Notes under the pieces: model-generated | Told to the model about the DNA's origin: nothing | The model's database searches: none | What the model saw: the letters and a program-made list of their open reading frames with translations, nothing else | Part shown: positions 1 to 50,865 of the stretch, piece by piece | How the letters are laid out: each line of letters begins with the position of its first letter | Position numbering within the stretch: the first letter of the stretch is position 1 | Translations under genes and position numbers: made by a program | From: Escherichia phage vB_EcoS_swan01 | Sequence record: NC_048202.1 | Reading direction: 5' to 3' (one strand) | DNA: 50,865 nt

Positions 1-127
1 CAAAAAGCATCAACCTTGCCCACACTGCGGCGGTAAGGATCGTTTTAGATGGACTGATAAGCTAAATGAAGAGGGCGACGGCGGCGCGATCTGCAACGTG
101 TGCGGCAACGACACGGGGATCGGTTGG
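1..127. repeat. terminal direct repeat, identical to 50739..50865
   Basis: exact 127-bp duplication of window start and end. Confidence 0.9.
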
Positions 128-817
128 TTAATGAAATTAACTGGCGAACCTTACAGCGAGGCCATCAACATTTTGGGCCGCTTCCTCGGAAAAGTGCCAC
201 AAGATTACAGGATCAGAGCAAACAAACGCGCTTCGCGTTCTTCTGGTTACTCGTTCGGGAAACAGGCAAGTCATGAATGTTGCGAAAAAGTGATGGAAAA
301 AACATTAAAATTCGATCGCACACCTTTAAGCGTTTATGAGGGGATATATCCGCCGGAAGATTGTCATTATGATTGCGGCGTCAAGGATGGTCGATACATT
401 CACGCGCTACCTTGTCACCTGGTGCATGATGACGGGCTGGATGATGAAATGTGTAACGTGCTTTTCATTGATGAGGATGGAAAGGATTGGTTTTTAGCTC
501 GCGACTACACGCGCGGATCTGTTGTTAAAACAGGTAGTACAGATAAGACGATCTATTTGTGCCTTGATTGGGTTGATTCTCAGCATGTTCATTTATCAAC
601 TGGTCAAGAGGTGTGGGCCTGTTTTACTCCTTCAAATCTTGAAATGGTTGCGCATAGATATAAAGGAGAAAGAAGAATGCGCGTAGTCTGCCGGAAAGAT
701 GATCGTGATGTGATAATCGCGGCAGAGGAAAGAGGGCTTGACATAATGATGCCTGTTAACGATAATTTTAAACAGGGAGTAGAAAGAAAACTCTACAAGC
801 CCGAATCACTGCTATAA
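2..817 (+). CDS. primase-like protein, C-terminal part (continues from 50626..50865 across the terminal duplication)
   Basis: Frame is continuous with the ORF starting at ATG 50626 when 1-127 is superimposed on 50739-50865; N-terminus carries a CPHCGG...CNVCGN zinc-ribbon typical of primase Zn-binding domains; followed by hairpin plus T-run terminator. Confidence 0.6.
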   Translation, partial: KKHQPCPHCGGKDRFRWTDKLNEEGDGGAICNVCGNDTGIGWLMKLTGEPYSEAINILGRFLGKVPQDYRIRANKRASRSSGYSFGKQASHECCEKVMEKTLKFDRTPLSVYEGIYPPEDCHYDCGVKDGRYIHALPCHLVHDDGLDDEMCNVLFIDEDGKDWFLARDYTRGSVVKTGSTDKTIYLCLDWVDSQHVHLSTGQEVWACFTPSNLEMVAHRYKGERRMRVVCRKDDRDVIIAAEERGLDIMMPVNDNFKQGVERKLYKPESLL

Positions 818-833
818 AACTCCGCTAGTATTG

Positions 834-858
834 CCCCGCTTATGCGGGGTTTTTTTTT
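834..858 (+). terminator. rho-independent terminator
   Basis: ccccgc-ttat-gcgggg stem-loop followed by T9. Confidence 0.7.
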
Positions 859-889
859 GCACTTGGAAATGCTATTATCTGCATTGTCA

Positions 890-909
890 TTAGCAAAAAG
901 TGCTATTTA
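890..909 (-). promoter_or_regulatory. conserved phage motif copy, inverted relative to the downstream tail fiber gene
   Basis: TTAGCAAAAAGTGCTATTTA on + strand directly abutting the AGGAGG RBS of the tail fiber gene; no -10-like hexamer at the canonical spacing on either strand. Confidence 0.5.
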
Positions 910-923
910 GGAGGATTTTACAA

Positions 924-2903
924 ATGGCGATTTACAGACAAGGCCAAGCGTCTATGGACGCGCAAGGTTATGTAACTGGTTACGGTACAAAATGGCGTGA
1001 GCAATTAACATTGATTCGCCCAGGCGCAACTATTTTCTTTCTTGCTCAACCTTTGCAAGCTGCTGTGATTACAGAAGTGATTAGCGATACAAGCATTCGC
1101 GCAATTACTACTGGCGGCGCGGTAGTCCAGAAGACAAATTACCTGATCTTGCTTCATGACTCGTTAACGGTTGACGGTCTTGCGCAAGACGTAGCGGAAA
1201 CGCTGCGTTATTACCAGGGGAAGGAATCGGAGTTTGCTGGATTTATTGAGATCATCAAGGATTTTGATTGGGATAAGCTACAGAAGATCCAGGAAGACGT
1301 AAAGACAAATGCTGACGCAGCAGCAGCAAGCCAGCAGGCAGCTAAAACCAGCGAGAATAACGCGAAGACAAGCGCAACAAATGCAGCGAATAGCAAGAAA
1401 GGTGCTGATACTGCAAAGGCTGCCGCTGAATCCGCGCGCGACGCTGCAAACACTGCAAAGACTGGCGCTGAAGCAGCAAAGTCTGGCGCTGAATCCGCTC
1501 GTGACGCTGCGAACACTGCAAAGGCAGGAGCTGAAAGTGCGCGAGATCAAGCGGAGGAATACGCAAAGCAGGCGGCAGAACCTTACAAGGACTTATTGCA
1601 ACCGTTGCCGGACGTGTGGATACCATTTAATGACTCCCTGGATATGATTACCGGATTCTCGCCGTCATACAAAAAGATTGTTATAGGTGACGATGAGATC
1701 ACGATGCCAGGTGACAAGATAGTTAAGTTTAAACGAGCATCAACCGCTACTTACATTAATAAGTCTGGGGTGCTTACTAATGCTGCTATTGATGAACCTA
1801 GATTTGAAAAGGATGGTCTGCTCATTGAGGGGCAAAGAACAAACCTTCTTATAAATAGTACCAATCCTTCAAAATGGAACAAGTCATCAAATATGATCTT
1901 AGATAGATCAGGTGTAGATGATTTCGGATTCCAGTACGCAAAATTTACATTAAAACCAGAAATGGTAGGACAAACTTCAGCGATTAACATAGTAACCGTT
2001 TCCGGCAGTAGAGGTTTTGATGTAACAGGAAATGAAAAGTATGTAACCATATCATGCAGGGCGCAAAGTGGGACTCCAAATTTAAGATGCCGATTACGAT
2101 TTGAAAACTACGATGGATCTGCTTATGCATTTTTGGGTGATGCTTACGTAAATCTGACAGATTTATCAATTGAAAAAACTGGCGGCGCTGCAAATCGTAT
2201 TACTGCAAGGGCTGTTAAAGATGAAGCAAGCAAATGGATTTTCTTTGAGGCAACAATTAAAGCGCTTGATACAGAAAATATGATCGGTGCAATGGTGCAG
2301 TATGCACCAGCAAAAGATGGAGGGGGCACTGGTGCAGATGATTATATTTATATTGCTACCCCTCAAGTTGAAGGAGGTGTGTGCGCTTCATCGTTTATTA
2401 TTACAGAAGCGACTCCAGTAACACGGGCAAGCGATATGGTGACAATCCCAATCAAGAATAACCTTTATAATCTTCCTTTTACTGTTCTTTGTGAGGTACA
2501 TAAGAACTGGTATATAACGCCAAATGCTGCGCCTCGTGTTTTCGATACTGGAGGTCATCAATCTGGTGCGGCAATTATTCTTGCTTTCGGATCTGCTGAT
2601 GGCGATAATGATGGATTCCCTTATTGCGATATAGGTAAATCAAACAGAAGGGTTAACGAGAATGCGAAACTAAAAAAGATGATCATAGGAATGAGAGTAA
2701 AGAGTGATTACAATACTTGTTGTGTAAGTAATGCCAGAATATCAAGCGAAACAAAAACGGAATGGAGATATATAGTATCAACGGCTACTATAAGGATTGG
2801 CGGACAAACAAGTACAGGCGAACGCCATCTTTTCGGTCACGTTAGAAACTTCCGTATATGGCACAAGGCACTAACAGATCATCAATTGGGGGAAATTGTA
2901 TAA
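924..2903 (+). CDS. tail fiber protein
   Basis: 660-aa ORF with Ala-rich coiled-coil repeats (AESARDAANTAK x2) and a beta-rich C-terminal half; strong RBS; ATG at 924 inside track ORF 900..2903. Confidence 0.7.
   Translation: MAIYRQGQASMDAQGYVTGYGTKWREQLTLIRPGATIFFLAQPLQAAVITEVISDTSIRAITTGGAVVQKTNYLILLHDSLTVDGLAQDVAETLRYYQGKESEFAGFIEIIKDFDWDKLQKIQEDVKTNADAAAASQQAAKTSENNAKTSATNAANSKKGADTAKAAAESARDAANTAKTGAEAAKSGAESARDAANTAKAGAESARDQAEEYAKQAAEPYKDLLQPLPDVWIPFNDSLDMITGFSPSYKKIVIGDDEITMPGDKIVKFKRASTATYINKSGVLTNAAIDEPRFEKDGLLIEGQRTNLLINSTNPSKWNKSSNMILDRSGVDDFGFQYAKFTLKPEMVGQTSAINIVTVSGSRGFDVTGNEKYVTISCRAQSGTPNLRCRLRFENYDGSAYAFLGDAYVNLTDLSIEKTGGAANRITARAVKDEASKWIFFEATIKALDTENMIGAMVQYAPAKDGGGTGADDYIYIATPQVEGGVCASSFIITEATPVTRASDMVTIPIKNNLYNLPFTVLCEVHKNWYITPNAAPRVFDTGGHQSGAAIILAFGSADGDNDGFPYCDIGKSNRRVNENAKLKKMIIGMRVKSDYNTCCVSNARISSETKTEWRYIVSTATIRIGGQTSTGERHLFGHVRNFRIWHKALTDHQLGEIV
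1425..1523 (+). repeat. in-frame tandem coding repeat within tail fiber gene
   Basis: two near-identical ~36-bp units gctgaatccgc(g/t)cg(c/t)gacgctgc(a/g)aacactgcaaag separated by 27 bp. Confidence 0.6.
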
Positions 2904-3181
2904 TGCGTGATTTAACACTGAAATTTGTAGACAAGGCGGAGTTTTCCGCCTTTCTGGAAGAAATTGAATGGAACGAAAACGAATCCATTCAGGATGCAAT
3001 CCTGCTCGATGTAATCGGCAATACTTACACAGTAATTGCACGATCTGACGATGGCGATGAGATTGCGCGAAAGAACGACGGCTATTTCGTCAATGTGCGA
3101 ATCATTGATGATAAGTTTGATGCCGTAATTTTTAATGGATACGTGGCTGAGTTAGATCAGCCTATTAGAGAATGGGCTTAA
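2903..3181 (+). CDS. hypothetical protein
   Basis: ATG overlaps tail fiber stop (TAATG); 92 aa. Confidence 0.5.
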   Translation: MRDLTLKFVDKAEFSAFLEEIEWNENESIQDAILLDVIGNTYTVIARSDDGDEIARKNDGYFVNVRIIDDKFDAVIFNGYVAELDQPIREWA

Positions 3182-3193
3182 GGAGTTAGGAAA

Positions 3194-3868
3194 ATGGCTA
3201 CAGTCACTGTTATACCTAGTGATATAACGAAGCTGAAAAGTGATGTTTCGACACTAAAACAGGATGTCGCAGGAAAAGCATCAACTACTGATGTTGACAA
3301 TAAGTTGAAGCTGTATCTAAAACAAACTGATCTATCATCCGAGTTGGGTAGCGGAAGGTATAGTGGGAGTTTTTACCCCCTAACTGGTAACGATGCATTT
3401 TATTTATTTAATCTTAACACAACCGCTCAATCAGCAAACTTATGGCTTGATCCAAATGCTGGAGTTTCGCAAGTTTTACGCTCCACTTCCTCTTCTCGTT
3501 ATAAGCGCAGCGTAGAATCGGTTATTGATGAATATGCGGATCTGATGCTTGAAATTCGTCCTGTTTGGTATCGGTCAACTTGTGAAAGCGACCGTAAAGA
3601 TTGGGGATGGTACGGGCTAATCGCGGAAGAGGTTGGAGAAATTGCGCCGGAGTACGTTCACTGGCGACCGCTGCAAGAAGGAGAAGATCCTGCCATTGCT
3701 TCAAGTAATGGCATGGTGGCGGAAGGCGTTATGTATGACCGCCTCACTGTTCCACTGATTCACCACGTTAAGAAACTGAAAGCGGAAAACGATGAGATGA
3801 GAAAAGAAATTGACGAGCTAAAAGCGGTTGTAGAGGCACTGGTAAACAAACCAACCACGTTAGACTAA
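3194..3868 (+). CDS. tail fiber-like protein with C-terminal intramolecular chaperone (peptidase S74-like) domain
   Basis: SSSRYKRSVESV...WGWYGLIAEEV motif resembles the autoproteolytic chaperone domain of endosialidase/L-shaped tail fibers, plus a C-terminal coiled coil; RBS AGGAG. Confidence 0.55.
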   Translation: MATVTVIPSDITKLKSDVSTLKQDVAGKASTTDVDNKLKLYLKQTDLSSELGSGRYSGSFYPLTGNDAFYLFNLNTTAQSANLWLDPNAGVSQVLRSTSSSRYKRSVESVIDEYADLMLEIRPVWYRSTCESDRKDWGWYGLIAEEVGEIAPEYVHWRPLQEGEDPAIASSNGMVAEGVMYDRLTVPLIHHVKKLKAENDEMRKEIDELKAVVEALVNKPTTLD

Positions 3869-3896
3869 AAAAGCCCCGCATATGCGGGGCTTTTTG
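3866..3896. terminator. bidirectional rho-independent terminator between convergent genes
   Basis: gccccgca-tat-tgcggggc hairpin flanked by A-run and T-run. Confidence 0.7.
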
Positions 3897-3899
3897 TTA

Positions 3900-4352
3900 T
3901 TAGAATGGTATATCATCGTCAAAGTCAATCGGCGGCTGATTGCTTTGCTGCGGCTGCTGTTGAGTATTTTGTTGCTGTTGCTGTTGTGGTTGCCCCCATC
4001 CTCCTTGCGTTCGCTGCTGATATTGTTGCTGGCTTTCACCTCTCTGGCTAAATAGCAAGTTTGCAAATCCGCCAGGTTGCACGGTACTGTAAATCTTTCC
4101 GTTGTATTCTCGCGTTTCAACTCGCAAGGTATCGCAGGAAACAGAAATAACCTTGCCCACCTGGAACGCCTCAGCATACCAACCATTCAGGCCGTCTGTT
4201 TTCGCGTTAAAGAAAAACACATAGTTTGTATACTGCCAATTTCCTTCTCGGTCTTTGTATCGTTCGGAAAGCTCAATAACATATAGCGTGCTGCCGTTAG
4301 GCATTTGCTTTACTTTTGGCTCTTTTCGAATCTCACCTGTAATAACGTGCAT
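3900..4352 (-). CDS. ssb: single-stranded DNA-binding protein
   Basis: OB-fold-like core, Gln/Gly-rich linker and acidic C-terminal tail ending DFDDDIPF; start at MHVITGE with AGGAG RBS. Confidence 0.85.
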   Translation of the reverse strand: MHVITGEIRKEPKVKQMPNGSTLYVIELSERYKDREGNWQYTNYVFFFNAKTDGLNGWYAEAFQVGKVISVSCDTLRVETREYNGKIYSTVQPGGFANLLFSQRGESQQQYQQRTQGGWGQPQQQQQQNTQQQPQQSNQPPIDFDDDIPF

Positions 4353-4395
4353 TTTGTTTTCTCCTATGACAAAAGGGGCGCAAGCGCCCCGTTTA

Positions 4396-5052
<657 letters not shown>

Positions 5053-5310
5053 TTATTCCTTCTCGCTTTCAAGCATTTTAATAAATTCTTCTGTTGATTC
5101 AGCAACCAACCTCTCGCGCTCTTTGTTTCCCTTGCTCATCGTTGCAACAAGGATAACGTTGTCAATGGATGCAACCACGTCCTTGATGTAAGTCTTCATT
5201 TCTTCCGACTCTTTAATGTTCATCGGCTTAATAAATTCTTTCATTGCAATGGTTACTCGATCAATGAATCGTTCTAAATGCAATAATGTGGCATTGTCTT
5301 TGTCTGTCAT
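5053..5310 (-). CDS. hypothetical protein
   Basis: 85-aa ORF tightly packed between exonuclease and Erf. Confidence 0.5.
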   Translation of the reverse strand: MTDKDNATLLHLERFIDRVTIAMKEFIKPMNIKESEEMKTYIKDVVASIDNVILVATMSKGNKERERLVAESTEEFIKMLESEKE

Positions 5311-5385
5311 TTCTCATTCTCCCGTTATCTGGCTGTCGAATTATATCACCAACCATTATAAAAGTTTAGCTATTTGTTTAGTTTG

Positions 5386-6441
5386 TTATAGATACTGCCT
5401 GAATTGAGCGCGTACCCAATCAGGAGTATCAAGATCAATTTCCGGTTGCCCGTTTGCATACGAAGGCCATTCGTCTAACTGCTGGCAAACGTTGAACTTG
5501 TTGATCACGCTCATGTACTGGATTCGCCCGATCTTCAATTGCTCAATATTCATTCGGAAAGCAAGCGGCAAGTAAGGCTCTTTCTTCTCCTGCGCAAGCA
5601 ATCTTACAATTACTGGCCTTTCCTCGTCTGGATACGCCTTTTTGAATAAGTCATGTTGCAAAGCCATTTTAAGATAATAGCCGTGATTGTAAGCCAGGCG
5701 CTGGAAGTCAACCGGATTTGCGCTAACCGTTGTTTTGTAGTCAGTGATAATCACCGCTTCTGGATAGGTTACTTCTTCATAAATCGGCCTGCCTTTTTCG
5801 TCGTAACCGTTAATGATTGTTGCCTTTACATCCTTGTTTACGTCAACGTGATCAAGACGCACTTTTACTTTTACGCCGTTGATGATCCCAAATATTGACA
5901 TTTCACGCTGCGCGGTTGGGCTGTTCATGCAAGCGTTATGCTCCGGTATGGCCTCAAGTACGCGCCGCATCGCTACACAGGCATCATAATCTTTAGCGTC
6001 TATTAACTGCACTCCGTCCGCTGCGGCCTGGCATTCTGCCATCATTTCGATAAGCCACCACACATTGAGATCCTCGCCGCACTTGTACAGCATTTCCAGT
6101 AATTCAGGGTATTGTTTACCCGTTGTACCTTTCAGGCCAAAAGATTTCAGCTTTGATGCTAACGCCGTTTGACTAGTGATCAGGTCTTTAAAATCATCCT
6201 GCGACGGTGCGCGGCGATATGTTTTTTCGAATAGCTCCTTGCTTTCAAAGTTGGTATGCGACTGCGTACCGAAAACAAGTGCTTTAGTTTCCTGGCGCGG
6301 CTTGTACTTCCAGTACGCCGGGCAAGTGCTGTAAATCTCAGCTAGGCTGGAACCGCTGACATATTCAGCCGTCCACGCGTTAGGATCATGATAAAGCTCG
6401 TTGCTCATTTCTTCGCTAGTGTAGGCGTTAAAATCACTCAT
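5386..6441 (-). CDS. recombination exonuclease (PD-(D/E)XK-type)
   Basis: 351-aa ORF with D...DYK nuclease-like motif (VIITDYKTT); first gene of the leftward recombination operon. Confidence 0.55.
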   Translation of the reverse strand: MSDFNAYTSEEMSNELYHDPNAWTAEYVSGSSLAEIYSTCPAYWKYKPRQETKALVFGTQSHTNFESKELFEKTYRRAPSQDDFKDLITSQTALASKLKSFGLKGTTGKQYPELLEMLYKCGEDLNVWWLIEMMAECQAAADGVQLIDAKDYDACVAMRRVLEAIPEHNACMNSPTAQREMSIFGIINGVKVKVRLDHVDVNKDVKATIINGYDEKGRPIYEEVTYPEAVIITDYKTTVSANPVDFQRLAYNHGYYLKMALQHDLFKKAYPDEERPVIVRLLAQEKKEPYLPLAFRMNIEQLKIGRIQYMSVINKFNVCQQLDEWPSYANGQPEIDLDTPDWVRAQFRQYL

Positions 6442-6471
6442 CTTTAATGCTCCTTGTTGCTTTATGCGTGC

Positions 6472-6499
6472 ATTGTAGCCATTTGGTTGATTTAGTCAA
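6472..6499 (-). promoter_or_regulatory. sigma70-like promoter (TTGACT-N16-TACAAT) for the exonuclease/Erf/SSB operon
   Basis: near-consensus -35 and -10 hexamers read on the minus strand about 30 nt upstream of the exonuclease start. Confidence 0.5.
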
Positions 6500-6639
6500 T
6501 AGCTGTTTTGTTTTTTCTGTTTTCTAAACGTTCTCATATGGCAAGAAAACAGATTTGACTCATAAGTTAATGATTAATGTGTGTTATTTTTCTTGTTCCC
6601 ATGTTCTCTCAGATACGCCGGATTATATACATACACATG

Positions 6640-6800
6640 AATGATGGCACATACAGATACTCAGAAAGAAAAATCACCACAAACAACCAAAACCACAAGA
6701 AACGCAGATAACAAGAAAAAACAAATATACATACATAAATAAATAAACTATTGATTTTATATGTATATATCTATTTTATTGATTGTTTATTGATCTTATG
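6640..6800. repeat. AT/CA-rich intergenic element, related to the one at ~36790-36960
   Basis: shared strings such as cacaaacaacc...aacaa(a)aag and ataaataaataa; TTATTGAT repeats; sits in a ~500-bp non-coding strand-switch region. Confidence 0.5.
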
Positions 6801-6866
6801 TTGTCTAAATTTTGCGCTAAATTTACGCCGTCTTAAATTCGATAACACCGGAAAACAAAAAATAAC

Positions 6867-6911
6867 AAATAGCACTTTTTGCTAAACGCGATGCCCAAGA
6901 TCGTGTATAGT
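6867..6911 (+). promoter_or_regulatory. motif promoter-like element (AAATAGCACTTTTTGCTAAA, ~21 nt spacer, TATAGT)
   Basis: conserved motif plus -10-like hexamer about 30 nt upstream of the lipoprotein gene ATG. Confidence 0.55.
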
Positions 6912-6942
6912 TGCATCCAACAACAACTAAGGAGTATTGAAG

Positions 6943-7212
6943 ATGAAAAAGTTAATCGCAGTTATCGCCACTGTAGCCGCTCTGACAGGATGCGCAGCGT
7001 CGCCTACTGGCAACTTCAAGGAGATCGATTGCACGGCAAAATTTAACGTTAAAACATTCCCTGTTAACGGATTCCATGAAGTCAAAATTAATGCAGTCCG
7101 CGAAAACAGATTCAGCCAAAAGCAATACAGGTTGAGCGTTGACAATAAAGAAGTTAAATTTATCAACCGTTGGCAAAATGAAAGTAAATTTATTGATTTG
7201 AGGTGTAATTAA
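6943..7212 (+). CDS. lipoprotein, candidate superinfection-exclusion protein (Cor/Llp-like)
   Basis: signal peptide with lipobox LTGC, about 89 aa, AAGGAG RBS. Confidence 0.55.
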   Translation: MKKLIAVIATVAALTGCAASPTGNFKEIDCTAKFNVKTFPVNGFHEVKINAVRENRFSQKQYRLSVDNKEVKFINRWQNESKFIDLRCN

Positions 7213-7490
7213 TGGCGCAATATGGTTATGCAATATATGACGATCGAGGAAGGGAAGTTACAGGACTTTTAACGCCTGTTTTCTTCCTTGATAAATTCAC
7301 TCAGCCATCAGGTAGCAAGACTTACCAAAACAGGCCGCCAGGTAAATCATTGAAAGCAATATATGTTGGCATGAATTCCTGGCGTGGTGGCGACCCTGGC
7401 GCACCAAACTTAGGGGTGAGTGGCGACACCGTTACATGGAGTGGGCTTTCTGGATCTGATTCAAGATATATATATACTTTTTGGGGGTGA
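7212..7490 (+). CDS. hypothetical protein
   Basis: ATG overlaps upstream stop (TAATG). Confidence 0.45.
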   Translation: MAQYGYAIYDDRGREVTGLLTPVFFLDKFTQPSGSKTYQNRPPGKSLKAIYVGMNSWRGGDPGAPNLGVSGDTVTWSGLSGSDSRYIYTFWG

Positions 7491-7492
7491 TA

Positions 7493-8107
7493 ATGTACGG
7501 GATGAGTATAAAAAAATCAGACGGATCGTTATGGTTAAGTCCAGATTTCACTCCAGTTAATCTAATTGATCGGGCTGTAATATCTGCTAATACCGGAACC
7601 GTTTTTACTTCGTCAATTCCTGTTGATAGGGTATGTTTTTTCTTTGTTAGATTGACCGCTAAATCATACATATCATTCACGCAATTTAACAATGGTGGAA
7701 GGCACGCAATAAGACTTGATAGATCTGATAATCAGGGTGAGGTTATTGTTTATGCTTTTAGTAATATGGTTACTCCACCAGGTAGTCACGGCATAGCGTT
7801 TTATAATGCTCATGGTGAAATGGTTTATCATGGAAAAATGAGGCCGCTAGATGCAAAGCAAGTAGGCGTAAGCGGGATCGCATTTGATGTTAACATGGGC
7901 TATCCTTGCGCCATAATGCCATCACTGACAGCATTAAACTCTGTTCCTAATCCGGCTTTAGGTGGATTCATGATTTTTGAGTCTCAAGCTGCCGCGTATG
8001 GTAACGGGATCTACTCTTTTTCTAGGCAGGTTGCACAAACTCCTGGACCTGTTGGTATTTACACCGCTTCATCTGTTTTGGTTATAAATGCATCACACTA
8101 TGATTAA
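7493..8107 (+). CDS. hypothetical protein
   Basis: 204-aa ORF, GGGGTGA RBS, ends at a bidirectional terminator. Confidence 0.5.
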   Translation: MYGMSIKKSDGSLWLSPDFTPVNLIDRAVISANTGTVFTSSIPVDRVCFFFVRLTAKSYISFTQFNNGGRHAIRLDRSDNQGEVIVYAFSNMVTPPGSHGIAFYNAHGEMVYHGKMRPLDAKQVGVSGIAFDVNMGYPCAIMPSLTALNSVPNPALGGFMIFESQAAAYGNGIYSFSRQVAQTPGPVGIYTASSVLVINASHYD

Positions 8108-8111
8108 AATT

Positions 8112-8138
8112 AAAGGGGGCTATGCCCCCTTTTTTTTT
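8112..8138. terminator. bidirectional rho-independent terminator
   Basis: gggggc-tat-gccccc hairpin flanked by A- and T-runs between convergent genes. Confidence 0.7.
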
Positions 8139-11100
8139 ACCAGCTTCCGGTAATCCTTCCGACTTCAACCCTCAATACTCCGTTTGCATCTTTTACCTTC
8201 AATCCCTCATTGGTGAATTTAGTAGCTCCTTCTCCTGGCGTTGATCCGTAATTCTCAAAGATTCCGTTTTTATCAAGCCTCCATCCTTGCTGGTTTTGAA
8301 CAAAGTTGTTTGACTGAATCACATTACCAATCATCGCATTAGTGATTGAACCGTTCTTCACCAAAAGACTATTAATGAAAACCTGATTATTCTCAACCAC
8401 GAAAGGCAAAGTAAAAGTCCCTCCAGTAGAGCTAGTCATAATGGCGAACCTGTTAGCATCAAACAAAATTTGCGAGATAAGGCCGGATGAACCCTGCGAA
8501 AGCTGCATCACCATTCCTGCGCTGTATTGCTGGCCTTTGTAAGTAAGGCCAAGTTTCATAGCGTATTTAGCGCCAACTGAATCAACGCTCGCCCAAGAAT
8601 CCAACTTTTCAACCAATGCAGATTCAACGTCGCCAAATCGTGCTGTTAATGCCTGGTCAGCCTGAACCCTTGCCTCTGTCTCATTGGCGATCGCCTGTTT
8701 CACTTCTGAGATGTTAGCCTCGACTTCTGTTTTGATAACTCCGTCAAGGTCGTTTATCTCTTTCGTGAACTTAGCGTCAAGCTGCTGAACGGCCTGAGCG
8801 CGCGCTTCTGACTCGTTAGTGATTGTCTGCCTTACATCGCTAATGCTTGCAGAAGTATCCTTGCGCACGCCGTCGATTTCTTTTGTGAATTTAGAATCAA
8901 GCTGCTGAATTTGAGTCGCTCGCGTCTCTGATTCAGTGGCAATTGCCTCCTGCACTGTCTTGATGCTTGATGTTATCTCGCCATCAATTGAAGCCCTTAA
9001 CTCTTCGATTTGAGTTACGCGCGCTTCTGTTTCATTGGCGATAAGCTCAAGAGCATGACCATATTCAGCCTTACGCTTTCCGTTTTGTACTCGCGTCCAC
9101 TTCACATCAGCATCGTTTGCCAATGCGTTCTGGATGATTGATTGCGCCTGGTCTTTGATTTTGTTGGCACTGTCTATGGCGTTCTCTTTGATTTCTTGAC
9201 CAGCTTCTGTATCAAAAATCTTGTCCAGAATGTCGCCCAAAACAGATTCAACGTCATCTGACGCCATGCCACGAACAAAGTCAGTCCAGCTTGAAACGTT
9301 GCCTATTCTGTCAACGCTGCGGATTCTATACCATACAACTTGCCCCGCTGGTAACGTGCTATGCCAATACTCATATTGAGGATATGGAATCAGCGTAAGC
9401 AAACTTGAGTTTTCCACCGTTCCGTCTGGCGATTGGTGAAGCTCAATGTAAGCCGTATCGCCTGATCCTTCCGGCATACCCCATTTGACACGAATGCCAA
9501 AAACTTCATTATCAGAAGCAGTAAGGTTTATCGGTGCTCCTGGCTCGCCAACTTTACCTGTCAGAGTAGCAGTAACAATCTTTGACCACGGGGAAGTGTT
9601 ACCGCTTGCAGAAACAGATCTCACCCTTACTTGGTAGTTGCCAGAATAAATTCCTTCTACCTCTATCTCTTTGTTAGCGGTCTGCGGCGTATTCAGCCAG
9701 TTACCATCACCTTTTCGCCACTGCATTTCATAAAGCGATGCGTAAGGAACCTTATCCCATGAAACAACCATAGTCTCAACGCTAACACCCTGCACGACGC
9801 GAGAATAAGATGAGATCTTAACGTTCTCAGGCGCTGCCATCACGTCAGGCTGAACAATTGAAGTAGGTCTGTCATCAATGTTTACTCCATAATCAATCTC
9901 GTCGTATTTGTTCGGATCGTACTCTACAGCCGTGATTGAATAGGTAAACTCGTTTTCGTCATCACCCTTGCTGATGGTTGTCACAACGTATTGCTGCAAC
10001 GCAAGATCAGTACGGTCAATCGCAAAAACAGTATCAGGCTTAACATCAAAACCAAATCCAATATTTAACTCAATGGTTTTTCCGTCTGCGCTAACCTTTG
10101 AGATCGTGCGCTTAACTGGCTTGCCGTCCGGCTTGTTGATGATAATAAAATCACCAGGGCGAGCATCAACCTTAAACGGAACGAAAACCTGCAGCCCTGA
10201 AACTTCCATTACTCGGCCCGATAGGTTTAACGTTAGGTTGCTACTCTGAAAATTATCAGCGATAGCAATAACATCACCTATTGATGGAATCATCCCCTCT
10301 AGTCCGGTAGCAAAGTTTACAGTAGTGCTTCTAAGGTTTGTTTTCAAAACCCAACGACCGCGACGATTCGCTTCGCTCCTGCGCGTGCACCCGATCGCTG
10401 TAATGCTTGTTGGGTTGTATCCAAATCGTAATGCCGCCTCAGTATCAAAAACCCCCTCTACGTCCTGCTGATACATGTTTTGTTCGTCGTCAAACGTCAC
10501 GTTACACTGCGTGTACATGCTTTTTTCGCTTGCGTTTGTGTACTGAAAATCACCGTTGATGACGTTTTCATTAGTAAACACGTATGATGGATCGCGCGGC
10601 TTATCAATCACGATTGATAAGCTCTCACCATTCCAAAAACTCATTCCGCGAAAGATTGAGCAAATGTCACGGATTAGCTGATAAGCCTCAACTTGATTCT
10701 GAATCACCACATCGCATAGGTAGCGAGGCTCAGTGCCGCCTTTACCGTCTGGAACTTTCTGATCGCAGTAAACGCCAGCCTCGTATAAGCTCCACTTGTC
10801 GATCTGTATTCCTAACTCTCGCTGATCAAGTCCATAACGCTGATTTGTCACCAGATCATAAAGAACCCAAGCAGGATTATTTGACCACGCTTTTTTAAAA
10901 GTCCCATCCCATGACCCGTGATATTCTCTTGATATTGGATCATAGTTGCTTGGCACATTAATAATCTTCCATTTCTTTTTTATAGAAATGTTAGGGATTT
11001 GCGTAGGAAACAATTCGCTGTCAAATTCTACGAATACAAGTCCAGTCAGAGGATAGCGGAATTTTGCATCAACAACCTCAGCGTAACTTTGCAGCTTGAT

Positions 11101-11715
11101 TTTATCAGTCACCTTTGAAGATGTGCTGTCTGGAGTCAGTCGCTTTACTCGGATTAAAACGCGCTCATCAAACTTAGGAAGATCAATCCTTCTGCTGCGG
11201 TCGTATCCTGATCTTGTCTTGCCGTCAATTACATCTCTCATAACCTCGCTATAAGAACCGCCATCAACAGCCATATCTACGGCATACTCAACCCTTACGC
11301 CAACAAGATCGCCGTTATCCTCTGTTTTAATGCCTACTGGCATCAGGATCTTTATTCTTACCGCAGATAGATTTTTATTTGTAACAGAAATAACATAAGG
11401 ATTGTCTCCGGTAATATCTCTGGCAACTGTAACCTCACTTGATGTGTCAGTAAAACCCTGGATGTAATCTTGCGTCTGCGTGCCTGGTCGATATTCAGCC
11501 GTAACTCCCTCGTAGTTAACAGTGCCATCGCTGGCAATAACCGGAACATCATCAAGATAAAGATCACGCAACGTAAAATCTGGATCGCACTCGCCATCAG
11601 ATACAGCCAGCAAAACTTTAATCTTGTTTATCGAGATCAGGTTATCTTCCATCTCTTTTGGCACGTAGGGCTTTTGACCGCCTCCCTTACTGCCGCTTAT
11701 CATATATTTAGCCAT
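8137..11715 (-). CDS. tail tip / host specificity protein (lambda J-like)
   Basis: about 1190 aa; N-terminus GSKGGGQKPYVPKEMEDNL resembles the lambda J N-terminus; last gene of the tail module. Confidence 0.75.
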   Translation of the reverse strand: MAKYMISGSKGGGQKPYVPKEMEDNLISINKIKVLLAVSDGECDPDFTLRDLYLDDVPVIASDGTVNYEGVTAEYRPGTQTQDYIQGFTDTSSEVTVARDITGDNPYVISVTNKNLSAVRIKILMPVGIKTEDNGDLVGVRVEYAVDMAVDGGSYSEVMRDVIDGKTRSGYDRSRRIDLPKFDERVLIRVKRLTPDSTSSKVTDKIKLQSYAEVVDAKFRYPLTGLVFVEFDSELFPTQIPNISIKKKWKIINVPSNYDPISREYHGSWDGTFKKAWSNNPAWVLYDLVTNQRYGLDQRELGIQIDKWSLYEAGVYCDQKVPDGKGGTEPRYLCDVVIQNQVEAYQLIRDICSIFRGMSFWNGESLSIVIDKPRDPSYVFTNENVINGDFQYTNASEKSMYTQCNVTFDDEQNMYQQDVEGVFDTEAALRFGYNPTSITAIGCTRRSEANRRGRWVLKTNLRSTTVNFATGLEGMIPSIGDVIAIADNFQSSNLTLNLSGRVMEVSGLQVFVPFKVDARPGDFIIINKPDGKPVKRTISKVSADGKTIELNIGFGFDVKPDTVFAIDRTDLALQQYVVTTISKGDDENEFTYSITAVEYDPNKYDEIDYGVNIDDRPTSIVQPDVMAAPENVKISSYSRVVQGVSVETMVVSWDKVPYASLYEMQWRKGDGNWLNTPQTANKEIEVEGIYSGNYQVRVRSVSASGNTSPWSKIVTATLTGKVGEPGAPINLTASDNEVFGIRVKWGMPEGSGDTAYIELHQSPDGTVENSSLLTLIPYPQYEYWHSTLPAGQVVWYRIRSVDRIGNVSSWTDFVRGMASDDVESVLGDILDKIFDTEAGQEIKENAIDSANKIKDQAQSIIQNALANDADVKWTRVQNGKRKAEYGHALELIANETEARVTQIEELRASIDGEITSSIKTVQEAIATESETRATQIQQLDSKFTKEIDGVRKDTSASISDVRQTITNESEARAQAVQQLDAKFTKEINDLDGVIKTEVEANISEVKQAIANETEARVQADQALTARFGDVESALVEKLDSWASVDSVGAKYAMKLGLTYKGQQYSAGMVMQLSQGSSGLISQILFDANRFAIMTSSTGGTFTLPFVVENNQVFINSLLVKNGSITNAMIGNVIQSNNFVQNQQGWRLDKNGIFENYGSTPGEGATKFTNEGLKVKDANGVLRVEVGRITGSW

Positions 11716-11762
11716 GACTTTTAACCTTTTGTGCTGTTTCTTGGTTTGCACATTATAAAGGC

Positions 11763-11797
11763 ACAAAAAAACCCGCGCAAGGCGGGTATTTTTTTAT
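11763..11797. terminator. hairpin with flanking A/T runs
   Basis: cccgc-gcaag-gcggg stem-loop between the I-like and J-like genes. Confidence 0.5.
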
Positions 11798-12390
11798 GCT
11801 TTGTCTTCTGCGTAGCTGCCAGCCGACCAGATTGCTCCGCCTACTGTCCTATATCCATATGGCAAAGGAACCGGATAACCTGCCGCCGTGGTATTTACAG
11901 CACCGCCGAAAGCGTAAGAAGGCTTGTTTTCTGCTGATTGGCTTTGCAGTTTCATTCCTCCCTGCTGCGGTGAGATCATTTGCATTACACCGCCCAACGC
12001 GATAGCCCCACCCATCATAAATGCGGAAGATGCAAAAGCGCCCATAGCCGCCAGGCTTGCACCACCAGTAAAGAACGCAGTAGCCATAATTACAGCACCA
12101 AAAACAACATTGAACAGGCCGCCGGACTTAGAACCAGTTGGAACGGGAACTATTCGAACCTCTCGCGCGCACTTCCATGATTTTTCATCATGCTGACTAA
12201 CGTTTTTTCCATCAACAAATACAGCATACTTCATTCGCGATCCTACTTCGCTTTGCATGTAGTCTTTGAACCCATCAACCTGGGAAGATAACGCTCGTAT
12301 TGCTTCGGGGTATGAGTCAACCGCCATTTTGTGAAAGACGCCAAATCTACGCCCCAGGGAACCAGATAGTTTAATTACTTTCAATGTCAT
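11794..12390 (-). CDS. tail assembly protein (lambda I-like)
   Basis: about 198 aa with Gly/Ala-rich hydrophobic C-terminal half; position between K-like and J-like genes. Confidence 0.6.
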   Translation of the reverse strand: MTLKVIKLSGSLGRRFGVFHKMAVDSYPEAIRALSSQVDGFKDYMQSEVGSRMKYAVFVDGKNVSQHDEKSWKCAREVRIVPVPTGSKSGGLFNVVFGAVIMATAFFTGGASLAAMGAFASSAFMMGGAIALGGVMQMISPQQGGMKLQSQSAENKPSYAFGGAVNTTAAGYPVPLPYGYRTVGGAIWSAGSYAEDKA

Positions 12391-13102
12391 ATTTCAGATC
12401 CTTATGTCGGCAAATTTTTACAGTGTGCTCCTGATACCATCCAGAATACAAGTCAATGCGAGATAGCTTTCCAAACGCATGATGTAATAGCTGATTGTTA
12501 CCCAAATAAATCCCCGCATGATTCCAGACTGGCGATGATAGCTGCATAATCACCATATCACCAGGTTTTGGAGGCTCGTTAGTTTCAATAAATCCCTCTT
12601 TCAAATAATTATCCTGGTAAAGATTTTCACCATATTCTGACTTCCACCACTCGTAAGGTTTTCGGAAGTCATTCAATACTACTCCGTGCTGTTTATGCCA
12701 TGCCATGATAAGACCCCAGCAATCGAACGACCCCAGCGACCACGGGCGACCGATAAGCGGCCTCTCCTGCGGCTCGACAATTCTCATATCACCTTCGGGC
12801 CATGAAACTATAATCCACGATACACCCATTTCATCGCACATACATGAGTCGTGCGCGCTCGGTATCGTGCTAGCACCATCCCCGCAATGGGAATGCACCA
12901 CCGCGATTAATTCGCCTTTGTCGAGCGATTCAGCGTATTCTACGGCGTCCATTTCAAAATGATTTTCTGGATCGTCATGCACGTTGGTTATGCGGTGATA
13001 TTTCTGTACCCGTGACTTTTGAGTTATGACGCCGCAAGCCTCTTTAGGGTATTCCTCTTTAACGTGCTGCATTATTTCAAGTTTAATTTTTGCACTAATC
13101 AT
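12371..13102 (-). CDS. tail assembly protein (lambda K-like, JAMM/MPN plus NlpC/P60-like)
   Basis: HSHxxxxxSxxD JAMM-like motif (VVHSHCGDGASTIPSAHD) and a Cys/His C-terminal domain; ATGA overlap with the L-like gene. Confidence 0.7.
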   Translation of the reverse strand: MISAKIKLEIMQHVKEEYPKEACGVITQKSRVQKYHRITNVHDDPENHFEMDAVEYAESLDKGELIAVVHSHCGDGASTIPSAHDSCMCDEMGVSWIIVSWPEGDMRIVEPQERPLIGRPWSLGSFDCWGLIMAWHKQHGVVLNDFRKPYEWWKSEYGENLYQDNYLKEGFIETNEPPKPGDMVIMQLSSPVWNHAGIYLGNNQLLHHAFGKLSRIDLYSGWYQEHTVKICRHKDLKYDIESN

Positions 13103-13863
13103 TATTGATTCCTCCGTAGCAGTGAAGCAACCGCGCAACCGCCGAAATCCAATTCGTTTTGCTGACCGAACCTCAATTTGCAAGCCGTTACAGTTCCGGC
13201 GCAATAGTCTTGTGATGGATCTGTTACTGGCTTATTGTCTTTATCGAACATTGCCGATCCGTTATAAGAGCAACCCTTTCCGCTCCTGTACCACCCCCTT
13301 TGCGCCCAATAGCAAACGCTTTGAGTGATGCGCGGCGGGATCATTAATCCATCCATATCGTAAGGCGATGTTAGATCAAATTTCGCTATCTCTCTATTGT
13401 ACTGGCTTGGGCGCTCAATGTAATAAACCAATTTTCTGTAAGCGCCATCTTTGATTGCTCCGCCTTCTCCGATAAATTCCTTTGCCGTTATCCAGAAAGT
13501 CACCTTTGCTTGCATCATGCCATTGTAATTTCTGATCATGGCGCTCACCCTGCTGTCAAGGTTTGACACTATAAGCTGAGGCTTATCTGCCCTGCCGTTA
13601 CTTGTGAAGTTAATCCCGCTCACACCGAAAGGCCGCGCTCCGTAAACATCACCCTGAAAAATAATATCTTTCGGCGGCAAGATTCCGGTTTGCTGCGCTT
13701 GCATTAATTCTTCGGCAGTATAAGAGATGTTCTCATTGTGAAATCGGTAAATATTTGCTCCGAACTTCGTCCCGTCAATCTCTACAAGCGTTATAATTTC
13801 GCCTGGGTACAAACTTTGTAGGCAGTTCTCAAATTCAACTCTACCTGATTCTTTATTAGCCAT
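13102..13863 (-). CDS. minor tail protein (lambda L-like)
   Basis: 253 aa with C-terminal cysteine cluster; conserved position. Confidence 0.65.
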   Translation of the reverse strand: MANKESGRVEFENCLQSLYPGEIITLVEIDGTKFGANIYRFHNENISYTAEELMQAQQTGILPPKDIIFQGDVYGARPFGVSGINFTSNGRADKPQLIVSNLDSRVSAMIRNYNGMMQAKVTFWITAKEFIGEGGAIKDGAYRKLVYYIERPSQYNREIAKFDLTSPYDMDGLMIPPRITQSVCYWAQRGWYRSGKGCSYNGSAMFDKDNKPVTDPSQDYCAGTVTACKLRFGQQNELDFGGCAVASLLRRNQ

Positions 13864-13896
13864 TTTCTACCTCCTTTTTGCTCATTGTAACATCAA

Positions 13897-13926
13897 GAAA
13901 AAAGCCGCACAAAGGCGGCTTTAAAT
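13897..13926 (-). terminator. hairpin plus T-run (possible attenuator between M-like and L-like genes)
   Basis: agccgc-acaaag-gcggct followed by T-run on the minus strand. Confidence 0.4.
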
Positions 13927-14282
13927 TACTGCATTGATGTAAATTGTTCCGTAAAAGTGGCTTTTACTTCCTGAACGGTTGGCGACAATGGAGTAAGGCC
14001 GACGCTACCGCTTTTCACCCTAAACAATCCAGGGCTTCCATCTGGCATGATCCACAAGAAAGGTTTTAGCCTGTGCTCATTCAGGAACTTGACAACATCT
14101 CTGTAATCAAGCCCAGCGTAAACAATGCTGAACTCTCGCCGGATTGTGTTAAAACCTCCAGATGCTACCTGTGTGTATCCGTTACCGAATGCAATCTCTC
14201 GATCGTTATTCGATGACGTCATGGCCCCGCCACCATTCTGAACCTGCGTACACCACTTAAACTGATCCAGCTTCATTATCAA
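13926..14282 (-). CDS. minor tail protein (lambda M-like)
   Basis: 118 aa, ATGA overlap with the tape measure stop. Confidence 0.55.
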   Translation of the reverse strand: MIMKLDQFKWCTQVQNGGGAMTSSNNDREIAFGNGYTQVASGGFNTIRREFSIVYAGLDYRDVVKFLNEHRLKPFLWIMPDGSPGLFRVKSGSVGLTPLSPTVQEVKATFTEQFTSMQ

Positions 14283-16960
14283 CCTCGCTTGCTCATAACA
14301 AATTCGTAAACCTCGCCGCCCTGCATACAGGAACGTTTAATCATATCAGTAAAGATCATCTTAACACCAGTTTCGATGCCCTTCGGATCGTTTCCGTTAG
14401 TGATGCTAACATCAATCCCGCCGATGTTAAATTGAGGTGCTCCACCAGTTACAGCGCCACCGCCAGTATAGCCGGAACTACCAACAACGCCGCCGTTAGC
14501 ATAGCCTCGCATCATGCGGTACAAGTTTCCTACCCCAATACGCTGCGTCGCCTCCTTCGTCATGACAAATTCACCTTTATGGACAATTCCGGCTGGCTCA
14601 TACTTCCCGCCGTCGCCAGTGTATCCACCGCCAGCAAATCCGCCAATATTCTTAAGCAAGCTCCCCATCGTCCAGGTTTGACCACCCATCAGGCCAGATA
14701 ACGCATTAAAGACGACCATTTTCGTGATCATCTGAATAATCATTTTGATGATAGCCGTCGAGAAGTCTTTAAAGTTTGCCTTGCCAGTAGCTATAAAATT
14801 CGCTAATTGGTTTGTAAGGCCGTTTAACGCCTCGCTTGCGATCTGCTGAACATTGCCATAGGCATTGTTTGCATCTTCCGCGAATAGCTCCCATGCGTTC
14901 TTTGCTCCGGCTAACCAGTTGCCTTGCGCCTCGTCTTGTGCCTGGTAATACAGCTTAAGTTTCGTCTCCATTTGCTGAAAAACTTCGTCGCTAACGCTTC
15001 CGCCTTGCGCCTCGTAGTCGGTGCGCAGCTTGCGTAACTCTAGCTCACGCTCGATCTGCTTTTCAGTGTAGCCAAGTTGCTTAAGGCCAATCGCATCAAT
15101 AGCAGCCTCAGTTTCACGGATAAACTTAAGACTATCTTGCTCCAGCTTGTTTTTGCGCTCCTGCAAAACAATCTGATCCCCTAGCTCAGCTTTTTGTCTT
15201 GCCATTTCAAGAACGGCCTTTTGCTCGTTTAGTAGCGCCTGTTCCGCTCCGGTCAATTTACGCTTGCTCTGCGCATTCTCCAGGATCTCGATCTGCTTTT
15301 CGATGCTCCATAAAGATTTACGCTGGCGAGAAATAACATCGTTAACAGTGCGATGCTCTTTAAGAGTTTCCAGTTGCGCCTTTAAAACGTACAACTCTTT
15401 ATCAAGCTGCTCAGTAGGGCCGCGAACTATTCCCCCTTTAGCCTCTTTCTTTTTCTGCTCCTGCTTCTTGATTTCCTCAAGCTCTTTGCGCCTAAACTCC
15501 ACGTTTTCAGCCGCGCGCTTTTTCAGTTCTTCATCAGCCGAACGCGCCACATTTTTCTGATCCTCAATGGCTTTGTTTAAAGCCTCCTGTGCTGCGCGCA
15601 CTCTGTTTAAGGCCAGGTTTTCTTTGTCGATTCGCTCCGCTCGTTCCGCCATGTCCTTATTCGCATCTTTTACGACCTTTCCAATGTCTTCATAAGTGTT
15701 AAGTGCAAACTTAAGCATAGGGTTAACATAGCCAAGCTCCTTACCTAACAGGCCGCCGGACGGGGAAGCGTAATCACGCTTCGCTTTCAAAACCTCATAC
15801 CACGAATCGCCCAACTCAAGGACTTTGTTTTTGTGGTTTGCAATTTCGTTATTCAAGCTGACAAAGCTAGACGCGCCCTTGTACTCGTTGACTTTCTTTT
15901 TTGCGTCATCATAAGTCATGCCAACGTCAACCAGTTTTTTAATCGCCTCGCTCGCGCCGTCTTTCGTGGTGATGTAAGCCTTTGCCAGATCTTCGGCGCT
16001 TTCGCCTGTCTTGTCGGAAAGCTCCTGGATTCCGGTAGCAATCTTTTCGGCAAAATCACCAGTCAAGCCTGTTGTTTCCTGAACGGTTTTTTTAATTGCC
16101 TCAAACTCTGTCTGTGCTTTGTAGGCATTATATGCAGCAATTGCCAGCGTGCCGGAAAGCAAGCCAAACGCCACGTTTACCGGATTCAGGAAAGATAGCA
16201 ACGCTTTTAAAGCATTGGATGCACCACCAAAAGAATCCTTGATCTGTCCACCCTGCTGGACTGCGACCAACCAAACTGGCATACCAGAAGCAAGTGAAGT
16301 CACCACGTCTGTGATCTGCATTGGCAATTGCGCCATTGCTTGTTTGTATTGGCCTGTAGAAATCCCAAGTTTCTGGATCTGCTTTTCCTGCTCTTTCAGC
16401 CTTGCGATGTAAGGTGCTGCCTCCTGGCTAACTCCAAGCTGTGCCGCTTTCATTTCCAGCAATTCAGACTTGCTTTTTCCTGCTGCTTCTTCCTGCTCAC
16501 GCAAAGCCTGGACGAATTTTTTAGCCTCTTCCGCTGCACGCGCCTTGTTCTTTGATTCCTCAAGCGCCGCGCGGCCTTCCTCTGTCATCGCTTTTTTGGT
16601 TGCGATCAGCTTGTTTTGCTGCGTCTCAAGAATTGCCCCAAGCTCAAAAAAAGTCTGATCAGGAACAACGCCCTTTTTCCATAGCGCATCAAGCTGTGTC
16701 GCTGCCTTTCGCAGCTTATCCATCTTTGATGCAGTGGGATCAATTGACTCCTGGATTTTCTTAAATTCTGCTTTCTGGCGCGCCAGTTCTTCGGCAAGCT
16801 GTTTTGCTTGCTGTCGGGCCACAACCTCAGAATCAACAAATTCATTAACGCTTTTTTTTGCGTCGTCGTTTGCCTTCTTGAATTGCTGCAATGATTTAAC
16901 AGCATTGTTGACCTGCGACACGTCAACGCCTAGCGTTAGGCCAGCGTATTTTTCAGCCAT
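14279..16960 (-). CDS. tail tape measure protein
   Basis: 893 aa, long coiled-coil-rich N-terminus, Gly-rich C-terminus; located after the G/G-T chaperones. Confidence 0.85.
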   Translation of the reverse strand: MAEKYAGLTLGVDVSQVNNAVKSLQQFKKANDDAKKSVNEFVDSEVVARQQAKQLAEELARQKAEFKKIQESIDPTASKMDKLRKAATQLDALWKKGVVPDQTFFELGAILETQQNKLIATKKAMTEEGRAALEESKNKARAAEEAKKFVQALREQEEAAGKSKSELLEMKAAQLGVSQEAAPYIARLKEQEKQIQKLGISTGQYKQAMAQLPMQITDVVTSLASGMPVWLVAVQQGGQIKDSFGGASNALKALLSFLNPVNVAFGLLSGTLAIAAYNAYKAQTEFEAIKKTVQETTGLTGDFAEKIATGIQELSDKTGESAEDLAKAYITTKDGASEAIKKLVDVGMTYDDAKKKVNEYKGASSFVSLNNEIANHKNKVLELGDSWYEVLKAKRDYASPSGGLLGKELGYVNPMLKFALNTYEDIGKVVKDANKDMAERAERIDKENLALNRVRAAQEALNKAIEDQKNVARSADEELKKRAAENVEFRRKELEEIKKQEQKKKEAKGGIVRGPTEQLDKELYVLKAQLETLKEHRTVNDVISRQRKSLWSIEKQIEILENAQSKRKLTGAEQALLNEQKAVLEMARQKAELGDQIVLQERKNKLEQDSLKFIRETEAAIDAIGLKQLGYTEKQIERELELRKLRTDYEAQGGSVSDEVFQQMETKLKLYYQAQDEAQGNWLAGAKNAWELFAEDANNAYGNVQQIASEALNGLTNQLANFIATGKANFKDFSTAIIKMIIQMITKMVVFNALSGLMGGQTWTMGSLLKNIGGFAGGGYTGDGGKYEPAGIVHKGEFVMTKEATQRIGVGNLYRMMRGYANGGVVGSSGYTGGGAVTGGAPQFNIGGIDVSITNGNDPKGIETGVKMIFTDMIKRSCMQGGEVYEFVMSKRG

Positions 16961-16984
16961 TTTAAAACCTCCAGATATTAAAAA

Positions 16985-17000
16985 AGCGCCTCGCGGCGCT
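16985..17000 (-). other. GC hairpin between G-T stop and tape measure RBS
   Basis: agcgcc-tcgc-ggcgct inverted repeat followed by T5 on the minus strand. Confidence 0.4.
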
Positions 17001-17634
17001 TATGTTTTGTTTGAATGAATCATTTCTAGCGCCTTTTGTTCCATGATGCGCAAATCATTTAGCGCCATCTCCCGATCCTCAATCTTGTAAATGTCAAAAA
17101 GCATAGGCAAAACGTTATAGTCGAACCCATACACACTGCCGCTAGTCGATCTCCATTGCGTCTGCATAGCGCAAAACAGATCCCAAGATTGAAACATTGA
17201 TTCATCAAAAATTACCTCCGGCGGCTCCTCCCCTTCGTAGTCTGAACGGGATAGGCCGACGGCCTCTAATTGTGCGTCAGTTGGCGGCTTGAGGTAAAAC
17301 AGGTAAACCGCCCGCTTTAGTTTTTTACCCGCTGCCCCGCAAGCGCTTTCATATAATGACCAGTCAGCGATAATGACGCAGACGGGTAATAATCCAGCAA
17401 TTTAGCAACGTTTTCCTCGTTAAATTCATCTTCCAGATCCCAACCGGAAGCAAGGAAGGTGATCATTTCTACGTCGCTCATCGGCTTTTCTGCCGTGTAT
17501 CGTTCGTGAATTTCGCTTGCCTTCTTGTGGCGCACGGTAAAAACAATAACTTGCTCATCACCATTTGGAAGCACGAAAGAAACAGGCAGCTTAAAATCAG
17601 GCAGTGGGCCTAACGTTAGTTTCATCTTTGCCAT
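17000..17634 (-). CDS. tail assembly chaperone G-T fusion, made by -1 programmed frameshift
   Basis: slippery heptamer A_AAA_AAC at the 3' end of the G ORF (+ strand 17320-17326 reads gtttttt); the -1 frame runs open to the stop at 17000 and joins the track ORF 17000..17197. Confidence 0.6.
17317..17634 (-). CDS. tail assembly chaperone (lambda G-like)
   Basis: 105 aa, between major tail protein and tape measure, acidic C-terminus. Confidence 0.65.
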   Translation of the reverse strand: MAKMKLTLGPLPDFKLPVSFVLPNGDEQVIVFTVRHKKASEIHERYTAEKPMSDVEMITFLASGWDLEDEFNEENVAKLLDYYPSASLSLTGHYMKALAGQRVKN

Positions 17635-17646
17635 CTTAAGATCTCC

Positions 17647-17692
17647 TTATAGCACTTTTTGTTAAAAGTGGAATTAATTTATTTGATAGATT
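17647..17692 (+). promoter_or_regulatory. motif copy inverted relative to the late genes (TATAGCACTTTTTGTTAAAA, 22 nt, TAGATT)
   Basis: conserved motif with a -10-like hexamer at canonical spacing, but pointing antisense to the tail genes; in gene sense the motif directly abuts the AAGGAG RBS of the G gene. Confidence 0.45.
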
Positions 17693-17705
17693 GATTTTAC
17701 AGGAA

Positions 17706-17735
17706 TGAAAAAAGGGGCGCAACGCCCCTTGTTTT
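17706..17735. terminator. bidirectional rho-independent terminator after the major tail gene
   Basis: ggggcg-caa-cgcccc stem flanked by A6 and T-rich runs. Confidence 0.7.
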
Positions 17736-18396
17736 ACTTAACGTCGGAAGGTAAGAACGTGAATCGGCCTTTCAGAGATACAGAAAGGGAAACAGTTTCC
17801 ATTTCGTTCATAGTTGTTTGCGGAATGTCATTAAAAGACAATACGCCAGCCCAGCAACGCATCTCTTTAGCTTTCGGCACGTACATACGCAAAGCGGTTA
17901 CGTCGCCGGATTCCTCAGCCTCGCGCAAGATCGGATAAATCGGATTATCATATTCATGCGCGAAAGTATAGGTAAGAGAAACGGCGCTCTTGTAGGTCGG
18001 CAACTGCTGTTCCTGGTCATCAGCCAAACACTGATAAGTGTAATACTGTTGCTCGCCGCCGTCCTGAGCAAGATCCTGTACGCAAGGAACCTCTACCCAA
18101 GATTTCACCTCTCGGAAAGTTGCTGTATTAGAACCAGCCGGAAATACGTTTTGATCGGTTGTGTCTACACCTTCAAGAGTTACGCTTGCGTTATCAGATA
18201 CTTCTTTTACCCGCAACACACGACTAACCAGTTTACCCCAGGAAGACGTTTCAATCAGAACATAAGCACCTTTTTTGATCTGCTGTGAATTACTAACAGT
18301 AAAAACCGGATCTTTAGCGTTTGAAATATCAGTAGCGCTAATTGGCTCACCCATATTAACGCCGATGAAAATTTGAGAACCATTAGGCAAGTGCAT
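17734..18396 (-). CDS. major tail protein
   Basis: 220 aa; position upstream of G/G-T; followed by a strong terminator. Confidence 0.65.
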   Translation of the reverse strand: MHLPNGSQIFIGVNMGEPISATDISNAKDPVFTVSNSQQIKKGAYVLIETSSWGKLVSRVLRVKEVSDNASVTLEGVDTTDQNVFPAGSNTATFREVKSWVEVPCVQDLAQDGGEQQYYTYQCLADDQEQQLPTYKSAVSLTYTFAHEYDNPIYPILREAEESGDVTALRMYVPKAKEMRCWAGVLSFNDIPQTTMNEMETVSLSVSLKGRFTFLPSDVK

Positions 18397-18398
18397 GA

Positions 18399-18800
18399 TT
18401 ATTCCTCCTTTGTGTCAAGCCTAACACTGAAACGGATCGGTAAGAACCAACCTGTTTCACTTTTTAGTAATGTGTGGACCTTTGCCCCATCGCTAATATA
18501 GCCAGTTTCAAACATTCTACCATCATAGAAAAATCTCGCAATCTCTTTAGCCAGCAAACGCGCTTTATCAGTGCCGCCGCCAGGAGGCATAACAATTCCA
18601 ACCTGAACCAATCCGATATAAGAAACGCATTTTCTATCAAGAGATATGCGATCTGTGTCGGCTTCCATGTAGTCAAATTTTAACCACATCGAACCATCAC
18701 CAGGCGGAACAAAATCAACGTTTTCATAGGCGATCTTGAATCGTGATTCATATTCCGCCGCCAGCGCCTTTCTTGCCGCTAACATTAAATCATAGTGCAT
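18399..18800 (-). CDS. tail terminator protein (lambda U-like)
   Basis: 133 aa, immediately upstream of the major tail gene. Confidence 0.45.
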   Translation of the reverse strand: MHYDLMLAARKALAAEYESRFKIAYENVDFVPPGDGSMWLKFDYMEADTDRISLDRKCVSYIGLVQVGIVMPPGGGTDKARLLAKEIARFFYDGRMFETGYISDGAKVHTLLKSETGWFLPIRFSVRLDTKEE

Positions 18801-19233
18801 TTTTTGCCCTCGAATCCTTTATTGCCTTAGTCATATAGGATCGCAGCTTTACCGCCACGATTCCCAGCACGCCGGACGGCGCTTGTTTTGAATGCCCGTA
18901 TTCAAGCGCATTGGCGTAAATAAGCATGTTTGAAAAATAGATTGACCGCACCGCGCCACCGCCCCGCATGATTGCATATATTGCTCGCTTGCCTTCTGCA
19001 ATGGTTTTACTACCATCGCGATCGTATTGATTGAGAGCATATAGCGGCGGCTTGTTTGCTGTTACCTGCCAGTTAGCTTTATATCGGCCCGTATCAACTG
19101 GCGAACGCTTTACAAGATCCTCGTGGACGTTTGTCGCGAACATTTCAACGCAATCAACAAGGCCGCTGCTTACTGAATCAATCCACCTGCTTATATCACC
19201 GTGAAATTCCCTGATCTTATAATTATCCGCCAT
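18790..19233 (-). CDS. tail completion / neck protein (HK97 gp10-like)
   Basis: about 147 aa; position in the head-tail joining module. Confidence 0.45.
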   Translation of the reverse strand: MADNYKIREFHGDISRWIDSVSSGLVDCVEMFATNVHEDLVKRSPVDTGRYKANWQVTANKPPLYALNQYDRDGSKTIAEGKRAIYAIMRGGGAVRSIYFSNMLIYANALEYGHSKQAPSGVLGIVAVKLRSYMTKAIKDSRAKNAL

Positions 19234-19606
19234 GCACTGCAATCCTCCTTAATATCGGACGATAAGCTGCCGTGATGTTAGTCTGTCTGACTGGTCTTGC
19301 TTCAACGACAACATAACGATCGCCATCAATTTCAATCTGATAACCATTTTTGATCTCAGTTTCATTGGTGAATACCCCCAACTTGTCGGTTACTCGGATC
19401 GTTTCACCGTCAACCTCTCTAGTCCTCGGAGATCTAACAAGCCCCTTTATCATCACTGAAATCTCAGGCTTGGTAACTTCCTCTCCGCCGATAATATCAA
19501 CCCCTCCCTGCTGCGTGATGCACTTAAACATACCGTTAGCGTCGCTGAAAAAGTTAATCCCAGCCGTAGCCATTCTTGCAATCTCATTGTAGTTCATCGG
19601 CAACAT
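19223..19606 (-). CDS. head-tail joining protein
   Basis: 127 aa, position only. Confidence 0.4.
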
Positions 19607-20013
19607 CTCCGGCGCAATCCAGTTACAAGTCCAAAGCCGCCACCGTGCTTACGGTTTAACACTTCGTACATTTTGCCCCACGGCGTTTGTCGGATCTGCT
19701 TTCCGCTTGTATCGGAAGAAATTCGATCAAACGTCTGACTAAACTCACCAGTCAGAGTGAACGATGCAACGCGGCGGGAATAGCTTTCTACGCTTTCACC
19801 TTCCTGTTTCATTGCCCCGTCTAAGGTCATAAGGTGAAGAGTGTAAAGCGCAACCGCTTTCTGGTATGAGTTTTTAAACCGTTTTTTGCAAACAAATTCT
19901 TTAGCAAGCTCAATCCATGCCACAATTAAATCGGGATCAACCTGCTGCATTGGTGGGGCCAACTTTACGATTTGCTGAACGATTTCAGCGTCTGTGTAAA
20001 ATTCATCTACCAT
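19594..20013 (-). CDS. head-tail connector/adaptor protein
   Basis: about 139 aa starting at MVDEFYTD with GGAG RBS; position only. Confidence 0.4.
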
Positions 20014-20059
20014 TTTGTTTTCTCCAGATATGACAAGGGGCGCATAAGCGCCCCAATTA

Positions 20060-20326
20060 TTAATATTCTCCGCCATCCTCTAGCTCTTTGCGGCTCTTGC
20101 CCTCTGTAGGATCTTTTTTGCGCTTCTTCTCCGCTTTCTCCTTGATTTGCTCGTTAATTTCGGAATTGTCTTTAACTTCCACATCGCAGCGAGCGATCAG
20201 GTATTCAATTGCGGAATCATTAATACGATCAGATTCAATTTCAATCTCATCACCAGGGTGATAACGCTTACCGTCCATAATAATCATGCAAACGCCAGTT
20301 ACTTTAAGTTTTAAAGTTTTGCTCAT
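20060..20326 (-). CDS. hypothetical protein
   Basis: 88 aa, Lys/Glu-rich C-terminus. Confidence 0.45.
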
Positions 20327-20341
20327 TTTGTGTACTCCGTA

Positions 20342-20374
20342 AATAAAAAAAAAGGGGAACCCTTAAGGCTCCCC
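20342..20374 (-). terminator. strong rho-independent terminator after the capsid gene
   Basis: ggggagcc-ttaa-gggttcccc hairpin followed by T9+ on the minus strand. Confidence 0.75.
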
Positions 20375-20385
20375 ATGTTATCTAA

Positions 20386-21357
20386 TTAAACTGACTTTTT
20401 CAAGCCAGTAATAAGCACCATCGTAAACGGACGGTAAATCGTAAGGCCAGTACACTTGGAAGTGCAAGGAACCTTGAAATGAAGGTCTTTTGGCTGCGCC
20501 GGAAGCATGTTAAACGCTTCTGGAATCTCAATGCTCATGTTCATTGGATCTTTTTCGTAAACCAAGCAACCTTTCGTACCTTTGCCGTCAATATCCTCAA
20601 GCTCTGCGATAGAGTCGATAGTGATTCCGCCGTTTTGCTTCTGGAAGTATTCAAGATAACTTTCAGTGGTATTTTCCATTCGAACCGTCAAGACTTTACG
20701 CATGGACGGCGGGATCAGGATGTTAGTCGCGCGGTGCTGACCTTTTGTTACTTCCTCGATAGTCTCGATTGCAGCCTCCAGTTCATCGCTTGCCACATCA
20801 GGGAACTTGGTGTTTCCATCCTTGCTCATCCATCCTTTAGAAACAATTTTCGTAAGGTTAGGGTGATCGAAAACGGAAACGATCTTATGAGGCTTGGAAC
20901 CTTTGAACACCAGGAAGTTAATCAACTGATCATGCGCATTTTGCGCAGCGTTAGCCTTGCGAGTTGACAGGCTCTTGCCAGTTCGCTGACCTGCTTTAAT
21001 CTCATCAATGGAGATCAGAAAAGCGTTACCCAGGCGGAACACCTTGCCAAATTCAGAAGTCATCAGCGCGTCCACGGTCGGCAGATCGTCGGTGTAGTCG
21101 GCGATAATTTTCGCGTAGCCAACCTTATCAAAAGTCTGATACTCAAAAGTCTTATCAGTATCAGAAAGCTCGTTTGTTACAGGGAATACGCGAAGTGCGG
21201 AACCTGCCGGATACTCTTTCTCGTATGCGGTAGAGCGGATCTTGTGTAGCTCTTGAGCGGTCCAAATACCCATATCAGAAGCATCACCCTTAACGCCCTG
21301 AATCTGCAAATGATTTGCTACAATAGTAGCATCTAATTCATCGTATTTTTTAGCCAT
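20386..21357 (-). CDS. major capsid protein (putative)
   Basis: about 323 aa starting at MAKKYDELD with GGAGG RBS; bracketed by a hairpin upstream and a strong terminator downstream; position between decoration-like and neck genes. Confidence 0.6.
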   Translation of the reverse strand: MAKKYDELDATIVANHLQIQGVKGDASDMGIWTAQELHKIRSTAYEKEYPAGSALRVFPVTNELSDTDKTFEYQTFDKVGYAKIIADYTDDLPTVDALMTSEFGKVFRLGNAFLISIDEIKAGQRTGKSLSTRKANAAQNAHDQLINFLVFKGSKPHKIVSVFDHPNLTKIVSKGWMSKDGNTKFPDVASDELEAAIETIEEVTKGQHRATNILIPPSMRKVLTVRMENTTESYLEYFQKQNGGITIDSIAELEDIDGKGTKGCLVYEKDPMNMSIEIPEAFNMLPAQPKDLHFKVPCTSKCTGLTIYRPFTMVLITGLKKSV

Positions 21358-21400
21358 TTTGTTTCCTCCATAAAAGGCCGTTAAATGTAACGGCCTAGAT

Positions 21401-21445
21401 GATAGCACTTTTTGTTAAAGCGTCAAAGCGTTTTTATGTTATTCA
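21401..21445 (+). promoter_or_regulatory. motif copy inverted relative to the late genes (GATAGCACTTTTTGTTAAAG)
   Basis: conserved motif; a weak sigma70-like arrangement TTGTTA-N17-TATGTT points antisense into 21439..22452; in gene sense the motif precedes a hairpin and the capsid gene RBS. Confidence 0.4.
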
Positions 21446-22452
21446 GGATCGGTAATGGTTAGTCTTTGCTGACCTTTAACGCCAGAACCATCCGCAGCGG
21501 TCCAGATAACATCAACTTCGCCAGCGGCACTGGTAGTTACCAGTCCAGTGCTAGGATCTACGGATGCAAAATCACCATTTGACAACGACCAAGATCCGGA
21601 TTTATTGGTAGCATCTTCTGGAGCAACGACAACGCTCGCCTGAACGGTTTCACCAACAATTGCAGAATTTTTCTCAAGGCTTACGGTTGCACTAGCGACG
21701 CTAACAACAGCTTTTTCGAATTGATAAACAATCGCGGCCTTAGTCTTGCTTGCATCGTTAGCCGTCCAATTTACGTTTACACTACCGAATGCATCACCAC
21801 CAACAGGAGTTAGAATACCGGTATCGGCATCAATAGTCGCAATGTTTACAGCATCAACAGACCAAACACCAGTTTTATCGGTGGCGTTGCCAGGCTCTAC
21901 TGTGATACTGCATTTTACAGGAGCATTGTTTGGCTGCGGACTATCCTTGTCAGTGTTAATTGTTGCAGACTCTACCAGCACCACATGAGGCGGAGGGGGT
22001 GGAACGATTAGAGCATTTTGCTTCACCTGAACCTCAATAATGTGACCGTCTTCGTGCTTAACAAAGCCACCAGCAAAGGTCCAGCCAACATAATCATCTA
22101 CGCCAGTTACTACTCCTCCAACACCGATTTTTAGTTTTGAGAATGATTTCGGGGCTTCACTAAGAGAAGTAAGCGCCCACACCCGACCGTGAGAAACGAC
22201 GTTACACACCTCTCCGTCGAGAATTTTACCGCTCAGGTGCTCATATTGGGAACGAAAAGCGATGCCGTAAGGAGTTTCACCATCAGAAAGCGCCGTCACA
22301 ACCCTCATTCCATCCACTATTCCGACAACCCGAACCGCTGATCCAAACTCAATATCACCTTGAGCAACACAAGCGCCATCAATGTTATAGGTTGAAGTAT
22401 CAGAGAGATTGCCAGGACATGCATAGTGCATCATTAAATTTTCATAAGCCAT
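21439..22452 (-). CDS. structural protein with Ig-like C-terminal domains (capsid decoration candidate)
   Basis: N-terminal ~150 aa paralogous to 22512..22991; C-terminal half has tandem Ig-like (Big_2-type) repeats. Confidence 0.5.
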   Translation of the reverse strand: MAYENLMMHYACPGNLSDTSTYNIDGACVAQGDIEFGSAVRVVGIVDGMRVVTALSDGETPYGIAFRSQYEHLSGKILDGEVCNVVSHGRVWALTSLSEAPKSFSKLKIGVGGVVTGVDDYVGWTFAGGFVKHEDGHIIEVQVKQNALIVPPPPPHVVLVESATINTDKDSPQPNNAPVKCSITVEPGNATDKTGVWSVDAVNIATIDADTGILTPVGGDAFGSVNVNWTANDASKTKAAIVYQFEKAVVSVASATVSLEKNSAIVGETVQASVVVAPEDATNKSGSWSLSNGDFASVDPSTGLVTTSAAGEVDVIWTAADGSGVKGQQRLTITDPE

Positions 22453-22464
22453 AATAATTTCTCC

Positions 22465-22496
22465 ATAAAAAAAGGACCATCCTTTTGGATGGTCCC
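22465..22496 (-). terminator. rho-independent terminator
   Basis: ggaccatcc-tttt-ggatggtcc hairpin followed by T-run on the minus strand. Confidence 0.65.
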
Positions 22497-22511
22497 AATA
22501 TTAAACTCTAA

Positions 22512-22991
22512 TTACAGTTGCTGCAACTGAACTTCTACAAGATTAATATCTTTATATTTGACAAATCCGCCAGCGTAGGTCCAGTTAGTAGTGATTGTGC
22601 CGTCTGATTTTTCATGACCATCAACATCAAGTTTAACGGCAGTGCCGAAGACTGGTGCTGTGCTGGACTTTGAACGAATCCAAACTCTGCCAGATGTCAT
22701 TACGTTGATTGCGCTTCCTTCTTCATAAACCATCTGTCCTTGAGAGTTAACAGTTTGCCAGTGAGAACGAATTGCCACACCGTAAGGATATTTTTCTGTT
22801 TCCATGCTCTTAATAAGTTTATGACCTTCAACCGCTTGCACTGCGACAACCTGCACGGCAGTACCAACAAGAATTTCCCCACCTTCACTAACGACGCAAG
22901 CGCCGTCAATGTTGTATTTAGAAGTGTCGGCAACCATGCCAGGTAGTGCGATCGCCATAGTGTCAAAATAACTTGCTCCAATTTTAGCCAT
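22512..22991 (-). CDS. structural protein, paralog of the N-terminal domain of 21439..22452
   Basis: shared motifs DTS(K/T)YNIDGACV, YG(V/I)A(I/F)RS, GRVW and AGGFVK. Confidence 0.5.
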   Translation of the reverse strand: MAKIGASYFDTMAIALPGMVADTSKYNIDGACVVSEGGEILVGTAVQVVAVQAVEGHKLIKSMETEKYPYGVAIRSHWQTVNSQGQMVYEEGSAINVMTSGRVWIRSKSSTAPVFGTAVKLDVDGHEKSDGTITTNWTYAGGFVKYKDINLVEVQLQQL

Positions 22992-23003
22992 TTTAATTAC
23001 TCC

Positions 23004-24119
23004 TTATTTCAGTTTCTCAAAACGAGCGTTAGGATTCAGCTTAGAACCTGCGTCATCCTGTTTTTCATTAGCGAAAGAGTCACCTTTAATGCTCTTACGC
23101 TGTGCCGCCATTTTATCAGAGTTTTTGGCGATGTCGAAAGCTGTTTCGATATAGGCATCAGTTTTATCGGAAACGTCATTGCCCATAACTTCTTTGATGT
23201 ATGCAACCTTGATTGCTTTCGCATCCAGGCCGTCGCACTTGATGCCTAACTCTTTAGCGTCTGCTACTAATTGAGCATGTTGCGCGGCATCTTCTTTGGC
23301 TTTCTTGACTGCGGCATCAATCTGATCCTGAATGCCATCTACTTTGGTTTGCAGTGCATCTCGCTCAGCTTCCAGGCCGTCCGCCTTTTCTTTCTGTGCT
23401 TTGGCATCAGCTTTCAGTGATTCAATGTGATCCGCAACTGCTTTTGGCACGTCAAACTCTACAGCGCCATCCAGTTTAATTTTTACAGTCATGATTTGAT
23501 CCTCTTTGTTGTTAATAACATCGTCACTATACGGAAAATCTTGCTGGCTATCAAGGTTTAATTTTGCAATGCCAGCTCGACCTCGGAAAACTAACGCGAT
23601 GTGGTTTACCTTGATTTCAGTCTGGATTGCATCAAACTTAACCCAATCAGGAGAATCAGGTTTCCAGTCTTCGCTAACATCCTCATCGAAAACGTACTCA
23701 CCAGTTTTATTATTGCCCCAACCTGGTTTATCAATATCAACCGATGTATAACCAACTGAAATCTCCGCCGTGTCTCGCTTCTTCGCGCTTTCGATTGCTC
23801 GTTTTGAGTAAATGCTTAACGGAACCTCTACGCCGATCCCGTTCGGCACACCAGCGCCAGCACAAGAACCAACTACAACCTTTTCGGCGTTTTCTGGCGT
23901 TACCGTGACGTGACCAACCGTGACCGGCTTCCCTGCAAAGGTGGCGAGCGAGTCGGCCTTGAATACTTCTGACGCAGGGCGAAATTCTCGGCGCTCACCG
24001 AAAGGAGTCTGATAGACTTGTAAACCAATTCGCGCCACGATAGGGCGATCAACTAAAAACCCGTTATCATCAAAGTGCGCCTTTACTTTGGCGCTATCAA
24101 ATCTTTGTTTTGCCTTCAT
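23004..24119 (-). CDS. scaffolding-like protein
   Basis: 371 aa with a long C-terminal coiled-coil (KADAKAQKEKADGLEAERDALQTKVDG); position between MuF-like and capsid-region genes. Confidence 0.45.
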   Translation of the reverse strand: MKAKQRFDSAKVKAHFDDNGFLVDRPIVARIGLQVYQTPFGERREFRPASEVFKADSLATFAGKPVTVGHVTVTPENAEKVVVGSCAGAGVPNGIGVEVPLSIYSKRAIESAKKRDTAEISVGYTSVDIDKPGWGNNKTGEYVFDEDVSEDWKPDSPDWVKFDAIQTEIKVNHIALVFRGRAGIAKLNLDSQQDFPYSDDVINNKEDQIMTVKIKLDGAVEFDVPKAVADHIESLKADAKAQKEKADGLEAERDALQTKVDGIQDQIDAAVKKAKEDAAQHAQLVADAKELGIKCDGLDAKAIKVAYIKEVMGNDVSDKTDAYIETAFDIAKNSDKMAAQRKSIKGDSFANEKQDDAGSKLNPNARFEKLK

Positions 24120-24129
24120 TTAATACCTC

Positions 24130-24885
24130 TTAACTGTTCCAATCTGGTATGGCCCAACAACGACAACCGAAAGGCTCACCAGGAAAATCATGTTCAGAAT
24201 CTAGCGCAATGCGCTTACCTTCCCATTGTACATGCTGCAATCGCTCTCTGTCATCAAGCATACCATGCCAAAAATAATGAGTTACTTTTGAATCATAAAG
24301 ACGCTGGCGCATGAGTCTACTATTCCAAGCGCCTATGATGTTTTCCGCCCTTGTCTTACCCCAAGAGCTATACACTGCGAACCTCTTACCAGCCAATTCA
24401 TTAACCTGGCTATCTCTCATTCCGCGAAAGTTTGCCAATCTAATATTGGTTGACCAGTCAGACACGATGTTTCCAAATAGCTTTTGAAGAGATGCGATCG
24501 TCATGTCATGCCATTGACCGTATAGCGTCCTATACCAACTCTCATTCGCATTGGCCCCAATAGCCATAAGGATGATAACGGCTGAATTTGACTTGCCTCC
24601 CGTTGATTTGGCTACGTTAATAAATTGCTTCGCGTTGAATTTATAAACAGCAAGACCGATAGCCGGAAGTGATGCGGCGATGCCAGCTATTAGCTTTAAC
24701 GCGAAGCTACTAATCTCATCCTCTGCGGCGTTGATTTCTTCGGTGTCCGCGTCAAATTTCATTTCCTTTGTTTTGCTGCGCATCAGCACAACAAGATCCC
24801 TTATCGCCTCCTGAATTGAGCGGCGCAATTGCCGCTCGCTTGCTTCAGGAAAGCGCCATTGTTTAACGACGCCTTTCACTATCAT
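24130..24885 (-). CDS. head morphogenesis protein (Mu F / SPP1 gp7-like)
   Basis: C-terminal W/H-rich motif ending PFGCRCW; immediately downstream of the portal gene. Confidence 0.65.
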   Translation of the reverse strand: MIVKGVVKQWRFPEASERQLRRSIQEAIRDLVVLMRSKTKEMKFDADTEEINAAEDEISSFALKLIAGIAASLPAIGLAVYKFNAKQFINVAKSTGGKSNSAVIILMAIGANANESWYRTLYGQWHDMTIASLQKLFGNIVSDWSTNIRLANFRGMRDSQVNELAGKRFAVYSSWGKTRAENIIGAWNSRLMRQRLYDSKVTHYFWHGMLDDRERLQHVQWEGKRIALDSEHDFPGEPFGCRCWAIPDWNS

Positions 24886-26174
24886 TGATTGCTACCCTCT
24901 GTTGTTCCTGGCTCCGGCTCTACGTCTTGCTCAGGTAATTTAATGTCATTGCCGTCTTTTAGTTTAACGTTAGGCGCAATGGCTCGCAATGTGTCGCGCG
25001 CCTCTTCTGCATCCATGAATTGACCGTCAATAGCCTTACTCAAAGAATCAATGTTCTTGTTCAAGATTTCGGCCTGGTCCTTTTCGCTTGGAACGCTTAA
25101 CGGCGCAAACTGAATGCTCCATTCTTCCTCTTGAATAAGGAACGGGATCAGAAATTCAAGGATTGGTTTGTATTCTTCCTTTCGCTTTCGGTCGATCAGC
25201 TTGTAGAAGGTTTCAAGCGCCGTGTTTTGGCTAGCGCTAACACCGCCAACGTTCTTGTTTTTGAGGATGATTTCATGGATGCCGGAAAGAGATACAATGC
25301 GATCCATCTTCTTTTCCAAGAACGAATCGACGGCAGAAATATCAGAATTTAAAACATCATATTCCTCATCTTCCGCATCAATGCCGATCGCACGGCCTAC
25401 GCCACCCTCATCATCAACTTGAGCAAGTCGCAAACGTGCGGCACTAACACCATCATCATCATCACAAAGATCAGCAAGACCTTTAACTTTCCATACCGCC
25501 TGTTGCTTACGTCGCAACAATTGAGTTGCTAAGTTTTCGCAGTAGTTATAATCACAAATAGCCTCAACAAGTCTCTTATTCAGGATCGACTCACCCCACC
25601 CATCATTTGATTGACGCCGCTGATTTGGTAGCCGCTCACCGTCGATAATACAGACTCGCGAATAGTGAACCTGGTATTCTGGCAAGTCGACACCAGGTGA
25701 AATGGTGTAAATTAATGGCTCACCATATCTTACCTTGCGTGGATTAGTTTCGCGCTTTTCTACCCTAACCTGAAAGCGATCGTAAACGCGAACATCTTCA
25801 AGGATTGCACCAGGCGCTACAGGTGACTTTAACGACCTGCCATCCTGGACGATTGCCACGATTGCAGCGCCACCAAAAAGACGCGACCAGCAAAGCGCAT
25901 CAATGATTTTATCGTTTAGTCGCTTCTCATCCCACAAAGATCTAAAACTTTCCTCATCTTCCACGCCATCAATATTAAATCCAGGCGTCACCATTTCTTC
26001 TGGAACAACGTCGATGATTCGTTTTGCTAGGCCGTCACGAATGTAAAAATCAGCGTGCGTGGTGTATTCGAACCCCTGCATAAAGAAAGGCAACTCTACA
26101 CGCCCATTGCCCTTACTACCCTTGAAAATCTCGTTGTATCCATCGGCCTTAACTAGCCTTGTTTTTTCGCTCAT
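24882..26174 (-). CDS. portal protein
   Basis: about 430 aa, acidic C-terminus, located directly after the large terminase gene. Confidence 0.65.
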   Translation of the reverse strand: MSEKTRLVKADGYNEIFKGSKGNGRVELPFFMQGFEYTTHADFYIRDGLAKRIIDVVPEEMVTPGFNIDGVEDEESFRSLWDEKRLNDKIIDALCWSRLFGGAAIVAIVQDGRSLKSPVAPGAILEDVRVYDRFQVRVEKRETNPRKVRYGEPLIYTISPGVDLPEYQVHYSRVCIIDGERLPNQRRQSNDGWGESILNKRLVEAICDYNYCENLATQLLRRKQQAVWKVKGLADLCDDDDGVSAARLRLAQVDDEGGVGRAIGIDAEDEEYDVLNSDISAVDSFLEKKMDRIVSLSGIHEIILKNKNVGGVSASQNTALETFYKLIDRKRKEEYKPILEFLIPFLIQEEEWSIQFAPLSVPSEKDQAEILNKNIDSLSKAIDGQFMDAEEARDTLRAIAPNVKLKDGNDIKLPEQDVEPEPGTTEGSNQ

Positions 26175-26189
26175 CGTCAAATCTCCATA

Positions 26190-26218
26190 ATAAAAAAGGC
26201 TGGAAAAATCCAGCCTTG
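26190..26218 (-). terminator. hairpin plus T-run between TerL and portal genes
   Basis: aggctgga-aaaat-tccagcct followed by T6 on the minus strand. Confidence 0.5.
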
Positions 26219-26229
26219 ATTATATAACT

Positions 26230-26250
26230 TTTTAGCAATTAGTGCTATTT
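26230..26250 (-). promoter_or_regulatory. motif copy with atypical downstream context
   Basis: AAATAGCACTAATTGCTAAAA on the minus strand overlapping the TerL stop (TAG); TATAAT lies only 8 nt after TTGCTA and a terminator hairpin follows. Confidence 0.4.
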
Positions 26251-27813
26251 ATTGCGTAGACCAGCCAGCTTTTTCATCCTTGCTACCGGATCATCAGCCA
26301 AGTTCATTTCGACGTTAACAGCATCAACTATATTATCGACAATATCATCATGGGGATGAGAATCGTCAAAAGTGAACGCTGCAACCTCTGCCAGTATCTC
26401 AGGTAACATGGGATGACTTTCTGGCAGTGCCACACGTCCGGCCCTCATTACTGGCGCGGCGTCCATTGCTCGCGTTACCTTGTCATTGCTTCGCTGAACG
26501 GGATTTATATCAATCGGGATCTTCTTTTTGGCCCCCTGAATCAAACCCGTGCCGCTGGCCTTATCCTCAATGTGGATACGTCGCAAGCTGCCACACTCCT
26601 TATTGCGCTTCCAGCACTGATTAACGAAGGCAATAAAATTTAATTCAAGATCCGGCGCTTCCCACTTTCCGCGAATGCCATCAATGAAGTAAACGCGATT
26701 CTTATACATCCCCCAATAACAAAAAACTGAATAGTCGTTAAGCTCTCCGGCCTTCTGCGCGGTATCACCAGTAATAAATGTGTATTCAAAGCGATCCGGT
26801 TTAGGAAGTGCGCATTTTTCGCCGCTGCCGTAATACTGGAACCACTCTGTTTTAAACACGTTGCCGCCAAGCGCGATGGGTTGCTGTTGGTACTGACTGG
26901 CGAACGTATAAGGATCTGCATTGCGCAATGCAAGCAATTCCTCCGCGCTTTCCTTTGCAGGCCAAAATGAATAATGAGCAACGCCATCTATCATCACTGG
27001 CTTACTTGACAACACATCACGATCAAATTCAGGCTTCAACCAATCAGGAAGCGTTTCGCGGTATTCTTTCGTAACCAGCGCCGGAATACTCACAACTTTA
27101 AACTCAATACCACCCATCCCGCCATTAAGCATAAACCAGGTGGAATCATTAACGTGTAGTCGCTGTTGCACCATAACAATCGGCGTAGTGTCTTTCATTC
27201 GACGCGATCGCACTGTGTTTTTTAACCGCATGTGGATCGCCTCACGCTTGACCTTAGAAAGCATATCATCCGGCTTGTCTGGATCGTCCAGAACCAGCAT
27301 ACCAGTAAAACCATCGTCCATATAGCCGCCACGCAAACCTGTTACCTGTCCGCCAATAGAACGTGAGTTAACTTGCAATTTAACCTTGCCGCCATCCGTA
27401 ACTATGAGATCTTTTGCGCTCGCCTTTGCCAGTTTTCCTGGCCATAGCTCTTGCCACTCAGGAGAACCGATAATCTCCTTTATCCTGTTGCTGTTTTGCT
27501 GGACAAGTCCATCACTAAACGAAAGGTTAAGGTTTCTCACCTTCCGACTTTTCAATGACGCGTAGGGTGACATGTGGATCGAGAAAATCTCAGTCTTACC
27601 GCTACCTGGCGTAATGTTGAAAATCACATTCTGCGACTCTCCATTGATGATCTTCTCTACCTCACTGCACAATAAGCTAAAATGCCAGTTGCTCTGGAAT
27701 TTTTGCCCCTGCAATAACTGAAACCAGATTCTGATCATCTTTTCGAATGAATGCTCACTGATTTCTTTAATGGCTCGCTTTTGCGCCGCCGTCAAATCTT
27801 CCCATATGATCAT
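26245..27813 (-). CDS. terminase large subunit
   Basis: 522 aa; Walker A-like ITPGSGKTE and Walker B-like LVLDDPD; C-terminal nuclease-like region; follows TerS. Confidence 0.8.
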   Translation of the reverse strand: MIIWEDLTAAQKRAIKEISEHSFEKMIRIWFQLLQGQKFQSNWHFSLLCSEVEKIINGESQNVIFNITPGSGKTEIFSIHMSPYASLKSRKVRNLNLSFSDGLVQQNSNRIKEIIGSPEWQELWPGKLAKASAKDLIVTDGGKVKLQVNSRSIGGQVTGLRGGYMDDGFTGMLVLDDPDKPDDMLSKVKREAIHMRLKNTVRSRRMKDTTPIVMVQQRLHVNDSTWFMLNGGMGGIEFKVVSIPALVTKEYRETLPDWLKPEFDRDVLSSKPVMIDGVAHYSFWPAKESAEELLALRNADPYTFASQYQQQPIALGGNVFKTEWFQYYGSGEKCALPKPDRFEYTFITGDTAQKAGELNDYSVFCYWGMYKNRVYFIDGIRGKWEAPDLELNFIAFVNQCWKRNKECGSLRRIHIEDKASGTGLIQGAKKKIPIDINPVQRSNDKVTRAMDAAPVMRAGRVALPESHPMLPEILAEVAAFTFDDSHPHDDIVDNIVDAVNVEMNLADDPVARMKKLAGLRNK

Positions 27814-28340
27814 TAAAGTTGCTCCAGAATATCAATAACAGCCTCTTTCACCTCATCGGCAGTTACTGCGTCAATGCTTGCATTAGCTGCCGCGCTAGCT
27901 TCAACGCTCACTGTTGCTGGCTTCTCTACGCCGATCTCTTTACCGATAAATCCAGCATTAATCATGTTATTTGCCGCAAGCTGGAATTTTTGCTCGTAAA
28001 TTACTTTATCAACAAACTCCATCACATCGCAGAATCCAGGCTCTTTACGCCATTTGCTTACGGCAGCCTCAGTCACGCCGAGATACAAGCTGAATCCGTT
28101 AACCGTGAAAACGCGAGGCTTGTAAACTCTGCTCTCGTACACGTCACCCTGAAAGGAAGCAGTTTCAGCCGCCTGGATGTGATTCTCTTCGGCCCAAGTG
28201 AAATAGCGGATCGCCATATCAAAAACCTGTTCCGGCGTGTACTTGTGGCGGTTGTTTAGCGTGACAATATCGCCATAAGTTTTATTATATAACTCTTTGA
28301 AATTTAATGCCTTTACAGCAGGCTCAACATTTTTAGCCAT
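27813..28340 (-). CDS. terminase small subunit (putative)
   Basis: about 176 aa directly upstream of TerL with ATGA-type overlap; AAAGGAGG RBS. Confidence 0.55.
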   Translation of the reverse strand: MAKNVEPAVKALNFKELYNKTYGDIVTLNNRHKYTPEQVFDMAIRYFTWAEENHIQAAETASFQGDVYESRVYKPRVFTVNGFSLYLGVTEAAVSKWRKEPGFCDVMEFVDKVIYEQKFQLAANNMINAGFIGKEIGVEKPATVSVEASAAANASIDAVTADEVKEAVIDILEQL

Positions 28341-28390
28341 TATTAATCCTCCTTTGGTTAGATGCCTGATTATACCAGACAACGGGCAAT

Positions 28391-28420
28391 AAAAAACCCG
28401 CCGTGCGGCGGGTAATTTTT
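28391..28420. terminator. bidirectional rho-independent terminator
   Basis: cccgccg-tg-cggcggg hairpin flanked by A6 and T5. Confidence 0.65.
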
Positions 28421-28643
28421 AAGCTGTATATTTTACTTTTCCATCTTTGGCTCGAATGGAATTTAGGATCTTGCTGCCGATCATCAGGTATTGACCACGT
28501 ACAAGCCATTTCTTTTGTTTTTCGCTCCAGATTGCAGAAGCGTACCAACCTTTATTAATCACGAACTTATAAGCAAAGCGCATGACAACGGAAAAGATAA
28601 TGATAGCCATGATAAAACCAATGCAGAAAGATAATGCGATCAT
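28419..28643 (-). CDS. small membrane protein
   Basis: 74 aa with a strongly hydrophobic N-terminal segment. Confidence 0.45.
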   Translation of the reverse strand: MIALSFCIGFIMAIIIFSVVMRFAYKFVINKGWYASAIWSEKQKKWLVRGQYLMIGSKILNSIRAKDGKVKYTA

Positions 28644-28825
28644 TGTAAAGCCCTCACAAGATTAATTGAAAATTGATGTGTTTCAGGATTAGCGCCCGAT
28701 TGCTCTTTTGCTTTTGCTACTGCTTCCAGTTCATCAAGAGCATCAACTACGCATTCATATTCCTGTTTGCATGATTGGCAGTTACGCCCCATTCGCCGGA
28801 TCGTCATCTTCACTTTGTAATTCAT
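28640..28825 (-). CDS. hypothetical protein (Cys-rich)
   Basis: start chosen at MNYKVKM within track ORF 28640..28921; CxxC...C motif. Confidence 0.35.
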   Translation of the reverse strand: MNYKVKMTIRRMGRNCQSCKQEYECVVDALDELEAVAKAKEQSGANPETHQFSINLVRALQ

Positions 28826-29015
28826 CAGCGACAACCTCACGCTTAATGCTGGTAATGTTGTGAATCGGATAAGCAACATTGCCGATAGAAATGCAAGTTT
28901 CGTCACCGCCAAGCTGATCACTTGTCGCTTCTACTGTAAAGCTGTTAACAAAGCTATTGTAGAAAGGATGAATAACGGTATCACGGAAAGAAACGGTTAA
29001 TTTGTATTTAATCAT
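28782..29015 (-). CDS. hypothetical protein
   Basis: 77-aa ORF with acidic C-terminus. Confidence 0.4.
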   Translation of the reverse strand: MIKYKLTVSFRDTVIHPFYNSFVNSFTVEATSDQLGGDETCISIGNVAYPIHNITSIKREVVADELQSEDDDPANGA

Positions 29016-29149
29016 TTTGGATCTCCATTAAAAAAGGCGATACGTCTTACGGATTATTTTGCATTGCAAAAACCTCCTGCATATCGCCGTTGTTGTGTGA
29101 CTATCGCGTCACGCGTTCGGACAAAGCCGCTCTTATGTAAACGACGCCA

Positions 29150-29177
29150 TGCTAACCAATCAGGAAAGAGTTGTCAA
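29150..29177 (-). promoter_or_regulatory. sigma70-like promoter candidate (TTGACA-N17-TAGCAT)
   Basis: consensus -35 with acceptable -10, read on the minus strand in a 160-bp intergenic gap. Confidence 0.35.
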
Positions 29178-29408
29178 TCATTCCCTGTCGAAAGCGTTCC
29201 CCCAACGTCCGCGCAAGTAACCACATAGCCAAATGAATTGAGTGATCGTCAACATTGGCGCGATTGGCTGGTAGTGTTCTGCAATGATGCCCTTCATTAC
29301 TTCATCAACATACTTCCCGCGCTTTTCCACATCCGCTTTCATTGCCTCGCCGCACTTTTTAGCCTGGCGTTTAGCTGCGTTGAATTGCGCCTCGTTCATG
29401 CCGAACAT
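29178..29408 (-). CDS. hypothetical protein
   Basis: start at MFGMNEAQ with GGGGAGAGGA RBS inside track ORF 29178..29429. Confidence 0.5.
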   Translation of the reverse strand: MFGMNEAQFNAAKRQAKKCGEAMKADVEKRGKYVDEVMKGIIAEHYQPIAPMLTITQFIWLCGYLRGRWGNAFDRE

Positions 29409-29536
29409 CAGTATCCTCTCCCCTTCCATTCTTCCGCAAGTTTGAAATAGTTCATAGCTTCTTCTACATCTCCGCGCTCAAGTGCTTCCTCCTGCTTCTC
29501 TTTGCACCATTGCGAGGGTTGTTTGTACTCATCCAT
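29408..29536 (-). CDS. small hypothetical protein (42 aa, below the ORF-track cutoff)
   Basis: ATG with AAGGTGA RBS; stop overlaps the next start (TGATG coupling). Confidence 0.35.
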   Translation of the reverse strand: MDEYKQPSQWCKEKQEEALERGDVEEAMNYFKLAEEWKGRGY

Positions 29537-29606
29537 TAAATCACCTTACCAGAAAAATAGCTCGTTAGAATGCGATTTAGGCGCTCTAACGGCTATGCGT
29601 TTTTAA

Positions 29607-29921
29607 TTAAAAACCGTCGAGAATCTCTCGAAAGTTGTTTAGCGTCTTAACTTTGGCCTTATCCCACGTTACAGATCCTGCATCTTCCCACGGGGAACCA
29701 GGGCCGTGATTTGTCATATCATCAATCAAGCAAGAGATCTCATCAATAACAACATCTTTTAAATGCTCGCGGTACTCAATATCTTCTACAGGCTCAAAAG
29801 CCTGAATGACACCGCCTAAAACCTGTTGCTGTGCCTTTGCCTTGTCCAAATCATCATGGATGAAACGATGCTCTTTCTTGTTCTCGTTAGTTCCGATTTG
29901 GTAGTAGTGAATATAAATCAT
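29607..29921 (-). CDS. hypothetical protein
   Basis: 104-aa ORF in a tightly packed leftward operon. Confidence 0.5.
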   Translation of the reverse strand: MIYIHYYQIGTNENKKEHRFIHDDLDKAKAQQQVLGGVIQAFEPVEDIEYREHLKDVVIDEISCLIDDMTNHGPGSPWEDAGSVTWDKAKVKTLNNFREILDGF

Positions 29922-30151
29922 AAACCTGATTCCTCCATAGTCTCGTTTATGCGCTTCCAGTCTTCAATAGCTTTCTGGATGTATCCAGCCTCGTTGCGCC
30001 ATGCGGCAGTTTCTGCCGCTCGCGTTGGTGCTGGTGTAAGTTGACGGCAAATCTGATCCGCAACTTCACCCATAGCGCCTTCCATACCAAAGCCAGAAAT
30101 GTAGCGCATCACTTGATATGCTTGCTTCTCTGAAAGGTTAATCGTGATCAT
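29918..30151 (-). CDS. hypothetical protein
   Basis: start at MITINLSEKQ; overlapping stop/start with neighbours. Confidence 0.45.
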   Translation of the reverse strand: MITINLSEKQAYQVMRYISGFGMEGAMGEVADQICRQLTPAPTRAAETAAWRNEAGYIQKAIEDWKRINETMEESGL

Positions 30152-30360
30152 TCTTCTACTACCTCGCATTCGTCATGGTTAACACTAATATTGTCGCCAG
30201 CCTTGATAAACTCGCTGTTGCGCGGCGCAATAACACAATAAGATCCGTCACTGAAATGTCCGTCAACTTCCAGCACATCACCAACAACCAAGCCACATTG
30301 CTCAAGAGTGATTGATCCGTCGCCGTTGATAGTGTCGATTTTGGTGATTTTGATTTTCAT
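30148..30360 (-). CDS. hypothetical protein
   Basis: 70 aa; first gene downstream of the motif promoter at 30393..30438. Confidence 0.5.
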   Translation of the reverse strand: MKIKITKIDTINGDGSITLEQCGLVVGDVLEVDGHFSDGSYCVIAPRNSEFIKAGDNISVNHDECEVVEE

Positions 30361-30392
30361 TGCGCTTTCCTCTGTTTCGCTTCAATAAGGGC

Positions 30393-30438
30393 ACTTTACC
30401 AAATGCCCTTGCGGAAGTTTTAACAAAAAGTGCTATTA
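30393..30438 (-). promoter_or_regulatory. motif promoter-like element (AATAGCACTTTTTGTTAAAA, 22 nt, TAAAGT)
   Basis: conserved motif immediately after the stop of 30436..30726, with -10-like hexamer at canonical spacing inside an inverted repeat. Confidence 0.55.
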
Positions 30439-30726
30439 ACTCAGATAGTAAAGCTCATCGCGCGCGAAGCCGTCAAAATCTCGCTGTGTCAGCGGTCGAT
30501 CCTCTCGCGCCGCTTCCTCTATCATGTTGATCAAAAAATCGTTCATCACCCCTAGTCCGCCATCCGGCATATAGCAAGCTGCGAAAGCTCGCGCCCATGA
30601 ACGAGTATTTTTGAATCCGGCGCGCTTCATTGTGATTGGCGAGTGTTTAGAGTCGTTCCACTTGTTACACTGCGCGATGTTTTCAAAAGCGTTAACCAGT
30701 AGTTTGCGGTAAGTTTTGTTTGCCAT
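30436..30726 (-). CDS. hypothetical protein
   Basis: 96-aa ORF. Confidence 0.5.
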   Translation of the reverse strand: MANKTYRKLLVNAFENIAQCNKWNDSKHSPITMKRAGFKNTRSWARAFAACYMPDGGLGVMNDFLINMIEEAAREDRPLTQRDFDGFARDELYYLS

Positions 30727-30737
30727 TTCATATCCCC

Positions 30738-30920
30738 TTATTTTTGTTTAAGCCCCATCAGCATCTTGCGCACACCATCCTTTTTCCCGTCAGAGTAGCC
30801 AGCAATTGAACCAGCAGCAAACATCATCAAGTTGCCCCAAAAGGCCATAATGCCCTCATAGTTAATGGTTAAATGGCTGCCTAAAAGGATCAGAAAAAGA
30901 ATAATAACACCAGTTTTCAT
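30738..30920 (-). CDS. small membrane protein
   Basis: start at MKTGVIILFLILL with GAGGTGA RBS; two hydrophobic segments. Confidence 0.5.
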   Translation of the reverse strand: MKTGVIILFLILLGSHLTINYEGIMAFWGNLMMFAAGSIAGYSDGKKDGVRKMLMGLKQK

Positions 30921-30927
30921 TTTCACC

Positions 30928-31176
30928 TCAGTAACAATCATTAACGTGAATCAGCACGGAAAAACGACACTTGCGTAAGCGGTGGCGCTTCTTGACGTAC
31001 ATATAAGCATCGCTGTAATACTTAAATTCAGTGGCAATGATGCCGAAAAAGTCGTCTGTAACATAGTGCCAATTGCCGCCTAAGCTGCGTCGCTGCACAT
31101 GATAAGTAGAACAGTCGCGGCAAAATACGATCCGGTATTCCGGCTTAAACAGTCGTTTCAATGCGTTAAAAACCAT
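30928..31176 (-). CDS. hypothetical protein (Cys-containing)
   Basis: 82-aa ORF. Confidence 0.45.
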   Translation of the reverse strand: MVFNALKRLFKPEYRIVFCRDCSTYHVQRRSLGGNWHYVTDDFFGIIATEFKYYSDAYMYVKKRHRLRKCRFSVLIHVNDCY

Positions 31177-31275
31177 AGTAGCGCCCTCATGCTATAAAGA
31201 AAAAGTAGCATTGATAATACCGCAATCATTGCGGAATGAAAATCAAAAGGTGGCTTAGGATTCGTTGCGTTATTG

Positions 31276-31677
31276 TTATTTCCCAGCATTGCGCGCAATC
31301 CCCTTATACATGCCGTAAAAATCATCGCCAGGCTTTTTGAACTTGATCGCATTTCGCGCAAGTCGGCGCATACGTCGCGCATCGTATCTCGCTCTCTGAA
31401 ATGGTGTTTTCATTGCCTTAACATGACGACCGAGATGATCGCTGATTCTCTTAAGCTCAATCAAAACTCCTTGAGTCGCCACTACGCAATAATTATCAAA
31501 GCCAATACGGCGAGTAATGATATAGCCATTATTGATGCGCGGACGGCAAAAGTCACCACTAACACCACGATAAATACTATCCACCGCAACAACCTGGCCC
31601 TTGCTAACGCCACAATATTTATCTGCCCAGGTTACGCGAAATTTTGTTCCAACGCGAATGTCGTTTAACTCCACCAT
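31276..31677 (-). CDS. hypothetical protein
   Basis: start at MVELNDIRVG with GAGAGGAAAC RBS, about 30 nt downstream of the motif promoter. Confidence 0.55.
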   Translation of the reverse strand: MVELNDIRVGTKFRVTWADKYCGVSKGQVVAVDSIYRGVSGDFCRPRINNGYIITRRIGFDNYCVVATQGVLIELKRISDHLGRHVKAMKTPFQRARYDARRMRRLARNAIKFKKPGDDFYGMYKGIARNAGK

Positions 31678-31707
31678 GATTGTTTCCTCTCGTTGATTGG
31701 TGTTTGC

Positions 31708-31753
31708 ATTATAGCGAGGCATTGCGCCCCGCGTTTAGCAATTCGTGCTATTT
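31708..31753 (-). promoter_or_regulatory. motif promoter-like element (AAATAGCACGAATTGCTAA, 22 nt, TATAAT)
   Basis: motif overlaps the TAG stop of the kinase gene; perfect TATAAT at canonical spacing. Confidence 0.6.
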
Positions 31754-32338
31754 AATCTGTGTGTGCTTCCATTTGACAGCATTGACGATCTCGTTTACAG
31801 CCAGTTCCGGCTTTCCGTCCTGCAAGTGGAAGTCATAGTGATGGATTCGATAGTGATAACCGCTCAGGTCAATGTAGTCTCTCGAATCGCCAGCAAACGT
31901 GAAGCCGTCGCGATGCAATCGGCAAATATGCACCTCATGCCCTGCCTTAACAAGCGGCTTGACTTCTTCGGGGAATCCTCCATCGCTGATCACAACCGCT
32001 AAATCTCGGTACATCTCGTGAATCTCTTCAACCATTCGACGCCCGAAATAGTGATCCCCAAAGACTGGCTTCATTACATCCTCGCTAATCCAGATCATGA
32101 ATTGTCGAGGTGACTTGCCGCCTAAGATAACTTGAGGCTTTTCTTTTTGCTCTCGGTCGTTGTACAGGTCAATAAACTCATCATATCGAGTCGGGCCAAG
32201 CATGGAAAACGCAATATCGAACATCGGCTGTTTGAATGACGCCTTAACCGCTGGGTAACGATGGCCCGTTAGGTAAGCTGCAATAGTGTCCTTCCCGCAA
32301 CCTGGCGGCCCATTAAGGATGATAATGTCTCGTTTCAT
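31748..32338 (-). CDS. P-loop kinase (dNMP kinase-like)
   Basis: N-terminal Walker A GPPGCGKDT; about 196 aa. Confidence 0.55.
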   Translation of the reverse strand: MKRDIIILNGPPGCGKDTIAAYLTGHRYPAVKASFKQPMFDIAFSMLGPTRYDEFIDLYNDREQKEKPQVILGGKSPRQFMIWISEDVMKPVFGDHYFGRRMVEEIHEMYRDLAVVISDGGFPEEVKPLVKAGHEVHICRLHRDGFTFAGDSRDYIDLSGYHYRIHHYDFHLQDGKPELAVNEIVNAVKWKHTQIK

Positions 32339-32340
32339 GA

Positions 32341-32490
32341 TTAATGATCTCCATAGCGAAAAATCGCATTAAATTTTTTCCCGCGCTTCTTGTCTTCGTT
32401 GCGCTTCTTGCGTTGCTTTTTCACAAGCTCCACATGCTCATCGTACCCGCGACGCTTCTTTTTGGTAATGATTTTTTCAAAGTTACGCAT
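32341..32490 (-). CDS. small basic protein (49 aa, below the ORF-track cutoff)
   Basis: ATG with AGGGGGAGA RBS; Lys/Arg-rich; stop 2 nt before the kinase ATG. Confidence 0.5.
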   Translation of the reverse strand: MRNFEKIITKKKRRGYDEHVELVKKQRKKRNEDKKRGKKFNAIFRYGDH

Positions 32491-32549
32491 CGTCTCCCCC
32501 TTTAGGTTTTCTCAACATGGCGCACTGCATGAATGCGCCATAGCAAGAA

Positions 32550-32735
32550 TCACCACTCAAATTTCTGTTTGTCTCTGATGATCTCGTAAATTGCTAACCA
32601 CACCCAAACAAACCAGAAAGCGAGAACGATTTTATCGTCCTTGTCTGTCGCGCCAGAATATTTCACAAACGCGCGGAACGTGAATAAGCCTGAAATGTAA
32701 AGAAAAACAACCAAAAAAGCAAGTAACAAAATCAT
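32550..32735 (-). CDS. small membrane protein
   Basis: 61 aa with two hydrophobic helices. Confidence 0.5.
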   Translation of the reverse strand: MILLLAFLVVFLYISGLFTFRAFVKYSGATDKDDKIVLAFWFVWVWLAIYEIIRDKQKFEW

Positions 32736-32995
32736 TTATTTTCTCCCTCTACTACCAGAGTGTAAAGCAGAACAGGCTCTACCATGTCGCGGCGGCGCGG
32801 CTCTCGTGGCGAATCGGGCCATGCGCATTTCCCGTTTGACACAATATGGCCTACCAGGTCACTAATTTTTGATATTCCATCTCGACGGATAACGTTGTAC
32901 CCAATATCCTTGCCGTCAATAGAATGGATAGCAAAGAAGCTAGGCGCGCCGTCGATAATGTCTACAGCTTTAAAAAACTCGATCTTGTTAGCCAT
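32732..32995 (-). CDS. hypothetical protein
   Basis: 87-aa ORF downstream of the motif promoter at 33027..33073. Confidence 0.5.
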   Translation of the reverse strand: MANKIEFFKAVDIIDGAPSFFAIHSIDGKDIGYNVIRRDGISKISDLVGHIVSNGKCAWPDSPREPRRRDMVEPVLLYTLVVEGENK

Positions 32996-33026
32996 GATTT
33001 AATCCTCGTTTGTTGTTGATGGGCTT

Positions 33027-33073
33027 ACTATACAGCAAGCCCGATGATCTGTTTTTTGCAAAAAGTGCTATTT
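33027..33073 (-). promoter_or_regulatory. motif promoter-like element (AAATAGCACTTTTTGCAAAAAA, then TATAGT)
   Basis: motif overlaps the TAG stop of the small ORF 33068..33229; -10-like hexamer inside an inverted repeat; leader CATCAACAACAAACGAGGA. Confidence 0.55.
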
Positions 33074-33229
33074 ACGAACGCATAACGCTGTTACATCCTT
33101 CCCACTATCTGACATGTGGAGAATAACTTGCTTTCGCGCTTCCTGGCATCTTGATTCGCCGTGGAACTCCTGCGACTCAATAGCTGCGGAGTTGTAACTT
33201 GTGACAAAGATTAAAAGCAACCAAGTCAT
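33068..33229 (-). CDS. small hypothetical protein (53 aa, below the ORF-track cutoff)
   Basis: ATG overlaps the stop of the HAD-like gene (ATGA); GGAG RBS; hydrophobic N-terminus; stop TAG lies inside the conserved motif. Confidence 0.45.
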   Translation of the reverse strand: MTWLLLIFVTSYNSAAIESQEFHGESRCQEARKQVILHMSDSGKDVTALCVRK

Positions 33230-33765
33230 TTTAAACACTCCACGCCGTGAGATTTCAGGTGAGCGTGTGGCTTGTCGTATTCCGTGACCTGATAGGTTGT
33301 GATTCCCAGGCTGCGGAAGTGCTTAACAACGTTCGGCGAATCGTCAAAGGCGCAAACAATATTGTCCAGGCCAATAGCGCGCAATGCTTCTTCTTTAATA
33401 ACCGTATCCTTTCGGTTGTCCTCCTGGCGGCGCATGATGATTTCGTCAAACTTCACGCCGTTCTCATTCAACCATTTGCATGTTTCATAGCGCACTTCGT
33501 CGCTGCGTCCGGTCAAGATGACGATGGCAAATCCCGACACCCACAAACCGTTAATAACCGCGATCGTGCTTTTAATCGGTGAATCTCCGGCGGCGGCCCT
33601 GTTAAATTCGCTCCACGATTCCGTAAGGTGTAAGTTTTCAGTTGGCAGCAAATGCAAACGATGCGATCCGTCCGATAGTGTGCCGTCCAGGTCAACGATA
33701 ACAATCGGCTTGCTGGTGATTAATTCGTACTTCTTGCCCCATAGTTCGAAAGTGTATTTTTTCAT
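33226..33765 (-). CDS. HAD-superfamily phosphatase-like protein
   Basis: VIVDLDGTLSDGSHR contains the DxDGT motif of HAD hydrolases (as in PNK 3'-phosphatase or nucleotidase domains). Confidence 0.55.
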   Translation of the reverse strand: MKKYTFELWGKKYELITSKPIVIVDLDGTLSDGSHRLHLLPTENLHLTESWSEFNRAAAGDSPIKSTIAVINGLWVSGFAIVILTGRSDEVRYETCKWLNENGVKFDEIIMRRQEDNRKDTVIKEEALRAIGLDNIVCAFDDSPNVVKHFRSLGITTYQVTEYDKPHAHLKSHGVECLK

Positions 33766-33776
33766 TATAAAACCTA

Positions 33777-33998
33777 TCAATTAAAATGGATTTGCTTGTA
33801 TTCTATTTCATCTGCCAGATCATTTAACTTATCTGCCAGCTTGCGCACTTGGTCAACGGTAAGTATCGACCTAAAATCCGGCCTACGCCCACCCTCAAAC
33901 GTGCCATCAATAAAAACTCGATCGCCAAACTTGTATACATCAATCGCGTCGCCGTGGTTATCAGTAAACCTGTGCTTGACGCGCTTATTTGTTTTCAT
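33777..33998 (-). CDS. hypothetical protein
   Basis: 73-aa ORF. Confidence 0.45.
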   Translation of the reverse strand: MKTNKRVKHRFTDNHGDAIDVYKFGDRVFIDGTFEGGRRPDFRSILTVDQVRKLADKLNDLADEIEYKQIHFN

Positions 33999-34230
33999 CT
34001 TTCACTTCCTCAAATTCCGCGTCTGTAATCTGCTCAAACTCGGCAACTACGTTTTCAAACGCAACGATCTCAGTTCCATTCTCGCCGTTAAGGTAAAACT
34101 TGTATCCGTTGTTGCAGTGAACATGATAAGAGTGACCATCTCTTGTGTCCTTCTTGCCCTGGTACACCTTGCCAGGCGTGAAGAATGGTCTATTGCTCTT
34201 AACGCAAAGAAAATTGTTTTCAATGATCAT
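33985..34230 (-). CDS. small protein, member of a paralogous family
   Basis: aligns by eye with 34227..34448 (LCVxxN...F.PG.xY...FYLNGExGT...AEFE). Confidence 0.5.
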   Translation of the reverse strand: MIIENNFLCVKSNRPFFTPGKVYQGKKDTRDGHSYHVHCNNGYKFYLNGENGTEIVAFENVVAEFEQITDAEFEEVKDENK

Positions 34231-34448
34231 TGTTTCACTTCCTCAAATTCAGCCATTACCATAGCGTGTGCCATAACCTTAGTGCCTTCGCCGCCGTTCA
34301 GGAACATGCGATGCCCCTTACTATTGCTCACGTAAAAAGATCCGGTTGATGTTTTCAGTTTTTGCGCCGTATAGATTTCGCCAGGCTTGAACATACCAGA
34401 GCAAGCATAGTTAACGGAAACGCATTTCATCTTCTTTTTAATGTACAT
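34227..34448 (-). CDS. small protein, member of a paralogous family
   Basis: start at MYIKKKMKCV with AAGGAG RBS; paralog of 33985..34230. Confidence 0.5.
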   Translation of the reverse strand: MYIKKKMKCVSVNYACSGMFKPGEIYTAQKLKTSTGSFYVSNSKGHRMFLNGGEGTKVMAHAMVMAEFEEVKQ

Positions 34449-34477
34449 CGTTTTATCTCCTTCGTTGAAAGTAGGGC

Positions 34478-34524
34478 CATTATACCTGGCCCCACATTTG
34501 AGTTTTAACAATTCGTGCTATTTA
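34478..34524 (-). promoter_or_regulatory. motif promoter-like element (AAATAGCACGAATTGTTAAAA, ~21 nt, TATAAT)
   Basis: motif directly follows the TAA stop of 34522..35415; perfect TATAAT within an inverted repeat; about 30-nt leader to the next ATG. Confidence 0.6.
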
Positions 34525-35415
34525 CACTTTGACCTTCCACTTAACCATCGTTCCGCGCTTAATGCTGATCTCACCTGCAATCGTCCGGTTTTTATAGCCG
34601 CCGTAGTGAAGCAGAAGGATAACAACGTCATCATGAATCTCGATCGTCTTTGGCGTAGCCGTTACTTCATACCAGGTGCCGTCATCAAGCCGGACTCCTT
34701 TTAGAGTGGCTGCAACTGGCATATCTTCAATTGCGCCCTGCGTTACGATTTCTTGATTTGCAAATGCGCTCTTGTCAATGCGCCAGCCTCCAGGCGCTTT
34801 CATTTCGGCAGCCGCTTTGTGGATCTCATCGCCAATGATTTTTTGAATTGACGTCTTACCGCCGCCGAATGGAGTTTCTCCAAACAAGTGTTTTGTAATG
34901 TCTTCCACGTAGTACACTTTATCCTCTTCGTTGTGCGGATTGTATCTATTGTGACCGTTGACAAAGAAATCAACTTTCAACCCTGATTTCGTACCATCGC
35001 TATAAACGCCATTTTCGCGCGATGTGTAGCGAATCGTTGACTTACCAGTCGTGCGGAACGTGATCGGATACTTGATATTGTCCAGACTTAAGCACCACAG
35101 CTTTTTATAGTCGCATGTTTTCATCTCGACCATCGGAATCTCTGCGCGTTCCGGTGAGCGCACTGGCAACACCTGGCCTTTATATGGCTTGTAGTGGAAG
35201 CTGGTATATCCTGGCATTGCATAGCCATAGTCTTTAAGTGCGTTGTACTGCGTATTGTGCGCATCAATAAAGTGTTCAATCTCCATTGTTGATGGGCTTA
35301 GTTTGTCGCTATTCATATCAACCTTATGGCATGTTTTTTCATCGGTAAAAATGTAATGACCAATGCCGCGAGATTCGAAGGTGATCGGGAATTTAATGTC
35401 AGCAAGTTTTAACAT
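34522..35415 (-). CDS. hypothetical protein with internal repeat
   Basis: 297 aa; two similar segments (IKFPITFESRG... and IKYPITFRTTG...). Confidence 0.5.
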   Translation of the reverse strand: MLKLADIKFPITFESRGIGHYIFTDEKTCHKVDMNSDKLSPSTMEIEHFIDAHNTQYNALKDYGYAMPGYTSFHYKPYKGQVLPVRSPERAEIPMVEMKTCDYKKLWCLSLDNIKYPITFRTTGKSTIRYTSRENGVYSDGTKSGLKVDFFVNGHNRYNPHNEEDKVYYVEDITKHLFGETPFGGGKTSIQKIIGDEIHKAAAEMKAPGGWRIDKSAFANQEIVTQGAIEDMPVAATLKGVRLDDGTWYEVTATPKTIEIHDDVVILLLHYGGYKNRTIAGEISIKRGTMVKWKVKV

Positions 35416-35430
35416 GGTGATTTCTCCTAA

Positions 35431-35613
35431 TTACTTAATTCTAACTTCAACGTCAATATCTGCGTTAGGGGCGAATAGCTGCGCCTTGCCATTTACACGA
35501 ATTGTAAGAATGTTCTCTTTGCGGCAGTTATCCAGCACTAGGCGATATTTGCCAGCAAACTTAACCATCATTCCCGGCTTGACTTCTCTCATTTTGATGA
35601 TCTTATCCATCAT
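35431..35613 (-). CDS. hypothetical protein
   Basis: 60 aa, AAAGGGG RBS; preceded by a ~200-nt untranslated GC-rich leader. Confidence 0.45.
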   Translation of the reverse strand: MMDKIIKMREVKPGMMVKFAGKYRLVLDNCRKENILTIRVNGKAQLFAPNADIDVEVRIK

Positions 35614-35815
35614 TAACCCCTTTCACATAAATAACCGTTTAATCTTTGGTGACGGGCTTCACTTCGTCGGTAGCCTCAGTTCAGTGACCTATCTAGCGTT
35701 CTGCCTGGTGGCGAGTGTGATAGTTCTGGCCTCACGGTTGGGAATCCTGACACTTCGATCAAGCCCCTGCGTCGCTCCTCTCCCGCAGCAATCCTTGCCG
35801 CCCGTCTATGTGTGT
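35614..35815 (-). ncRNA. candidate structured 5' leader / noncoding RNA
   Basis: about 200 nt between a motif promoter and the next RBS with no credible ORF; GC-rich with long-range complementarity (GACGGGC...GCCCGUC). Confidence 0.3.
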
Positions 35816-35861
35816 ATTATGCCTGGTTATCGTTTTTGAGTTTTAACAAAAAGTGCTATTT
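35816..35861 (-). promoter_or_regulatory. motif promoter-like element (AAAATAGCACTTTTTGTTAAAA, 22 nt, CATAAT)
   Basis: motif overlaps the TAG stop of the lipoprotein gene; -10-like hexamer at canonical spacing. Confidence 0.6.
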
Positions 35862-36128
35862 TGTCTCGACGGTCATATGTTCTGTCTTCGTGCCTTTGCC
35901 ATTGCTTTTCGACACTTCCCAGCTAGTCGTGCCCTTACAGTTGGTGAAGTAAACAGTGCGATCGTCATAGAATCGGTAAACGGTGCAACCGTCAGCGGTG
36001 AATAGCTCCCTTACGCTGTAGTCATCGCCAGGGTTAGCCATCTGCACATTGCCAACATGCGCGCCATCTTCTTTGCATCCGGTCAGGAATGCCATTGCCG
36101 CCAAAACGCTGATTAATGCCTTTTTCAT
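35856..36128 (-). CDS. lipoprotein
   Basis: start at MKKALISVLAAMAFLTGC (signal peptide plus lipobox); ATGA overlap with the upstream gene. Confidence 0.55.
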   Translation of the reverse strand: MKKALISVLAAMAFLTGCKEDGAHVGNVQMANPGDDYSVRELFTADGCTVYRFYDDRTVYFTNCKGTTSWEVSKSNGKGTKTEHMTVETK

Positions 36129-36589
36129 TGCTCTTCCTCTTTGATGATTTCGCGGATCATATCCTGGTAGCGGCTTACGCCCTCGCAAGCCCCAGCCAGT
36201 TTATCCCCTTCCAGGTCCACGATGTTCGGGATTGCTGCCAGTATGCGATCGGCAAACTTTTTGATCGCCCTTGCCTTGATGGCTGGCAATTCTTCTGGTG
36301 TGATGATTTTCCTTTTCGATTCGCGGACCATGCGGAAAACGTAAAATTTATCATCTTCCGTTTCCTCTACCTTGATACTTACCCGACCTGCGGCCCTTAC
36401 TTCTGGAACGCGGTTGATAATGGTCCGGCTGTAGGATGAACTGCGCGTGATCTTGTAGCAGTCGTCACCGCTTAACATTCCGGCCAGGTCAATTAGTGAC
36501 ATTTTATACTCTTCAATATCGCCACTAGCCAGGCGGCGACCAAGCTCGCGAAGCCAATCGCAATAGTCCTTAGTGGTCTTCTGTTCCAT
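36125..36589 (-). CDS. hypothetical protein (first gene of a leftward operon)
   Basis: start at MEQKTTKDY with GGAGGAAAGGA RBS, about 30 nt downstream of a consensus sigma70 promoter. Confidence 0.55.
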   Translation of the reverse strand: MEQKTTKDYCDWLRELGRRLASGDIEEYKMSLIDLAGMLSGDDCYKITRSSSYSRTIINRVPEVRAAGRVSIKVEETEDDKFYVFRMVRESKRKIITPEELPAIKARAIKKFADRILAAIPNIVDLEGDKLAGACEGVSRYQDMIREIIKEEEQ

Positions 36590-36620
36590 TTCCTTTCCTC
36601 CAGTTGTTGACTGTTGGCGC

Positions 36621-36649
36621 ATTATAAAAGCTATTTGGTGCGTGTCAAT
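36621..36649 (-). promoter_or_regulatory. consensus sigma70 promoter (TTGACA-N17-TATAAT)
   Basis: perfect -35 and -10 hexamers with 17-bp spacer read on the minus strand, upstream of gene 36125..36589. Confidence 0.65.
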
Positions 36650-36789
36650 GTTTTTGTTGTATTCAAAACGTTACCAATATCGAAAAACTACAAAATCATG
36701 CGCAAGTTATTGATTTCAGGGCTGTTATTTTTCTGTTCACGCTGTTAACGCAATCCGCCGGAAAAAGTATATATACATATGCAATCCGC

Positions 36790-36960
36790 CGCGCGCGCAA
36801 CTATCCATATATACCCACACACAACCACACCATAACCAACAAAAAGCACTGTAACAGTGAGAACAAAAAGAAAACATTATAGATATATATAAATAAATAA
36901 TCTTTATTTTCAATGTATTATAGAGGGATTTTTTTGTTTTTTTCGTTTTCGCTACACCGG
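36790..36960. repeat. AT/CA-rich intergenic element, related to the one at ~6640-6800
   Basis: shared strings ccacacacaaccacacc...aacaaaaag and ataaataaataa; direct repeat gcaatccgccg x2; inside a 660-bp non-coding region. Confidence 0.5.
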
Positions 36961-37083
36961 AAAACCGCGCGGAAACACGCCGCCTGAAATCGGTAACAGG
37001 GGTGAACAAAAGACAACAACCGCTGACAGCCAGGCGGAAAAGTGAGGCAAGAGGGGAAGGTTTCACTATCTCCCCTGCAACCA

Positions 37084-37180
37084 ATGATTAAACGTGATTA
37101 CTTTTCTCATCAAATTTGCAAAGGCAATCATCATTTTGACGTGATTTGATTACGAATGATTACTTTTGATTATTTCGATC
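37084..37180. repeat. iteron-like direct and inverted repeats of ATGATT/TGATTAC
   Basis: at least 5 copies of (A)TGATTAC(TTTT) within ~100 bp just upstream of the first rightward motif promoter. Confidence 0.5.
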
Positions 37181-37201
37181 ACAATCCTGGTGCTAACCGT
37201 C

Positions 37202-37247
37202 AAATAGCACTTTTTGTTAAAAATCAGGCCGCCTGATCGGGTACATT
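37202..37247 (+). promoter_or_regulatory. motif promoter-like element (AAATAGCACTTTTTGTTAAAA, 22 nt, TACATT)
   Basis: first promoter of the rightward small-gene block; leader CATCGAAACGAACC precedes the RBS. Confidence 0.6.
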
Positions 37248-37282
37248 ACACACATCGAAACGAACCGCTCAGGAGATAGTAA

Positions 37283-37555
37283 ATGAACATCAGCAAAACC
37301 ACTTTCAATTTCGCTAAGCGTCACGGTCTGGAACTGACTGTTGAAGATTTTGGCGATGTTCTGCAACTCTGCATTTGGGAAGCAGATAACGATTGCGAGT
37401 GGCTTTGCTCTTATCGTATCAACTACGATTGCTTGACCTGGCACGGCAATATCTATCTGCCGCAAGAAGTGAAAGAAGAATTGCCAGCGACTATCAACAA
37501 CGAAGTTTTCTTGCGCCAGGTGCTGAAATTTATCAGTAAGGAGATCAAAAAATAA
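37283..37555 (+). CDS. hypothetical protein
   Basis: 90 aa, AGGAGA RBS. Confidence 0.55.
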   Translation: MNISKTTFNFAKRHGLELTVEDFGDVLQLCIWEADNDCEWLCSYRINYDCLTWHGNIYLPQEVKEELPATINNEVFLRQVLKFISKEIKK

Positions 37556-37821
37556 TGGCGGTGATTACCGAAAATGATTTGGATCTGGCGGAGGCGTTTT
37601 GCAGGGCCGCCAGGGCTAACCTGGATGTGACCACTAAATTTCTTCCGGCGCGACCACTCTTTTCGTGTGCGCCCGTGAATAAACCGACTCGCGTAATGAT
37701 CGTGATTGAAGGTGATGGCCTGTACGCTGAAAAGACGTTCCACATCAGCAACATTAAGGGCCGTGCTGATTTTATCAATGATGTTTGCTTATTGCAGGAG
37801 AAGAAAAAATGTTGGATGTGA
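37555..37821 (+). CDS. hypothetical protein
   Basis: TAATG overlap with upstream gene. Confidence 0.5.
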   Translation: MAVITENDLDLAEAFCRAARANLDVTTKFLPARPLFSCAPVNKPTRVMIVIEGDGLYAEKTFHISNIKGRADFINDVCLLQEKKKCWM

Positions 37822-38018
37822 TCAAGAAAGCACATGAGATGGGTATGGATGTTTTAATCACTGACGCGCGACGCTATAACCGCTCAATGCCTGAAAATAT
37901 GGTTGTAGTCATCGTGCATAATCTTAAGTTTGAATGCCGCGCAATTTTTGAGAAGCAGGATAAAGAGTCTCAACGCTGTTTTATCAACGAAGTTTGCGAT
38001 CTGTATGGGAGGATCTGA
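37809..38018 (+). CDS. hypothetical protein
   Basis: start at MLDVIKK with AGGAGA RBS. Confidence 0.45.
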   Translation: MLDVIKKAHEMGMDVLITDARRYNRSMPENMVVVIVHNLKFECRAIFEKQDKESQRCFINEVCDLYGRI

Positions 38019-38019
38019 A

Positions 38020-38232
38020 ATGTTCAAGAAATTGTTATGGCTGTACCGCTCCAGGCGCAACAAGGGATATTGCAGGGGCACGGAAAGGAATCTTGACCGC
38101 GCTTATAAATACTGCCTGTTGTTGCTCGCCAGTCTGCCGGAAAACAGGAAGGAATATATTGCGCTGCGAGAAATAACAATGCGGATATATAGTTACCGCA
38201 ATAAACTATACGTCTTTAAATCTTTACGATAA
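38020..38232 (+). CDS. hypothetical protein
   Basis: start at MFKKLLW with GGGAGGA RBS. Confidence 0.45.
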   Translation: MFKKLLWLYRSRRNKGYCRGTERNLDRAYKYCLLLLASLPENRKEYIALREITMRIYSYRNKLYVFKSLR

Positions 38233-38244
38233 GGAGTAATAACC

Positions 38245-38508
38245 ATGAAAATTAATGCACCTATTCCAGTTAAGCGCAAAGCACGTTTGCTAAATAACGG
38301 ATGTTACGCCCTGCGGCCCGCATTTAAGGATCGCACATTTCCGGTTATCGTTAACGTGTCTCACGTAAGCCGTAGCGGAAACCTGGTATTCGTTAAAGGT
38401 GAAGATCTGACGGCACTTGGATTCTATGGCGGTGTTCACGGCGAACCGCTCGGATTCTGGCTTGTAAATCCGTTAACTGGAGAGCGTGAAATCGAATTTC
38501 TGGACTAA
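38245..38508 (+). CDS. hypothetical protein
   Basis: 87 aa, AAGGAG RBS. Confidence 0.55.
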   Translation: MKINAPIPVKRKARLLNNGCYALRPAFKDRTFPVIVNVSHVSRSGNLVFVKGEDLTALGFYGGVHGEPLGFWLVNPLTGEREIEFLD

Positions 38509-38552
38509 ATAGCACTTTTTGTTAAAAACGATGCGCTGCTGATTGGTATAGT
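38507..38552 (+). promoter_or_regulatory. motif promoter-like element (AAATAGCACTTTTTGTTAAAA, 22 nt, TATAGT)
   Basis: motif starts inside the TAA stop of 38245..38508; -10-like hexamer inside an inverted repeat. Confidence 0.6.
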
Positions 38553-38583
38553 AAGCGCATCGACAACAAACGAGGATTTAAAG

Positions 38584-38781
38584 ATGGAAAATCAGGTTGA
38601 TGTTAAAGTTGTTAAGCGCGACAAGTCTCACGAAAAAGGTTTGTTTAAGAAAGGTGCTGAAATCACCATTGACCTTGATGATATGGAGGCGTACCACTCA
38701 GGGCTAACTTGGAATGTTCGCAAATGTGAAAACGGCCTGTTCAAGTTAAATGGCTTTGAAACATACATGGAGATCATCTAA
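38584..38781 (+). CDS. small protein (possible member of the small paralog family)
   Basis: 65 aa. Confidence 0.5.
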   Translation: MENQVDVKVVKRDKSHEKGLFKKGAEITIDLDDMEAYHSGLTWNVRKCENGLFKLNGFETYMEII

Positions 38782-38993
38782 TGGCAAAGCAATTAAAACT
38801 TAAATGCGTAGAAACTTATAACTCAACTTGGAGATTTACGCGCGGAAAAGAATACCCGCTAATGGGAAATCTCAAAGAAGATCCTCATGTAATTTCAGAT
38901 AATGGCCTTCACCTTTATTTAATGGAATACAACGATGGCTATATTGGTGCTGGTGTTCCAGGCCATAAATTTAAGATGAAAAATAAGAAATGA
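38781..38993 (+). CDS. small protein, member of a paralogous family
   Basis: LKCVETYNSTWRFTRGKEY...LHLYLMEYNDG resembles 34227..34448 and 33985..34230. Confidence 0.5.
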   Translation: MAKQLKLKCVETYNSTWRFTRGKEYPLMGNLKEDPHVISDNGLHLYLMEYNDGYIGAGVPGHKFKMKNKK

Positions 38994-39101
38994 GGCTATT
39001 TATTTTCAAAAATGCCTGGATGGTAGCGGTTGCAAATGACCATTACGGCGGCGACGGAAAAAGAGCACGACGCCATTCATATTTCAATTGAGGATATTTA
39101 A

Positions 39102-39329
39102 ATGAAAGCAAAAGTTTTAAACATTATGTCAACTATTGACGCTCATCACCGCGTGGCTGTAAAACTTGATAAGTCTTGTGGAATTAGCCAAATCACTATC
39201 ACCGAGGGCAAAGGCGGCTATCTTATCGGTATCCATCCAGGCGGTAAGGTGCGCAAATACAATAAAGATCAGTTAAAAGAATTACTGGAAGAAAACGCTT
39301 TCTATATTCAAAGTTGGCGTGCTCTTTAA
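39102..39329 (+). CDS. hypothetical protein
   Basis: 75 aa, followed by a terminator. Confidence 0.5.
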   Translation: MKAKVLNIMSTIDAHHRVAVKLDKSCGISQITITEGKGGYLIGIHPGGKVRKYNKDQLKELLEENAFYIQSWRAL

Positions 39330-39334
39330 TTAAT

Positions 39335-39358
39335 ATGGCGGCGTTTTGCCGCCTTTTA
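39335..39358 (+). terminator. rho-independent terminator
   Basis: ggcggcg-tttt-gccgcc hairpin plus T-run. Confidence 0.65.
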
Positions 39359-39370
39359 AATGAGGTGGAA

Positions 39371-39487
39371 ATGATAGATAAGGCTATTGATTTCTTTTTT
39401 TATTCGATTATTGGCGCGGTTGGCTTTTTGGTTACTGCTGCTGGCCTGGCTATTATATTGGCTGTTATTAAGGGGATTATGCGATGA
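39371..39487 (+). CDS. small hydrophobic protein (38 aa, below the ORF-track cutoff)
   Basis: ATG with GAGGTGG RBS; predicted single transmembrane helix; stop overlaps the next ATG (ATGA). Confidence 0.45.
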   Translation: MIDKAIDFFFYSIIGAVGFLVTAAGLAIILAVIKGIMR

Positions 39488-39708
39488 GTCAAGACGGATT
39501 TTTTGAGCGCCTTCAAATGGCAGAAGATGCCGGACTAAATAAAGAGGCGGCGCTTGAAGTGGCATATAAAATTAAGAGTCTTGATGAGGCTTTAGGTGAT
39601 ATGGATATGGATCTTGAATCAAGCGCAATATTTGCAGATCCCACTATGATTGTTAATGATTGTGGATGCGATTTCGATCCTGGTTGTCCGCGCTGTTTTC
39701 CGTTTTGA
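39484..39708 (+). CDS. hypothetical protein
   Basis: 74 aa, acidic, C-terminal CGCDFDPGCPRC. Confidence 0.5.
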   Translation: MSQDGFFERLQMAEDAGLNKEAALEVAYKIKSLDEALGDMDMDLESSAIFADPTMIVNDCGCDFDPGCPRCFPF

Positions 39709-39718
39709 GGTAATGACG

Positions 39719-40429
39719 ATGTATAAAGGTTTAATATTCTCCCTATTTGATGGATCTGGTAAAGCAGTTAAAGATTGGGCTGATAATGGCTATAAGTGCA
39801 TTTGCTTTAATGCTGACGGCGGCGATCACGGTGATTACCAGTCAGTGCGCATACAGCATGAGAATATCGAATACGTTAACGTCTGGATTGATGATGCTTT
39901 TTATGTTAAGGCAATCAATAATGAGTGGGGCAATCCTGATTTTATTATGGCGTTCCCTCCTTGCACCGACCTTGCAAATAGCGGATCTCGCCATTGGGCC
40001 AAAAAACGCCTTGAGAATCCATCGTTCCAGGATGAGGCCGCCGACACTTGCAGAATCGCGGCTGATATAGCTGATTATTTCGGTGTTCCTTACATGATCG
40101 AAAATCCGGTTGGCAAGTTGTCAACGTTATGGCGTAAGCCTGATTATACGTTCCATCCGTGCGATTACGCTGGCTATCTGCCGGAAGATGATAAACATCC
40201 CGACTTCCCTGATATTATTCCGGCGCGTGATCGCTATTTTAAGAAAACGTGCCTCTGGACTGGCAACGGCTTTGTTATTCCTCCGCGCGCTTTAATCCTG
40301 CCGAAAGAGGAAGACAAAGATAATCCAGGCTGGGCCAAAACTGGCGGCAAGTCATCGCGCACAAAGATGATCCGCTCCCTCACTCCGCGCGGATTTGCTC
40401 GCGCCGTCTTTGAGTCAAACTCAAAATAG
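39719..40429 (+). CDS. DNA (cytosine-5) methyltransferase-like protein (putative)
   Basis: motif I-like LFDGSG, motif IV-like FPPCTD...SG and motif VI-like ENPVG in the canonical order; start could also be ATG 39713. Confidence 0.45.
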   Translation: MYKGLIFSLFDGSGKAVKDWADNGYKCICFNADGGDHGDYQSVRIQHENIEYVNVWIDDAFYVKAINNEWGNPDFIMAFPPCTDLANSGSRHWAKKRLENPSFQDEAADTCRIAADIADYFGVPYMIENPVGKLSTLWRKPDYTFHPCDYAGYLPEDDKHPDFPDIIPARDRYFKKTCLWTGNGFVIPPRALILPKEEDKDNPGWAKTGGKSSRTKMIRSLTPRGFARAVFESNSK

Positions 40430-40469
40430 CACTTTTTGTTAAAAGCCAGGTGTAAAAACCTGGCATAAT
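40424..40469 (+). promoter_or_regulatory. motif promoter-like element (AAATAGCACTTTTTGTTAAAA, 22 nt, CATAAT)
   Basis: TAG stop of the upstream gene lies at motif positions 4-6; inverted repeat in the spacer; leader CATCGAACAAACAAAGGAG. Confidence 0.6.
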
Positions 40470-40498
40470 CACATCGAACAAACAAAGGAGATCTGATC

Positions 40499-40885
40499 AT
40501 GAATGTTATCTGTAATGAAACCAACGTATTGATGAAAGGCCGTTTTAAAACGGTTTATCAGAAGATTGCAGGAAGTGATGATGTGATCGAGGTGGAAGAG
40601 TTCCAGGTTAAGACGCTTGTTAAGGGTAGCCGCTGGCTTCCAGCAAACCGAGATGATTACCGCGCCATTAACACAAAAACCGTTCTTTGCACGTTTGTAG
40701 ATCATAACATGCCGTGCAAAAAGCACTTTAAGCAGGGCAAGCGATACCAGATCGAGAAAGGGCGACCGCTTGGAAGCGTTGCGGGTTATGTTTTTGATGA
40801 GTGCGGCGACCGCTGGAACCTGTACCGTGAAGAGGTCGGATTCTCTGCTGGCGGCTGTTATCTGTTTGAGGGCAAATATCTGTGA
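40499..40885 (+). CDS. hypothetical protein
   Basis: 128 aa. Confidence 0.5.
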   Translation: MNVICNETNVLMKGRFKTVYQKIAGSDDVIEVEEFQVKTLVKGSRWLPANRDDYRAINTKTVLCTFVDHNMPCKKHFKQGKRYQIEKGRPLGSVAGYVFDECGDRWNLYREEVGFSAGGCYLFEGKYL

Positions 40886-41103
40886 TAAACAGTGAAAACC
40901 GTTACAAAGTAACGCATTCTACCACAAAGACTTTCAAGCCTGGCGATATAGTCAGGCCCATCAAAAAAACTGCGGTAGGTTGGCTGATTGGTTTTTCATA
41001 TCATAAGGCGCTTTACTTTACGTTTAAGGATGGGATTACAGGAGAATGCTACAGCGACCGCCAGCCTGATCGACTTCTGGTTGCAATAGAGCGGATCAAA
41101 TAG
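40882..41103 (+). CDS. small protein (possible member of the small paralog family)
   Basis: 73 aa; TFKPGDIV motif resembles MFKPGEIY of 34227..34448. Confidence 0.5.
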   Translation: MINSENRYKVTHSTTKTFKPGDIVRPIKKTAVGWLIGFSYHKALYFTFKDGITGECYSDRQPDRLLVAIERIK

Positions 41104-41143
41104 CACTTTTTGACAAAACGGGGTAGTATTGGGACGTTAAAAT
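41098..41143 (+). promoter_or_regulatory. motif promoter-like element (AAATAGCACTTTTTGACAAAA, 22 nt, TAAAAT)
   Basis: variant with TTGACA in place of TTGTTA; TAG stop embedded; precedes the 526-aa P-loop protein gene. Confidence 0.55.
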
Positions 41144-41171
41144 TTACGGCCCACAAAGGAGAAGCTAACGA

Positions 41172-42752
41172 ATGTTTTCATTAGAAACGAACAAATTAAC
41201 TCCACAACAAATAATCGCTATGGCTGAAAGCCAGAACCTCTCACCAGTTCGCGTATCAATTCAGGCTAACGGCTATCGCCAGTCGTCCAGCTTTTGGGGC
41301 GACGTAAAGGATGTGAATAGCGGTCACGATCGCTACCCCGTTATTTCTCTTGGTAATGATATTGATGTTGTCGGCAAGTTATCACGCAGCATTGCGCGAT
41401 CCGTTCAATTCCCTGAATCATCGGCTTACATGCACTTTATCGGCTGCATTTCTGCCGCTATGCTTGGACGCTTTACGGTTGACTATCACGGAACCGATCA
41501 GCCGACTGCGCTTTACGTCGTTACAAGCCAGCCGCCGTCAACTGGTAAATCTGCGATCAACAGCATGGCTATTGCTCCGATGATTGCGGAAGTTGAGAAG
41601 ATCAACGAGCAACGCCGCAAGGAAAGAAAGAAAATACAGGCAAAGCTGGCAGGTCTTGCAAAGGAGATGAAAAGCGAAAGATCCGGCGCTGATATGGAAT
41701 CTCTATACCAGGAAAAAGAGGATCTGGAGGAAAAGCTGGAAAAAATGTGTGATATAACTTTTCCTGTTTCAGATACAACTCCAGAAGGCTTGGCGAAAAT
41801 CAACAACAAGCAAGGTAACTTTGCCGTAATATCTGATGAAGCAACAAGTATTAACAGTCTGTTAGGCTTGACCTATGCAAATAGCGAAAGGAAGACTAAC
41901 AGTGAGTTAGTGCTTAAGGCGTGGGATAATGGTCACGTATCAATTGCCCGTGCTAATGCTGACAATAATATGAGTTTTCGCGCGCTTGGATGTATGAGCG
42001 TCATAGCCCAGGATGAAACGATAAGCGGAATCATGGACGCTGGATCGCGAGGCATCGGTGTTAGTGAGCGTTTTTTGTTGGTCCGCGAGGAATCATTCTT
42101 AGGCCGTCGCTCATTCATTGATGAAAATGGTGATTCTACCTATGAGGCGGTGGATTCTGAATTGAAAGCCCAATATTATCAATTGGTGCATAACATCATG
42201 AGCGAATCAAATATATCGCTGAAAATAAGCCGTTCAGCTATGCGAGTGCTCAACATTGCTCGCCAGGATATGGAACCGCATCTTGCAGACGGAGGAAAGT
42301 ATTCTCATACAATGTTACGCGGTGCGCTGGGTAAAATGGATAAACAGGTGATCAGGCTTGCTTCCGTCCTGCATGTTATCCGTAACTGGTTTAATCCTGC
42401 CGGATACCCGCAGAAGTCGAAAGAGATCGACGTGGAAACAATGCAAGAGGCGTTGATCATGTTTCAGGAATTGAGCAAAACATACATTAGCGCCGCCAAT
42501 GCTTCTGGTTATGCTGGTGATGATGCTGAAATGGGTAAATTGATTGAATTGATCACGAGGCACGGCAAGGCTAATAAAGGGATTCTGAATATCCGCGCCC
42601 TGTACGAATCAGCGAGAAAGGTAAAACCTTTCGTTGGTCAGGCTGGCGTAATGAAAAGGATAGAAGGGCACTTACTGCCAATGCTGGAAGAAAGAAATTA
42701 TGTTTGTGTGATTAATGGTGTTATTTTTGTCAATCCAATACTGCTGGGATGA
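41172..42752 (+). CDS. P-loop NTPase, replication-associated (putative)
   Basis: 526 aa; Walker A-like SQPPSTGKSA; no further family assignment possible by eye. Confidence 0.5.
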   Translation: MFSLETNKLTPQQIIAMAESQNLSPVRVSIQANGYRQSSSFWGDVKDVNSGHDRYPVISLGNDIDVVGKLSRSIARSVQFPESSAYMHFIGCISAAMLGRFTVDYHGTDQPTALYVVTSQPPSTGKSAINSMAIAPMIAEVEKINEQRRKERKKIQAKLAGLAKEMKSERSGADMESLYQEKEDLEEKLEKMCDITFPVSDTTPEGLAKINNKQGNFAVISDEATSINSLLGLTYANSERKTNSELVLKAWDNGHVSIARANADNNMSFRALGCMSVIAQDETISGIMDAGSRGIGVSERFLLVREESFLGRRSFIDENGDSTYEAVDSELKAQYYQLVHNIMSESNISLKISRSAMRVLNIARQDMEPHLADGGKYSHTMLRGALGKMDKQVIRLASVLHVIRNWFNPAGYPQKSKEIDVETMQEALIMFQELSKTYISAANASGYAGDDAEMGKLIELITRHGKANKGILNIRALYESARKVKPFVGQAGVMKRIEGHLLPMLEERNYVCVINGVIFVNPILLG

Positions 42753-43144
42753 TTATGTTTTTGCTTGATCTGTATAAATGGTGTGAGTCATACGACTGGT
42801 TTAACAGGCAGCACATAGCCAAATTTATCTATCAGCATAGAGAATGTGAGCGGCTCGCACGGGCCGCCGGACTTACTCCGCGAATGTTCGCCAGCCTTGC
42901 ATCTAAGGAATTTTGCGCAAGAATGATGACGGCTGGCTATATAGATGGGGTATGCGGTAAATACTGGTCCAAAGGATCGTCAAAGCGGCCTTTCGGATTC
43001 GAATTTTATAGCCTGGATGGTATGCGCAACGACTGGATCAGGGATATGGCTAGAATAGTGGAGATGGGCGATGATGAATTGTTCCAGGCAAAAGCTAATA
43101 GACAAGATCTTGAAGCACTGCGCCGTAAATTCAATATCACATGA
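42749..43144 (+). CDS. hypothetical protein
   Basis: 131 aa, ATGA overlap with upstream gene. Confidence 0.5.
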   Translation: MIMFLLDLYKWCESYDWFNRQHIAKFIYQHRECERLARAAGLTPRMFASLASKEFCARMMTAGYIDGVCGKYWSKGSSKRPFGFEFYSLDGMRNDWIRDMARIVEMGDDELFQAKANRQDLEALRRKFNIT

Positions 43145-43265
43145 TGATTTTATTCATGCTTTACTTACGCTACTTTATTCAGATATGCGAGCTTTTAGCA
43201 CCACTGAACATGTTTTATGCAATGATGATGGTGTGTTATTGGTTACAGTAAAGCGTATGGAATAG
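43071..43265 (+). CDS. hypothetical protein (uncertain start, overlaps upstream gene)
   Basis: its TAG stop is embedded in the conserved motif as for other genes, but the ORF overlaps 42749..43144 by 74 nt. Confidence 0.3.
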   Translation: MMNCSRQKLIDKILKHCAVNSISHDDFIHALLTLLYSDMRAFSTTEHVLCNDDGVLLVTVKRME

Positions 43266-43305
43266 CATTTTTTGTTAAAACTCCCGACCTTGTGTCGGGT
43301 ATATT
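43260..43305 (+). promoter_or_regulatory. motif promoter-like element (GAATAGCATTTTTTGTTAAAA, 22 nt, TATATT)
   Basis: hairpin cccgac-cttgtg-tcggg in the spacer; leader CATCGAAACGAACC. Confidence 0.55.
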
Positions 43306-43342
43306 TGTTTCATCGAAACGAACCAACCAAAAAGGAAAAATT

Positions 43343-43567
43343 ATGTACAGCAAGTTTTTAGTAGTTCGCGTATACAATCATGCAAATGGATCTTCTTCTG
43401 AAATCCCGACAGTTTACGATAAGGATTCAGGCTGGAGTGAGCAATCGGCGGTTGAAAATGAGCGCAAGATTGCAGAAATGTACGGCGACACTTGCAGCAT
43501 TGAAGTAAGGCAGTACGACGAATCGAACAAGCCAACAAACGAAACTCATATGTGGCCCGACGCATAA
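43343..43567 (+). CDS. hypothetical protein
   Basis: start at MYSKFLV with AAAAAGGAAA RBS. Confidence 0.5.
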   Translation: MYSKFLVVRVYNHANGSSSEIPTVYDKDSGWSEQSAVENERKIAEMYGDTCSIEVRQYDESNKPTNETHMWPDA

Positions 43568-43570
43568 AAA

Positions 43571-43598
43571 TAAAGGAGGCATTAAGCCTCCTTTTTCT
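43571..43598. terminator. bidirectional rho-independent terminator
   Basis: aggaggc-attaa-gcctcct hairpin plus T-run; overlaps the 3' end of the spanin gene. Confidence 0.6.
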
Positions 43599-43974
43599 TT
43601 TCTCTCCAGTAAAGACAAATCAGCACAATTAACACAACCACGCATATGATTACCGGATCGTACCATCTGCCGTTATTACCCTGCACGACATGAATTTTGT
43701 CTGCCTTGATGGTATTGGCCTGAATGGTTGATGTTGTGAAATCCTTCTTGCTGGACGTGTCCACCTTGTCAACCGCAGATTCCTTTATTGTGGTTTCCTG
43801 TTTTGTGCTGGCGTCCTGCTTTGCTGTAATGCCAACTGTCTGCTTCACGTTCTCCGCTCCAGCCTGTGCTGTGATTTCCGGCTTACTGCCGATTAATCCG
43901 GTCAGTGGCGTAACGCTTGAACATCCAGACAAGATCACCGCCATTGCGATTGGTGTAAGTAAAAAATTCTTCAT
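43582..43974 (-). CDS. unimolecular spanin (lipoprotein with C-terminal transmembrane anchor)
   Basis: N-terminal lipoprotein signal [18 protein letters not shown] and C-terminal TM helix VIICVVVLIVLICLYW, the architecture of T1 gp11-type u-spanins; immediately after the endolysin gene. Confidence 0.6.
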   Translation of the reverse strand: MKNFLLTPIAMAVILSGCSSVTPLTGLIGSKPEITAQAGAENVKQTVGITAKQDASTKQETTIKESAVDKVDTSSKKDFTTSTIQANTIKADKIHVVQGNNGRWYDPVIICVVVLIVLICLYWREKKKEA

Positions 43975-44465
43975 CATTTCAGATCCATTGTGCAATATTT
44001 GTATTCGACCTTGCGCCTGTTAAGTAATCCTTTAGACTTCTCGCGCTTTCCTGTTTTTGGGTTATGGTAATAAGTCCAACGATAAAGCTGATCGCAAGCC
44101 TCGTTTAATTTCCCCTGGTTGATGAGTTTCAGCATTGTTGAATTTCTGAAAGCCCCCACACCTGCATTGTAAGTGAATGAGTACATTGCTGCACGCATAC
44201 TATCAGGAATATCAACCTTAACTTTCTTGTCAACTTCCTTTTTAGCAACCTGGATATGCTTAGCCAACAAAGCATCACACTCTTTTTTAGTGTACGTTTT
44301 CCCCAGGATAACATCTGGTCCGGTGATTCCTGCGCAAACCGTCCATACTCCAGCAATATCTTTGTATGGCTTGTATCTTACCCCTTCGATCTCTTCAAGA
44401 AGTGGAGAAGTCAAGGCAACCGCAACGCCAAAGGCCGCAGCCGCTACCCTGTTCTTTATGCTCAT
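43974..44465 (-). CDS. SAR endolysin (GH24 lysozyme)
   Basis: N-terminal signal-anchor-release segment [17 protein letters not shown] followed by T4-lysozyme-like catalytic region ([22 protein letters not shown]). Confidence 0.8.
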
Positions 44466-44680
44466 TACTTGCCCCTGATTTCAATAGCTTTTTGAATATC
44501 ACCTTTTTCGATCGCTTCGTGGAATTTTTTACTATCACGCCAGCGAAGGTAAGCGCCCCATGCACCGAATGCAGCCATTAAAACAAAGCTGGCAATAGCA
44601 ATGGTTAACTGCCCTGTAGCGGCGCTTGCGATAGATGAACCGCCAGATCCAGCGGTAGCTGCGTTAATAAAATCTTTCAT
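44465..44680 (-). CDS. holin (pinholin-like)
   Basis: 71 aa, two hydrophobic helices and charged C-terminus; precedes a SAR endolysin. Confidence 0.6.
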
Positions 44681-44703
44681 TTTTATTCTCCATATTAATT
44701 AAA

Positions 44704-44717
44704 GTCAATATATTGAC
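44704..44717. promoter_or_regulatory. perfect 14-bp palindrome GTCAATATATTGAC upstream of the holin gene (operator-like)
   Basis: exact inverted repeat about 25-40 nt upstream of the holin start. Confidence 0.4.
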
Positions 44718-44825
44718 CGAATGATAAACGTACATGGTAAAAAATTAAACAAAAAAAAGAGGCGACAAACGCCGCCCCTTTGCAAGTTTTTGATTTAATT
44801 TGTCATTGATTTAAATAAAAATTCA

Positions 44826-45941
44826 TCAATTCATCATTTCTGGATAGTGAACAAATCGCCCAACCTCTCCATGCTCTTTGTCGTAAATGATAACCGCCGC
44901 ACGGCGTCGAGATCTCCAGCCACCTCGCGCGGCGTATGCGTCTTTTGCCGCCAGGGTGCTATGCACCTCAACGATGCCAAGCGACGTTTCTGTCACGGTC
45001 TGGTGATGCCAGTGCCCTACGTGCGCATACATCGTTTTTGAGTTTCCGAAGTCCTCCCGCCAATCTGACGCGCACATCATTAGCAAAGTCTCCGGTTTAC
45101 GCACTGTGTGCCCGTGATGGTACGCAAGGAAAGTTTTTCCGTATTGCGTGTGGTGCACAACGCGAGGTGAAACATCAACGTAAACGCGCGGCTCGTTTTC
45201 ATATGCTGCCGCCATTGCTGCGCGCAGCCAAATCATTCCTGATTGGTCATGATTGCCCTCTACGATCTGGACTTCAACATGTTTATGCTTTAACAACATT
45301 TTATTGATTGCGCGTCGCATTGCACGGATGGCAACGTAAACCAATTTTGCATATCGACTATCTTGATCCAGTACGTGACCGCTTGCAGGTGTAACCGCCT
45401 CCAGGCCGTCGCTATGCAGCATATCGCCACCAATCAGGATGACAGCCTTTTCGCTATCCGGTGCGCACATTAAAGCATAGTCGATAAAGTTATTCATAAC
45501 GCGCTCTGCCGTGGCAGTATCCCAATTTTCGCCGCATTCGTGCTTATGGGCCATAGCTCCTAAGTGCATGTCAAAGATCGGATACAAGGAAAGCGTTTCG
45601 TTATAGTCGCGCTCCTGTAATGGAACCGGATCTAATCGCGGCACTTCCTCGCTAAATGCCTCCATTGCTGCGAGCATTAATGCTTCTAATTGCTCTTTAT
45701 CCTTGCTGGTTTTAGTCCACTTTAGGATTATGTTGCCTTCTTTGTCAGTCATTACTGACTCACCATGAACTCCAAAACCAGGCGCTCCAATGGTGGATAC
45801 CTGGCCTTGCTTTGCAAGTCGCGCCGCGCGACGCTCGACGCTTCTCACATTCATTCCGTACTCTTGAGCGATCTGTTTATATGTCTTACCCGCCGCCCGT
45901 TCGATCTTGAATTGCTCATCTGTAATTTTTACATTTTTCAT
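44826..45941 (-). CDS. calcineurin-like metallophosphatase with N-terminal HTH-like domain
   Basis: GDMLHSD and GNHD metallophosphoesterase motifs; N-terminal TYKQIAQEYGMNVRSVERR helix-turn-helix-like segment; start at MKNVKIT with AGGTGG RBS. Confidence 0.6.
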   Translation of the reverse strand: MKNVKITDEQFKIERAAGKTYKQIAQEYGMNVRSVERRAARLAKQGQVSTIGAPGFGVHGESVMTDKEGNIILKWTKTSKDKEQLEALMLAAMEAFSEEVPRLDPVPLQERDYNETLSLYPIFDMHLGAMAHKHECGENWDTATAERVMNNFIDYALMCAPDSEKAVILIGGDMLHSDGLEAVTPASGHVLDQDSRYAKLVYVAIRAMRRAINKMLLKHKHVEVQIVEGNHDQSGMIWLRAAMAAAYENEPRVYVDVSPRVVHHTQYGKTFLAYHHGHTVRKPETLLMMCASDWREDFGNSKTMYAHVGHWHHQTVTETSLGIVEVHSTLAAKDAYAARGGWRSRRRAAVIIYDKEHGEVGRFVHYPEMMN

Positions 45942-46035
45942 TCTGCCACCTATCTCATCACTATATGGTACATAACTGTAACAGCGATGATAACGGGTAA
46001 CGGTAGAACAAACAAGCGCCACATGATAACTATCC

Positions 46036-46278
46036 TCATTTATAATATTTGCGAGGCTCTCGGATTTTAGCCATTGCCTCTTTGAAATCAATTTTTGTTG
46101 GAACTGCTGGAACTCTTACCATTTTTCGCGGCCTTTCCTTGAGGAAAGTCATCTTATCGCCGCTAATTATGCTCACATCTGCAATATCAAAGTATTGCGC
46201 GATCTTCTTTATATCGTCGGCTATTCCGCATTCTTTAGCGTGATTCCATACCGCCTCTCTACCTTGCTCAACCTTCAT
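46036..46278 (-). CDS. hypothetical protein
   Basis: start at MKVEQGREAV inside track ORF 46036..46299. Confidence 0.45.
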   Translation of the reverse strand: MKVEQGREAVWNHAKECGIADDIKKIAQYFDIADVSIISGDKMTFLKERPRKMVRVPAVPTKIDFKEAMAKIREPRKYYK

Positions 46279-46453
46279 GCTTATAATATGCCTCAGCAAA
46301 TTCTAATGGGTAGTGACCATATGCAACGCGAAGTAGAATCATTGCAGCGCCCCAATCAAGCTGCATATTGTTTTTCGTTCCACCTTTTACCGCATCGCGT
46401 GCTGTTTGTTGCGCCTGGTCAAATGCTTTCTTGCTGTATACTACCATTTTCAT
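46268..46453 (-). CDS. hypothetical protein
   Basis: 61 aa; leader CATCGAAACGAACGTGAGGAAATGAAA from the motif promoter. Confidence 0.5.
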   Translation of the reverse strand: MKMVVYSKKAFDQAQQTARDAVKGGTKNNMQLDWGAAMILLRVAYGHYPLEFAEAYYKHEG

Positions 46454-46479
46454 TTCCTCACGTTCGTTTCGATGAAATA

Positions 46480-46525
46480 ATTATGCCCGACAAAATGCCG
46501 GGCGTTTTAACAAAAAGTGCTATTA
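46480..46525 (-). promoter_or_regulatory. motif promoter-like element (AATAGCACTTTTTGTTAAAA, 22 nt, CATAAT)
   Basis: follows the stop of 46523..46780; inverted repeat in the spacer; conserved leader. Confidence 0.6.
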
Positions 46526-46780
46526 GTGGATCATTCCGTTCTGAAAATTCCACGAATCGACAAACTCTTGCATGTCATTTCTTATTTGTTCGTGCCATTT
46601 TTCAAGAGGTAGTTTTCTTGTATCCTCAAAGCTCATATCTAATGCGCTTGAAAATTCCCACGGATCGCAATCAATCATCTTTTTCACGTTAGGGTTTTTA
46701 TCAAGTGCATCGCACACCATAGCGCGAAATAACAACCACTCGCCAGTTTCATTTAAATAAACGCTTCTCTCTTTTTTCAT
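46523..46780 (-). CDS. hypothetical protein
   Basis: 85 aa. Confidence 0.5.
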   Translation of the reverse strand: MKKERSVYLNETGEWLLFRAMVCDALDKNPNVKKMIDCDPWEFSSALDMSFEDTRKLPLEKWHEQIRNDMQEFVDSWNFQNGMIH

Positions 46781-46784
46781 CGTG

Positions 46785-47510
46785 TTAGCTCCGTTTGCGC
46801 GCGCGGCGTTCGGTTACAGAAGGGCAAATATCGCTGATCTTAACGTATCGCGTTTTCTGCTCTTCGCCTTCTTTAAGTTTACGCATGACAAAAATCACGC
46901 TCCCCTTATTGTTGCCCTGTACAGGCTCGCCAGTCAATCCAGACACAAAGGCGATTCTTCCGGTGCGGGAATATTCCACTCCCCCCTCTTCGTAAACCTC
47001 GCCAGTGATCCAGATGATTTCAGCCGCGTTTTTCTGCGCCTCATAAAACCATGCTGTAGAGTTGTCGGATGGCAACAAAACATCAATTTGGTTGTTGTGC
47101 TCCATTTGCTCAATTGCTTTCTTGATAAATGGAGTTGGGTTGCTGTACGGCGGGTTAAGCCATACGTGCTTGTTGCTACCCCACCAACGCTTTAAGCAGT
47201 TTGTTTCCTTGCTATAGAACTTCTCGCAAACTGCGTTTTCATGGCTTGCTGCCGCGTCGAGATCGTATTCACCAAATTCTGATTCCATCCACTCCACGAT
47301 CTCTTGAGGCGTGCTCCACATATCGCGCACAACGTCCGGCGTAGTGCTTCCAGCGTATCGGTTGCCGCTTACCTTATAATATTGATTTGGCTTTACTGCC
47401 TGGTAATGGCCTCCAGTTGCAAGGGCATTCCCTATAAATGTTTCTCTCTCCAACTGCTCAAAGCTAACGAATGCGTCATGGGTGTCTTTATCTAAAATAT
47501 CTTTAGCCAT
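46785..47510 (-). CDS. DNA N6-adenine methyltransferase (phage Dam-type)
   Basis: DLDAAAS and NPPY motifs in the order typical of phage Dam-family MTases; 241 aa. Confidence 0.7.
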   Translation of the reverse strand: MAKDILDKDTHDAFVSFEQLERETFIGNALATGGHYQAVKPNQYYKVSGNRYAGSTTPDVVRDMWSTPQEIVEWMESEFGEYDLDAAASHENAVCEKFYSKETNCLKRWWGSNKHVWLNPPYSNPTPFIKKAIEQMEHNNQIDVLLPSDNSTAWFYEAQKNAAEIIWITGEVYEEGGVEYSRTGRIAFVSGLTGEPVQGNNKGSVIFVMRKLKEGEEQKTRYVKISDICPSVTERRARKRS

Positions 47511-47549
47511 TTCATTTCTCCGCTATTAAAAGCTATCTCGTGTTATTGA

Positions 47550-47595
47550 ATTATGGCGCAATCCATCGCGCCAGTTTTAACAAAAAGTGCTATTT
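47550..47595 (-). promoter_or_regulatory. motif promoter-like element (AAATAGCACTTTTTGTTAAAA, 22 nt, CATAAT)
   Basis: TAG stop of the VRR-NUC gene embedded in the motif; drives the Dam gene. Confidence 0.6.
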
Positions 47596-48009
47596 AAGCA
47601 TGTATTCAATAGCTAACTTAAACTGATTAAATCCGTAGGCGACCGCAGCGAATCCTCCTAAACTGCGAACGCGACGCAAAAAAGCCTTTTGTTCATCGCT
47701 GACTGGTGATGCTTTCCCCTTGCCTGATTTATTAACTCGTTTGATCTCAATCGCTGCAAAGGGGTATTTTCCGTTTGAACCAATCAGGATGATGAAATCG
47801 CTTACCCCCTTAACCAAGCCGGACTGCTGATCAATCATCGCCGTTACTTTCGACTTCTCATTCTCGTTTACCGTATGCCACGCTAGCAAATAAGGATGAG
47901 CATAAGTCAACCACTGAAAGCTATCTATCTGGTGATTAACTTCCTTTCTCGTGTCGGTTGGATCTCTTTCGTAAAACTCAAGATAATCTCCTTTATCAGT
48001 TATAGCCAT
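47590..48009 (-). CDS. VRR-NUC domain nuclease (putative)
   Basis: 139 aa; D...E.K motif (DFIIL...AIEIK) characteristic of PD-(D/E)XK VRR-NUC domains; follows the helicase gene. Confidence 0.55.
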   Translation of the reverse strand: MAITDKGDYLEFYERDPTDTRKEVNHQIDSFQWLTYAHPYLLAWHTVNENEKSKVTAMIDQQSGLVKGVSDFIILIGSNGKYPFAAIEIKRVNKSGKGKASPVSDEQKAFLRRVRSLGGFAAVAYGFNQFKLAIEYMLK

Positions 48010-50006
48010 TAAACAAACTCCCGTTTTGCAATGTTATCCTCACCTTTGCCGTTTTTGCGATGCGTTACGCGTACAGGCGGCATGATGTGATGAGCGTATG
48101 ACATTATTTTACGAGCATTTCTATAGCTCGCCACCATACCAGCAATCTTGCGATCCGGTATGTGCTGCAATGCTATTTTTCTCCATATCGTCCGGCAAAT
48201 GTTGCTTTCTGACTCAGGGAAAAATCTTTCGTATGCCTTGAACGTGTCGCCGTTGGCCTCAAGCTCATAGCAAAAAATAATTCCTTTCTGGTTTTTCGTC
48301 ATATCAACGCGGAAAGATTTAACGTTGCACCAATCGTTTTTGGTGTAGTGCTTACCGCTTAACTTCTCGTTAGGATCGACAAGAGAAATATCGCAACAAC
48401 GGCATACTCTCGCCACTACGTCGTTTTTTGTTCCGCAACCGCGCTTGATTATCTTTTTCGTTCTCTGATCTACCTGGTCCTCGCAAATTCTGTAAGTCCA
48501 AAAATGCTCACATCGCTTCCCGTTATCGTCTACGTGCATACATCGGCGAGCGTAAAAGCTGTTTAGCGTTCCACATATCGGACAAGTCTTAGGCTCTTTC
48601 CCGTTTGTAAATCTCTTTTGGAATTGCGCTTGCTCAAGGATTGGATCGAAATACAAATCACCTAACTCATCCATAGTACCTGCAAAATCCAATACAAGAT
48701 GATCTTTTTTCTTGAATCCCTGCTCAATGTGCCATTGCTTAAGCAGTCGCATGCCGCGCCCCAAAAGCTGGATAAGCAATGTTAGAGATCCTATCTTTCT
48801 CAGTATTACAGAAGTATCCCAAAACGGAACGTTAACGCCAGTGGTAAGCGCCTGTACCTGGAAGATGTATTTTACTTTTCCCTCGTATGCCTCCCTCAGC
48901 CACTCTTTACGCTGATTATCTCCAGTCTTGCCAGTTATGATCCTGTATTCAACGCCTGGCGGCAGTGCGGCGGCAGCCTCCTTGCAGTGCCTTTCCCCTG
49001 CGCATGTAACTAAAACTCCGTTCCTGTCTTTGCATATCTCATGGACTTTAGCCATGATTTTCTGTGTCATTGTTGCGTCTTGATGGATCTTTTCTTCCAT
49101 CTTGCGCAATGTTTTAGCGTCAAAGTCTGAAACGCCATCCTCGCTACTGGCTTCGAACTCTGAAAGGTCATAACCCAGGTCGCCTACGTCGCCGAAGTTT
49201 GTTGGCACTACCGAACCGAATTTGATTAAGTAGTTTGTGTCTATGTTAGTCACCTGCTCACGCCAGAATCCATTTTTGTTCTTATCTTCAACCAGTATTG
49301 GAACCACGCCGCGAAACTCAGATCCAGTCATGCCGAATATTCGCAATTCGTGCCCGTATGCCTCGCGACACCTACGCATCATTTCCATGATTATTACGGT
49401 GTACTGTGTGCGCCCTGTTCCGAACATTGGATCGCCATTGGAATCAAATTGCTGTTCTTCTCCAATCAGTACAGGCAAATCCTTCTTAGTGGTCATCTGC
49501 TGGTAAGATTCATTATTTTCTATCGCGTCCGCGAGATCCTCCCAATCCACCTGGTGACATTCATCAATACCGATAACGTGCGGAACATAATCACCTAACG
49601 ACTTAAACAATCCGTTTACTACAGTGCCCTCAGAACCGACTACGATCGGAAAGTATGCGCTTTTTGTTTTCAGTCCGGCGCAATAGATTGAGTTTGGCAC
49701 GCCAAGATTGCTGATCTCTTCCGAATCCTGATCAACAATTTCAGCCTGGCGAGCAAGGACCATCATTTTCAATCCCATTTTGCGGCATTGCGCCGCAACC
49801 ATCGCAAACATCAATGTTTTGCCAGCCGATACAGAAGCCTTAACAAAGAAAGGATGCTCATAGTTTTTCATGCGCTTTGCGATCTCTGCATACGCAACGC
49901 ACTGATAAGGATAAGGCACTATATTGCCAACCGTGAATCGCTCTTGGATGCTTTTTATTACTGCCTCGCCTAATGCTGATATTTGTTTTTCGATATTTGG
50001 AATCAT
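48009..50006 (-). CDS. SF2 DNA helicase (DEAD/DEAH-like) with C-terminal Cys-rich domain
   Basis: Walker A VSAGKT, DECH box, and multiple CxxC pairs in the C-terminus. Confidence 0.8.
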   Translation of the reverse strand: MIPNIEKQISALGEAVIKSIQERFTVGNIVPYPYQCVAYAEIAKRMKNYEHPFFVKASVSAGKTLMFAMVAAQCRKMGLKMMVLARQAEIVDQDSEEISNLGVPNSIYCAGLKTKSAYFPIVVGSEGTVVNGLFKSLGDYVPHVIGIDECHQVDWEDLADAIENNESYQQMTTKKDLPVLIGEEQQFDSNGDPMFGTGRTQYTVIIMEMMRRCREAYGHELRIFGMTGSEFRGVVPILVEDKNKNGFWREQVTNIDTNYLIKFGSVVPTNFGDVGDLGYDLSEFEASSEDGVSDFDAKTLRKMEEKIHQDATMTQKIMAKVHEICKDRNGVLVTCAGERHCKEAAAALPPGVEYRIITGKTGDNQRKEWLREAYEGKVKYIFQVQALTTGVNVPFWDTSVILRKIGSLTLLIQLLGRGMRLLKQWHIEQGFKKKDHLVLDFAGTMDELGDLYFDPILEQAQFQKRFTNGKEPKTCPICGTLNSFYARRCMHVDDNGKRCEHFWTYRICEDQVDQRTKKIIKRGCGTKNDVVARVCRCCDISLVDPNEKLSGKHYTKNDWCNVKSFRVDMTKNQKGIIFCYELEANGDTFKAYERFFPESESNICRTIWRKIALQHIPDRKIAGMVASYRNARKIMSYAHHIMPPVRVTHRKNGKGEDNIAKREFV

Positions 50007-50038
50007 CTTAAACCTTTAAAAAATGCCATTTGGAGTAT

Positions 50039-50082
50039 ATAATAGACTCATTACAATAAACTGTTTTAACAAAAAATGCTAT
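50039..50082 (-). promoter_or_regulatory. motif promoter-like element (ATAGCATTTTTTGTTAAAA, 22 nt, TATTAT) in a divergent region
   Basis: drives the helicase gene; on the opposite strand the motif abuts the GAGGTGA RBS of the HTH gene. Confidence 0.55.
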
Positions 50083-50093
50083 GAGGTGACTAG

Positions 50094-50570
50094 ATGAAAG
50101 ATGCACGAATTGCAGTATCTACGGGTGAGATCGACAAGCGCACTATTAACGGTAACAACGGAACGCGACGAGGTAAAGACAAAAAACCACGAAAACACCG
50201 AACCGGATTTCTTATCCTGCGAGATGAGGTAAAAGCAAGCCTGAAATCTCGCCTTGACATTCTGATCGAGTATTACGGCGGCGTTCCTGCTATGGCTCGA
50301 CGTCTGCGCGTATCTCAGCAAGTCGTTAACCAGTGGCGAAAGCGTGGTATGATTTCAGCCGCTGGAGCACAAAAGGTGCATAACGACTACAAATATAATG
50401 GATGCAAAGGATACCGCGCATCATTTTGTCGTCCAGATCTGCGGTTTGATTCTAACGGTAAGCCTCTTACTACCCGTTGCGACAAATACGATATGTTGCG
50501 CGTAGTCAAAAATTCAGACTACGAACCAGGCGGACGATTCTACAAAGGTGATAACAGCACGAATAGCTAA
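50094..50570 (+). CDS. HTH DNA-binding protein (Cro/YdaS-like, putative transcriptional regulator)
   Basis: GGVPAMARRLRVSQQVVNQWRKRG helix-turn-helix segment; basic N-terminus; followed by a terminator. Confidence 0.55.
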   Translation: MKDARIAVSTGEIDKRTINGNNGTRRGKDKKPRKHRTGFLILRDEVKASLKSRLDILIEYYGGVPAMARRLRVSQQVVNQWRKRGMISAAGAQKVHNDYKYNGCKGYRASFCRPDLRFDSNGKPLTTRCDKYDMLRVVKNSDYEPGGRFYKGDNSTNS

Positions 50571-50577
50571 TGATAAG

Positions 50578-50613
50578 GCCCAGCGAAATGATAATATTTG
50601 CTGGGCTTTTTTA
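50578..50613 (+). terminator. rho-independent terminator (large loop)
   Basis: gcccagc...gctgggc inverted repeat followed by T6. Confidence 0.5.
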
Positions 50614-50625
50614 TTGAGGTTTGCC

Positions 50626-50865
50626 ATGAATACTGAAAACTTTATGACCTATCAGAAAGAAGATGTTTTGCCATATATGAAGGGGTTATGGCGTGAAGCA
50701 CTACAAAGCATTTGCGGACTGCATAGCGATGTTTTCAACAAAAAGCATCAACCTTGCCCACACTGCGGCGGTAAGGATCGTTTTAGATGGACTGATAAGC
50801 TAAATGAAGAGGGCGACGGCGGCGCGATCTGCAACGTGTGCGGCAACGACACGGGGATCGGTTGG
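50626..50865 (+). CDS. primase-like protein, N-terminal part (continues at 2..817 across the terminal duplication)
   Basis: ATG at 50626; zinc-ribbon CPHCGGKDRFRW...CNVCGNDTGIGW; ORF runs off the window end into the 127-bp duplicated segment. Confidence 0.6.
   Translation, partial: MNTENFMTYQKEDVLPYMKGLWREALQSICGLHSDVFNKKHQPCPHCGGKDRFRWTDKLNEEGDGGAICNVCGNDTGIGW
50739..50865. repeat. terminal direct repeat, identical to 1..127
   Basis: exact 127-bp duplication of window start and end. Confidence 0.9.

What the first reader, a model, noticed from the sequence alone, without database searches (positions are those of the whole stretch)
26190..26250. Motif copy plus terminator hairpin between the large terminase and portal genes
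Here the motif overlaps the TerL stop, but TATAAT lies only 8 nt after TTGCTA and a hairpin with T-run follows before the portal RBS. This arrangement differs from all early copies and may be an attenuator or processing site that sets the terminase-to-portal expression ratio inside the late operon.
Basis: seen in the sequence. Interest (0 to 1): 0.35.

Follow-up and report, generated by a model that had tools for sequence, protein, structure and literature searches.

The report
Terminator-promoter junction before portal gene
Between the large-terminase and portal genes of this T1-like coliphage lies an ordinary transcription terminator that is already annotated at the same place in phage T1. 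A known family-wide repeat and a conserved promoter-like TATAAT box sit just upstream of it, so the site looks like a stop-and-restart junction between two gene blocks rather than anything new in kind.

Summary
On the minus strand the 21-nt Drexlerviridae repeat aaATAGCACnnnTTGnTAAAA (26250-26230) overlaps the terL TAG stop. A perfect TATAAT (26224-26219) lies 8 nt after TTGCTA. A 9-bp hairpin (26217-26196, -15.3 kcal/mol) with a T6 run precedes the portal RBS and ATG.

The window is a T1-like coliphage. The hairpin is the orthologue of the rho-independent terminator already annotated between terL and portal in T1, Chapo and TLS (T30). The repeat is the published 'DR' of TLS/T1, whose function is unknown.

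What is new:
- In 92 repeat copies from five genomes, a -10-like hexamer sits 21-23 nt after TTGnTA in 88%. The terL-portal copy uses a rare 8-nt register instead. That register is conserved across genera, although the five bases in between vary freely.
- The TAnnnT hexamer is conserved even in lineages that lack the repeat or the T-run.
- The whole block stays next to portal when an extra gene (an HNH endonuclease in the one tested) is inserted after terL.

Best reading: a transcription-unit junction. The terminator ends the terS-terL unit, and it is overlapped by a -10 element whose start site falls inside the 5' stem arm, so portal transcripts would escape termination. No RNA-end data exist. 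It is ordinary in kind and of modest interest.

The parts
26245..27813 (-). Large terminase gene (terL); TAG stop at 26247-26245
   Evidence: ORF list; Pfam Terminase_6C 8.6e-11; 100% identical to the annotated terL of phage ityhuna.
26230..26250 (-). 21-nt Drexlerviridae direct repeat AAATAGCACTAATTGCTAAAA, overlapping the terL Lys-stop codons; TTGCTA at 26238-26233
   Evidence: Matches the published consensus aaATAGCACnnnTTGnTAAAA (PMC11447400) at all specified positions. There are 17 copies in the window against 0 expected. AAATAGCAC is invariant in 20 distinct intergenic variants.
26225..26232 (-). 8-nt interval (AAAAGTTA) between TTGCTA and the hexamer; its last five bases vary freely in relatives while its length stays at 8 (9 in W011D-type)
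   Evidence: Alignment of 20 distinct variants.
26219..26224 (-). TATAAT, a sigma70 -10-like hexamer lying one base 5' of the 9-bp hairpin (three bases 5' of the GGCTGGA core stem)
   Evidence: Sequence. TA.AAT is invariant in 20 variants with variable flanks. TATAAT, TAAAAT, CATAAT or TATACT is present in T1, TLS, Webervirus, Nouzillyvirus, Rogunavirus and L038. The -35 position holds TAGCAC (2/6) and there is no TGn.
26196..26217 (-). Terminator hairpin AAGGCTGGA-TTTT-TCCAGCCTT (core stem 26215-26209 / 26204-26198, loop 26208-26205)
   Evidence: dG -15.3 kcal/mol, z -4.9; terminator scan. Orthologues are annotated as terminators in T1, Chapo and TLS. Compensatory changes occur in T1/Chapo and L038.
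26188..26197 (-). U-tract: TTTTTT (26197-26192) followed by ATTA
   Evidence: Sequence; TTTTT(T)ATT is invariant in relatives.
26183..26186 (-). Portal Shine-Dalgarno GGAG, 8 nt before the ATG
   Evidence: Sequence; conserved.
24882..26174 (-). Portal gene (ATG at 26174-26172)
   Evidence: Pfam Phage_portal_3, 1e-75. The listed TTG start at 26180 lies too close to the SD.

Best explanation
The interval is the boundary between two late transcription units ('transcriptons') of a T1-like phage.

(1) Shown by sequence and comparison: the hairpin 26217-26196 plus its U-tract is a Rho-independent terminator. It ends transcripts of the terS-terL unit, which itself begins after the terminator at 28413-28396. 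It is the orthologue of the terminator annotated in T1, Chapo and TLS.

(2) Inferred: the conserved TATAAT just 5' of the stem is a sigma70 -10 element that starts the portal/head-assembly unit. A start about 7 nt downstream (around 26212-26210) lies inside the 5' arm. Transcripts made there would keep at most 4 bp of the stem and would not be terminated. Terminator and promoter therefore overlap, and the two units are insulated from each other rather than simply attenuated.

(3) The 21-nt repeat is the family's promoter-associated element of unknown binding partner. Here it sits in a rare but conserved 8-nt register, which puts its ATAGCAC half at the -35 position. In the usual 22-nt register the whole motif is centred near -41. 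Whether it helps, blocks or times this promoter is not known.

My confidence is about 0.85 for step 1 and about 0.45 for step 2.
For: Terminator:
- Canonical 9-bp GC-rich stem, 4-nt loop and T6 run; -15.3 kcal/mol, z -4.9.
- Annotated orthologues: T1 10545..10573, Chapo and TLS T30.
- The stem is kept at -13.8 to -16.2 kcal/mol in the 12 variants that carry a T-run, and at -15.6 and -13.1 in the two Webervirus hairpins that lack one. Double compensatory changes occur: G-C to U-A and A-U to C-G in T1/Chapo, and A-U to G-C in L038.

-10 element:
- TA.AAT is invariant in 20 distinct variants, while the five bases before it take about 10 different sequences.
- A hexamer matching TATAAT at >=5/6 is present at the terL-portal junction in every lineage read. 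T1 and Chapo have TATAAT, TLS TAAAAT, L038 TATACT and ESCO41 TATAAT. Jk06 has TATAAT in a canonical repeat-22-nt arrangement with no terminator. Webervirus has TTGAAA-17-CATAAT, 10/12, followed by a hairpin with no T-run.
- The repeat-TATAAT-hairpin-RBS block stays adjacent to portal when an extra ORF is inserted after terL (L026, L027, E6; the L026 ORF is an HNH endonuclease).
- RNAs starting at 26212-26210 fold to only -6.9 to -4.5 kcal/mol and have no terminator stem.

Precedent in the family:
- In T1 35995(-) and TLS 35240(-) a repeat copy is followed by an annotated terminator whose loop holds the -10 at 22 nt.
- Three of T1's annotated 'terminators' are the spacer hairpins of repeat promoters.

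Stoichiometry (inference): portal and head-assembly proteins are needed at least as abundantly as terminase. A strong terminator with no restart would therefore be counter-productive.
Against: - No 5' or 3' RNA-end data exist for any T1-like phage in the searchable literature.
- In the window there is no usable -35 (TAGCAC 2/6, ATAGCA 3/6) and no extended -10 TG, so the promoter would be weak without a factor.
- AT-rich sequence 5' of terminator stems is common. Two other T1 late terminators also have a -10-like hexamer 1-3 nt upstream, there partly formed by stop codons.
- The stem sequence GGCTGG/CCAGCC is itself very conserved, so covariation rests on few events.
- The lineages compared share ancestry, so their agreement is not fully independent.
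- The 8-nt register cannot use the repeat in the way the 22-nt promoters do, so the repeat's role here is unexplained.
Confidence: 0.5

Rival explanations
1. Plain internal attenuator. The hairpin terminates a fraction of late transcripts coming from terL, and portal is expressed only by read-through. TATAAT and the repeat copy have no function at this site.
For: The terminator features are canonical and conserved. The -35 is poor and there is no TGn. -10-like hexamers next to other T1 terminators can be explained by stop codons and AT-richness.
Against: The hexamer is invariant while its flanks vary. It persists where the terminator has no T-run (Webervirus) or is absent (Jk06, ESCO41). A 9-bp stem with a T6 run would lower portal and head-protein expression below terminase, which is the wrong direction for stoichiometry (inference).
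Confidence: 0.25
2. Canonical repeat-dependent promoter nested inside the terminator. The functional -10 is the hexamer at the usual 22 nt from TTGCTA (GATTTT, 26210-26205, in the hairpin loop). This would resemble T1 35995 and TLS DR10-T57, where the -10 sits in the loop of a real terminator. The start site would lie at the 3' arm or U-tract.
For: The 22-nt rule holds in 66 of 92 copies, and 21-23 nt in 81 of 92. T1 35995(-) and TLS 35240(-) have TAACAT or TATCAT in the terminator loop at 22 nt. In relatives the hexamer at 22-23 nt from TTGCTA reads GACAAT, GACTAT or GAAAAT, with A at position 2 and T at position 6.
Against: These loop hexamers are poor: 2-4 of 6, always with G at position 1, which was never seen among the 22-nt hexamers listed for the window, T1 and TLS. 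The loop varies freely. The A at position 2 is explained by the closing base pair. This model does not explain why the upstream TATAAT is conserved in phages that lack the repeat.
Confidence: 0.1
3. The repeat copy is a protein roadblock or repressor site. These are the 'stoperator' and enhancer-binding ideas raised for the TLS repeats. Bound at -36 to -18 relative to TATAAT, the same factor that activates the 22-nt promoters would occlude this one, or would stop elongation from terL. Either way it would time portal expression.
For: The repeat is kept perfectly in many lineages at this site, and the TAG stop is invariant. Its position relative to TATAAT overlaps the -35 and spacer region. The phage encodes a weak Cro/YdaS-like HTH protein at 50094-50570.
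Against: No binding protein is known. The repeat is degenerate in Hanrivervirus (TCGACAAAC) and absent in T1, TLS and L038, although the rest of the junction is kept. It is therefore dispensable for the junction's core function.
Confidence: 0.1
4. RNA processing or stability element. The AU-rich stretch followed by a stem-loop would be an RNase E cleavage site, or a 3' protective hairpin, that uncouples the decay of terL and portal mRNA.
For: The AU-rich single-stranded segment AAAAAGUUAUAUAAUC lies just 5' of a stable stem.
Against: There is no specific evidence. The 9-bp stem is too short for RNase III, and no Rfam match was found. The U-tract immediately after the stem is the signature of termination rather than processing.
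Confidence: 0.05

Closest known systems
Rho-independent terminator annotated between terL and portal in phage T1 (NC_005833, 10545..10573), also in phage Chapo and as T30 in TLS (PMC11447400, Table S1)
   Same: The genomic position is the same. So is the layout: -10-like hexamer, GGCTG-type stem, T-run, ATT, SD, portal ATG. Stability is similar, at -13.8 to -16.1 kcal/mol.
   Different: T1, Chapo and TLS have no repeat copy upstream. T1 and Chapo carry GTC/GAC in place of GGA/TCC in the stem (compensatory). The terL 3' end of the window is closer to Changchunvirus and Hanrivervirus (about 75%) than to T1 (about 69%).
21-nt direct repeats of TLS/T1/Rtp/Rogue1 (aaATAGCACnnnTTGnTAAAA; PMC11447400)
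   Same: Perfect consensus match. It is co-oriented with transcription and starts 76 nt before the start codon, the distance reported for TLS. It has a T/G-AA-type middle triplet (TAA).
   Different: TLS lists no repeat at the terL-portal junction. Here the -10-like hexamer is 8 nt from TTGCTA rather than 22 nt, and a true terminator follows it.
Repeat + terminator composites T1 35995(-)/35930..35971 and TLS DR10-T57 (between the 'transcriptional regulator' and primase genes)
   Same: Repeat, then a hairpin with T-run, then TTTTTTATT, then GGAG and a start codon. A terminator and a presumptive promoter are superimposed.
   Different: There the hairpin loop is large (15-17 nt by the hairpins written out) and contains the -10 at the canonical 22 nt. 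Here the loop is 4 nt and the good -10 lies 5' of the stem.
T4 middle promoters (MotA box plus sigma70 -10; recalled from general knowledge, not tested)
   Same: A phage-specific upstream motif containing TTGCT replaces a normal -35, combined with a TAnnnT -10 read by host RNA polymerase.
   Different: The MotA box is centred at -30, with about 12 bp to the -10, and needs MotA and AsiA. No homologues were looked for or found here. The spacings here are 22 or 8 nt. This is resemblance only.

Membership tests
Intrinsic (Rho-independent) terminator | GC-rich stem of >=5 bp with a 3-8 nt loop | tested here: met
   9 bp (5 G-C pairs), 4-nt loop, -15.3 kcal/mol, z -4.9.
Intrinsic (Rho-independent) terminator | U-tract directly 3' of the stem | tested here: met
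   TTTTTT at 26197-26192 followed by ATTAT; invariant in relatives.
Intrinsic (Rho-independent) terminator | On the sense strand, downstream of a stop codon, in an intergenic gap | tested here: met
   Lies 28 nt after the terL TAG and 22 nt before the portal ATG, on the minus strand.
Intrinsic (Rho-independent) terminator | Structure maintained in relatives, with compensatory change | tested here: met
   Three double changes (two in T1/Chapo, one in L038) and one U-A to U-G change. All 12 T-run-bearing variants fold at -13.8 to -16.2 kcal/mol. The number of events is small.
Intrinsic (Rho-independent) terminator | RNA 3' ends and a measurable termination efficiency | not testable with these tools
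   No Term-seq or RNA-end data for T1-like phages were found.
Drexlerviridae 21-nt direct repeat (PMC11447400) | Consensus aaATAGCACnnnTTGnTAAAA | tested here: met
   AAATAGCACTAATTGCTAAAA, with 0 mismatches at specified positions.
Drexlerviridae 21-nt direct repeat (PMC11447400) | Same orientation as transcription, at a gene boundary, about 76 nt before the start codon | tested here: met
   Minus strand, as for terL and portal. Position 26250 to the ATG at 26174 is 76 nt.
Drexlerviridae 21-nt direct repeat (PMC11447400) | -10-like hexamer 21-23 nt after TTGnTA (a rule derived here: 81 of 92 copies in five genomes) | tested here: not met
   The hexamer at 22 nt is GATTTT (3/6). The only good hexamer is at 8 nt. 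The 8-nt register recurs only at this junction and at the yfiJ-type helicase promoter.
Sigma70 promoter | -10 hexamer TAnnnT | tested here: met
   TATAAT, 6/6; conserved across the family.
Sigma70 promoter | -35 hexamer 16-18 nt upstream, or an extended -10 TGn | tested here: not met
   TAGCAC 2/6 and ATAGCA 3/6; the bases before the hexamer are TTA. Webervirus does have TTGAAA-17-CATAAT.
Sigma70 promoter | Mapped transcription start | not testable with these tools
   No data are available.
RNase III processing site | Roughly 20 bp of double-stranded RNA | tested here: not met
   The stem is 9 bp. Extended pairing in the 96-nt fold consists of weak A-U pairs that are mostly absent from the centroid structure.
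Stoperator (mycobacteriophage L5 type) | Asymmetric site bound by a phage repressor that blocks elongation | not testable with these tools
   No repressor or binding data are available. The repeat is dispensable at this junction in T1 and TLS.

The most novel reading that the evidence does not exclude
T1-family phages may run most of their genome on a dedicated, still unassigned promoter system. The 19-21-nt repeat would be bound by an unknown phage or host factor centred near -41 of -35-less promoters (fixed 22-nt spacing). Each -10 would be deliberately buried in or beside a hairpin of free sequence that stops or stabilises the upstream transcript. Every intergenic module would then be a superimposed terminator/promoter. 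On this reading the terL-portal site is a second functional register (8 nt) of the same system, in which the factor occupies the -35 and spacer region and could switch or time portal/head expression.
Probability: 0.2. Interest if true: 0.55.

Novelty: new member of a known kind. Interest (0 to 1): 0.27.

Why it matters
On its own the site is an ordinary, already annotated type of late-operon terminator, so it matters little.

Its value is as a natural variant. It shows that in T1-like phages terminators and promoter elements are physically interleaved, and that the family's unexplained 21-nt repeat occurs in two conserved registers relative to a -10 box.

T1-like phages are common laboratory contaminants and candidates for phage therapy, yet they have no published transcription map. 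A handful of 5'/3'-end mapping experiments at this junction would test the long-standing 'transcripton' idea for T1. They would also give a handle on what the repeat does.

Tried and rejected
- TTGCTA as the -35 of the TATAAT: rejected, because the spacer is 8 nt.
- TTGnTA as a normal -35 for the other copies: rejected, because the spacing is 22 nt rather than 16-18.
- Standard sigma70 promoter scan: no enrichment over shuffles anywhere in the window (23 vs 20, 27 vs 36, 33 vs 38), and nothing at this site.
- UP-element reading of the repeat: its T- and A-tracts are about 8 bp out of register with the UP consensus, and the conserved ATAGCAC is not A/T-tract-like (my own comparison from memory, not a tool test).
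- lambda nut-like boxA/boxB reading: the hairpins after the repeats differ in sequence and loop from copy to copy, so a specific hairpin-binding antiterminator is unlikely.
- TATAAT conserved only because it pairs with the ATTAT after the T-run: rejected, because the pairing is not kept in T1 or TLS.
- Rfam: no family at gathering threshold in the whole window, and only chance-level hits (all far below gathering score) in 26050-26400.
- MAFFT alignment of hairpins for automated pair counting: the stems were misaligned, so the pairs were read from individual folds instead.
- Literature searches for T1-family TSS, Term-seq or transcriptome data found nothing. The T1 genome paper (Virology 2004) is not held.
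- The hairpin-position classification is weak evidence, because almost any 60-nt segment contains a 5-bp helix.

Full report
WHAT THE WINDOW IS. The 50,865-nt window is a complete T1-like coliphage genome (Drexlerviridae, Tunavirus). A 1.3-kb query around the finding is 100% identical to phage ityhuna and 97.5-99.8% identical to the other Tunavirus records listed. The first and last 127 nt are identical, which indicates an assembly overlap or a circular permutation. Late genes lie on the minus strand. They include terS (PF16677), terL 27813..26245 (Terminase_6C), portal 26174..24882 (Phage_portal_3, 1e-75), a Mu F-like head morphogenesis gene and a DUF2213 protein that occupies the position of the gene annotated 'head maturation protease' in T1.

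CHECKING THE OBSERVATION. Read on the minus strand, the interval is:

...CGC AAT AAA TAG CAC TAA TTGCTA AAAAGTTA TATAAT C AAGGCTGGA TTTT TCCAGCCTT TTTT ATTAT GGAG ATTTGACG ATG.

- The terL stop TAG (26247-26245) lies inside the 21-nt element AAATAGCACTAATTGCTAAAA (26250-26230).
- TATAAT (26224-26219) begins 8 nt after TTGCTA (26238-26233).
- The hairpin 26217-26196 has 9 bp and a 4-nt loop, and folds at -15.3 kcal/mol. Shuffles average -3.7, giving z -4.9, and none of 200 folds as well.
- A T6 run (26197-26192), GGAG (26186-26183) and the portal ATG (26174) follow.

The element is not a chance match: 17 copies at <=1 mismatch occur in the window against none in 100 shuffles.

THE MOTIF IS A PUBLISHED REPEAT OF UNKNOWN FUNCTION. 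The 2024 re-annotation of phage TLS (PMC11447400) describes a 21-nt direct repeat with consensus aaATAGCACnnnTTGnTAAAA. It reports 21 copies, oriented with transcription and about 76 nt before start codons, and says similar repeats occur in T1, Rtp and Rogue1. The authors offer only hypotheses for its function: stoperator, enhancer-binding site or UP element. The copy here matches every specified position and starts 76 nt before the portal ATG. TLS itself lists no repeat at this junction.

THE HAIRPIN IS AN ALREADY ANNOTATED TERMINATOR. RefSeq T1 carries a 'rho-independent transcriptional termination site' at 10545..10573, between terL and portal. Phage Chapo has one too, and TLS Table S1 lists T30 there. 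The sequences are:

- T1: TAA TAAATGAGA TATAAT TAG GGGCTGTC AATT GACGGCCC TTTTTATT GGAGG.
- TLS: TAA TGTG TAAAAT CAAA GGCTGGA ATAT TCCGGCC TTTTTATTAT GGGGG.

Across 33 intergenic sequences (24 of them distinct) drawn from GenBank and IMG/VR, the stem is retained. The 12 variants that carry a T-run fold at -13.8 to -16.2 kcal/mol. T1 and Chapo carry two double compensatory changes (GGA/TCC to GTC/GAC), and L038 carries one (A-U to G-C). I regard the terminator assignment as secure in the bioinformatic sense. Its efficiency is unknown.

HOW THIS COPY DIFFERS FROM THE OTHERS. I mapped all repeat copies at <=2 mismatches in the window, T1, TLS, Jk06 and W011D, which gave 92 copies.

- A -10-like hexamer ([T/C]AnnnT, >=4/6) lies exactly 22 nt after TTGnTA in 66 copies, and at 21-23 nt in 81 copies (88%).
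- That spacing is too long for a -35/-10 pair. It places the repeat at about -52 to -32, centred near -41.
- The only secondary peak is at 8 nt (7 copies, plus 1 at 9 nt).
- A pattern scan of all IMG/VR shows that the 8-nt register occurs at only two orthologous loci. One is this junction. The other is the promoter of the yfiJ-type helicase, which also carries the 22-nt hexamer.

The terL-portal arrangement is therefore a genuine, conserved exception and not a degenerate copy.

WHAT IS CONSERVED AT THE JUNCTION. I aligned 20 distinct repeat-bearing variants.

- AAATAGCAC is invariant, including the TAG stop. TTGCTAAA is nearly invariant.
- The next five bases are free: AGTTA, GTGGA, GTAGA, GCGTG, CCATG, GCATG, GTGGT, CAATA, and in the 9-nt W011D-type variants AGCTGA and AACTGA.
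- TA.AAT is invariant (TATAAT or TACAAT).
- The stem, the T-run, ATT and the SD are conserved. The loop and the SD-to-ATG spacer vary.

The repeat is degenerate in Hanrivervirus (ATAGCACGAATCGACAAAC) and absent in T1, Chapo, TLS, L038 and L035. The -10-like hexamer, by contrast, is present in every lineage:

- T1 and Chapo have TATAAT, TLS TAAAAT and L038 TATACT.
- Webervirus has CATAAT as part of TTGAAA-17-CATAAT (10/12). It is followed directly by a hairpin that has no T-run.
- Nouzillyvirus has a hairpin and then TATAAT.
- Rogunavirus Jk06 has a fully canonical repeat-22 nt-TATAAT with a small spacer hairpin and no terminator.

In three contigs an extra ORF is inserted after terL (L026, L027 and 'Campylobacter' phage E6). 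The L026 ORF is an HNH endonuclease (HNH_3, 3e-18). The L027 ORF was not scanned and the E6 ORF had no Pfam hit. In all three contigs the whole block of repeat, 8 nt, TATAAT, hairpin and SD stays directly upstream of portal. These facts argue that the block belongs to portal's 5' control region, and that a -10 element there is under selection independently of both the repeat and the T-run.

MECHANISM I THINK MOST LIKELY. The site is a boundary between transcription units. The terS-terL unit starts after the terminator at 28413-28396, which is followed by TGGTATAAT, and ends at the 26217-26196 terminator. The portal to head-assembly unit runs to the next terminator at 22496-22473. A start about 7 nt after TATAAT falls at 26212-26210, inside the 5' arm of the stem. 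RNAs beginning there retain at most 4 bp of the stem and fold at only -6.9 to -4.5 kcal/mol, so they would not be terminated.

This overlap of terminator and promoter has precedents in the same family. In T1 35995(-) and TLS 35240(-) (DR10-T57), a repeat is followed by an annotated terminator whose loop contains the -10 at 22 nt. Three of T1's annotated 'terminators' (38973, 39998, 41980) are the spacer hairpins of repeat promoters. The idea also matches the 'transcripton' description that PMC11447400 quotes for the T1 late region.

What is shown: the anatomy, the conservation and the orthology to annotated terminators. What is inferred: that the -10 is used, where transcription starts, and that the terminator is efficient.

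WEAKNESSES. The window has no usable -35 (TAGCAC 2/6) and no TGn, so the promoter would need a factor or would be weak. Two other T1 late terminators also have -10-like hexamers 1-3 nt upstream that can be explained by stop codons and AT-richness. The lineages compared are related, so their agreement is not fully independent. No RNA-end data for any T1-like phage were found. The role of the repeat in the 8-nt register remains open. It puts ATAGCAC at -36 to -30 and TTGCTA at -26 to -21, where a bound protein would more plausibly occlude than activate.

RIVALS.
(i) A pure attenuator with read-through only (0.25).
(ii) A canonical repeat promoter using the loop hexamer GATTTT at 22 nt (0.1). These loop hexamers are poor, and this model does not explain the upstream TATAAT in repeat-less phages.
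(iii) The repeat as a roadblock or repressor site that times portal expression (0.1).
(iv) An RNase processing or stability element (0.05). The stem is too short for RNase III and no Rfam family matches.

COMPARISON WITH KNOWN THINGS AND NOVELTY. The terminator is a member of an annotated orthologous set, and the repeat is a member of a published repeat family. Two details are not in the literature I could search: (a) the conserved 8-nt register with a perfect -10 abutting the terminator, and (b) the family-wide -10 at this junction. I file the finding as a new member of a known kind.

SEEN ALONG THE WAY. The more interesting pattern is genome-wide. Repeat copies are followed at a fixed 22 nt by a -10. 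The 45 nt after the repeat fold far better than genomic background: median -12.6, -13.4 and -11.7 kcal/mol in the window, T1 and TLS, against about -6 for background (Mann-Whitney p 4e-4, 2e-8 and 3e-7). By eye, the -10 usually sits in the loop or the 3' arm, and orthologous copies show compensatory changes. The TLS paper mentions neither the 22-nt rule nor the hairpins.

Noticed in passing
window, e.g. 30436-30380(-), 31751-31695(-), 34521-34465(-), 40426-40480(+), 43262-43316(+), 46523-46467(-), 47593-47537(-); also L001 (T1), L046 (TLS), L047 (Jk06), L048 (W011D): In 92 copies of the 21-nt repeat from five genomes, a -10-like hexamer lies exactly 22 nt after TTGnTA in 66 and at 21-23 nt in 81. 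That spacing is too long for a -35/-10 pair, and the motif is centred near -41. The 45 nt after the repeat form unusually stable hairpins of free sequence (median about -12 to -13 kcal/mol against -6 for background; p down to 2e-8). The hairpins often enclose the -10, and orthologous copies show compensatory changes. The TLS paper describing the repeat does not mention this.
   Followed up: partly
window 41100-41150 (+); T1 L001 46158(-); TLS L046 45153(-); W011D L048 21074(+): The promoter of the yfiJ-type helicase gene carries two -10-like hexamers after the repeat, one at 8 nt (TAGTAT, TACCAT or TAGAAT) and one at 22 nt. Both are conserved in four phages although the flanks differ. In all of IMG/VR this is the only locus besides terL-portal that uses the 8-nt register.
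   Followed up: partly
window 17649-17667 (+), 21402-21420 (+), 906-888 (-): Repeat copies are oriented antisense to the surrounding late or tail genes, next to bidirectional-looking terminators. The 21402 copy corresponds to TLS DR7 and T1 15086(-). They could be antisense promoters or orientation-independent binding sites.
   Followed up: no
window 36648-36621 (-): This is the only perfect sigma70 consensus in the genome (TTGACA-16-TATAAT, 12/12). It lies directly upstream of a DUF7174 gene (36622-36125). Elsewhere, canonical promoter-like sites are no more frequent than in shuffled sequence, so this may be an immediate-early promoter.
   Followed up: no
window 50094-50570 (+): A 158-aa protein with a weak Cro/YdaS-like HTH (E 1e-6, below the Pfam cutoff) sits at the position of T1 ST23 'transcriptional regulator'. 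It is transcribed divergently from the helicase gene, whose upstream region carries a repeat copy (50082-50064). It is a candidate repeat-binding factor, but this was not tested.
   Followed up: no
L026 1807-2313, L027 (about 1800-2310), L004 656-1198 (phage E6): In some relatives an extra ORF is inserted exactly between terL and the repeat. The L026 ORF is an HNH endonuclease (HNH_3, 3e-18), the E6 ORF had no Pfam hit and the L027 ORF was not scanned. The stop codon of the inserted gene again overlaps the repeat (AAATAG or TAATAG), and the repeat-TATAAT-terminator block stays with portal.
   Followed up: partly
L047 (Jk06) 19757-19687 region; L040/L041 (Webervirus); L039 (ESCO41): The same junction is built differently in other genera. 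Jk06 has a canonical repeat-22 nt-TATAAT with no terminator. Webervirus has TTGAAA-17-CATAAT followed by a stable hairpin without a T-run. ESCO41 has a hairpin across the terL stop and then TATAAT.
   Followed up: partly
L001 (T1) 38973-39001, 39998-40024, 41980-42007: Three features annotated as rho-independent terminators in the T1 RefSeq record are the spacer hairpins of repeat promoters. Their 'U-tails' are the -10 hexamers (CATTAT, TATAGT, TATTAT).
   Followed up: partly
window 1-127 and 50739-50865: The two ends of the window are identical over 127 nt. This is probably an assembly overlap of a circularly permuted genome rather than a biological repeat.
   Followed up: no
window 1395-1546 (+): There are tandem 63-nt and 21/42-nt periodic repeats inside the 667-aa ORF 900-2903, which by position is the tail-fibre gene. 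They encode an Ala/Lys-rich repeated segment.
   Followed up: no
window 28413-28369 (-), 13922-13880 (-): Two late terminators are followed within about 10-25 nt by extended -10-type boxes: TGGTATAAT before terS and TGTTACAAT before the gene after 13922. This fits a terminator-then-promoter organisation of the late region.
   Followed up: no

Follow-up and report, generated by a model that had tools for sequence, protein, structure and literature searches.

PeSLs (promoter-early stem-loop cassettes) of T4-like phages are strong promoters for the host RNA polymerase, terminators or attenuators of incoming transcripts, and sites of modular recombination. Promoter and terminator activity and PeSL-mediated shuffling are experimental findings in RB49 and phi1 (PMC2839356), and stop codons that open the promoter cassettes are a described feature of these elements (PMC2839356, Fig. 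2 legend). A 21-nt direct repeat of phage TLS was published in 2024 and reported also in T1, Rtp and Rogue1 (PMC11447400). These repeats number about 18-21 copies per genome, lie ~76 nt upstream of start codons and include TTT, GAA and AAA subtypes; the authors describe them as intergenic, pose their function as a question, and suggest a stoperator, an enhancer (enhancer-binding) site or an UP element (PMC11447400). The main text of that paper mentions no stop codon, overlap, hairpin or stem-loop, or PeSL, and its section on the repeats assigns no -10 to them (PMC11447400).

The window examined here—the whole 50,865-nt stretch of Escherichia phage vB_EcoS_swan01, NC_048202.1—belongs to a Warwickvirus (Drexlerviridae) and matches phages tonn and Phunderstruck at 98-99% identity. 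It contains about 19 copies of the repeat (a)aATAGCACnnnTTGnTAAAA (18-19 by a weight-matrix scan of the extended 21-mer), and AAATAGCAC occurs 12 times where 0.8 are expected, a count reached in none of 100 shuffles. The TLS repeat (PMC11447400) is the same motif, aaATAGCACnnnTTGnTAAAA, and its three subtypes recur among the window copies. The 21-mer is already known from TLS, and the placing of a stop within the cassette is real but probably tidy genome compaction, not a new mechanism. The first-pass annotation of this DNA had recognised neither the published repeat (PMC11447400) nor the stop-opening feature of PeSLs (PMC2839356).

Two other described systems bear comparison. Like the stoperators of mycobacteriophage L5, the copies are short asymmetric repeats, present many times in short intergenic spaces and mostly oriented with transcription; unlike them, they keep a fixed spacing to the -10 and +1, stand also at the first promoters of divergent operons, belong to a virulent phage without a known repressor, and are shared with T4-like phages. 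The A/T-tract pattern TTTTT..AAAA upstream of the -10 resembles the UP elements of E. coli sigma-70 promoters, and the G at -14 without a well-placed -35 resembles extended -10 promoters. Relative to the canonical UP consensus the tracts are presumably shifted ~8 bp towards the -10, and ATAGCAC is invariant and G/C-containing, whereas UP elements are degenerate.

Stop codons at the repeat

Positions are counted from the A of ATAGCAC (position 1). Tabulation of all copies by frame analysis places a stop inside or touching the motif in 13 of the 13 window copies with a co-directional upstream gene: TAG at positions 2-4 in eight, a TAA abutting or overlapping the motif in four, and a TAA at position 15 in one (Table 1). 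In this T1-like coliphage the motif TAG closes most early genes. At least eight gene ends had been assigned to the motif TAG in the first-pass annotation, and every one listed is confirmed. Of the three TAA stops that it placed directly against the motif, those at 34522 and 38508 do adjoin it, whereas that at 30436 overlaps A1; the tandem TAA-TAG copy at 46523(-) was missing from its list.

Table 1. Cassettes in the window. Hairpin, -10 and +1 assignments are predictions.
Cassette	Strand	21-mer	Upstream stop (ORF)	Hairpin	-10 and +1	Next start
6867..6942	+		none; divergent region, outside the range of the first-pass annotation		TGTATAGT extended -10	
26175..26250	-	26230-26250	terL TAG 26245-26247 (26245..27813)	strong terminator, ~26190-26223	none at canonical spacing (atypical)	26174 (portal)
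30361..30438	-	30418-30438	TAA 30436-30438, overlaps A1, then motif TAG in frame (tandem TAA-TAG)	~30380-30417, -14 to -18 kcal/mol by folded window		30360
31678..31753	-	31733-31753 (GAA subtype)	TAG 31748-31750, 196-aa gene (31748..32338)	31714-31732	TATAAT 31708-31713; +1 31701	31677
32996..33073	-	33053-33073	TAG 33068-33070, 56-aa ORF, tonn gp21 homologue	~33021-33042, flanks TATAGT	TATAGT	32995
34449..34524	-	34503-34523 (GAA subtype)	TAA 34522-34524 adjoins ATAGCAC, 297-aa gene	GGGGCC..GGCCC around TATAAT, ~34471-34495	TATAAT	34448
35809..35861	-	35841-35861	TAG 35856-35858, 110-aa gene (35856..36188)	absent	CATAAT 35816-35821	
37202..37282	+	AAATAGCAC intact	none; first rightward cassette of divergent region	weak, -5.8 kcal/mol	TACATT 37242-37247; +1 37254	37283
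38506..38583	+	38507-38527	TAA 38506-38508 adjoins	around TATAGT	TATAGT 38547-38552	38584
40424..40498	+	40424-40444	DNA methyltransferase TAG 40427-40429 (39650..40429)	40445-40464	CATAAT 40464-40469	40499
41098..41171	+	41098-41118 (TTGACA variant)	TAG 41101-41103, 73-aa gene (40882..41103)	weak	TAAAAT 41138-41143	41172 (helicase)
43260..43342	+	variant GAATAGCAT (43262 copy)	TAG 43263-43265, conserved 64-aa ORF (43071..43265)	43283-43299	TATATT 43300-43305	43343
46454..46525	-	46505-46525	TAA 46523-46525, overlaps A1, tandem TAA-TAG	46485-46503	CATAAT 46480-46485	46453
47511..47595	-	47575-47595	VRR-NUC TAG 47590-47592 (47590..48009)	47554-47573	CATAAT 47550-47555; +1 47543	47510
50007..50084	-	ATAGCAT variant	no real upstream gene; divergent region, before the helicase operon, which this putative promoter drives	almost none, -1.9 kcal/mol		
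50552..50625	+	degenerate ACAGCACGAATAGCTAATG (50554 copy)	Cro-like regulator TAA at position 15	terminator hairpin next, GATAAT in loop		50626 (primase)

The same arrangement is seen in other annotations. In the tonn RefSeq record (99% identical, 56 CDS) seven of seven TAG stops are motif TAGs and five TAA stops adjoin or overlap the motif; the curated TLS annotation agrees at six of seven copies in its first 14 kb, and that of T1 at six of seven in its first 9 kb. IMG/VR T1-like contigs gave 399 unique motif contexts, in which the longest upstream ORF terminates with TAG at position 2 in 195, and at -1, -2 and 15 in 33, 29 and 29, respectively. In a set of 382 contexts from T1-like contigs about half have their stop at this TAG; both counts include orthologous copies and are pseudo-replicated. 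At the level of C-terminal protein families, which mitigates this only partly, 82 of 123 families are fused to the motif, 61 of the 82 in the TAG frame (binomial p = 3e-14 vs 1/3), and about a third stop well upstream. Genes that stop upstream of the motif are depleted in the TAG frame (17 vs 32 and 39 in the other frames).

The earlier claim that gene ends run without slack into the next transcription signal is supported, the junction is exact across strongly diverged orthologues, and the motif constrains the coding end. Those of VRR-NUC proteins have diverged in sequence between phages, yet all end at the motif TAG, and within one family C-termini change length in frame with the TAG kept. 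Since A1 supplies the third base of the last codon, and the motif's A usually the second, this codon is NAA or NGA; before the motif TAG, AAA (Lys) is counted 113 times, GAA (Glu) 51 and CAA (Gln) 10.

The six window copies that lack a co-directional upstream gene all retain ATAGCA(C/T), three in divergent regions (6869, 37204 and 50082) and three inverted, in the orientation opposite to the flanking late genes (906, 17649 and 21402). The motif TAG is thus conserved for a reason other than translation termination.

Predicted promoter layout and hairpin

The cassette is ~75-85 nt long and fills the whole gap between transcription units, with start codons at cassette positions 71-85 in the window, TLS and T1. 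In the predicted promoter layout the 21-mer occupies -52 to -32, the extended -10 core consists of TATAAT (-12 to -7) with a G at -14, and +1 is a conserved A. Downstream come the CA-rich leader (CCCATCGAAACGA), the Shine-Dalgarno site and the start codon. Over the 382 contexts the -10 hexamer (positions 39-44) is T.67 A.92 T.79 A.66 A.55 T.92, with G in 87% at position 37 (-14) and A in 85% at position 51 (+1). With 22 bp between it and the -10, the invariant TTG is too distant to be a sigma-70 -35 element, and the counterpart of the phi1 -35 in the alignment is just the hexamer (C/T)TAAAA, whose spacer is 19 bp; neither a standard sigma-70 scan of the window nor the TLS authors picked up the cassettes. 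In the motif contexts the -10 is conserved far less than ATAGCAC, TTG and TAAA, and the near-invariance of ATAGCAC is explained neither by compaction nor by a generic UP element. The searchable literature holds no transcript-end data for any T1-like phage, so the promoter, +1 and terminator roles are given as predictions.

A variable GC hairpin lies in or around the spacer, or straddles the -10, and its strong forms are confined to copies with read-in from an upstream gene. Folds of -12 kcal/mol or below are found at nine of 19 window copies vs 1.9% of background windows, and the mean energy is -11.9 kcal/mol with a fused upstream ORF vs -4.2 without an upstream ORF (Mann-Whitney p = 3e-7). 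The sense strand folds more stably than the antisense, GNRA accounts for 30 of 81 four-base loops on the sense strand vs 1 of 31 on the antisense, and at orthologous positions the stem sequences are unrelated with pairing kept. In most of the hairpins no U-tract follows the stem (the next 8 nt contain 2.45 T on average), so these are not canonical intrinsic terminators. By the sense bias, the GNRA loops and the upstream read-in, it does look as if the RNA-level element is this neighbouring hairpin and not the 21-mer.

Relation to PeSLs and module boundaries

A T1 cassette and phi1 PeSL199/198 are identical at 44 of 54 bases (score 59 vs 13.6 +/- 2.2 for shuffles), and by this alignment the cassette is homologous to T4-like PeSLs from its -35 region up to and including the leader CCCATCGAAACGA. 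The phi1 intergenic regions have the same leader and the same hairpin-around--10 layout, and TAA stops open the element, 6 to 58 nt from the -35 in the PeSLs examined. T1-type cassettes with the ATAGCAC box are found between T4-like genes in KP15 and RB43, where the flanking genes have no Drexlerviridae homologues; the KP15 record annotates them as putative promoters.

As in PeSLs (Arbiol et al. 2010, PMC2839356; Comeau et al. 2014, PMC4122927), the element is an intergenic composite that opens with the upstream stop and runs through a promoter, whose stem-loop sits in the -35/-10 spacer or covers the -10, to a Shine-Dalgarno site and a start; many copies adjoin small ORFans, and module breakpoints fall at the elements. 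PeSLs have an upstream AT-rich tract and TTGACA, whereas the cassettes here have an invariant ATAGCAC-nnn-TTG box, the non-canonical spacing given above and a conserved G at -14; the stop is a fixed in-motif TAG in place of a TAA at variable distance, and the carriers are siphoviruses (Drexlerviridae) and not T4-like myoviruses.

Between the window, tonn, tonnikala and tonijn, breakpoints of indels and replacements fall at cassette positions -8 to -2, 18-19, 45 and 70-81, an enrichment confounded by intergenic DNA being the natural place of module boundaries. Tonnikala and tonijn have an insertion precisely at motif 34521, in cassette 34449..34524: a 230-nt unit made up of a promoter and a 50-aa ORF. 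Compared with tonn, the 407 nt that follow cassette 35809..35861 have been replaced, and the breakpoint is motif position 19.

Origin of the overlap

The stop TAGs are probably the upstream end of a compact composite promoter-hairpin cassette, the overlap reflecting compaction onto a promoter element that happens to include TAG. Genome streamlining would have deleted intergenic DNA until coding sequence met the first fixed promoter base. ATAGCAC offers a stop without added foreign residues in one frame only, terminating the ribosome ~16 nt short of the hairpin, and TAG-frame fusions would survive for these reasons; a second frame adds (N/H/D/Y)STFC or STNC and stops at position 15, and the third has no stop in the motif, so that the gene's own TAA is needed, exactly abutting. 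Sequence statistics and the PeSL experiments suggest for the hairpin a role at the level of RNA read in from the upstream gene, in termination, attenuation or stabilisation of the 3' end, and the 21-mer would act on DNA as an upstream promoter element, with RNA polymerase alpha or sigma, or another factor, as candidate readers. The first-pass interpretation, taken as a whole, is partly supported.

It is conceivable, if rather unlikely, that the stop at positions 2-4 is selected for itself, the ribosome ending just upstream of the hairpin and so setting termination vs read-through into the next cassette, or protecting upstream mRNA to its 3' hairpin. The 5' starts of stems cluster at positions 19-22, 15-18 nt after the TAG, and the junction is kept across diverged orthologues. 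Copies with a position-15 stop have hairpins that start at position 26 or later in 64% vs 37% (Fisher p = 0.024) and that are weaker (-9.4 vs -11.9 kcal/mol in a fixed folded window), but this position-15 effect is weak and pseudo-replicated, and the stop-at--1 class is shifted equally (65%). The families that stop well upstream indicate that the exact position is not obligatory, and the variable stop-to--35 distance in phi1 PeSLs also counts against this coupling, which is compatible with the promoter-hairpin cassette as an added layer.

We consider it a little less likely again that the copies work like operators, bound by a stoperator-type repressor or an activator of the phage, and that the stop overlap is incidental. 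Candidate binders are an early DUF protein or the Cro-like regulator (50094-50570), in which a helix-turn-helix of Cro/YdaS type is weakly matched, and an early factor could be made first from the perfect TTGACA-16-TATAAT promoter at 36648-36621(-). The conservation of ATAGCAC, TTG and TAAA over the -10 is consistent with such sites, as is the TLS authors' proposal of a stoperator or enhancer-binding site (PMC11447400), but no binding protein was identified, and the box beside KP15 and RB43 genes without Drexlerviridae homologues favours a host-encoded reader. At issue is what reads the 21-mer, and there is no contradiction with the cassette model.

The first-pass suggestion that the 21-mer itself is an RNA signal in the upstream 3' UTR, either a processing site (e.g. 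RNase E at ACUUU/GAAUU) or a ribosome-release signal, is improbable. Upstream messages do carry the motif at their end, its adjoining hairpin behaves like an RNA element, and nnnTTG presumably fits the loose RN|WUU preference of RNase E in the AAA and GAA subtypes. It is, however, fully conserved at promoters without an upstream transcript and in inverted copies, and keeps a fixed distance to the -10 hexamer and the conserved +1 A, as expected of a DNA promoter element; the whole window has no Rfam match.

Chance or an ORF-calling artefact has next to no probability. The ORFs ending at 43265 and 33068 are short and the former is unannotated in tonn, but a real frame leaves no room for error over its stop, as it does over its start. 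The motif TAG closes genes as long and well annotated as terL, the methyltransferase and VRR-NUC, 12 motifs are counted vs 0.8 expected, and three independent annotations (TLS, tonn and T1) agree; for the long genes the artefact is already refuted. The 64-aa ORF ending at 43265 overlaps the annotated YdbL-like gene at 42749..43144 and looks to be coding, since its C-terminal changes between phages are mostly synonymous.

Gene ends at the 21-nt repeat of the window

Over positions 26000-48000 the window is 98.7-99.1% identical to the T1-like virulent siphoviruses Escherichia phages vB_EcoD_Phunderstruck and tonn, and its phage belongs to Warwickvirus (Tempevirinae, Drexlerviridae). Genes in this region run leftward from ~36.6 kb and rightward from ~37.3 kb, with early, DNA-metabolism and packaging content. 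The sequence AAATAGCAC occurs 12 times in the window against 0.8 expected, and a weight-matrix scan extends this to a longer element, (T)AAATAGCAC-TTT/GAA/TAA-TTG-(T/C)-TAAAA, with 18-19 copies. This matches the 21-nt direct repeat of TLS-type Drexlerviridae (consensus aaATAGCACnnnTTGnTAAAA; 18-19 copies here, with starts at positions 71-84). The 2024 paper on the T1-like phage TLS reported aaATAGCACnnnTTGnTAAAA at 21 places, about 76 nt 5' of start codons and oriented along transcription, noted the same repeat in T1, Rtp and Rogue1, and posed its function as an open question; its main text says nothing of stop codons, overlaps, hairpins or the promoter-early stem-loop (PeSL) cassettes of T4-like phages (PMC11447400).

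Copies were numbered with the A of ATAGCAC as position 1, and the orf reading into each was determined. At each of the 13 co-directional junctions of the window, the upstream stop is in or against the motif. The first-pass annotation had placed eight gene ends at the motif TAG, and each is borne out by orf analysis. It had also described three TAA stops as directly abutting ATAGCAC; two do so, and the third, at 30436, instead overlaps A1 to give a tandem TAA-TAG. The members of that TAA list are thus real, but a further overlapping TAA, at 46523, had been missed.

Gene ends at the motif in the window, and T1-type cassettes in two T4-like phages
Feature	Record	Position	Source
Motif TAG (positions 2-4) as gene stop	NC_048202.1	ends 26245, 31748, 33068, 35856, 40429, 41103, 43265, 47590	orf analysis
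TAA abutting motif	NC_048202.1	ends 34522, 38508	orf analysis
TAA overlapping A1, tandem TAA-TAG	NC_048202.1	ends 30436, 46523	orf analysis
TAA at position 15, closing Cro-like regulator	NC_048202.1	degenerate copy 50554	orf analysis
T1-type cassettes	KP15, GU295964 (9500-10700, reverse complement)	~262-352 and 613-690 of that piece	
T1-type cassette	RB43, AY967407	~700-777 of piece read	

The concern that the coupling might be an orf-calling artefact is answered by the gene ends themselves. Several of the genes ending at the motif are long and secure (terL, a methyltransferase and VRR-NUC), and where the frame is real its stop cannot be miscalled; the tonn, TLS and T1 annotations concur. Among the 56 genes of the tonn RefSeq annotation considered (1-27665, equivalent to ~23.5-50.9 kb of the window), all seven TAG stops are motif TAGs and five TAA stops abut or overlap the motif, and the 44 genes whose ends lie outside the motif use no TAG. 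The tonn annotation omits the 64-aa orf ending at 43265, but changes in its C-terminus between phages are mostly synonymous. The TAG of ATAGCAC is also kept in all six window copies that have no co-directional upstream gene, so it is not conserved as a stop.

The polynucleotide kinase is a single 711-nt orf ending at the motif in the compared phages tonnikala (7561-8271) and tonijn; in the window (33068-33780) and in tonn there is instead a 540-nt gene, and a second orf, of 162 nt, has its stop at the motif TAG.

Stop placement across T1-like phages

Scanning IMG/VR for exact matches gave 120 stretches, almost all of them on ~50-kb contigs resembling T1-like genomes. Of 399 unique motif contexts, 195 have their longest upstream orf (50-codon cut-off) ending at the motif TAG, 33 at position -1, and 29 each at -2 and at 15. 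Clustering of the upstream C-termini gives 123 families, of which 50 end at the motif TAG, 11 at -1, 10 at -2 and 11 at 12/15; 39 stop further upstream, although at this cut-off some of these reflect a smaller intervening orf that itself ends at the TAG. The TAG frame is used by 61 of the 82 families fused to the motif, that is, with the stop inside or touching it (74%; p = 3e-14 against 1/3), and it is depleted among genes that stop upstream of the motif.

The junction stays exact in strongly diverged orthologues, C-termini within families slide in frame, and the last codon before the motif stop is AAA, GAA or CAA (Lys, Glu or Gln) because the motif provides its final one or two bases. The junctions are concordant with the curated annotation of TLS (six of seven copies) and with that of T1 (six of seven). 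The overlap of stop and motif is thereby confirmed across the family; the proposed fusion of gene ends with a transcription signal is real, and comparison with homologous genes upholds the accompanying claim that C-termini are constrained.

Gaps that hold a cassette—the ~75-85-nt unit opened by the 21-mer—consist of the cassette alone, and the phage is compact throughout. A gene entering in the frame xxA-TAG would gain no residues, and its ribosome would stay ~16 nt short of the hairpin that follows the 21-mer. Entry in the second frame through ATAGCAC would add (N/H/D/Y)STFC or STNC and stop at position 15, and the third frame meets no stop codon within the motif, such that the gene's own TAA would need to abut exactly. 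Given these costs, deletions fusing a gene to a cassette would be best tolerated in the TAG frame, and such tolerance would yield the 74% frame bias, the depletion of upstream stops in that frame, the in-frame sliding and the fixed Lys/Glu/Gln end. In our reading the stop-codon overlap results from compaction and does not represent a new mechanism, and this model accounts for nearly every amber stop of these genomes falling in one motif. The idea that stops were set purposely in all three frames (TAA at -2, TAG at 2, TAA at 15) is rejected, as T is present at -2 in only 30% of a 382-context logo, with no conservation beyond the copies that use it.

Predicted promoter and hairpin of the cassette

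The same logo of 382 contexts shows a -10 hexamer, TATAAT, at positions 39-44 (T.67 A.92 T.79 A.66 A.55 T.92), a G at position 37 in 87%, corresponding to -14 of an extended -10, and an A at position 51 in 85%, where +1 is expected. These fixed distances place the 21-mer at -52 to -32 of a predicted promoter. The 3' part of the cassette comprises a CA-rich leader (CCCATCGAAACGAA), a Shine-Dalgarno site and a start codon at positions 71-85. The -35 is non-canonical: TTGACA of phage phi1 aligns with (C/T)TAAAA, which a 19-bp spacer separates from the -10, and the distance between the invariant TTG and the -10 is 22 bp. Searches of the literature found no transcriptome, transcription start site or transcript-end data for T1-like phages.

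Conservation of ATAGCAC-N3-TTG is near-invariant and exceeds that of the -10, and to suit sigma region 4 the TTG of this box would need to be half a turn closer to the -10. One reading would make the box a distinct promoter class, as opposed to a degenerate sigma-70 promoter, read by a factor still to be found, with the whole cassette moving between Drexlerviridae, Slopekvirus and Pseudotevenvirus independently of the genes served, and with the in-motif amber a selected part that closes any orf, parks the ribosome short of the hairpin and tunes read-through; we regard this combination as rather unlikely. Pfam searches with ten early proteins gave only a sub-threshold match to a Cro/YdaS helix-turn-helix (in a 158-aa regulator), together with DUF7174 and DUF4884.

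A standard sigma-70 scan of the window (16-18-bp spacers) does not pick up the cassettes, owing to the 22 bp between the invariant TTG and the -10, and a canonical sigma-70 promoter is therefore rejected; this is probably also the reason that hardly any promoters were found by the TLS authors. In a T4 MotA middle promoter the box (a/t)(a/t)(a/t)TGCTT(t/c)A has its centre near -30 and is 11-13 bp from the -10; TTTGCTAAA is similar to it but ends ~20 bp from the -10, and a MotA promoter is rejected on this spacing. A sigma-54 promoter (TGGCAC-N5-TTGCW, with GG at -24 and GC at -12) is excluded by AG in place of GG and a G-to-G spacing of 10 rather than 12 bp (TAGCACTTTTTGC).

A perfect sigma-70 consensus, TTGACA-16-TATAAT, is present at 36621-36648(-), in ~660 nt with no annotated gene (36623-37282) between divergent early operons, and faces the leftward operon headed by a DUF7174 protein; it is possibly an immediate-early promoter, of another class than the cassettes. 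Motif copies at 888-908(-), 17647-17667(+) and 21400-21420(+) oppose flanking late or structural genes, directly upstream of their ribosome-binding sites. The copy at 17649 has G at -14, TAGATT at canonical spacing and A at +1, and would fire into a terminator-like hairpin, GGGGCG-CAA-CGCCCC (~17722-17737; A-run 5', T-run 3'), with a very short antisense RNA as the predicted product.

A GC-rich inverted repeat, variable in sequence from copy to copy, takes one of two placements: its stem is at positions 20-39, in the stretch that separates the 21-mer from the -10, or its arms flank the -10. Nine of the 19 window copies fold at -12 kcal/mol or below, compared with 1.9% of 36-nt background windows, and folding is stronger in the sense than the antisense strand (-9.6 versus -7.5 kcal/mol in the window, with the same direction in the large set). 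Among four-base loops, 30 of 81 are GNRA in the sense strand and 1 of 31 in the antisense. Mean folding is -11.9 with a fused upstream orf and -4.2 where no orf reads in (Mann-Whitney p = 3e-7), and at one orthologous junction different phages have unrelated stems that all pair. These features are the signature of an RNA element that would act on transcripts coming from the upstream gene. The RNA-level role suggested in the first-pass annotation for the 21-mer would apply to the neighbouring hairpin and not to the motif itself. Most copies have no U-tract, and the hairpins are therefore better called attenuators or 3'-end stabilisers than canonical terminators, some copies forming textbook terminators.

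For stops at position 15 the hairpin more often starts further downstream (64% versus 37%; p = 0.024), a weak and pseudo-replicated comparison in which the stop-at--1 class shows the same shift; such a shift is what a ribosome-clearance constraint would predict. An Rfam search of the window returned no match to a known RNA family. An integron attC-like site (conserved ends round a variable palindrome, with internal stops) was rejected, on sequence inspection against known attC sites, given the sense-RNA bias of the hairpin and the promoter geometry.

Relationship to PeSLs and module boundaries

PeSLs, described in the T4-like phages RB49 and phi1, are strong promoters, effective terminators and modular recombination sites (PMC2839356; PMC4122927); promoter and terminator activity and mini-circle formation have been shown only for the RB49/phi1 PeSLs (PMC2839356). 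The window cassettes have the same layout—an upstream stop, a predicted promoter with a stem-loop, then a start at 71-84—and the stable stem-loop between -35 and -10, or over the -10, by which PeSLs are recognised. The phi1 PeSLs, read directly, have the form TAA-aaagtg-TTGACA-17 bp-CATAAT with a hairpin round the -10 and the leader CCCATCGAAACGAG. A T1 cassette and phi1 PeSL199/198 are identical at 44 of 54 positions (score 59, versus 13.6 +/- 2.2 for shuffles, maximum 25). Alignment of T1-type TTGTTAAAAC with phi1 GTGTTGACAC puts (C/T)TAAAA at the -35 site and the ATAGCAC box in place of the phi1 AT-rich tract. Judged by this alignment, the two cassettes are homologous from the -35 region through the leader, and the upstream module differs.

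Klebsiella phage KP15, a T4-like Slopekvirus, gave one of the IMG/VR matches. KP15 and RB43 both contain complete T1-type cassettes between T4-like genes, with the ATAGCAC box, hairpin, TATAGT and CATCGAAAC leader, adjoined by ordinary TTGACA-type PeSLs with the same leader, which is common to T1-type, phi1, RB43 and KP15 cassettes. The upstream stops in KP15 are also in the motif (one TAG, one TAA overlapping A1); its record labels the cassettes putative middle promoters, a label that comes from MEME only. Transfer of a T1-like gene together with its cassette into KP15 is rejected, as all homologues of its flanking genes 13A and 13B are T4-like, and the genes that flank the cassettes in KP15 and RB43 lack homologues in Drexlerviridae; it is therefore the regulatory cassette, and not genes, that the families share. 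This sharing shows that the cassette is exchangeable and favours a host-encoded reader of the 21-mer.

The element thus belongs to PeSL-type cassettes and is built on an already published repeat; the promoter anatomy, the PeSL homology and the sharing with T4-like phages are new. Placing the 21-mer at the upstream end of a promoter/terminator cassette of PeSL type, for which a -10, a +1 and an RNA hairpin are predicted, offers a concrete and testable answer to the question posed for TLS. It would improve annotation of the Drexlerviridae, where promoters are hardly called at present, and phage engineering would gain predictions of transcription units and of module boundaries.

Cassettes, covering ~5% of the region, contain approximately 6-7 of 20 gap boundaries between the window and tonn, tonnikala and tonijn, and explicit indel mapping places breakpoints at cassette positions -8 to -2, 18-19, 45 and 70-81. 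A 230-nt unit of promoter and 50-aa orf is inserted exactly at motif 34521, and a replacement begins at position 19 of motif 35859. This placement fits PeSL-style shuffling, but is confounded by the tendency of boundaries to fall in intergenic DNA anyway. An enrichment of HSP ends against IMG/VR fragments (14.8% versus 4.8% expected) is confounded by hairpin variability and superseded by the indel mapping.

After cassette 35859, 407 nt (35432-35840) are unlike tonn, tonnikala and tonijn, which have an extra cassette and a 61-aa gene at the equivalent place; the window instead has a ~200-nt leader, GC-rich at its start and not unusually structured (fold z-score +0.81), followed by a 60-aa orf (35431-35613). 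The window segment 43105-43566, including cassette 43262, is replaced in tonnikala (18566-19233), where an HNH endonuclease gene is present.

What the first reader, a model, noticed from the sequence alone, without database searches (positions are those of the whole stretch)
29408..39487. Four likely genes below the 60-aa ORF-track cutoff
32341..32490 (49-aa Lys/Arg-rich protein, AGGGGGAGA RBS), 33068..33229 (53 aa, ATGA-coupled, stop inside the motif), 39371..39487 (38-aa single-helix membrane peptide, GAGGTGG RBS, ATGA-coupled) and 29408..29536 (42 aa, TGATG-coupled) all have good ribosome-binding sites and fill otherwise unexplained gaps. Their coupling to neighbours argues that they are translated.
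Basis: seen in the sequence. Interest (0 to 1): 0.45.

Follow-up and report, generated by a model that had tools for sequence, protein, structure and literature searches.

The report
Four real, already-annotated small phage genes
The four short reading frames are genuine, conserved protein-coding genes of a T1-like coliphage, but near-identical copies are already annotated as hypothetical proteins in many public phage genomes, so the finding is correct and ordinary.

Summary
The window is a Warwickvirus-like (Drexlerviridae) coliphage, 98.5% identical to phage Phunderstruck.

All four are under protein-level purifying selection. In related phages the frame stays open, synonymous changes exceed non-synonymous ones (pooled pN/pS 0.31-0.60), and the other five frames collect stop codons. 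The start codons, Shine-Dalgarno sites and gene coupling are also conserved.

All four are already annotated as "hypothetical protein" in GenBank relatives.

New detail from this work:
- The 49-aa basic protein belongs to the T7 gp1.1 family.
- The 42-aa acidic protein belongs to the T7 gp1.8 family and is predicted to be a helical hairpin.
- The 53-aa protein belongs to a very large phage family (PHROG 5579/3766). It is modelled as a compact beta-beta-alpha-beta domain, which weakens a signal-peptide reading.
- At least two more conserved small genes were missed: 38990..39091 and 31158..31289.

No function is known for any of them.

The parts
32341..32490 (-). o1: 49-aa highly basic protein of the T7 gp1.1 family (Phage_1_1). 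It lies directly upstream of the 196-aa dNMP-kinase-like gene.
   Evidence: The ORF is seen. It scores 18.4 bits against Pfam PF08200 (cut-off 21), while relatives score 22.4-25.0 bits. hhalign against T7 gp1.1 gives 91.8% probability. pN/pS is 0.54 with no stops in frame. Its position upstream of the kinase gene is conserved.
32493..32501 (-). Shine-Dalgarno site AGGGGGAGA of o1
   Evidence: Read. Pairing energy is -10.7 kcal/mol, the 0.5th percentile of all ATGs in the window. An SD site is kept in most relatives, but is weak (-2.7) in L007 and L008.
33068..33229 (-). o2: 53-aa protein of a large phage family (PHROG 5579/3766). Its ATG overlaps the TGA of the polynucleotide kinase gene at 33226..33229.
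   Evidence: The ORF is seen. PHROG match E 3.5e-9. 730 cluster representatives match in the 1.84-billion-protein library. E21, F22, C28, A31 and C50 are invariant. AlphaFold2 gives a beta-beta-alpha-beta model at pLDDT 90. pN/pS is 0.50.
33053..33071 (-). Copy of the 19-nt box ATAGCACTTTTTGCAAAAA, which contains the TAG stop of o2. A hairpin follows at 33021..33042 with a -10-like TATAGT in its loop.
   Evidence: 17 copies in the window against 0.06 expected by chance.
39371..39487 (+). o3: 38-aa single-helix membrane peptide. Its stop overlaps the ATG of the next gene (39484..39708) as ATGA.
   Evidence: The ORF is seen. It matches 101 phage records. GRAVY is 1.63. pN/pS is 0.60 with no stops in frame. 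The upstream extension is closed in relatives.
39362..39368 (+). Shine-Dalgarno site GAGGTGG of o3
   Evidence: Read. Pairing energy is -7.3 kcal/mol, 3rd percentile. The TTG start used in one GenBank record gives +1.9.
39337..39360 (+). Terminator-like hairpin GGCGGCGTTTTGCCGCC followed by a T run, immediately upstream of o3. It lies inside the longer GenBank versions of the gene.
   Evidence: Found. A 1-nt indel here in L003 breaks the long frame without affecting the 38-aa protein.
29408..29536 (-). o4: 42-aa acidic protein of the T7 gp1.8 family (PHROG 1312), predicted to be a helical hairpin. Its TGA overlaps the ATG of the next gene (TGATG, 29406..29410).
   Evidence: The ORF is seen. 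PHROG match E 1.5e-17. hhalign against T7 gp1.8 gives 96.5% probability, E 9.6e-10. It matches 341 phage records, including Autographiviridae gene 1.8. AlphaFold2 pLDDT is 87. pN/pS is 0.31.
29541..29547 (-). Shine-Dalgarno site AAGGTGA of o4
   Evidence: Read. An SD-like site is conserved in all relatives.
38990..39091 (+).
   Evidence: PHROG 32259, E 3.3e-20. pS is 0.6-1.0 against pN 0.11-0.23 versus divergent relatives. It is annotated in phage Tuinin.
31158..31289 (-). Additional conserved small gene: a 43-aa single-transmembrane peptide. It is hidden inside a 74-aa ORF call.
   Evidence: Homologues at 41-72% identity in 14 relatives that align without gaps; two further gapped matches are 51% and 37%. 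pS is 0.38-1.04 against pN 0.17-0.36. It is annotated in phage Tuinin only.

Best explanation
The four ORFs are real protein-coding genes in the two divergently oriented gene blocks, made mostly of small accessory genes, of a T1-like (Warwickvirus) coliphage.

**How they are expressed (inferred).** They sit in tightly packed gene arrays and look polycistronic. Each has its own Shine-Dalgarno site, and each is tightly linked to a neighbour on at least one side: by a stop/start overlap (ATGA for o2 and o3, TGATG for o4) or, for o1, a 2-nt gap.

**The products (family and fold evidence, functions inferred).**
1. **o1, 49 aa.** A strongly basic member of the T7 gp1.1 family. It is conserved as the gene immediately upstream of the dNMP-kinase-like gene. 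It most likely binds nucleic acid or an acidic host protein.
2. **o4, 42 aa.** An acidic member of the T7 gp1.8 family. It folds as a single TPR-like helix-turn-helix hairpin. It most likely binds a host or phage protein.
3. **o2, 53 aa.** A member of a very large phage-specific family. It is predicted to form a compact beta-beta-alpha-beta mini-domain in which the hydrophobic N-terminus is the first of the three predicted strands. It most likely works as a small, possibly oligomeric, cytoplasmic binder rather than as a secreted peptide.
4. **o3, 38 aa.** A single-pass inner-membrane peptide, found here only among close relatives of this phage. It is coupled to a 74-aa Cys-containing acidic protein and a Dcm-like methylase.

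**Shown:** existence of the ORFs, frame-specific purifying selection, conserved translation signals, family membership, and predicted folds.

**Inferred:** actual translation, and all biochemical roles.
For: **Identity of the window and prior annotation.** The window is 98.5% identical to phage Phunderstruck. All four ORFs are annotated there and in phage Tuinin.

**Conservation.**
- tblastn finds the proteins in 68, 49, 101 and 341 phage records.
- 14, 6, 7 and 28 distinct protein variants were recovered, all with open frames and an ATG at the same place.
- pS exceeds pN in almost every comparison with the window. The exceptions are two near-identical pairs, each separated by a single non-synonymous change.
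- Examples: o4 against L003 has 8 synonymous and 0 non-synonymous changes. o2 against L006 has 10 and 2.
- The proposed frame has the lowest pN/pS of the six frames and is the only one free of stops.
- Shine-Dalgarno sites and coupling are conserved in relatives.
- Codon usage matches that of the window's long genes.
- A neighbouring ORF used as negative control (30302..30394) shows stops in homologues.

**Family and fold.**
- o1: all 11 family members hit PF08200, four of them above the 21-bit cut-off. The N-terminus MRNFEK is identical to T7 gp1.1.
- o4: hhalign against T7 gp1.8 gives 96.5%. Homologues carry the precomputed Pfam family PF26839.
- o4 structure: a helical hairpin at pLDDT 87. 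It has weak TPR-like sequence and fold resemblance.
- o2: 730 family representatives. The model has pLDDT 90. A distant member sits among small genes of a phage contig that also encodes a family-A DNA polymerase and an SNF2-type helicase.
Against: - There is no direct evidence of translation. No ribosome profiling or proteomics exists for this phage.
- The window's own o1 scores 18.4 bits on PF08200, below the 21-bit cut-off.
- pN/pS for o3 (0.60) is only modestly lower than in the other frames (0.68-0.87), from 8 sequences. Hydrophobic composition alone constrains such a sequence.
- One o4 homologue (L010) carries an in-frame stop, and T7 lineages lose gene 1.8 during laboratory adaptation (PMC2680503). 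The genes are therefore dispensable at least under some conditions.
- T7 gp1.1 is still described as having no known function (PMC7064336), and the one paper found that tested a gene 1.8 change saw little effect (PMC2680503). The family assignments therefore give no mechanism.
- Fold searches returned nothing significant.
Confidence: 0.9

Rival explanations
1. The ORFs are chance open frames in non-coding spacers between real genes. Their ribosome-binding-like sequences are coincidental.
For: The ORFs are short (38-53 aa), and the window contains many spurious ORFs of this size. One search lists 154 ORFs of at least 30 aa in 12 kb. Some GenBank relatives do not annotate them (rows marked 'none').
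Against: The frame stays open across relatives as divergent as 33-68% protein identity. The proposed frame has the lowest pN/pS and is the only one without stops. Start codons and Shine-Dalgarno sites are conserved. Codon usage is gene-like. A true chance ORF nearby fails the same test.
Confidence: 0.02
2. The sequences are conserved because they carry cis-acting DNA or RNA elements, not because a protein is made. Candidates are the promoter box at the o2 stop and the terminator next to o3.
For: The o2 stop lies inside a 17-copy box. A terminator-like hairpin abuts o3. Frame discrimination is weakest for o3.
Against: The elements lie at the ORF edges, not across them. Substitutions concentrate at third codon positions: minimum changes per codon position are 45/45/81, 51/31/72, 21/10/25 and 43/23/70. 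Amino-acid motifs are kept while the DNA diverges to near-saturation at synonymous sites, with pS up to 0.8-0.95.
Confidence: 0.03
3. o3 is really the longer protein annotated in GenBank: 57 aa from the TTG at 39314, or 50 aa from the ATG at 39335.
For: Phunderstruck gp47 is annotated as 174 nt and the Tuinin CDS as 153 nt. The frame is open upstream in the window and in its closest relatives.
Against: - The TTG and the upstream ATG have no Shine-Dalgarno pairing (+1.9 and -1.5 kcal/mol, against -7.3 for the 38-aa start).
- The extension runs through a terminator-like hairpin.
- In L003, whose protein is 97% identical, a 1-nt indel closes the extension.
- In divergent relatives only 0-6 codons are open upstream.
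- Protein similarity in divergent relatives starts at residue 4 of the 38-aa form.
Confidence: 0.06
4. o2 is an exported peptide. Residues 1-16 would be a Sec signal peptide cleaved after Ser-Ala-Ala, releasing a 37-aa periplasmic peptide held by a Cys28-Cys50 disulfide. It could then act in the envelope, for example in superinfection exclusion.
For: - The hydrophobic stretch starts right after the initiator Met.
- Small residues sit at -3 and -1 (S-A-A, G-E-A, G-T-A) in the close family.
- The two cysteines are invariant across the whole family.
- AlphaFold2 does not model signal-peptide cleavage.
Against: - AlphaFold2 places residues 2-10 as a confident beta-strand (mean pLDDT 93 for residues 1-10) inside a compact beta-beta-alpha-beta fold.
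- Most members have no Lys or Arg before the hydrophobic stretch, and several have an acidic residue there instead (METW..., MSEY...).
- The small residues at -3 and -1 are not kept in the wider family (VNV, SDV, NST, GQS).
- The hydrophobic run is only 8-10 residues long.
- The invariant Cys, Ala and Phe residues could equally be core-packing residues between the helix and the sheet.
Confidence: 0.35

Closest known systems
Bacteriophage T7 gene 1.1 protein (Pfam PF08200, Phage_1_1)
   Same: Both are small: 42 aa in T7 and 49 aa here. Both are very basic. The N-terminus MRNFEK is identical. All 11 Drexlerviridae variants hit the Pfam model, and four exceed the cut-off. hhalign gives 91.8% probability.
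   Different: Similarity is confined to about the first 17-37 residues, and the C-terminal halves differ. The window's own score is 18.4 bits, below the 21-bit cut-off. The genomic context also differs: in T7 the gene lies between the RNA polymerase gene and gene 1.2, while here it is always upstream of a dNMP-kinase-like gene. The function of T7 gp1.1 is unknown (PMC7064336).
Bacteriophage T7 gene 1.8 protein (PHROG 1312; Pfam PF26839 on homologues)
   Same: Both are small acidic proteins: 48 aa in T7 and 42 aa here. They share S-x-W-C near the N-terminus and L-W-x-x-R-G at the C-terminus. hhalign gives 96.5% probability, E 9.6e-10. tblastn reaches gene 1.8 of T7-like phages.
   Different: Identity to T7 gp1.8 is 35%, with a 7-residue gap in T7. 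T7 carries a 14-residue N-terminal extension. In T7 the gene overlaps the end of the nucleotide kinase gene 1.7; here it lies about 2.2 kb downstream of an unrelated kinase. Function is unknown, and the gene is non-essential in T7 (PMC2680503).
PHROG 5579 / PHROG 3766 (uncharacterised phage proteins of about 55 aa)
   Same: o2 matches over its full length (E 3.5e-9 and 8.4e-7). 28 of the 29 aligned sequences, which include the window's own, hit PHROG 5579. All share the invariant E-F...C..A...C pattern.
   Different: No function, no solved structure and no Pfam model in the copy searched. The window's subgroup is only 26-41% identical to most of the family.
GenBank hypothetical proteins of Warwickvirus phages: Phunderstruck gp76, gp67, gp64 and gp47 (UGO52403.1, UGO52394.1, UGO52391.1, UGO52374.1)
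   Same: The proteins are 95-100% identical and sit at the same genome positions.
   Different: gp47 is annotated from an upstream TTG (57 aa) instead of the conserved ATG (38 aa). The gene downstream of o4 is annotated as 83 aa rather than the conserved 76-aa form.

Membership tests
Pfam PF08200 Phage_1_1 (T7 gp1.1) | HMM score at or above the curated gathering cut-off of 21 bits | tested here: inconclusive
   The window's protein scores 18.4 bits, E 0.003. Four Drexlerviridae homologues, one of them 77% identical to it, score 22.4-25.0 bits. T7 gp1.1 itself scores 53.5 bits. Membership therefore holds by transitive homology, not by the protein's own score.
Pfam PF08200 Phage_1_1 (T7 gp1.1) | Small (about 40-50 aa), strongly basic protein with the N-terminal motif MRNFEK | tested here: met
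   49 aa, 19 K+R against 7 D+E, pI 10.5. M1, R2, N3, F4 and E5 are invariant in the family and identical to T7.
Pfam PF08200 Phage_1_1 (T7 gp1.1) | T7-type context: directly after the phage RNA polymerase gene and before gene 1.2 | tested here: not met
   Here the gene lies upstream of a dNMP-kinase-like gene (PHROG 139) in a phage that has no gene 1.2 neighbour. Context is not part of the Pfam definition.
T7 gp1.8 family (PHROG 1312; Pfam PF26839) | Significant full-length match to the family profile | tested here: met
   PHROG 1312: E 1.5e-17, 64.5 bits, residues 1-42. PF26839 is precomputed on all 21 homologues, including one 98% identical to the window's protein. The local Pfam copy lacks this model, so its name could not be read.
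T7 gp1.8 family (PHROG 1312; Pfam PF26839) | Detectable homology to T7 gp1.8 itself | tested here: met
   hhalign gives 96.5% probability, E 9.6e-10, over 33 aligned columns. blastp gives 35% identity. tblastn reaches annotated gene 1.8 of Salmonella phage Vi06.
Sec-type signal peptide (for o2) | Positively charged n-region before the hydrophobic core | tested here: not met
   The window's protein has no K or R before the hydrophobic run. Several family members have Glu there.
Sec-type signal peptide (for o2) | Small residues at -3 and -1 of a conserved cleavage site | tested here: inconclusive
   The pattern is kept in the close subgroup (S-A-A, G-E-A, G-T-A) but not across the wider family. 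No signal-peptide predictor was available.
Single-pass membrane peptide (for o3) | One hydrophobic stretch of about 20 or more residues, flanked by charged residues | tested here: met
   Residues 8-32 are uncharged and hydrophobic, flanked by D/K at the N-terminus and K/R at the C-terminus. GRAVY is 1.63. The pattern is kept in relatives at 51-54% identity. Membrane insertion and topology cannot be tested with these tools.
TPR / Sel1-like repeat (for o4) | Significant match to a TPR profile or a TPR structure | tested here: not met
   The best PDB sequence hits are consensus TPR proteins at E 0.045-0.25. The best fold hits are helical hairpins, TPR units among them, at E of 5 or more. This is a resemblance in shape only.

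The most novel reading that the evidence does not exclude
The small proteins shared between T1-like and T7-like phages would be exchangeable host-takeover or counter-defence effectors, each with a specific host target.

Three observations are compatible with this reading:
- o1, the gp1.1 relative, is conserved as a pair with the dNMP-kinase-like gene.
- o4, the gp1.8 relative, is shared across the two phage families.
- o2 represents a very large, structurally distinct phage mini-domain family with no Pfam entry in the copy searched and no known function.

If this is right, the T1-like copies offer a second and easier genetic system for finally assigning functions to T7 genes 1.1 and 1.8.
Probability: 0.25. 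Interest if true: 0.45.

Novelty: already known. Interest (0 to 1): 0.15.

Why it matters
For genome annotation the result is small but practical. A 60-aa ORF cutoff hides at least six conserved genes in this 10-kb stretch. GenBank records also disagree on whether these genes are annotated and where they start. The comparison here settles the start of o3 and of the gene downstream of o4.

Biologically, two of the proteins link the accessory gene pool of T1-like phages to T7 genes 1.1 and 1.8. T7 gp1.1 is still described as having no known function, and no function for gene 1.8 was found. A third protein belongs to a family with hundreds of sequence clusters and no annotation. None of this changes current understanding, so the finding is confirmed but routine.

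Tried and rejected
- **Kinase as T7 gp1.7.** The 196-aa kinase next to o1 has the same length as T7 nucleotide kinase gp1.7, but there is no similarity (best E 2.8). It matches PHROG 139, dNMP kinase.
- **PDB sequence searches.** Searches for o1, o2, o4 and the o2 family profile gave nothing significant.
- **Fold searches.** The o4 and o2 models returned only generic helical hairpins and Top7-like or designed mini-proteins, none with E at or below 0.001. No function could be transferred.
- **Pfam scan of the o2 family.** No hits.
- **PHROG scan.** No family for o3 or for the 43-aa membrane peptide.
- **Literature on gp1.1 and gp1.8.** These searches found only statements that the function is unknown, a remark on host shut-off together with Ocr (PMC7064336), and loss of gene 1.8 during laboratory adaptation (PMC2680503).
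- **Genome-reduction study (PMC9825161).** I checked whether its phage seszw could be used as a T1-like relative. The text contains neither 'T1-like' nor 'Drexlerviridae', and its host is Salmonella enterica, so it was not used.
- **Literature on the 19-nt box.** A search for the sequence found nothing relevant.
- **Signal peptide in o2.** My first reading of o2 as a signal peptide plus a disulfide-bonded peptide was downgraded after the structure model and the wide family alignment.

Full report
**What the window is.** An 11-kb stretch around the finding is 98.5% identical over its full length to Escherichia phage vB_EcoD_Phunderstruck (Drexlerviridae, Tempevirinae, Warwickvirus). It matches 375 phage records in all. 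The genes at 29-36.6 kb run leftward and those at 37.3-44 kb run rightward. They diverge from an intergenic region that holds a perfect TTGACA-16-TATAAT promoter match.

**Observation check.** All four ORFs are present exactly as described.
- o1, 32341..32490 (-): 49 aa, 19 K+R, pI 10.5. AGGGGGAGA lies 2 nt before the ATG. The stop is 2 nt before the ATG of the 196-aa kinase gene.
- o2, 33068..33229 (-): 53 aa. The ATG overlaps the TGA of the polynucleotide kinase gene (ATGA). The TAG stop is the TAG of a 19-nt box, ATAGCACTTTTTGTTAAAA. This box is "the motif" of the finding, with 17 copies in the window against 0.06 expected.
- o3, 39371..39487 (+): 38 aa with one hydrophobic helix. GAGGTGG lies 2 nt before the ATG, and the stop overlaps the next ATG (ATGA).
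- o4, 29408..29536 (-): 42 aa. AAGGTGA lies 4 nt before the ATG, and the stop overlaps the next ATG (TGATG).

Anti-Shine-Dalgarno pairing energies rank at the 0.5th, 7th, 3rd and 15th percentile of all ATGs in the window. Codon-usage scores are 0.35, 0.13, 0.48 and 0.41. That is within the range of the window's long genes (0.37 +/- 0.15), and the shifted frames score negative.

- tblastn finds o1, o2, o3 and o4 in 68, 49, 101 and 341 phage records.
- I fetched 80 IMG/VR loci around the neighbouring polynucleotide kinase gene and two annotated GenBank regions.
- These gave 14, 6, 7 and 28 distinct protein variants, down to 33-68% identity. Nearly all keep an ATG at the same position; one o4 homologue was called with a GTG one codon downstream. 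All keep an open frame, with one exception: a single in-frame stop in the o4 homologue of L010.
- Synonymous differences exceed non-synonymous ones in almost every comparison. The exceptions are two near-identical pairs with a single non-synonymous change. Examples: o4 against L003 has 8 and 0; o2 against L006 has 10 and 2. Median pairwise dN/dS is 0.36, 0.22, 0.49 and 0.19.
- In a six-frame control, the proposed frame has the lowest pooled pN/pS (0.54, 0.50, 0.60, 0.31). It is also the only frame without stops, while the other frames collect 4-70 stops.
- Shine-Dalgarno sites and the overlap or near-abutment with the neighbouring gene are kept in divergent relatives.
- A nearby chance ORF (30302..30394) used as a negative control is riddled with stops in homologues.

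What remains inferred is translation itself.

**Already annotated.** Phunderstruck annotates all four as gp76, gp67, gp64 and gp47, and Tuinin annotates them too, all as "hypothetical protein". Most other relatives do the same, and a few omit one or another.

Two annotation points are settled here:
- **Start of o3.** GenBank versions of o3 are 57 aa (from a TTG) or 50 aa. Those starts lack a Shine-Dalgarno site (+1.9 and -1.5 kcal/mol), and the extension runs through a terminator-like hairpin at 39337..39360. The extension is closed in L003 by a 1-nt indel and is closed in all divergent relatives.
- **Gene downstream of o4.** It starts at the conserved TGATG or TAATG overlap, giving a 76-aa protein beginning MFG. 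The 83-aa version annotated in Phunderstruck is not the conserved form.

**What the proteins are.**

*o1.* This protein is a relative of T7 gp1.1.
- The first six residues, MRNFEK, are identical to T7 gp1.1.
- All 11 variants hit Pfam PF08200, and four exceed the 21-bit cut-off (22.4-25.0 bits). The window's own protein scores 18.4 bits.
- hhalign gives 91.8% probability.
- In relatives, o1 sits directly upstream of the dNMP-kinase-like gene (PHROG 139), or at most one small gene away. This holds even where that kinase is only 54-60% identical.

*o4.* This protein is a relative of T7 gp1.8.
- PHROG 1312 matches at E 1.5e-17.
- hhalign against T7 gp1.8 gives 96.5% probability, E 9.6e-10.
- tblastn hits annotated gene 1.8 in T7-like phages.
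- All 21 homologues carry precomputed Pfam PF26839.
- AlphaFold2 predicts two helices, 7-21 and 24-39, at pLDDT 87.
- Resemblance to single TPR units is weak and not significant.

*o2.* This protein hits PHROG 5579 and PHROG 3766.
- A profile search of 1.84 billion cluster representatives finds 730 full-length relatives of about 50-60 aa.
- E21, F22, C28, A31 and C50 are invariant.
- One distant member lies among small genes of a 42-kb phage contig that also encodes a family-A DNA polymerase and an SNF2-type helicase.
- From sequence alone, the N-terminus looks like a signal peptide followed by a disulfide-bonded peptide.
- AlphaFold2 instead models a compact beta-beta-alpha-beta domain at pLDDT 90, with residues 2-10 as a confident strand.
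- The wider family lacks a positive n-region and a conserved cleavage motif.
- I therefore favour a cytoplasmic mini-domain, at roughly 60:40 over export.

*o3.* This is a single hydrophobic helix with charged ends (GRAVY 1.63). It has no PHROG or Pfam family and was found only among close relatives of this phage.

[quoted passage not shown] Gene 1.8 is non-essential, and T7 lineages acquire knock-out mutations in it during laboratory passage (PMC2680503). Family membership therefore gives no mechanism.

My proposal is inference from size, charge, fold and context. These are small accessory effectors:
- o1 binds nucleic acid or an acidic partner.
- o4 and o2 are protein binders.
- o3 acts in the inner membrane.

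**Completeness.**
- 38990..39091 (+, 33 aa, ATGA-coupled, PHROG 32259) is the most strongly constrained small gene of the region. pS is 0.6-1.0 against pN 0.11-0.23 versus divergent relatives.
- 31158..31289 (-, 43 aa, single transmembrane segment) is also conserved.

**Verdict.** The genes are already known as annotated hypothetical proteins, and two of them belong to long-known T7 families. Interest is low.

Noticed in passing
window, 17 sites: 888, 6869, 17649, 21402, 26230, 30418, 33053, 34503, 35841, 37204, 38509, 40426, 41100, 43262, 46505, 47575, 50064: A 19-nt box, ATAGCACTTTTTGTTAAAA, occurs 17 times against 0.06 expected by chance. At most sites it lies between genes and points the same way as the downstream gene. 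About 19 nt after it (often an inverted repeat) comes a -10-like hexamer (CATAAT, TATAAT or TATAGT), and then an RBS and ATG. The TTGTTA inside the box is 22 nt from the -10 hexamer, too far for a normal sigma-70 -35 element. It therefore looks like a phage-specific promoter or activator box. Stop codons of upstream genes often fall in its 5' end. No description was found in the literature search.
   Followed up: partly
One is a 33-aa protein (PHROG 32259) coupled by ATGA to the upstream gene. The other is a 43-aa single-transmembrane peptide hidden inside a 74-aa ORF call. Both show pS well above pN.
   Followed up: yes
window 1..127 and 50739..50865: The first and last 127 bases of the window are identical. 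This suggests a terminal redundancy, or an assembly overlap of a circularly permuted or circular-assembled phage genome.
   Followed up: no
L010 (IMGVR_UViG_2974632794_000001, 53145 bp), o4 homologue starting near locus position 12432: The gp1.8-like gene of this relative carries an in-frame stop at codon 15 in an otherwise conserved sequence. It is either a recent pseudogene or a sequencing error.
   Followed up: no
window 31748..32490 (-) and the equivalent regions of 18 related loci: The gp1.1-like gene is kept immediately upstream of the dNMP-kinase-like gene, or one small gene away. This holds in relatives whose kinase is only 54-60% identical. The two may form a functional pair.
   Followed up: partly
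window 36621..36648 (-): A perfect sigma-70 consensus match (TTGACA, 16 nt, TATAAT) lies in the roughly 660-bp region between the leftward and rightward gene blocks, facing the leftward genes. Tuinin annotates three ORFs of about 35 aa in this region, which look like over-predictions. Their conservation was not tested.
   Followed up: no
window 29178..29429 (-): The gene downstream of o4 is annotated as 83 aa in Phunderstruck and 76 aa in Tuinin. Relatives conserve the 76-aa start (MFG...), which overlaps or abuts the o4 stop and has a strong Shine-Dalgarno site (-8.3 kcal/mol).
   Followed up: yes
window 1395..1546 (+): There are tandem direct repeats with a 21/63-nt period (TGC.GA.ACTGCAAAG.C.G..GCTGAA...). 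They are presumably an in-frame peptide repeat in a structural gene.
   Followed up: no

What the first reader, a model, noticed from the sequence alone, without database searches (positions are those of the whole stretch)
35614..35815. A ~200-nt untranslated GC-rich segment between a motif promoter and the next gene
Every other motif promoter has a leader of about 30 nt, but here about 200 nt of GC-rich sequence with no credible ORF separates the -10 (around 35816-35821) from the RBS of gene 35431..35613. The RNA-sense sequence has long-range complementarity (GACGGGC near the 5' end pairing with GCCCGUC near the 3' end) and several internal GC stems, suggesting a structured leader, riboregulator or small RNA.
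Basis: partly seen in the sequence, partly recalled or inferred. Interest (0 to 1): 0.55.

Follow-up and report, generated by a model that had tools for sequence, protein, structure and literature searches.

The report
New structured leader RNA in coliphages
The GC-rich stretch is a real folded RNA of about 165 nt that heads a phage transcript, matches no catalogued RNA family, and recurs with compensating base changes in about 170 phages of enteric bacteria; its function is unknown.

Summary
In this T1-like phage (Warwickvirus, 99% identical to ityhuna/JK16), 202 nt separate the -10 box (35821-35816, - strand) from the start codon at 35613. Five other promoters of the same motif type have 30-37 nt. 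The segment is not coding and matches no Rfam family.

It is one member of a tight family of about 170 phage records in several unrelated groups: T1-like Drexlerviridae, Dhillonvirus, Jilinvirus and Sortsnevirus. The family is absent from 5,426 E. coli genomes and from plasmids.

A curated alignment of 32 distinct sequences supports a 50-pair fold. In this fold 92.5% of cells pair, against 33-41% in slid controls, and 27 pairs show two-sided changes.

The domain appears to start at about +1 to +4 of the transcript (inferred from -10 positions). A ribosome-binding site follows closely, with no terminator in between. The downstream genes are unrelated across lineages.

Function is unresolved. 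My favoured reading (about 0.35) is a gene-independent, cis-acting leader that engages host expression machinery, working like HK022 put. It is not a put homologue. Riboswitch, decoy RNA and ribozyme readings remain open.

The parts
35840..35858 (-). Upstream promoter box TAGCAC-TTTTTGTTAAAAC, the 'motif' shared by at least 7 promoters of the window
   Evidence: The box ends 21-22 nt upstream of the -10-like hexamer, which is not the canonical 16-18 nt spacing.
35816..35821 (-). -10-like hexamer CATAAT; inferred transcription start near A35809-35811
   Evidence: The start site is inferred from spacing only.
35641..35812 (-). Whole structured RNA domain with short flanks; the only copy in the window
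   Evidence: Covariance model R1: 150.7 bits, E = 2.8e-36, one hit in 50,865 nt on both strands.
35800..35806 (-). P1 5' strand GACGGGC
   Evidence: Pairs with 35651-35657. 9 of the 10 P1 columns show two-sided changes across lineages.
35788..35798 (-). P2 hairpin GCA-AGGAU-UGC. The loop GGA is invariant. The stem can extend to 35785-35801 at the expense of the inner end of P1.
   Evidence: Three pairs, each with two pair types and no mismatch. The extended form was counted.
35774..35783 (-). GGAGAGGAGC. The first five nt lie in the junction (a tandem G.A with the GA at 35667-35668 is possible). GGAGC (35778-35774) is the P3 5' strand.
   Evidence: Pair at columns 37-146 is A-U in 19 and G-C in 13 sequences, with no exception.
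35770..35772 (-). P3.1 5' strand ACG (invariant). Pairs with CGU at 35734-35736.
   Evidence: RNAalifold on the curated alignment. No variation exists, so the pairing is untested.
35740..35767 (-). P3.2 hairpin GGGGCUUGAU-CGAAGU-GUCAGG(AU)UCCC, the most conserved part of the family
   Evidence: Every rare core variant fits it. KMI8 changes G-C to A-U, KA2-1 changes A-U to U-A and U.G to U-A, PHB17 changes G-C to G.U, and L169 changes G.A to G.U.
35734..35736 (-). P3.1 3' strand CGU
35677..35731 (-). Distal arm. Contains P3c/P3b (GG..CAG / CUG..CU), P4 (CUAUC 35719-35723 with GAUAG 35689-35693), the P5 hairpin (35701-35715; tetraloop ACCA here, GAAA/GCAA elsewhere) and the invariant junction AGAACGC (35696-35702).
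   Evidence: P4 has 6 pairs with 2-5 pair types each and 98.9% of cells paired. P5 has 3 covarying pairs and 100% paired.
35662..35676 (-). Invariant 3' core AGGCUACCGACGAAG. GCUaCC (35669-35674) is the P3 3' strand.
35651..35657 (-). P1 3' strand GCCCGUC, followed by ACC (35648-35650)
35614..35650 (-). Unstructured A/C/U-rich spacer and the ribosome-binding site (AAAGGGG) of the 60-aa gene. No terminator.
35431..35613 (-). First gene of the unit: 60 aa, PHROG 8121, unknown function. It travels with the element in the Warwickvirus/Hanrivervirus lineage only.

Best explanation
What it is (high confidence, about 0.9). It is a member of a new family of structured RNA. The domain is about 165 nt and forms the extreme 5' end of a phage transcript made by host RNA polymerase. 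It has a closing helix P1, a GGA-loop hairpin P2, a nearly invariant core (P3, P3.1, P3.2 and their junctions) and a variable, covarying arm (P3b-P4-P5).

How it works (inferred, low confidence). It acts in cis as a gene-independent expression module for whatever genes follow it, by engaging conserved host expression machinery rather than by sensing a metabolite tied to those genes.

The specific version I favour is that the nascent domain folds as soon as it leaves RNA polymerase, stays bound to the elongation complex and makes it resistant to pausing and termination. This is how HK022 putL RNA works. A second benefit would be a 5' end buried in P1, protected from 5'-end-dependent decay.

Shown: the fold, the family, the leader position and the unrelated downstream genes. 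Inferred: the placement at the very 5' end, any contact with RNA polymerase and any effect on termination, stability or translation.
For: Fold and family.

5'-terminal placement. In six lineages with different promoters, P1 begins 7-10 nt after the -10 hexamer. In HK578 the record's own promoter annotation ends 7 nt before P1. putL likewise begins at +2/+3 of its transcript (PMC9378689).

No gene specificity. The first downstream genes fall into 9 different PHROGs, all of unknown function. That argues against a gene-linked riboswitch and for a generic module.

No expression platform. There is no terminator or SD-sequestering helix. A short unstructured spacer and the RBS follow directly.

Terminators to read through. 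In the more than 130 Dhillonvirus-type records the element-led operon has a strong terminator right after its first gene (7 G-C pairs, then UCUUUUU). Its U-tract abuts the SD of the next gene, which leaves no room for a promoter, so the recombination genes depend on read-through. Terminators also lie 0.5-1.4 kb downstream in Motto, PT1, L024 and L028.

Host range. The roughly 70 invariant nt are shared by phages of Escherichia, Salmonella, Klebsiella, Enterobacter, Serratia and Sodalis. The element is absent from bacterial genomes and plasmids. This fits a partner that is a conserved enterobacterial machine; put is similarly restricted.

A simple hairpin is used where the element is missing. 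Relatives such as tonn carry only a P1-like hairpin at the same promoter. The 5'-helix function is therefore separable from whatever the core adds.
Against: Nothing here tests binding to RNA polymerase or any effect on termination.

The window itself has no predicted intrinsic terminator within 3 kb downstream, and the next motif promoter follows after 1.3 kb.

In L019 and L040 the downstream terminator is followed by a fresh TGnTATAAT promoter, so read-through is not required there.

The architecture is unlike put: 165 nt with two three-way junctions, against about 70 nt with two stem-loops. The family model finds nothing in HK022.

No -10-like pause signal of the putL kind is evident in the first 30 nt.

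The complexity and the invariant junctions are just as typical of riboswitch aptamers or ribozymes.
Confidence: 0.35

Rival explanations
1. A riboswitch-type sensor. The core junctions form a pocket for a small molecule or ion that reports host state. Binding shifts the balance between the P1 and extended-P2 pairings, and so changes Rho access, RNase E access or ribosome loading on the adjacent spacer.
For: It has a multi-junction fold with invariant junction nucleotides, variable covarying peripheral helices and a GNRA-type tetraloop on P5 in most lineages. P1 ties the 5' and 3' ends together, and the position is a 5' UTR. Nucleotides at the inner end of the P1 5' strand can pair either with the P1 3' strand or with the P2 3' tail, and both options keep complementarity across lineages. 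A C/A-rich unstructured spacer follows.
Against: No terminator/antiterminator or SD-sequestering platform is present. The downstream genes share no function. No match to any Rfam riboswitch appears even at E <= 10. The family is confined to phages of one bacterial order and absent from bacteria, which is unusual for a sensor of a universal metabolite. The evidence for the alternative pairing rests on few independent changes.
Confidence: 0.2
2. A trans-acting RNA. The domain is cut out of the leader, for example by RNase E in the A/U-rich spacer. It then accumulates as a stable RNA of about 170 nt that titrates or mimics a host or defence factor (a decoy or anti-defence RNA).
For: It is accessory and sporadic within Warwickvirus: present in about 19 records and absent from many close relatives. 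It sits among small accessory early genes of unknown function. It is a compact domain closed by P1 with both ends protected. There is an invariant GGA in the P2 hairpin loop and invariant single-stranded stretches. Leader-derived processed RNAs are known in phages; the C4 RNA of P1/P7 is one example (my own knowledge).
Against: It has no terminator of its own and is always followed by an RBS within about 15-60 nt on the same strand. There is only one GGA hairpin loop, so it is not a CsrB-like sponge. No complementarity or similarity to E. coli sequence was found by blastn. The C4 and other Rfam sRNA models do not match.
Confidence: 0.17
3. A self-cleaving ribozyme in the 5' UTR. It would trim the leader and leave the downstream mRNA with a 5'-OH or otherwise insulated end.
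For: It has an invariant core with variable helices, no consistent gene association and a phage habitat. These traits are shared with several small self-cleaving ribozyme classes (my own knowledge).
Against: No match to hammerhead, twister, twister-sister, pistol, hatchet, HDV-like or glmS models appears even at E <= 10. It is larger than the known small self-cleavers. Strict promoter-proximal placement is not typical of them.
Confidence: 0.1
4. A passive 5' stabiliser or translation enhancer only. Any stable 5'-terminal structure would do, and the conservation reflects recent horizontal spread rather than specific function.
For: P1 appears to bury the 5' end within 1-4 nt of the inferred start. 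Relatives use a plain hairpin in the same place. The family is phylogenetically narrow.
Against: Helices P1, P4 and P5 have been rewritten completely between lineages while about 70 core nt stay invariant. The rare core changes are compensated. Unconstrained positions are therefore saturated and the core is under strong sequence-specific selection. A 165-nt two-junction fold is far more than end protection needs.
Confidence: 0.1
5. Not an RNA element at all: either a small protein-coding gene, or a DNA-level site such as an origin, a packaging site or a protein-binding site.
For: Some frames are open across the element in some lineages because of its high GC. In Jilinvirus, KA2-1 and HK578 it lies next to primase or helicase genes.
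Against: Every frame on both strands is closed in at least one lineage. Indels of 1-2 nt occur between lineages, and invariance shows no third-position pattern. Covariation keeps G.U pairs that would be A.C on the other strand, so the sense strand is the one that folds. The GATC in the core is lost in KA2-1 and KMI8. Neighbouring genes differ between lineages.
Confidence: 0.03

Closest known systems
HK022 put RNAs (putL, putR): RNA-only processive antiterminators of a lambdoid phage
   Same: Both are phage-encoded. Both are transcribed by host RNA polymerase from an early promoter. putL starts at +2/+3 of the transcript (PMC9378689) and this element appears to start at about +1 to +4 (inferred). 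Neither depends on the identity of downstream genes. Both are restricted to phages of enteric bacteria. Terminators lie inside the downstream operon in the largest lineage here.
   Different: put is about 70 nt with two stem-loops and an RNA triplex. This element is about 165 nt with two three-way junctions. No sequence or structure homology exists: the family model finds nothing in the HK022 genome at E <= 10. No -10-like pause signal is evident. The hosts are virulent siphophages, not lambdoid temperate phages. The function is untested here.
Riboswitch aptamers with multi-helix junctions (as a class)
   Same: Both have a closing P1, invariant junction nucleotides, covarying peripheral helices, a tetraloop-capped arm and a 5' UTR location.
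   Different: This element has no recognisable expression platform, no functional theme among downstream genes, no bacterial members and no Rfam match.
Leader-derived phage regulatory RNAs (C4 RNA of P1/P7, CI RNA of P4)
   Same: Both are structured RNAs encoded in the leader of a phage operon, upstream of the genes they are co-transcribed with.
   Different: Those RNAs are about 77 nt, are processed by RNase P and act by antisense pairing to sites in the same transcript (my own knowledge). The Rfam C4 model does not match here. No repeated complementary target sites were seen downstream.
5'-terminal stabiliser hairpins of bacterial and phage mRNAs (for example the ompA leader)
   Same: Both base-pair the 5' end within a few nucleotides of the start. 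A plain hairpin occupies the same place in relatives that lack the element.
   Different: Stabilisers are simple hairpins without sequence-specific conservation. This element carries about 70 invariant nucleotides and a complex fold.
Large-scale catalogues of candidate structured RNAs in phages (Fremin et al. 2023, PMC10690425)
   Same: It is the same kind of object: a covariation-supported, phage-borne RNA motif of unknown function.
   Different: I could not check whether this motif is among their more than 10,000 candidates, because no supplementary text is held. It is not in Rfam 15. Its core sequence occurs in no paper of the searchable library.

Membership tests
HK022 put RNA | About 70 nt, with two stem-loops forming a V shape and a triplex in stem I | tested here: not met
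   The element is about 165 nt with 9 helices and two three-way junctions. The put description comes from PMC9378689.
HK022 put RNA | Sequence and structure homology to putL/putR | tested here: not met
   Model R1 finds no match in the complete HK022 genome at E <= 10.
HK022 put RNA | Promoter-proximal position in an early operon, with terminators downstream that are read through | tested here: inconclusive
   The position is met. Terminators lie inside the operon in Dhillonvirus and some other lineages, but none lies within 3 kb in the window, and some are followed by new promoters.
HK022 put RNA | Binds the elongating RNA polymerase and suppresses pausing and termination without protein factors | not testable with these tools
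   Needs in vitro transcription or structural work.
Riboswitch (any Rfam class) | Match to a curated aptamer model | tested here: not met
   No hit at gathering score in the window. No hit at E <= 10 over the element in the window or in six other lineages.
Riboswitch (generic) | Conserved aptamer-like fold supported by covariation | tested here: met
   50 pairs, 92.5% of cells paired against 33-41% in slid controls. 27 pairs show two-sided change against 6-10 in controls, and 0 of 500 shuffles reach the observed value.
Riboswitch (generic) | Expression platform: a terminator/antiterminator or SD-sequestering alternative helix | tested here: not met
   No terminator lies between the element and the RBS. 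The spacers are unstructured and not complementary to the core.
Riboswitch (generic) | Consistent functional association with downstream genes | tested here: not met
   The first genes fall into 9 different PHROGs of unknown function.
Riboswitch (generic) | Ligand binding | not testable with these tools
   Needs in-line probing or ITC.
Small self-cleaving ribozymes (hammerhead, twister, pistol, hatchet, HDV-like, glmS) | Match to the class consensus | tested here: not met
   No Rfam hit at E <= 10.
Small self-cleaving ribozymes | Site-specific self-cleavage | not testable with these tools
   Needs an in vitro cleavage assay.
tRNA / tmRNA-like element | Cloverleaf or tRNA-like domain detectable by ARAGORN | tested here: not met
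   No tRNA or tmRNA gene in the window.
tRNA / tmRNA-like element | 7-bp acceptor-like helix followed by NCCA | tested here: inconclusive
   ACC(A/U) follows P1 in most lineages, and P1 is 7 bp in the window. P1 length varies from 5 to 8 bp, and Dhillonvirus has ACCU.
CsrA/RsmA-titrating RNAs (CsrB, RsmZ type) | Several GGA motifs presented in hairpin loops | tested here: not met
   Only the P2 loop presents GGA. The other GGA or GGAG runs are base-paired in P3 and P3.2. No Rfam match lies over the element; the weak rsmX hits lie upstream of it.
Protein-coding small ORF | An ORF with a start codon conserved across homologues | tested here: not met
   Every frame is interrupted in at least one lineage, and the TTG start of the 28-aa ORF is absent in Dhillonvirus.
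Kink-turn motif (as a sub-element) | A three-nucleotide bulge followed by tandem sheared G.A pairs between two helices | tested here: inconclusive
   GA (35779-35780) faces GA (35667-35668) next to P3, with a 2-nt bulge and only a 2-bp flanking helix. All positions are invariant, so there is no covariation test.

The most novel reading that the evidence does not exclude
The element is a new class of functional RNA used by virulent coliphages. It could be an RNA-only antiterminator unrelated to put. It could instead be a ribozyme or a riboswitch-like sensor that lets the phage tune its accessory early genes to a host-state or immune signal. Its invariant core would then define a previously unknown RNA-machine or RNA-ligand interface. 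Carriers include culturable E. coli K-12 phages (Dhillonvirus members isolated on K-12, ityhuna, tunus), so genetic tests are within reach.
Probability: 0.3. Interest if true: 0.85.

Novelty: new variant of a known kind. Interest (0 to 1): 0.62.

Why it matters
Structured RNAs of this complexity have often turned out to be riboswitches, ribozymes or machine-binding regulators, each with its own biochemistry. This one is well supported by covariation and absent from Rfam 15. It sits at the head of early or accessory operons in phages that grow on E. coli K-12.

Its function can therefore be tested directly with reporters, in vitro transcription and phage knock-outs. If it proves to be an RNA-only modifier of host RNA polymerase, it would be only the second such phage class after put. 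It would also explain how Dhillonvirus early operons pass an internal terminator.

If it is a sensor or a decoy, it would add an RNA layer to phage-host conflict. It also matters for annotation: in about 170 deposited genomes the segment is either unannotated or called a hypothetical protein.

Tried and rejected
1. First core model, rejected. I initially paired GGGGCY with GGCYaCC and proposed a hairpin UCAGG..CCgUGA. Rare variants broke that hairpin (KA2-1, L169). A local hairpin, GGGGCYNGAU/GUCAGG-AU-UCCC, together with a GGRGC/GCYaCC helix explains every variant, including three double changes and the A-U/G-C pair at columns 37-146.

2. GGAGAGGAG as a free Shine-Dalgarno-like standby site, rejected. 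Its 3' half is paired in P3, and the A/G polymorphism covaries with U/C in the 3' core.

3. CsrA sponge, rejected. Only one GGA lies in a loop.

4. tmRNA/tRNA-like, not supported. I noticed a vague resemblance to the tmRNA 5' end and the ACCA after P1, but ARAGORN is negative and P1 length varies.

5. boxA-like UUAAC motif in the spacer, rejected. It is present in several lineages but missing in others (L016, L024, L046), so I read it as ordinary A/U- and C/A-rich spacer.

6. Thermodynamic signal: none (z = +0.65 sense, -0.09 antisense). The covariation model lies 7.5-26 kcal/mol above each sequence's MFE. Junctions and short helices must therefore rely on tertiary contacts, or the model is incomplete there.

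7. Search for more distant relatives. The exact 19-mer scans of viral, genome and metagenome collections and three looser patterns found only the same lineages plus chance hits. The four genome hits are three chance matches in high-GC bacteria and one mis-binned phage contig.

8. Host homologue or target: none found by blastn in 5,426 E. coli genomes or in plasmids.

9. Literature. No paper in the library holds the core sequence or links these phage genera to a structured RNA.

10. A conserved downstream partner gene: none.
Full report
**Where the window comes from and what the finding covers**

The window is a T1-like siphophage. The 601 bp around the finding are 99% identical to Escherichia phage ityhuna and Shigella phage JK16 (Drexlerviridae, Tempevirinae; ityhuna is filed under Warwickvirus).

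All of the following is on the - strand. A -10-like CATAAT lies at 35821-35816. It is preceded by the box TAGCAC-TTTTTGTTAAAAC at 35858-35840. The next credible gene is a 60-aa ORF that starts at 35613. That leaves 202 nt between the -10 and the ATG.

Five other promoters with the same box have 30-37 nt between the -10 and the ATG. The segment has 57% G+C against about 45% for the window.

Folding energy adds nothing. The MFE of the 202 nt is no better than that of shuffled sequences (z = +0.65), and the antisense strand gives z = -0.09.

**It is not coding and not a known RNA**

Rfam 15 gives no hit in the whole window at gathering score. It gives none at E <= 10 over the region, and none over the homologous segment in six other lineages. 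ARAGORN finds no tRNA or tmRNA.

Translating the element in all six frames for eight lineages shows that every frame is closed in at least one of them. The only sense ORF with a start codon (28 aa, TTG) loses its start in Dhillonvirus. Lineages also differ by 1-2-nt indels.

**The element is shared by unrelated phages**

A sensitive blastn of the 217 nt against 50,697 phage records finds 178 records. Some of these match only the promoter end of the query. Queries taken from Arya and HK578 each find 170 records.

| Lineage | Examples | Record or contig size |
|---|---|---|
| T1-like Drexlerviridae, close relatives (Warwickvirus, Hanrivervirus) | about 19 records | about 50-52 kb |
| T1-like Drexlerviridae, other | Motto, PHB17, Klebsiella phage KMI8 | 49-53 kb |
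| Dhillonvirus type | more than 130 records, including HK578, several K-12-grown isolates and Sodalis phage SO-1 | 42-46 kb |
| Jilinvirus and relatives | PT1, Arya, Alux-21, HeidiAbel, KA2-1, Serratia MQ-4 | 40.6-43.7 kb |
| Sortsnevirus | sortkaff, IME279 | about 42.5 kb |

In each of the roughly dozen records whose annotation I inspected, the match is on the strand of the downstream genes. It is intergenic, apart from occasional hypothetical-protein calls laid over it. It lies between a promoter and the next ORF. The HK578 record itself annotates a sigma70-type promoter that ends 7 nt before the element.

The element has no match in 5,426 complete E. coli genomes or in 72,556 plasmids.

An exact 19-mer of the core was scanned across three collections:
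- 185,579 species genomes gave four hits. Three are chance hits in high-GC bacteria, about what chance predicts. One is a 42.8-kb contig with a sortkaff-type element, filed under a Cereibacter MAG.
- Viral contigs gave 18 loci.
- Metagenome contigs gave 15 loci, one of them (L044) a chance match.

All genuine viral and metagenome hits belong to the same lineages. Three looser patterns added only one new variant (L169) and noise.

Within Warwickvirus the element is accessory. Many relatives (tonn, tinuso, tonnikala, SECphi27 and others) have the same promoter but lack both the segment and the 60-aa gene.

**The fold**

Lineages share a nearly invariant core:
- GGAGAGGRGCAACGCAGGGGCYNGAUCGWAGUGUCAGGAUUCCCAACCGUGA
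- CACU
- AGAACGC
- AGGCYAYCGACGAAG

Between and around these blocks the sequence is rewritten. MAFFT misplaces the variable helices. I therefore built a block-anchored alignment with N as gap filler, which MAFFT returned unchanged: A4 has 30 distinct sequences and A5 has 32.

My first model paired GGGGCY with the 3' core and made a hairpin of UCAGG/CCgUGA. It scored well overall but was contradicted by rare core variants.

RNAalifold on the curated alignment proposed a different core, and every variant fits it:
- P3 is GGRGC with GCY-a-CC. One pair is A-U in 19 and G-C in 13 sequences, with no exception.
- P3.1 is ACG with CGU. Both strands are invariant, so the pairing is untested.
- P3.2 is a local hairpin, GGGGCYNGAU / GUCAGG-AU-UCCC, with a CGWAGU loop.
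- In P3.2, KMI8 changes G-C to A-U. KA2-1 changes A-U to U-A and U.G to U-A. PHB17 changes G-C to G.U. L169 turns a G.A mismatch into G.U.

The rest of the fold:
It reads GACGGGC/GCCCGUC here, GGGCGGCG/CGCCGCCC in PT1, GUCGACAG/CUGcCGAC in Dhillonvirus and GACGGGUG/CACCUGUC in Motto.
- P2 is a short hairpin with an invariant GGA in its loop.
- The distal arm holds P3c/P3b, P4 and P5. P4 has six pairs with 2-5 pair types each. P5 is mostly capped by GAAA or GCAA.

On A5 the 50-pair model performs as follows:

| Measure | Model | Controls (3' partners slid by 1-3 columns) |
|---|---|---|
| Cells paired | 92.5% | 33-41% |
| Pairs with changes on both sides | 27 | 6-10 |
| Covariation score | 0.411 | at most 0.079 |

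On four of the five summary measures no shuffle (0 of 500) reaches the observed value; the count of further pair types does not separate from the shuffles (318 of 500).

Caveats on the fold:
- The alignment of P1 and of the P3b/P3c region was fitted to the pairing.
- P3.1, the base of P5 and most of P3.2 never vary.
- The model's nearest-neighbour energy is 7.5-26 kcal/mol above each sequence's MFE. Junctions must depend on tertiary contacts, or the model is incomplete there.
- G.U pairs at several positions mean it is the sense strand that folds.

The four nucleotides at the inner end of the P1 5' strand can pair instead with the tail of P2, and both options stay complementary across lineages. 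This could be a switch or a folding intermediate, but it rests on few independent events.

A covariance model built from A4 finds exactly one copy in the window, at 35641-35812 (-), with 150.7 bits and E = 3e-36.

**Context**

P1 begins 7-10 nt after the -10 hexamer in all lineages. From this I infer that the domain starts at about +1 to +4 of the transcript.

After P1 comes a short unstructured spacer rich in A, C and U, often beginning ACC(A/U). The SD and start codon of the first gene follow. No terminator intervenes.

The first genes downstream are unrelated. Nine of ten tested fall into nine different PHROGs, all of unknown function, and one has no family.

In all Dhillonvirus sequences examined a strong terminator follows the first gene. 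It reads GGCCCGC-N6-GCGGGCC-UCUUUUU, and its U-tract runs into the SD of the next gene. The downstream recombination genes therefore need read-through. Terminator-like hairpins also occur 0.5-1.4 kb downstream in Motto, PT1, L024, L028, L019, L034 and L040. In L019 and L040 a TGnTATAAT promoter follows the terminator. In the window, sortkaff and Arya none was found in the sequence available.

In tonn, the same promoter is followed by CACAUAGGGCGGCACGGCGUCGCCCACAAAACCAAUCAGGAG. This is the two P1 strands of a PT1/Arya-type element joined by a short loop.

**What it most likely does**

Shown: a new, strongly constrained RNA fold in the leader of phage transcripts, independent of the genes that follow, and confined to phages of Enterobacterales.

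Inferred: placement at the very 5' end, and everything about mechanism.

The lack of an expression platform and of any gene theme argues against a conventional riboswitch. The RBS directly downstream and the lack of a terminator argue against a stand-alone sRNA gene. About 70 invariant nucleotides, with compensated rare changes, argue against a passive stabiliser.

I therefore favour a cis-acting, gene-independent leader that engages conserved host machinery (about 0.35). The most concrete version is a put-like modifier of the elongation complex. putL also begins at +2/+3 of its transcript, needs no phage protein and is confined to enteric phages (PMC9378689). The Dhillonvirus operon has a terminator that must be passed.

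It is not a put homologue. Size and architecture differ, and the model finds nothing in HK022.

The rival readings and my estimates are:
- riboswitch-type sensor: 0.2
- processed decoy or trans-acting RNA: 0.17
- self-cleaving ribozyme: 0.1
- passive stabiliser: 0.1
- coding or DNA-level element: 0.03

**Novelty**

No Rfam family matches. No paper in the searchable library contains the core sequence or links these phage genera to a structured RNA. I could not check the unnamed candidates of the large phage RNA catalogue, PMC10690425.

I rate it a new variant of a known kind: a structured phage leader RNA with no known family. Interest is moderately high. The fold is solid, the carriers grow on E. 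coli K-12, and several of the open readings would be new biology.

Noticed in passing
window 35840-35858(-), 34497-34520(-), 30412-30435(-), 37205-37225(+), 43263-43283(+), 6870-6890(+), 17650-17670(+), 47574-47592(-): The repeated promoter box TAGCAC-TTTTTGTTAAAA(C) ends 21-22 nt upstream of the -10-like hexamer, not the 16-18 nt expected of a sigma70 -35 element. It may be an activator or UP-type site rather than a -35. The same box precedes the element in Klebsiella phage KMI8.
   Followed up: partly
L004 (Escherichia phage tonn) about 2105-2200, homologous to window 35614-35860: At the same promoter tonn has only a 40-nt leader, CACAUAGGGCGGCACGGCGUCGCCCACAAAACCAAUCAGGAG. It looks like the two P1 strands of a PT1/Arya-type element joined by a short loop. 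That suggests an internally deleted element, or the ancestral hairpin into which the element was inserted.
   Followed up: partly
L010 (HK578) about 2100-2145; L012, L014, L020 and other Dhillonvirus loci, +480 to +790 nt after the element: A strong intrinsic terminator, GGCCCGC-N6-GCGGGCC-UCUUUUU, follows the first gene of the element-led operon. Its U-tract abuts the SD of the next gene, so downstream recombination genes depend on read-through.
   Followed up: partly
window 35648-35650 and the homologous position in other lineages: ACC(A/U) follows the 3' strand of P1 in most lineages: ACCA in the window, PT1, KA2-1 and PHB17; ACCU in Dhillonvirus and sortkaff. It is reminiscent of a discriminator-CCA end but remains unexplained.
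   Followed up: partly
L030 = QFQS01000013.1 (42.8-kb contig filed as a Cereibacter sphaeroides MAG): It carries a sortkaff-type copy of the element and has the size of a Sortsnevirus genome. It is probably a coliphage contig mis-binned into an alphaproteobacterial MAG.
   Followed up: no
PQ843332.1 Escherichia phage P-GXEC-L2P5 (88.6 kb; locus L050): It is filed as a Dhillonvirus at twice the usual genome length and has three matches to the element. It is likely a concatemer or mis-assembly.
   Followed up: no
window 35363-35839 (+): A 158-aa ORF on the + strand is the antisense of the element and of the 60-aa gene. It stays open only because of the local G+C and is spurious. Several GenBank records likewise lay a hypothetical protein over the element.
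   Followed up: yes
window 35623-35628 (-): A minimal start-stop (AUG UGA) lies 10 nt upstream of the real start codon and overlaps the RBS region. It is present only in the Warwickvirus/Hanrivervirus lineage.
   Followed up: no
L003 (Salmonella phage slyngel) about 1935-1995: Between the 60-aa gene and the 297-aa gene slyngel has a GGCCGG-AAAAU-CCGGCC hairpin and a truncated copy of the promoter box (TTTTGTTAAAC). This is a recombination scar showing that promoter-gene cassettes are shuffled at this spot.
   Followed up: no
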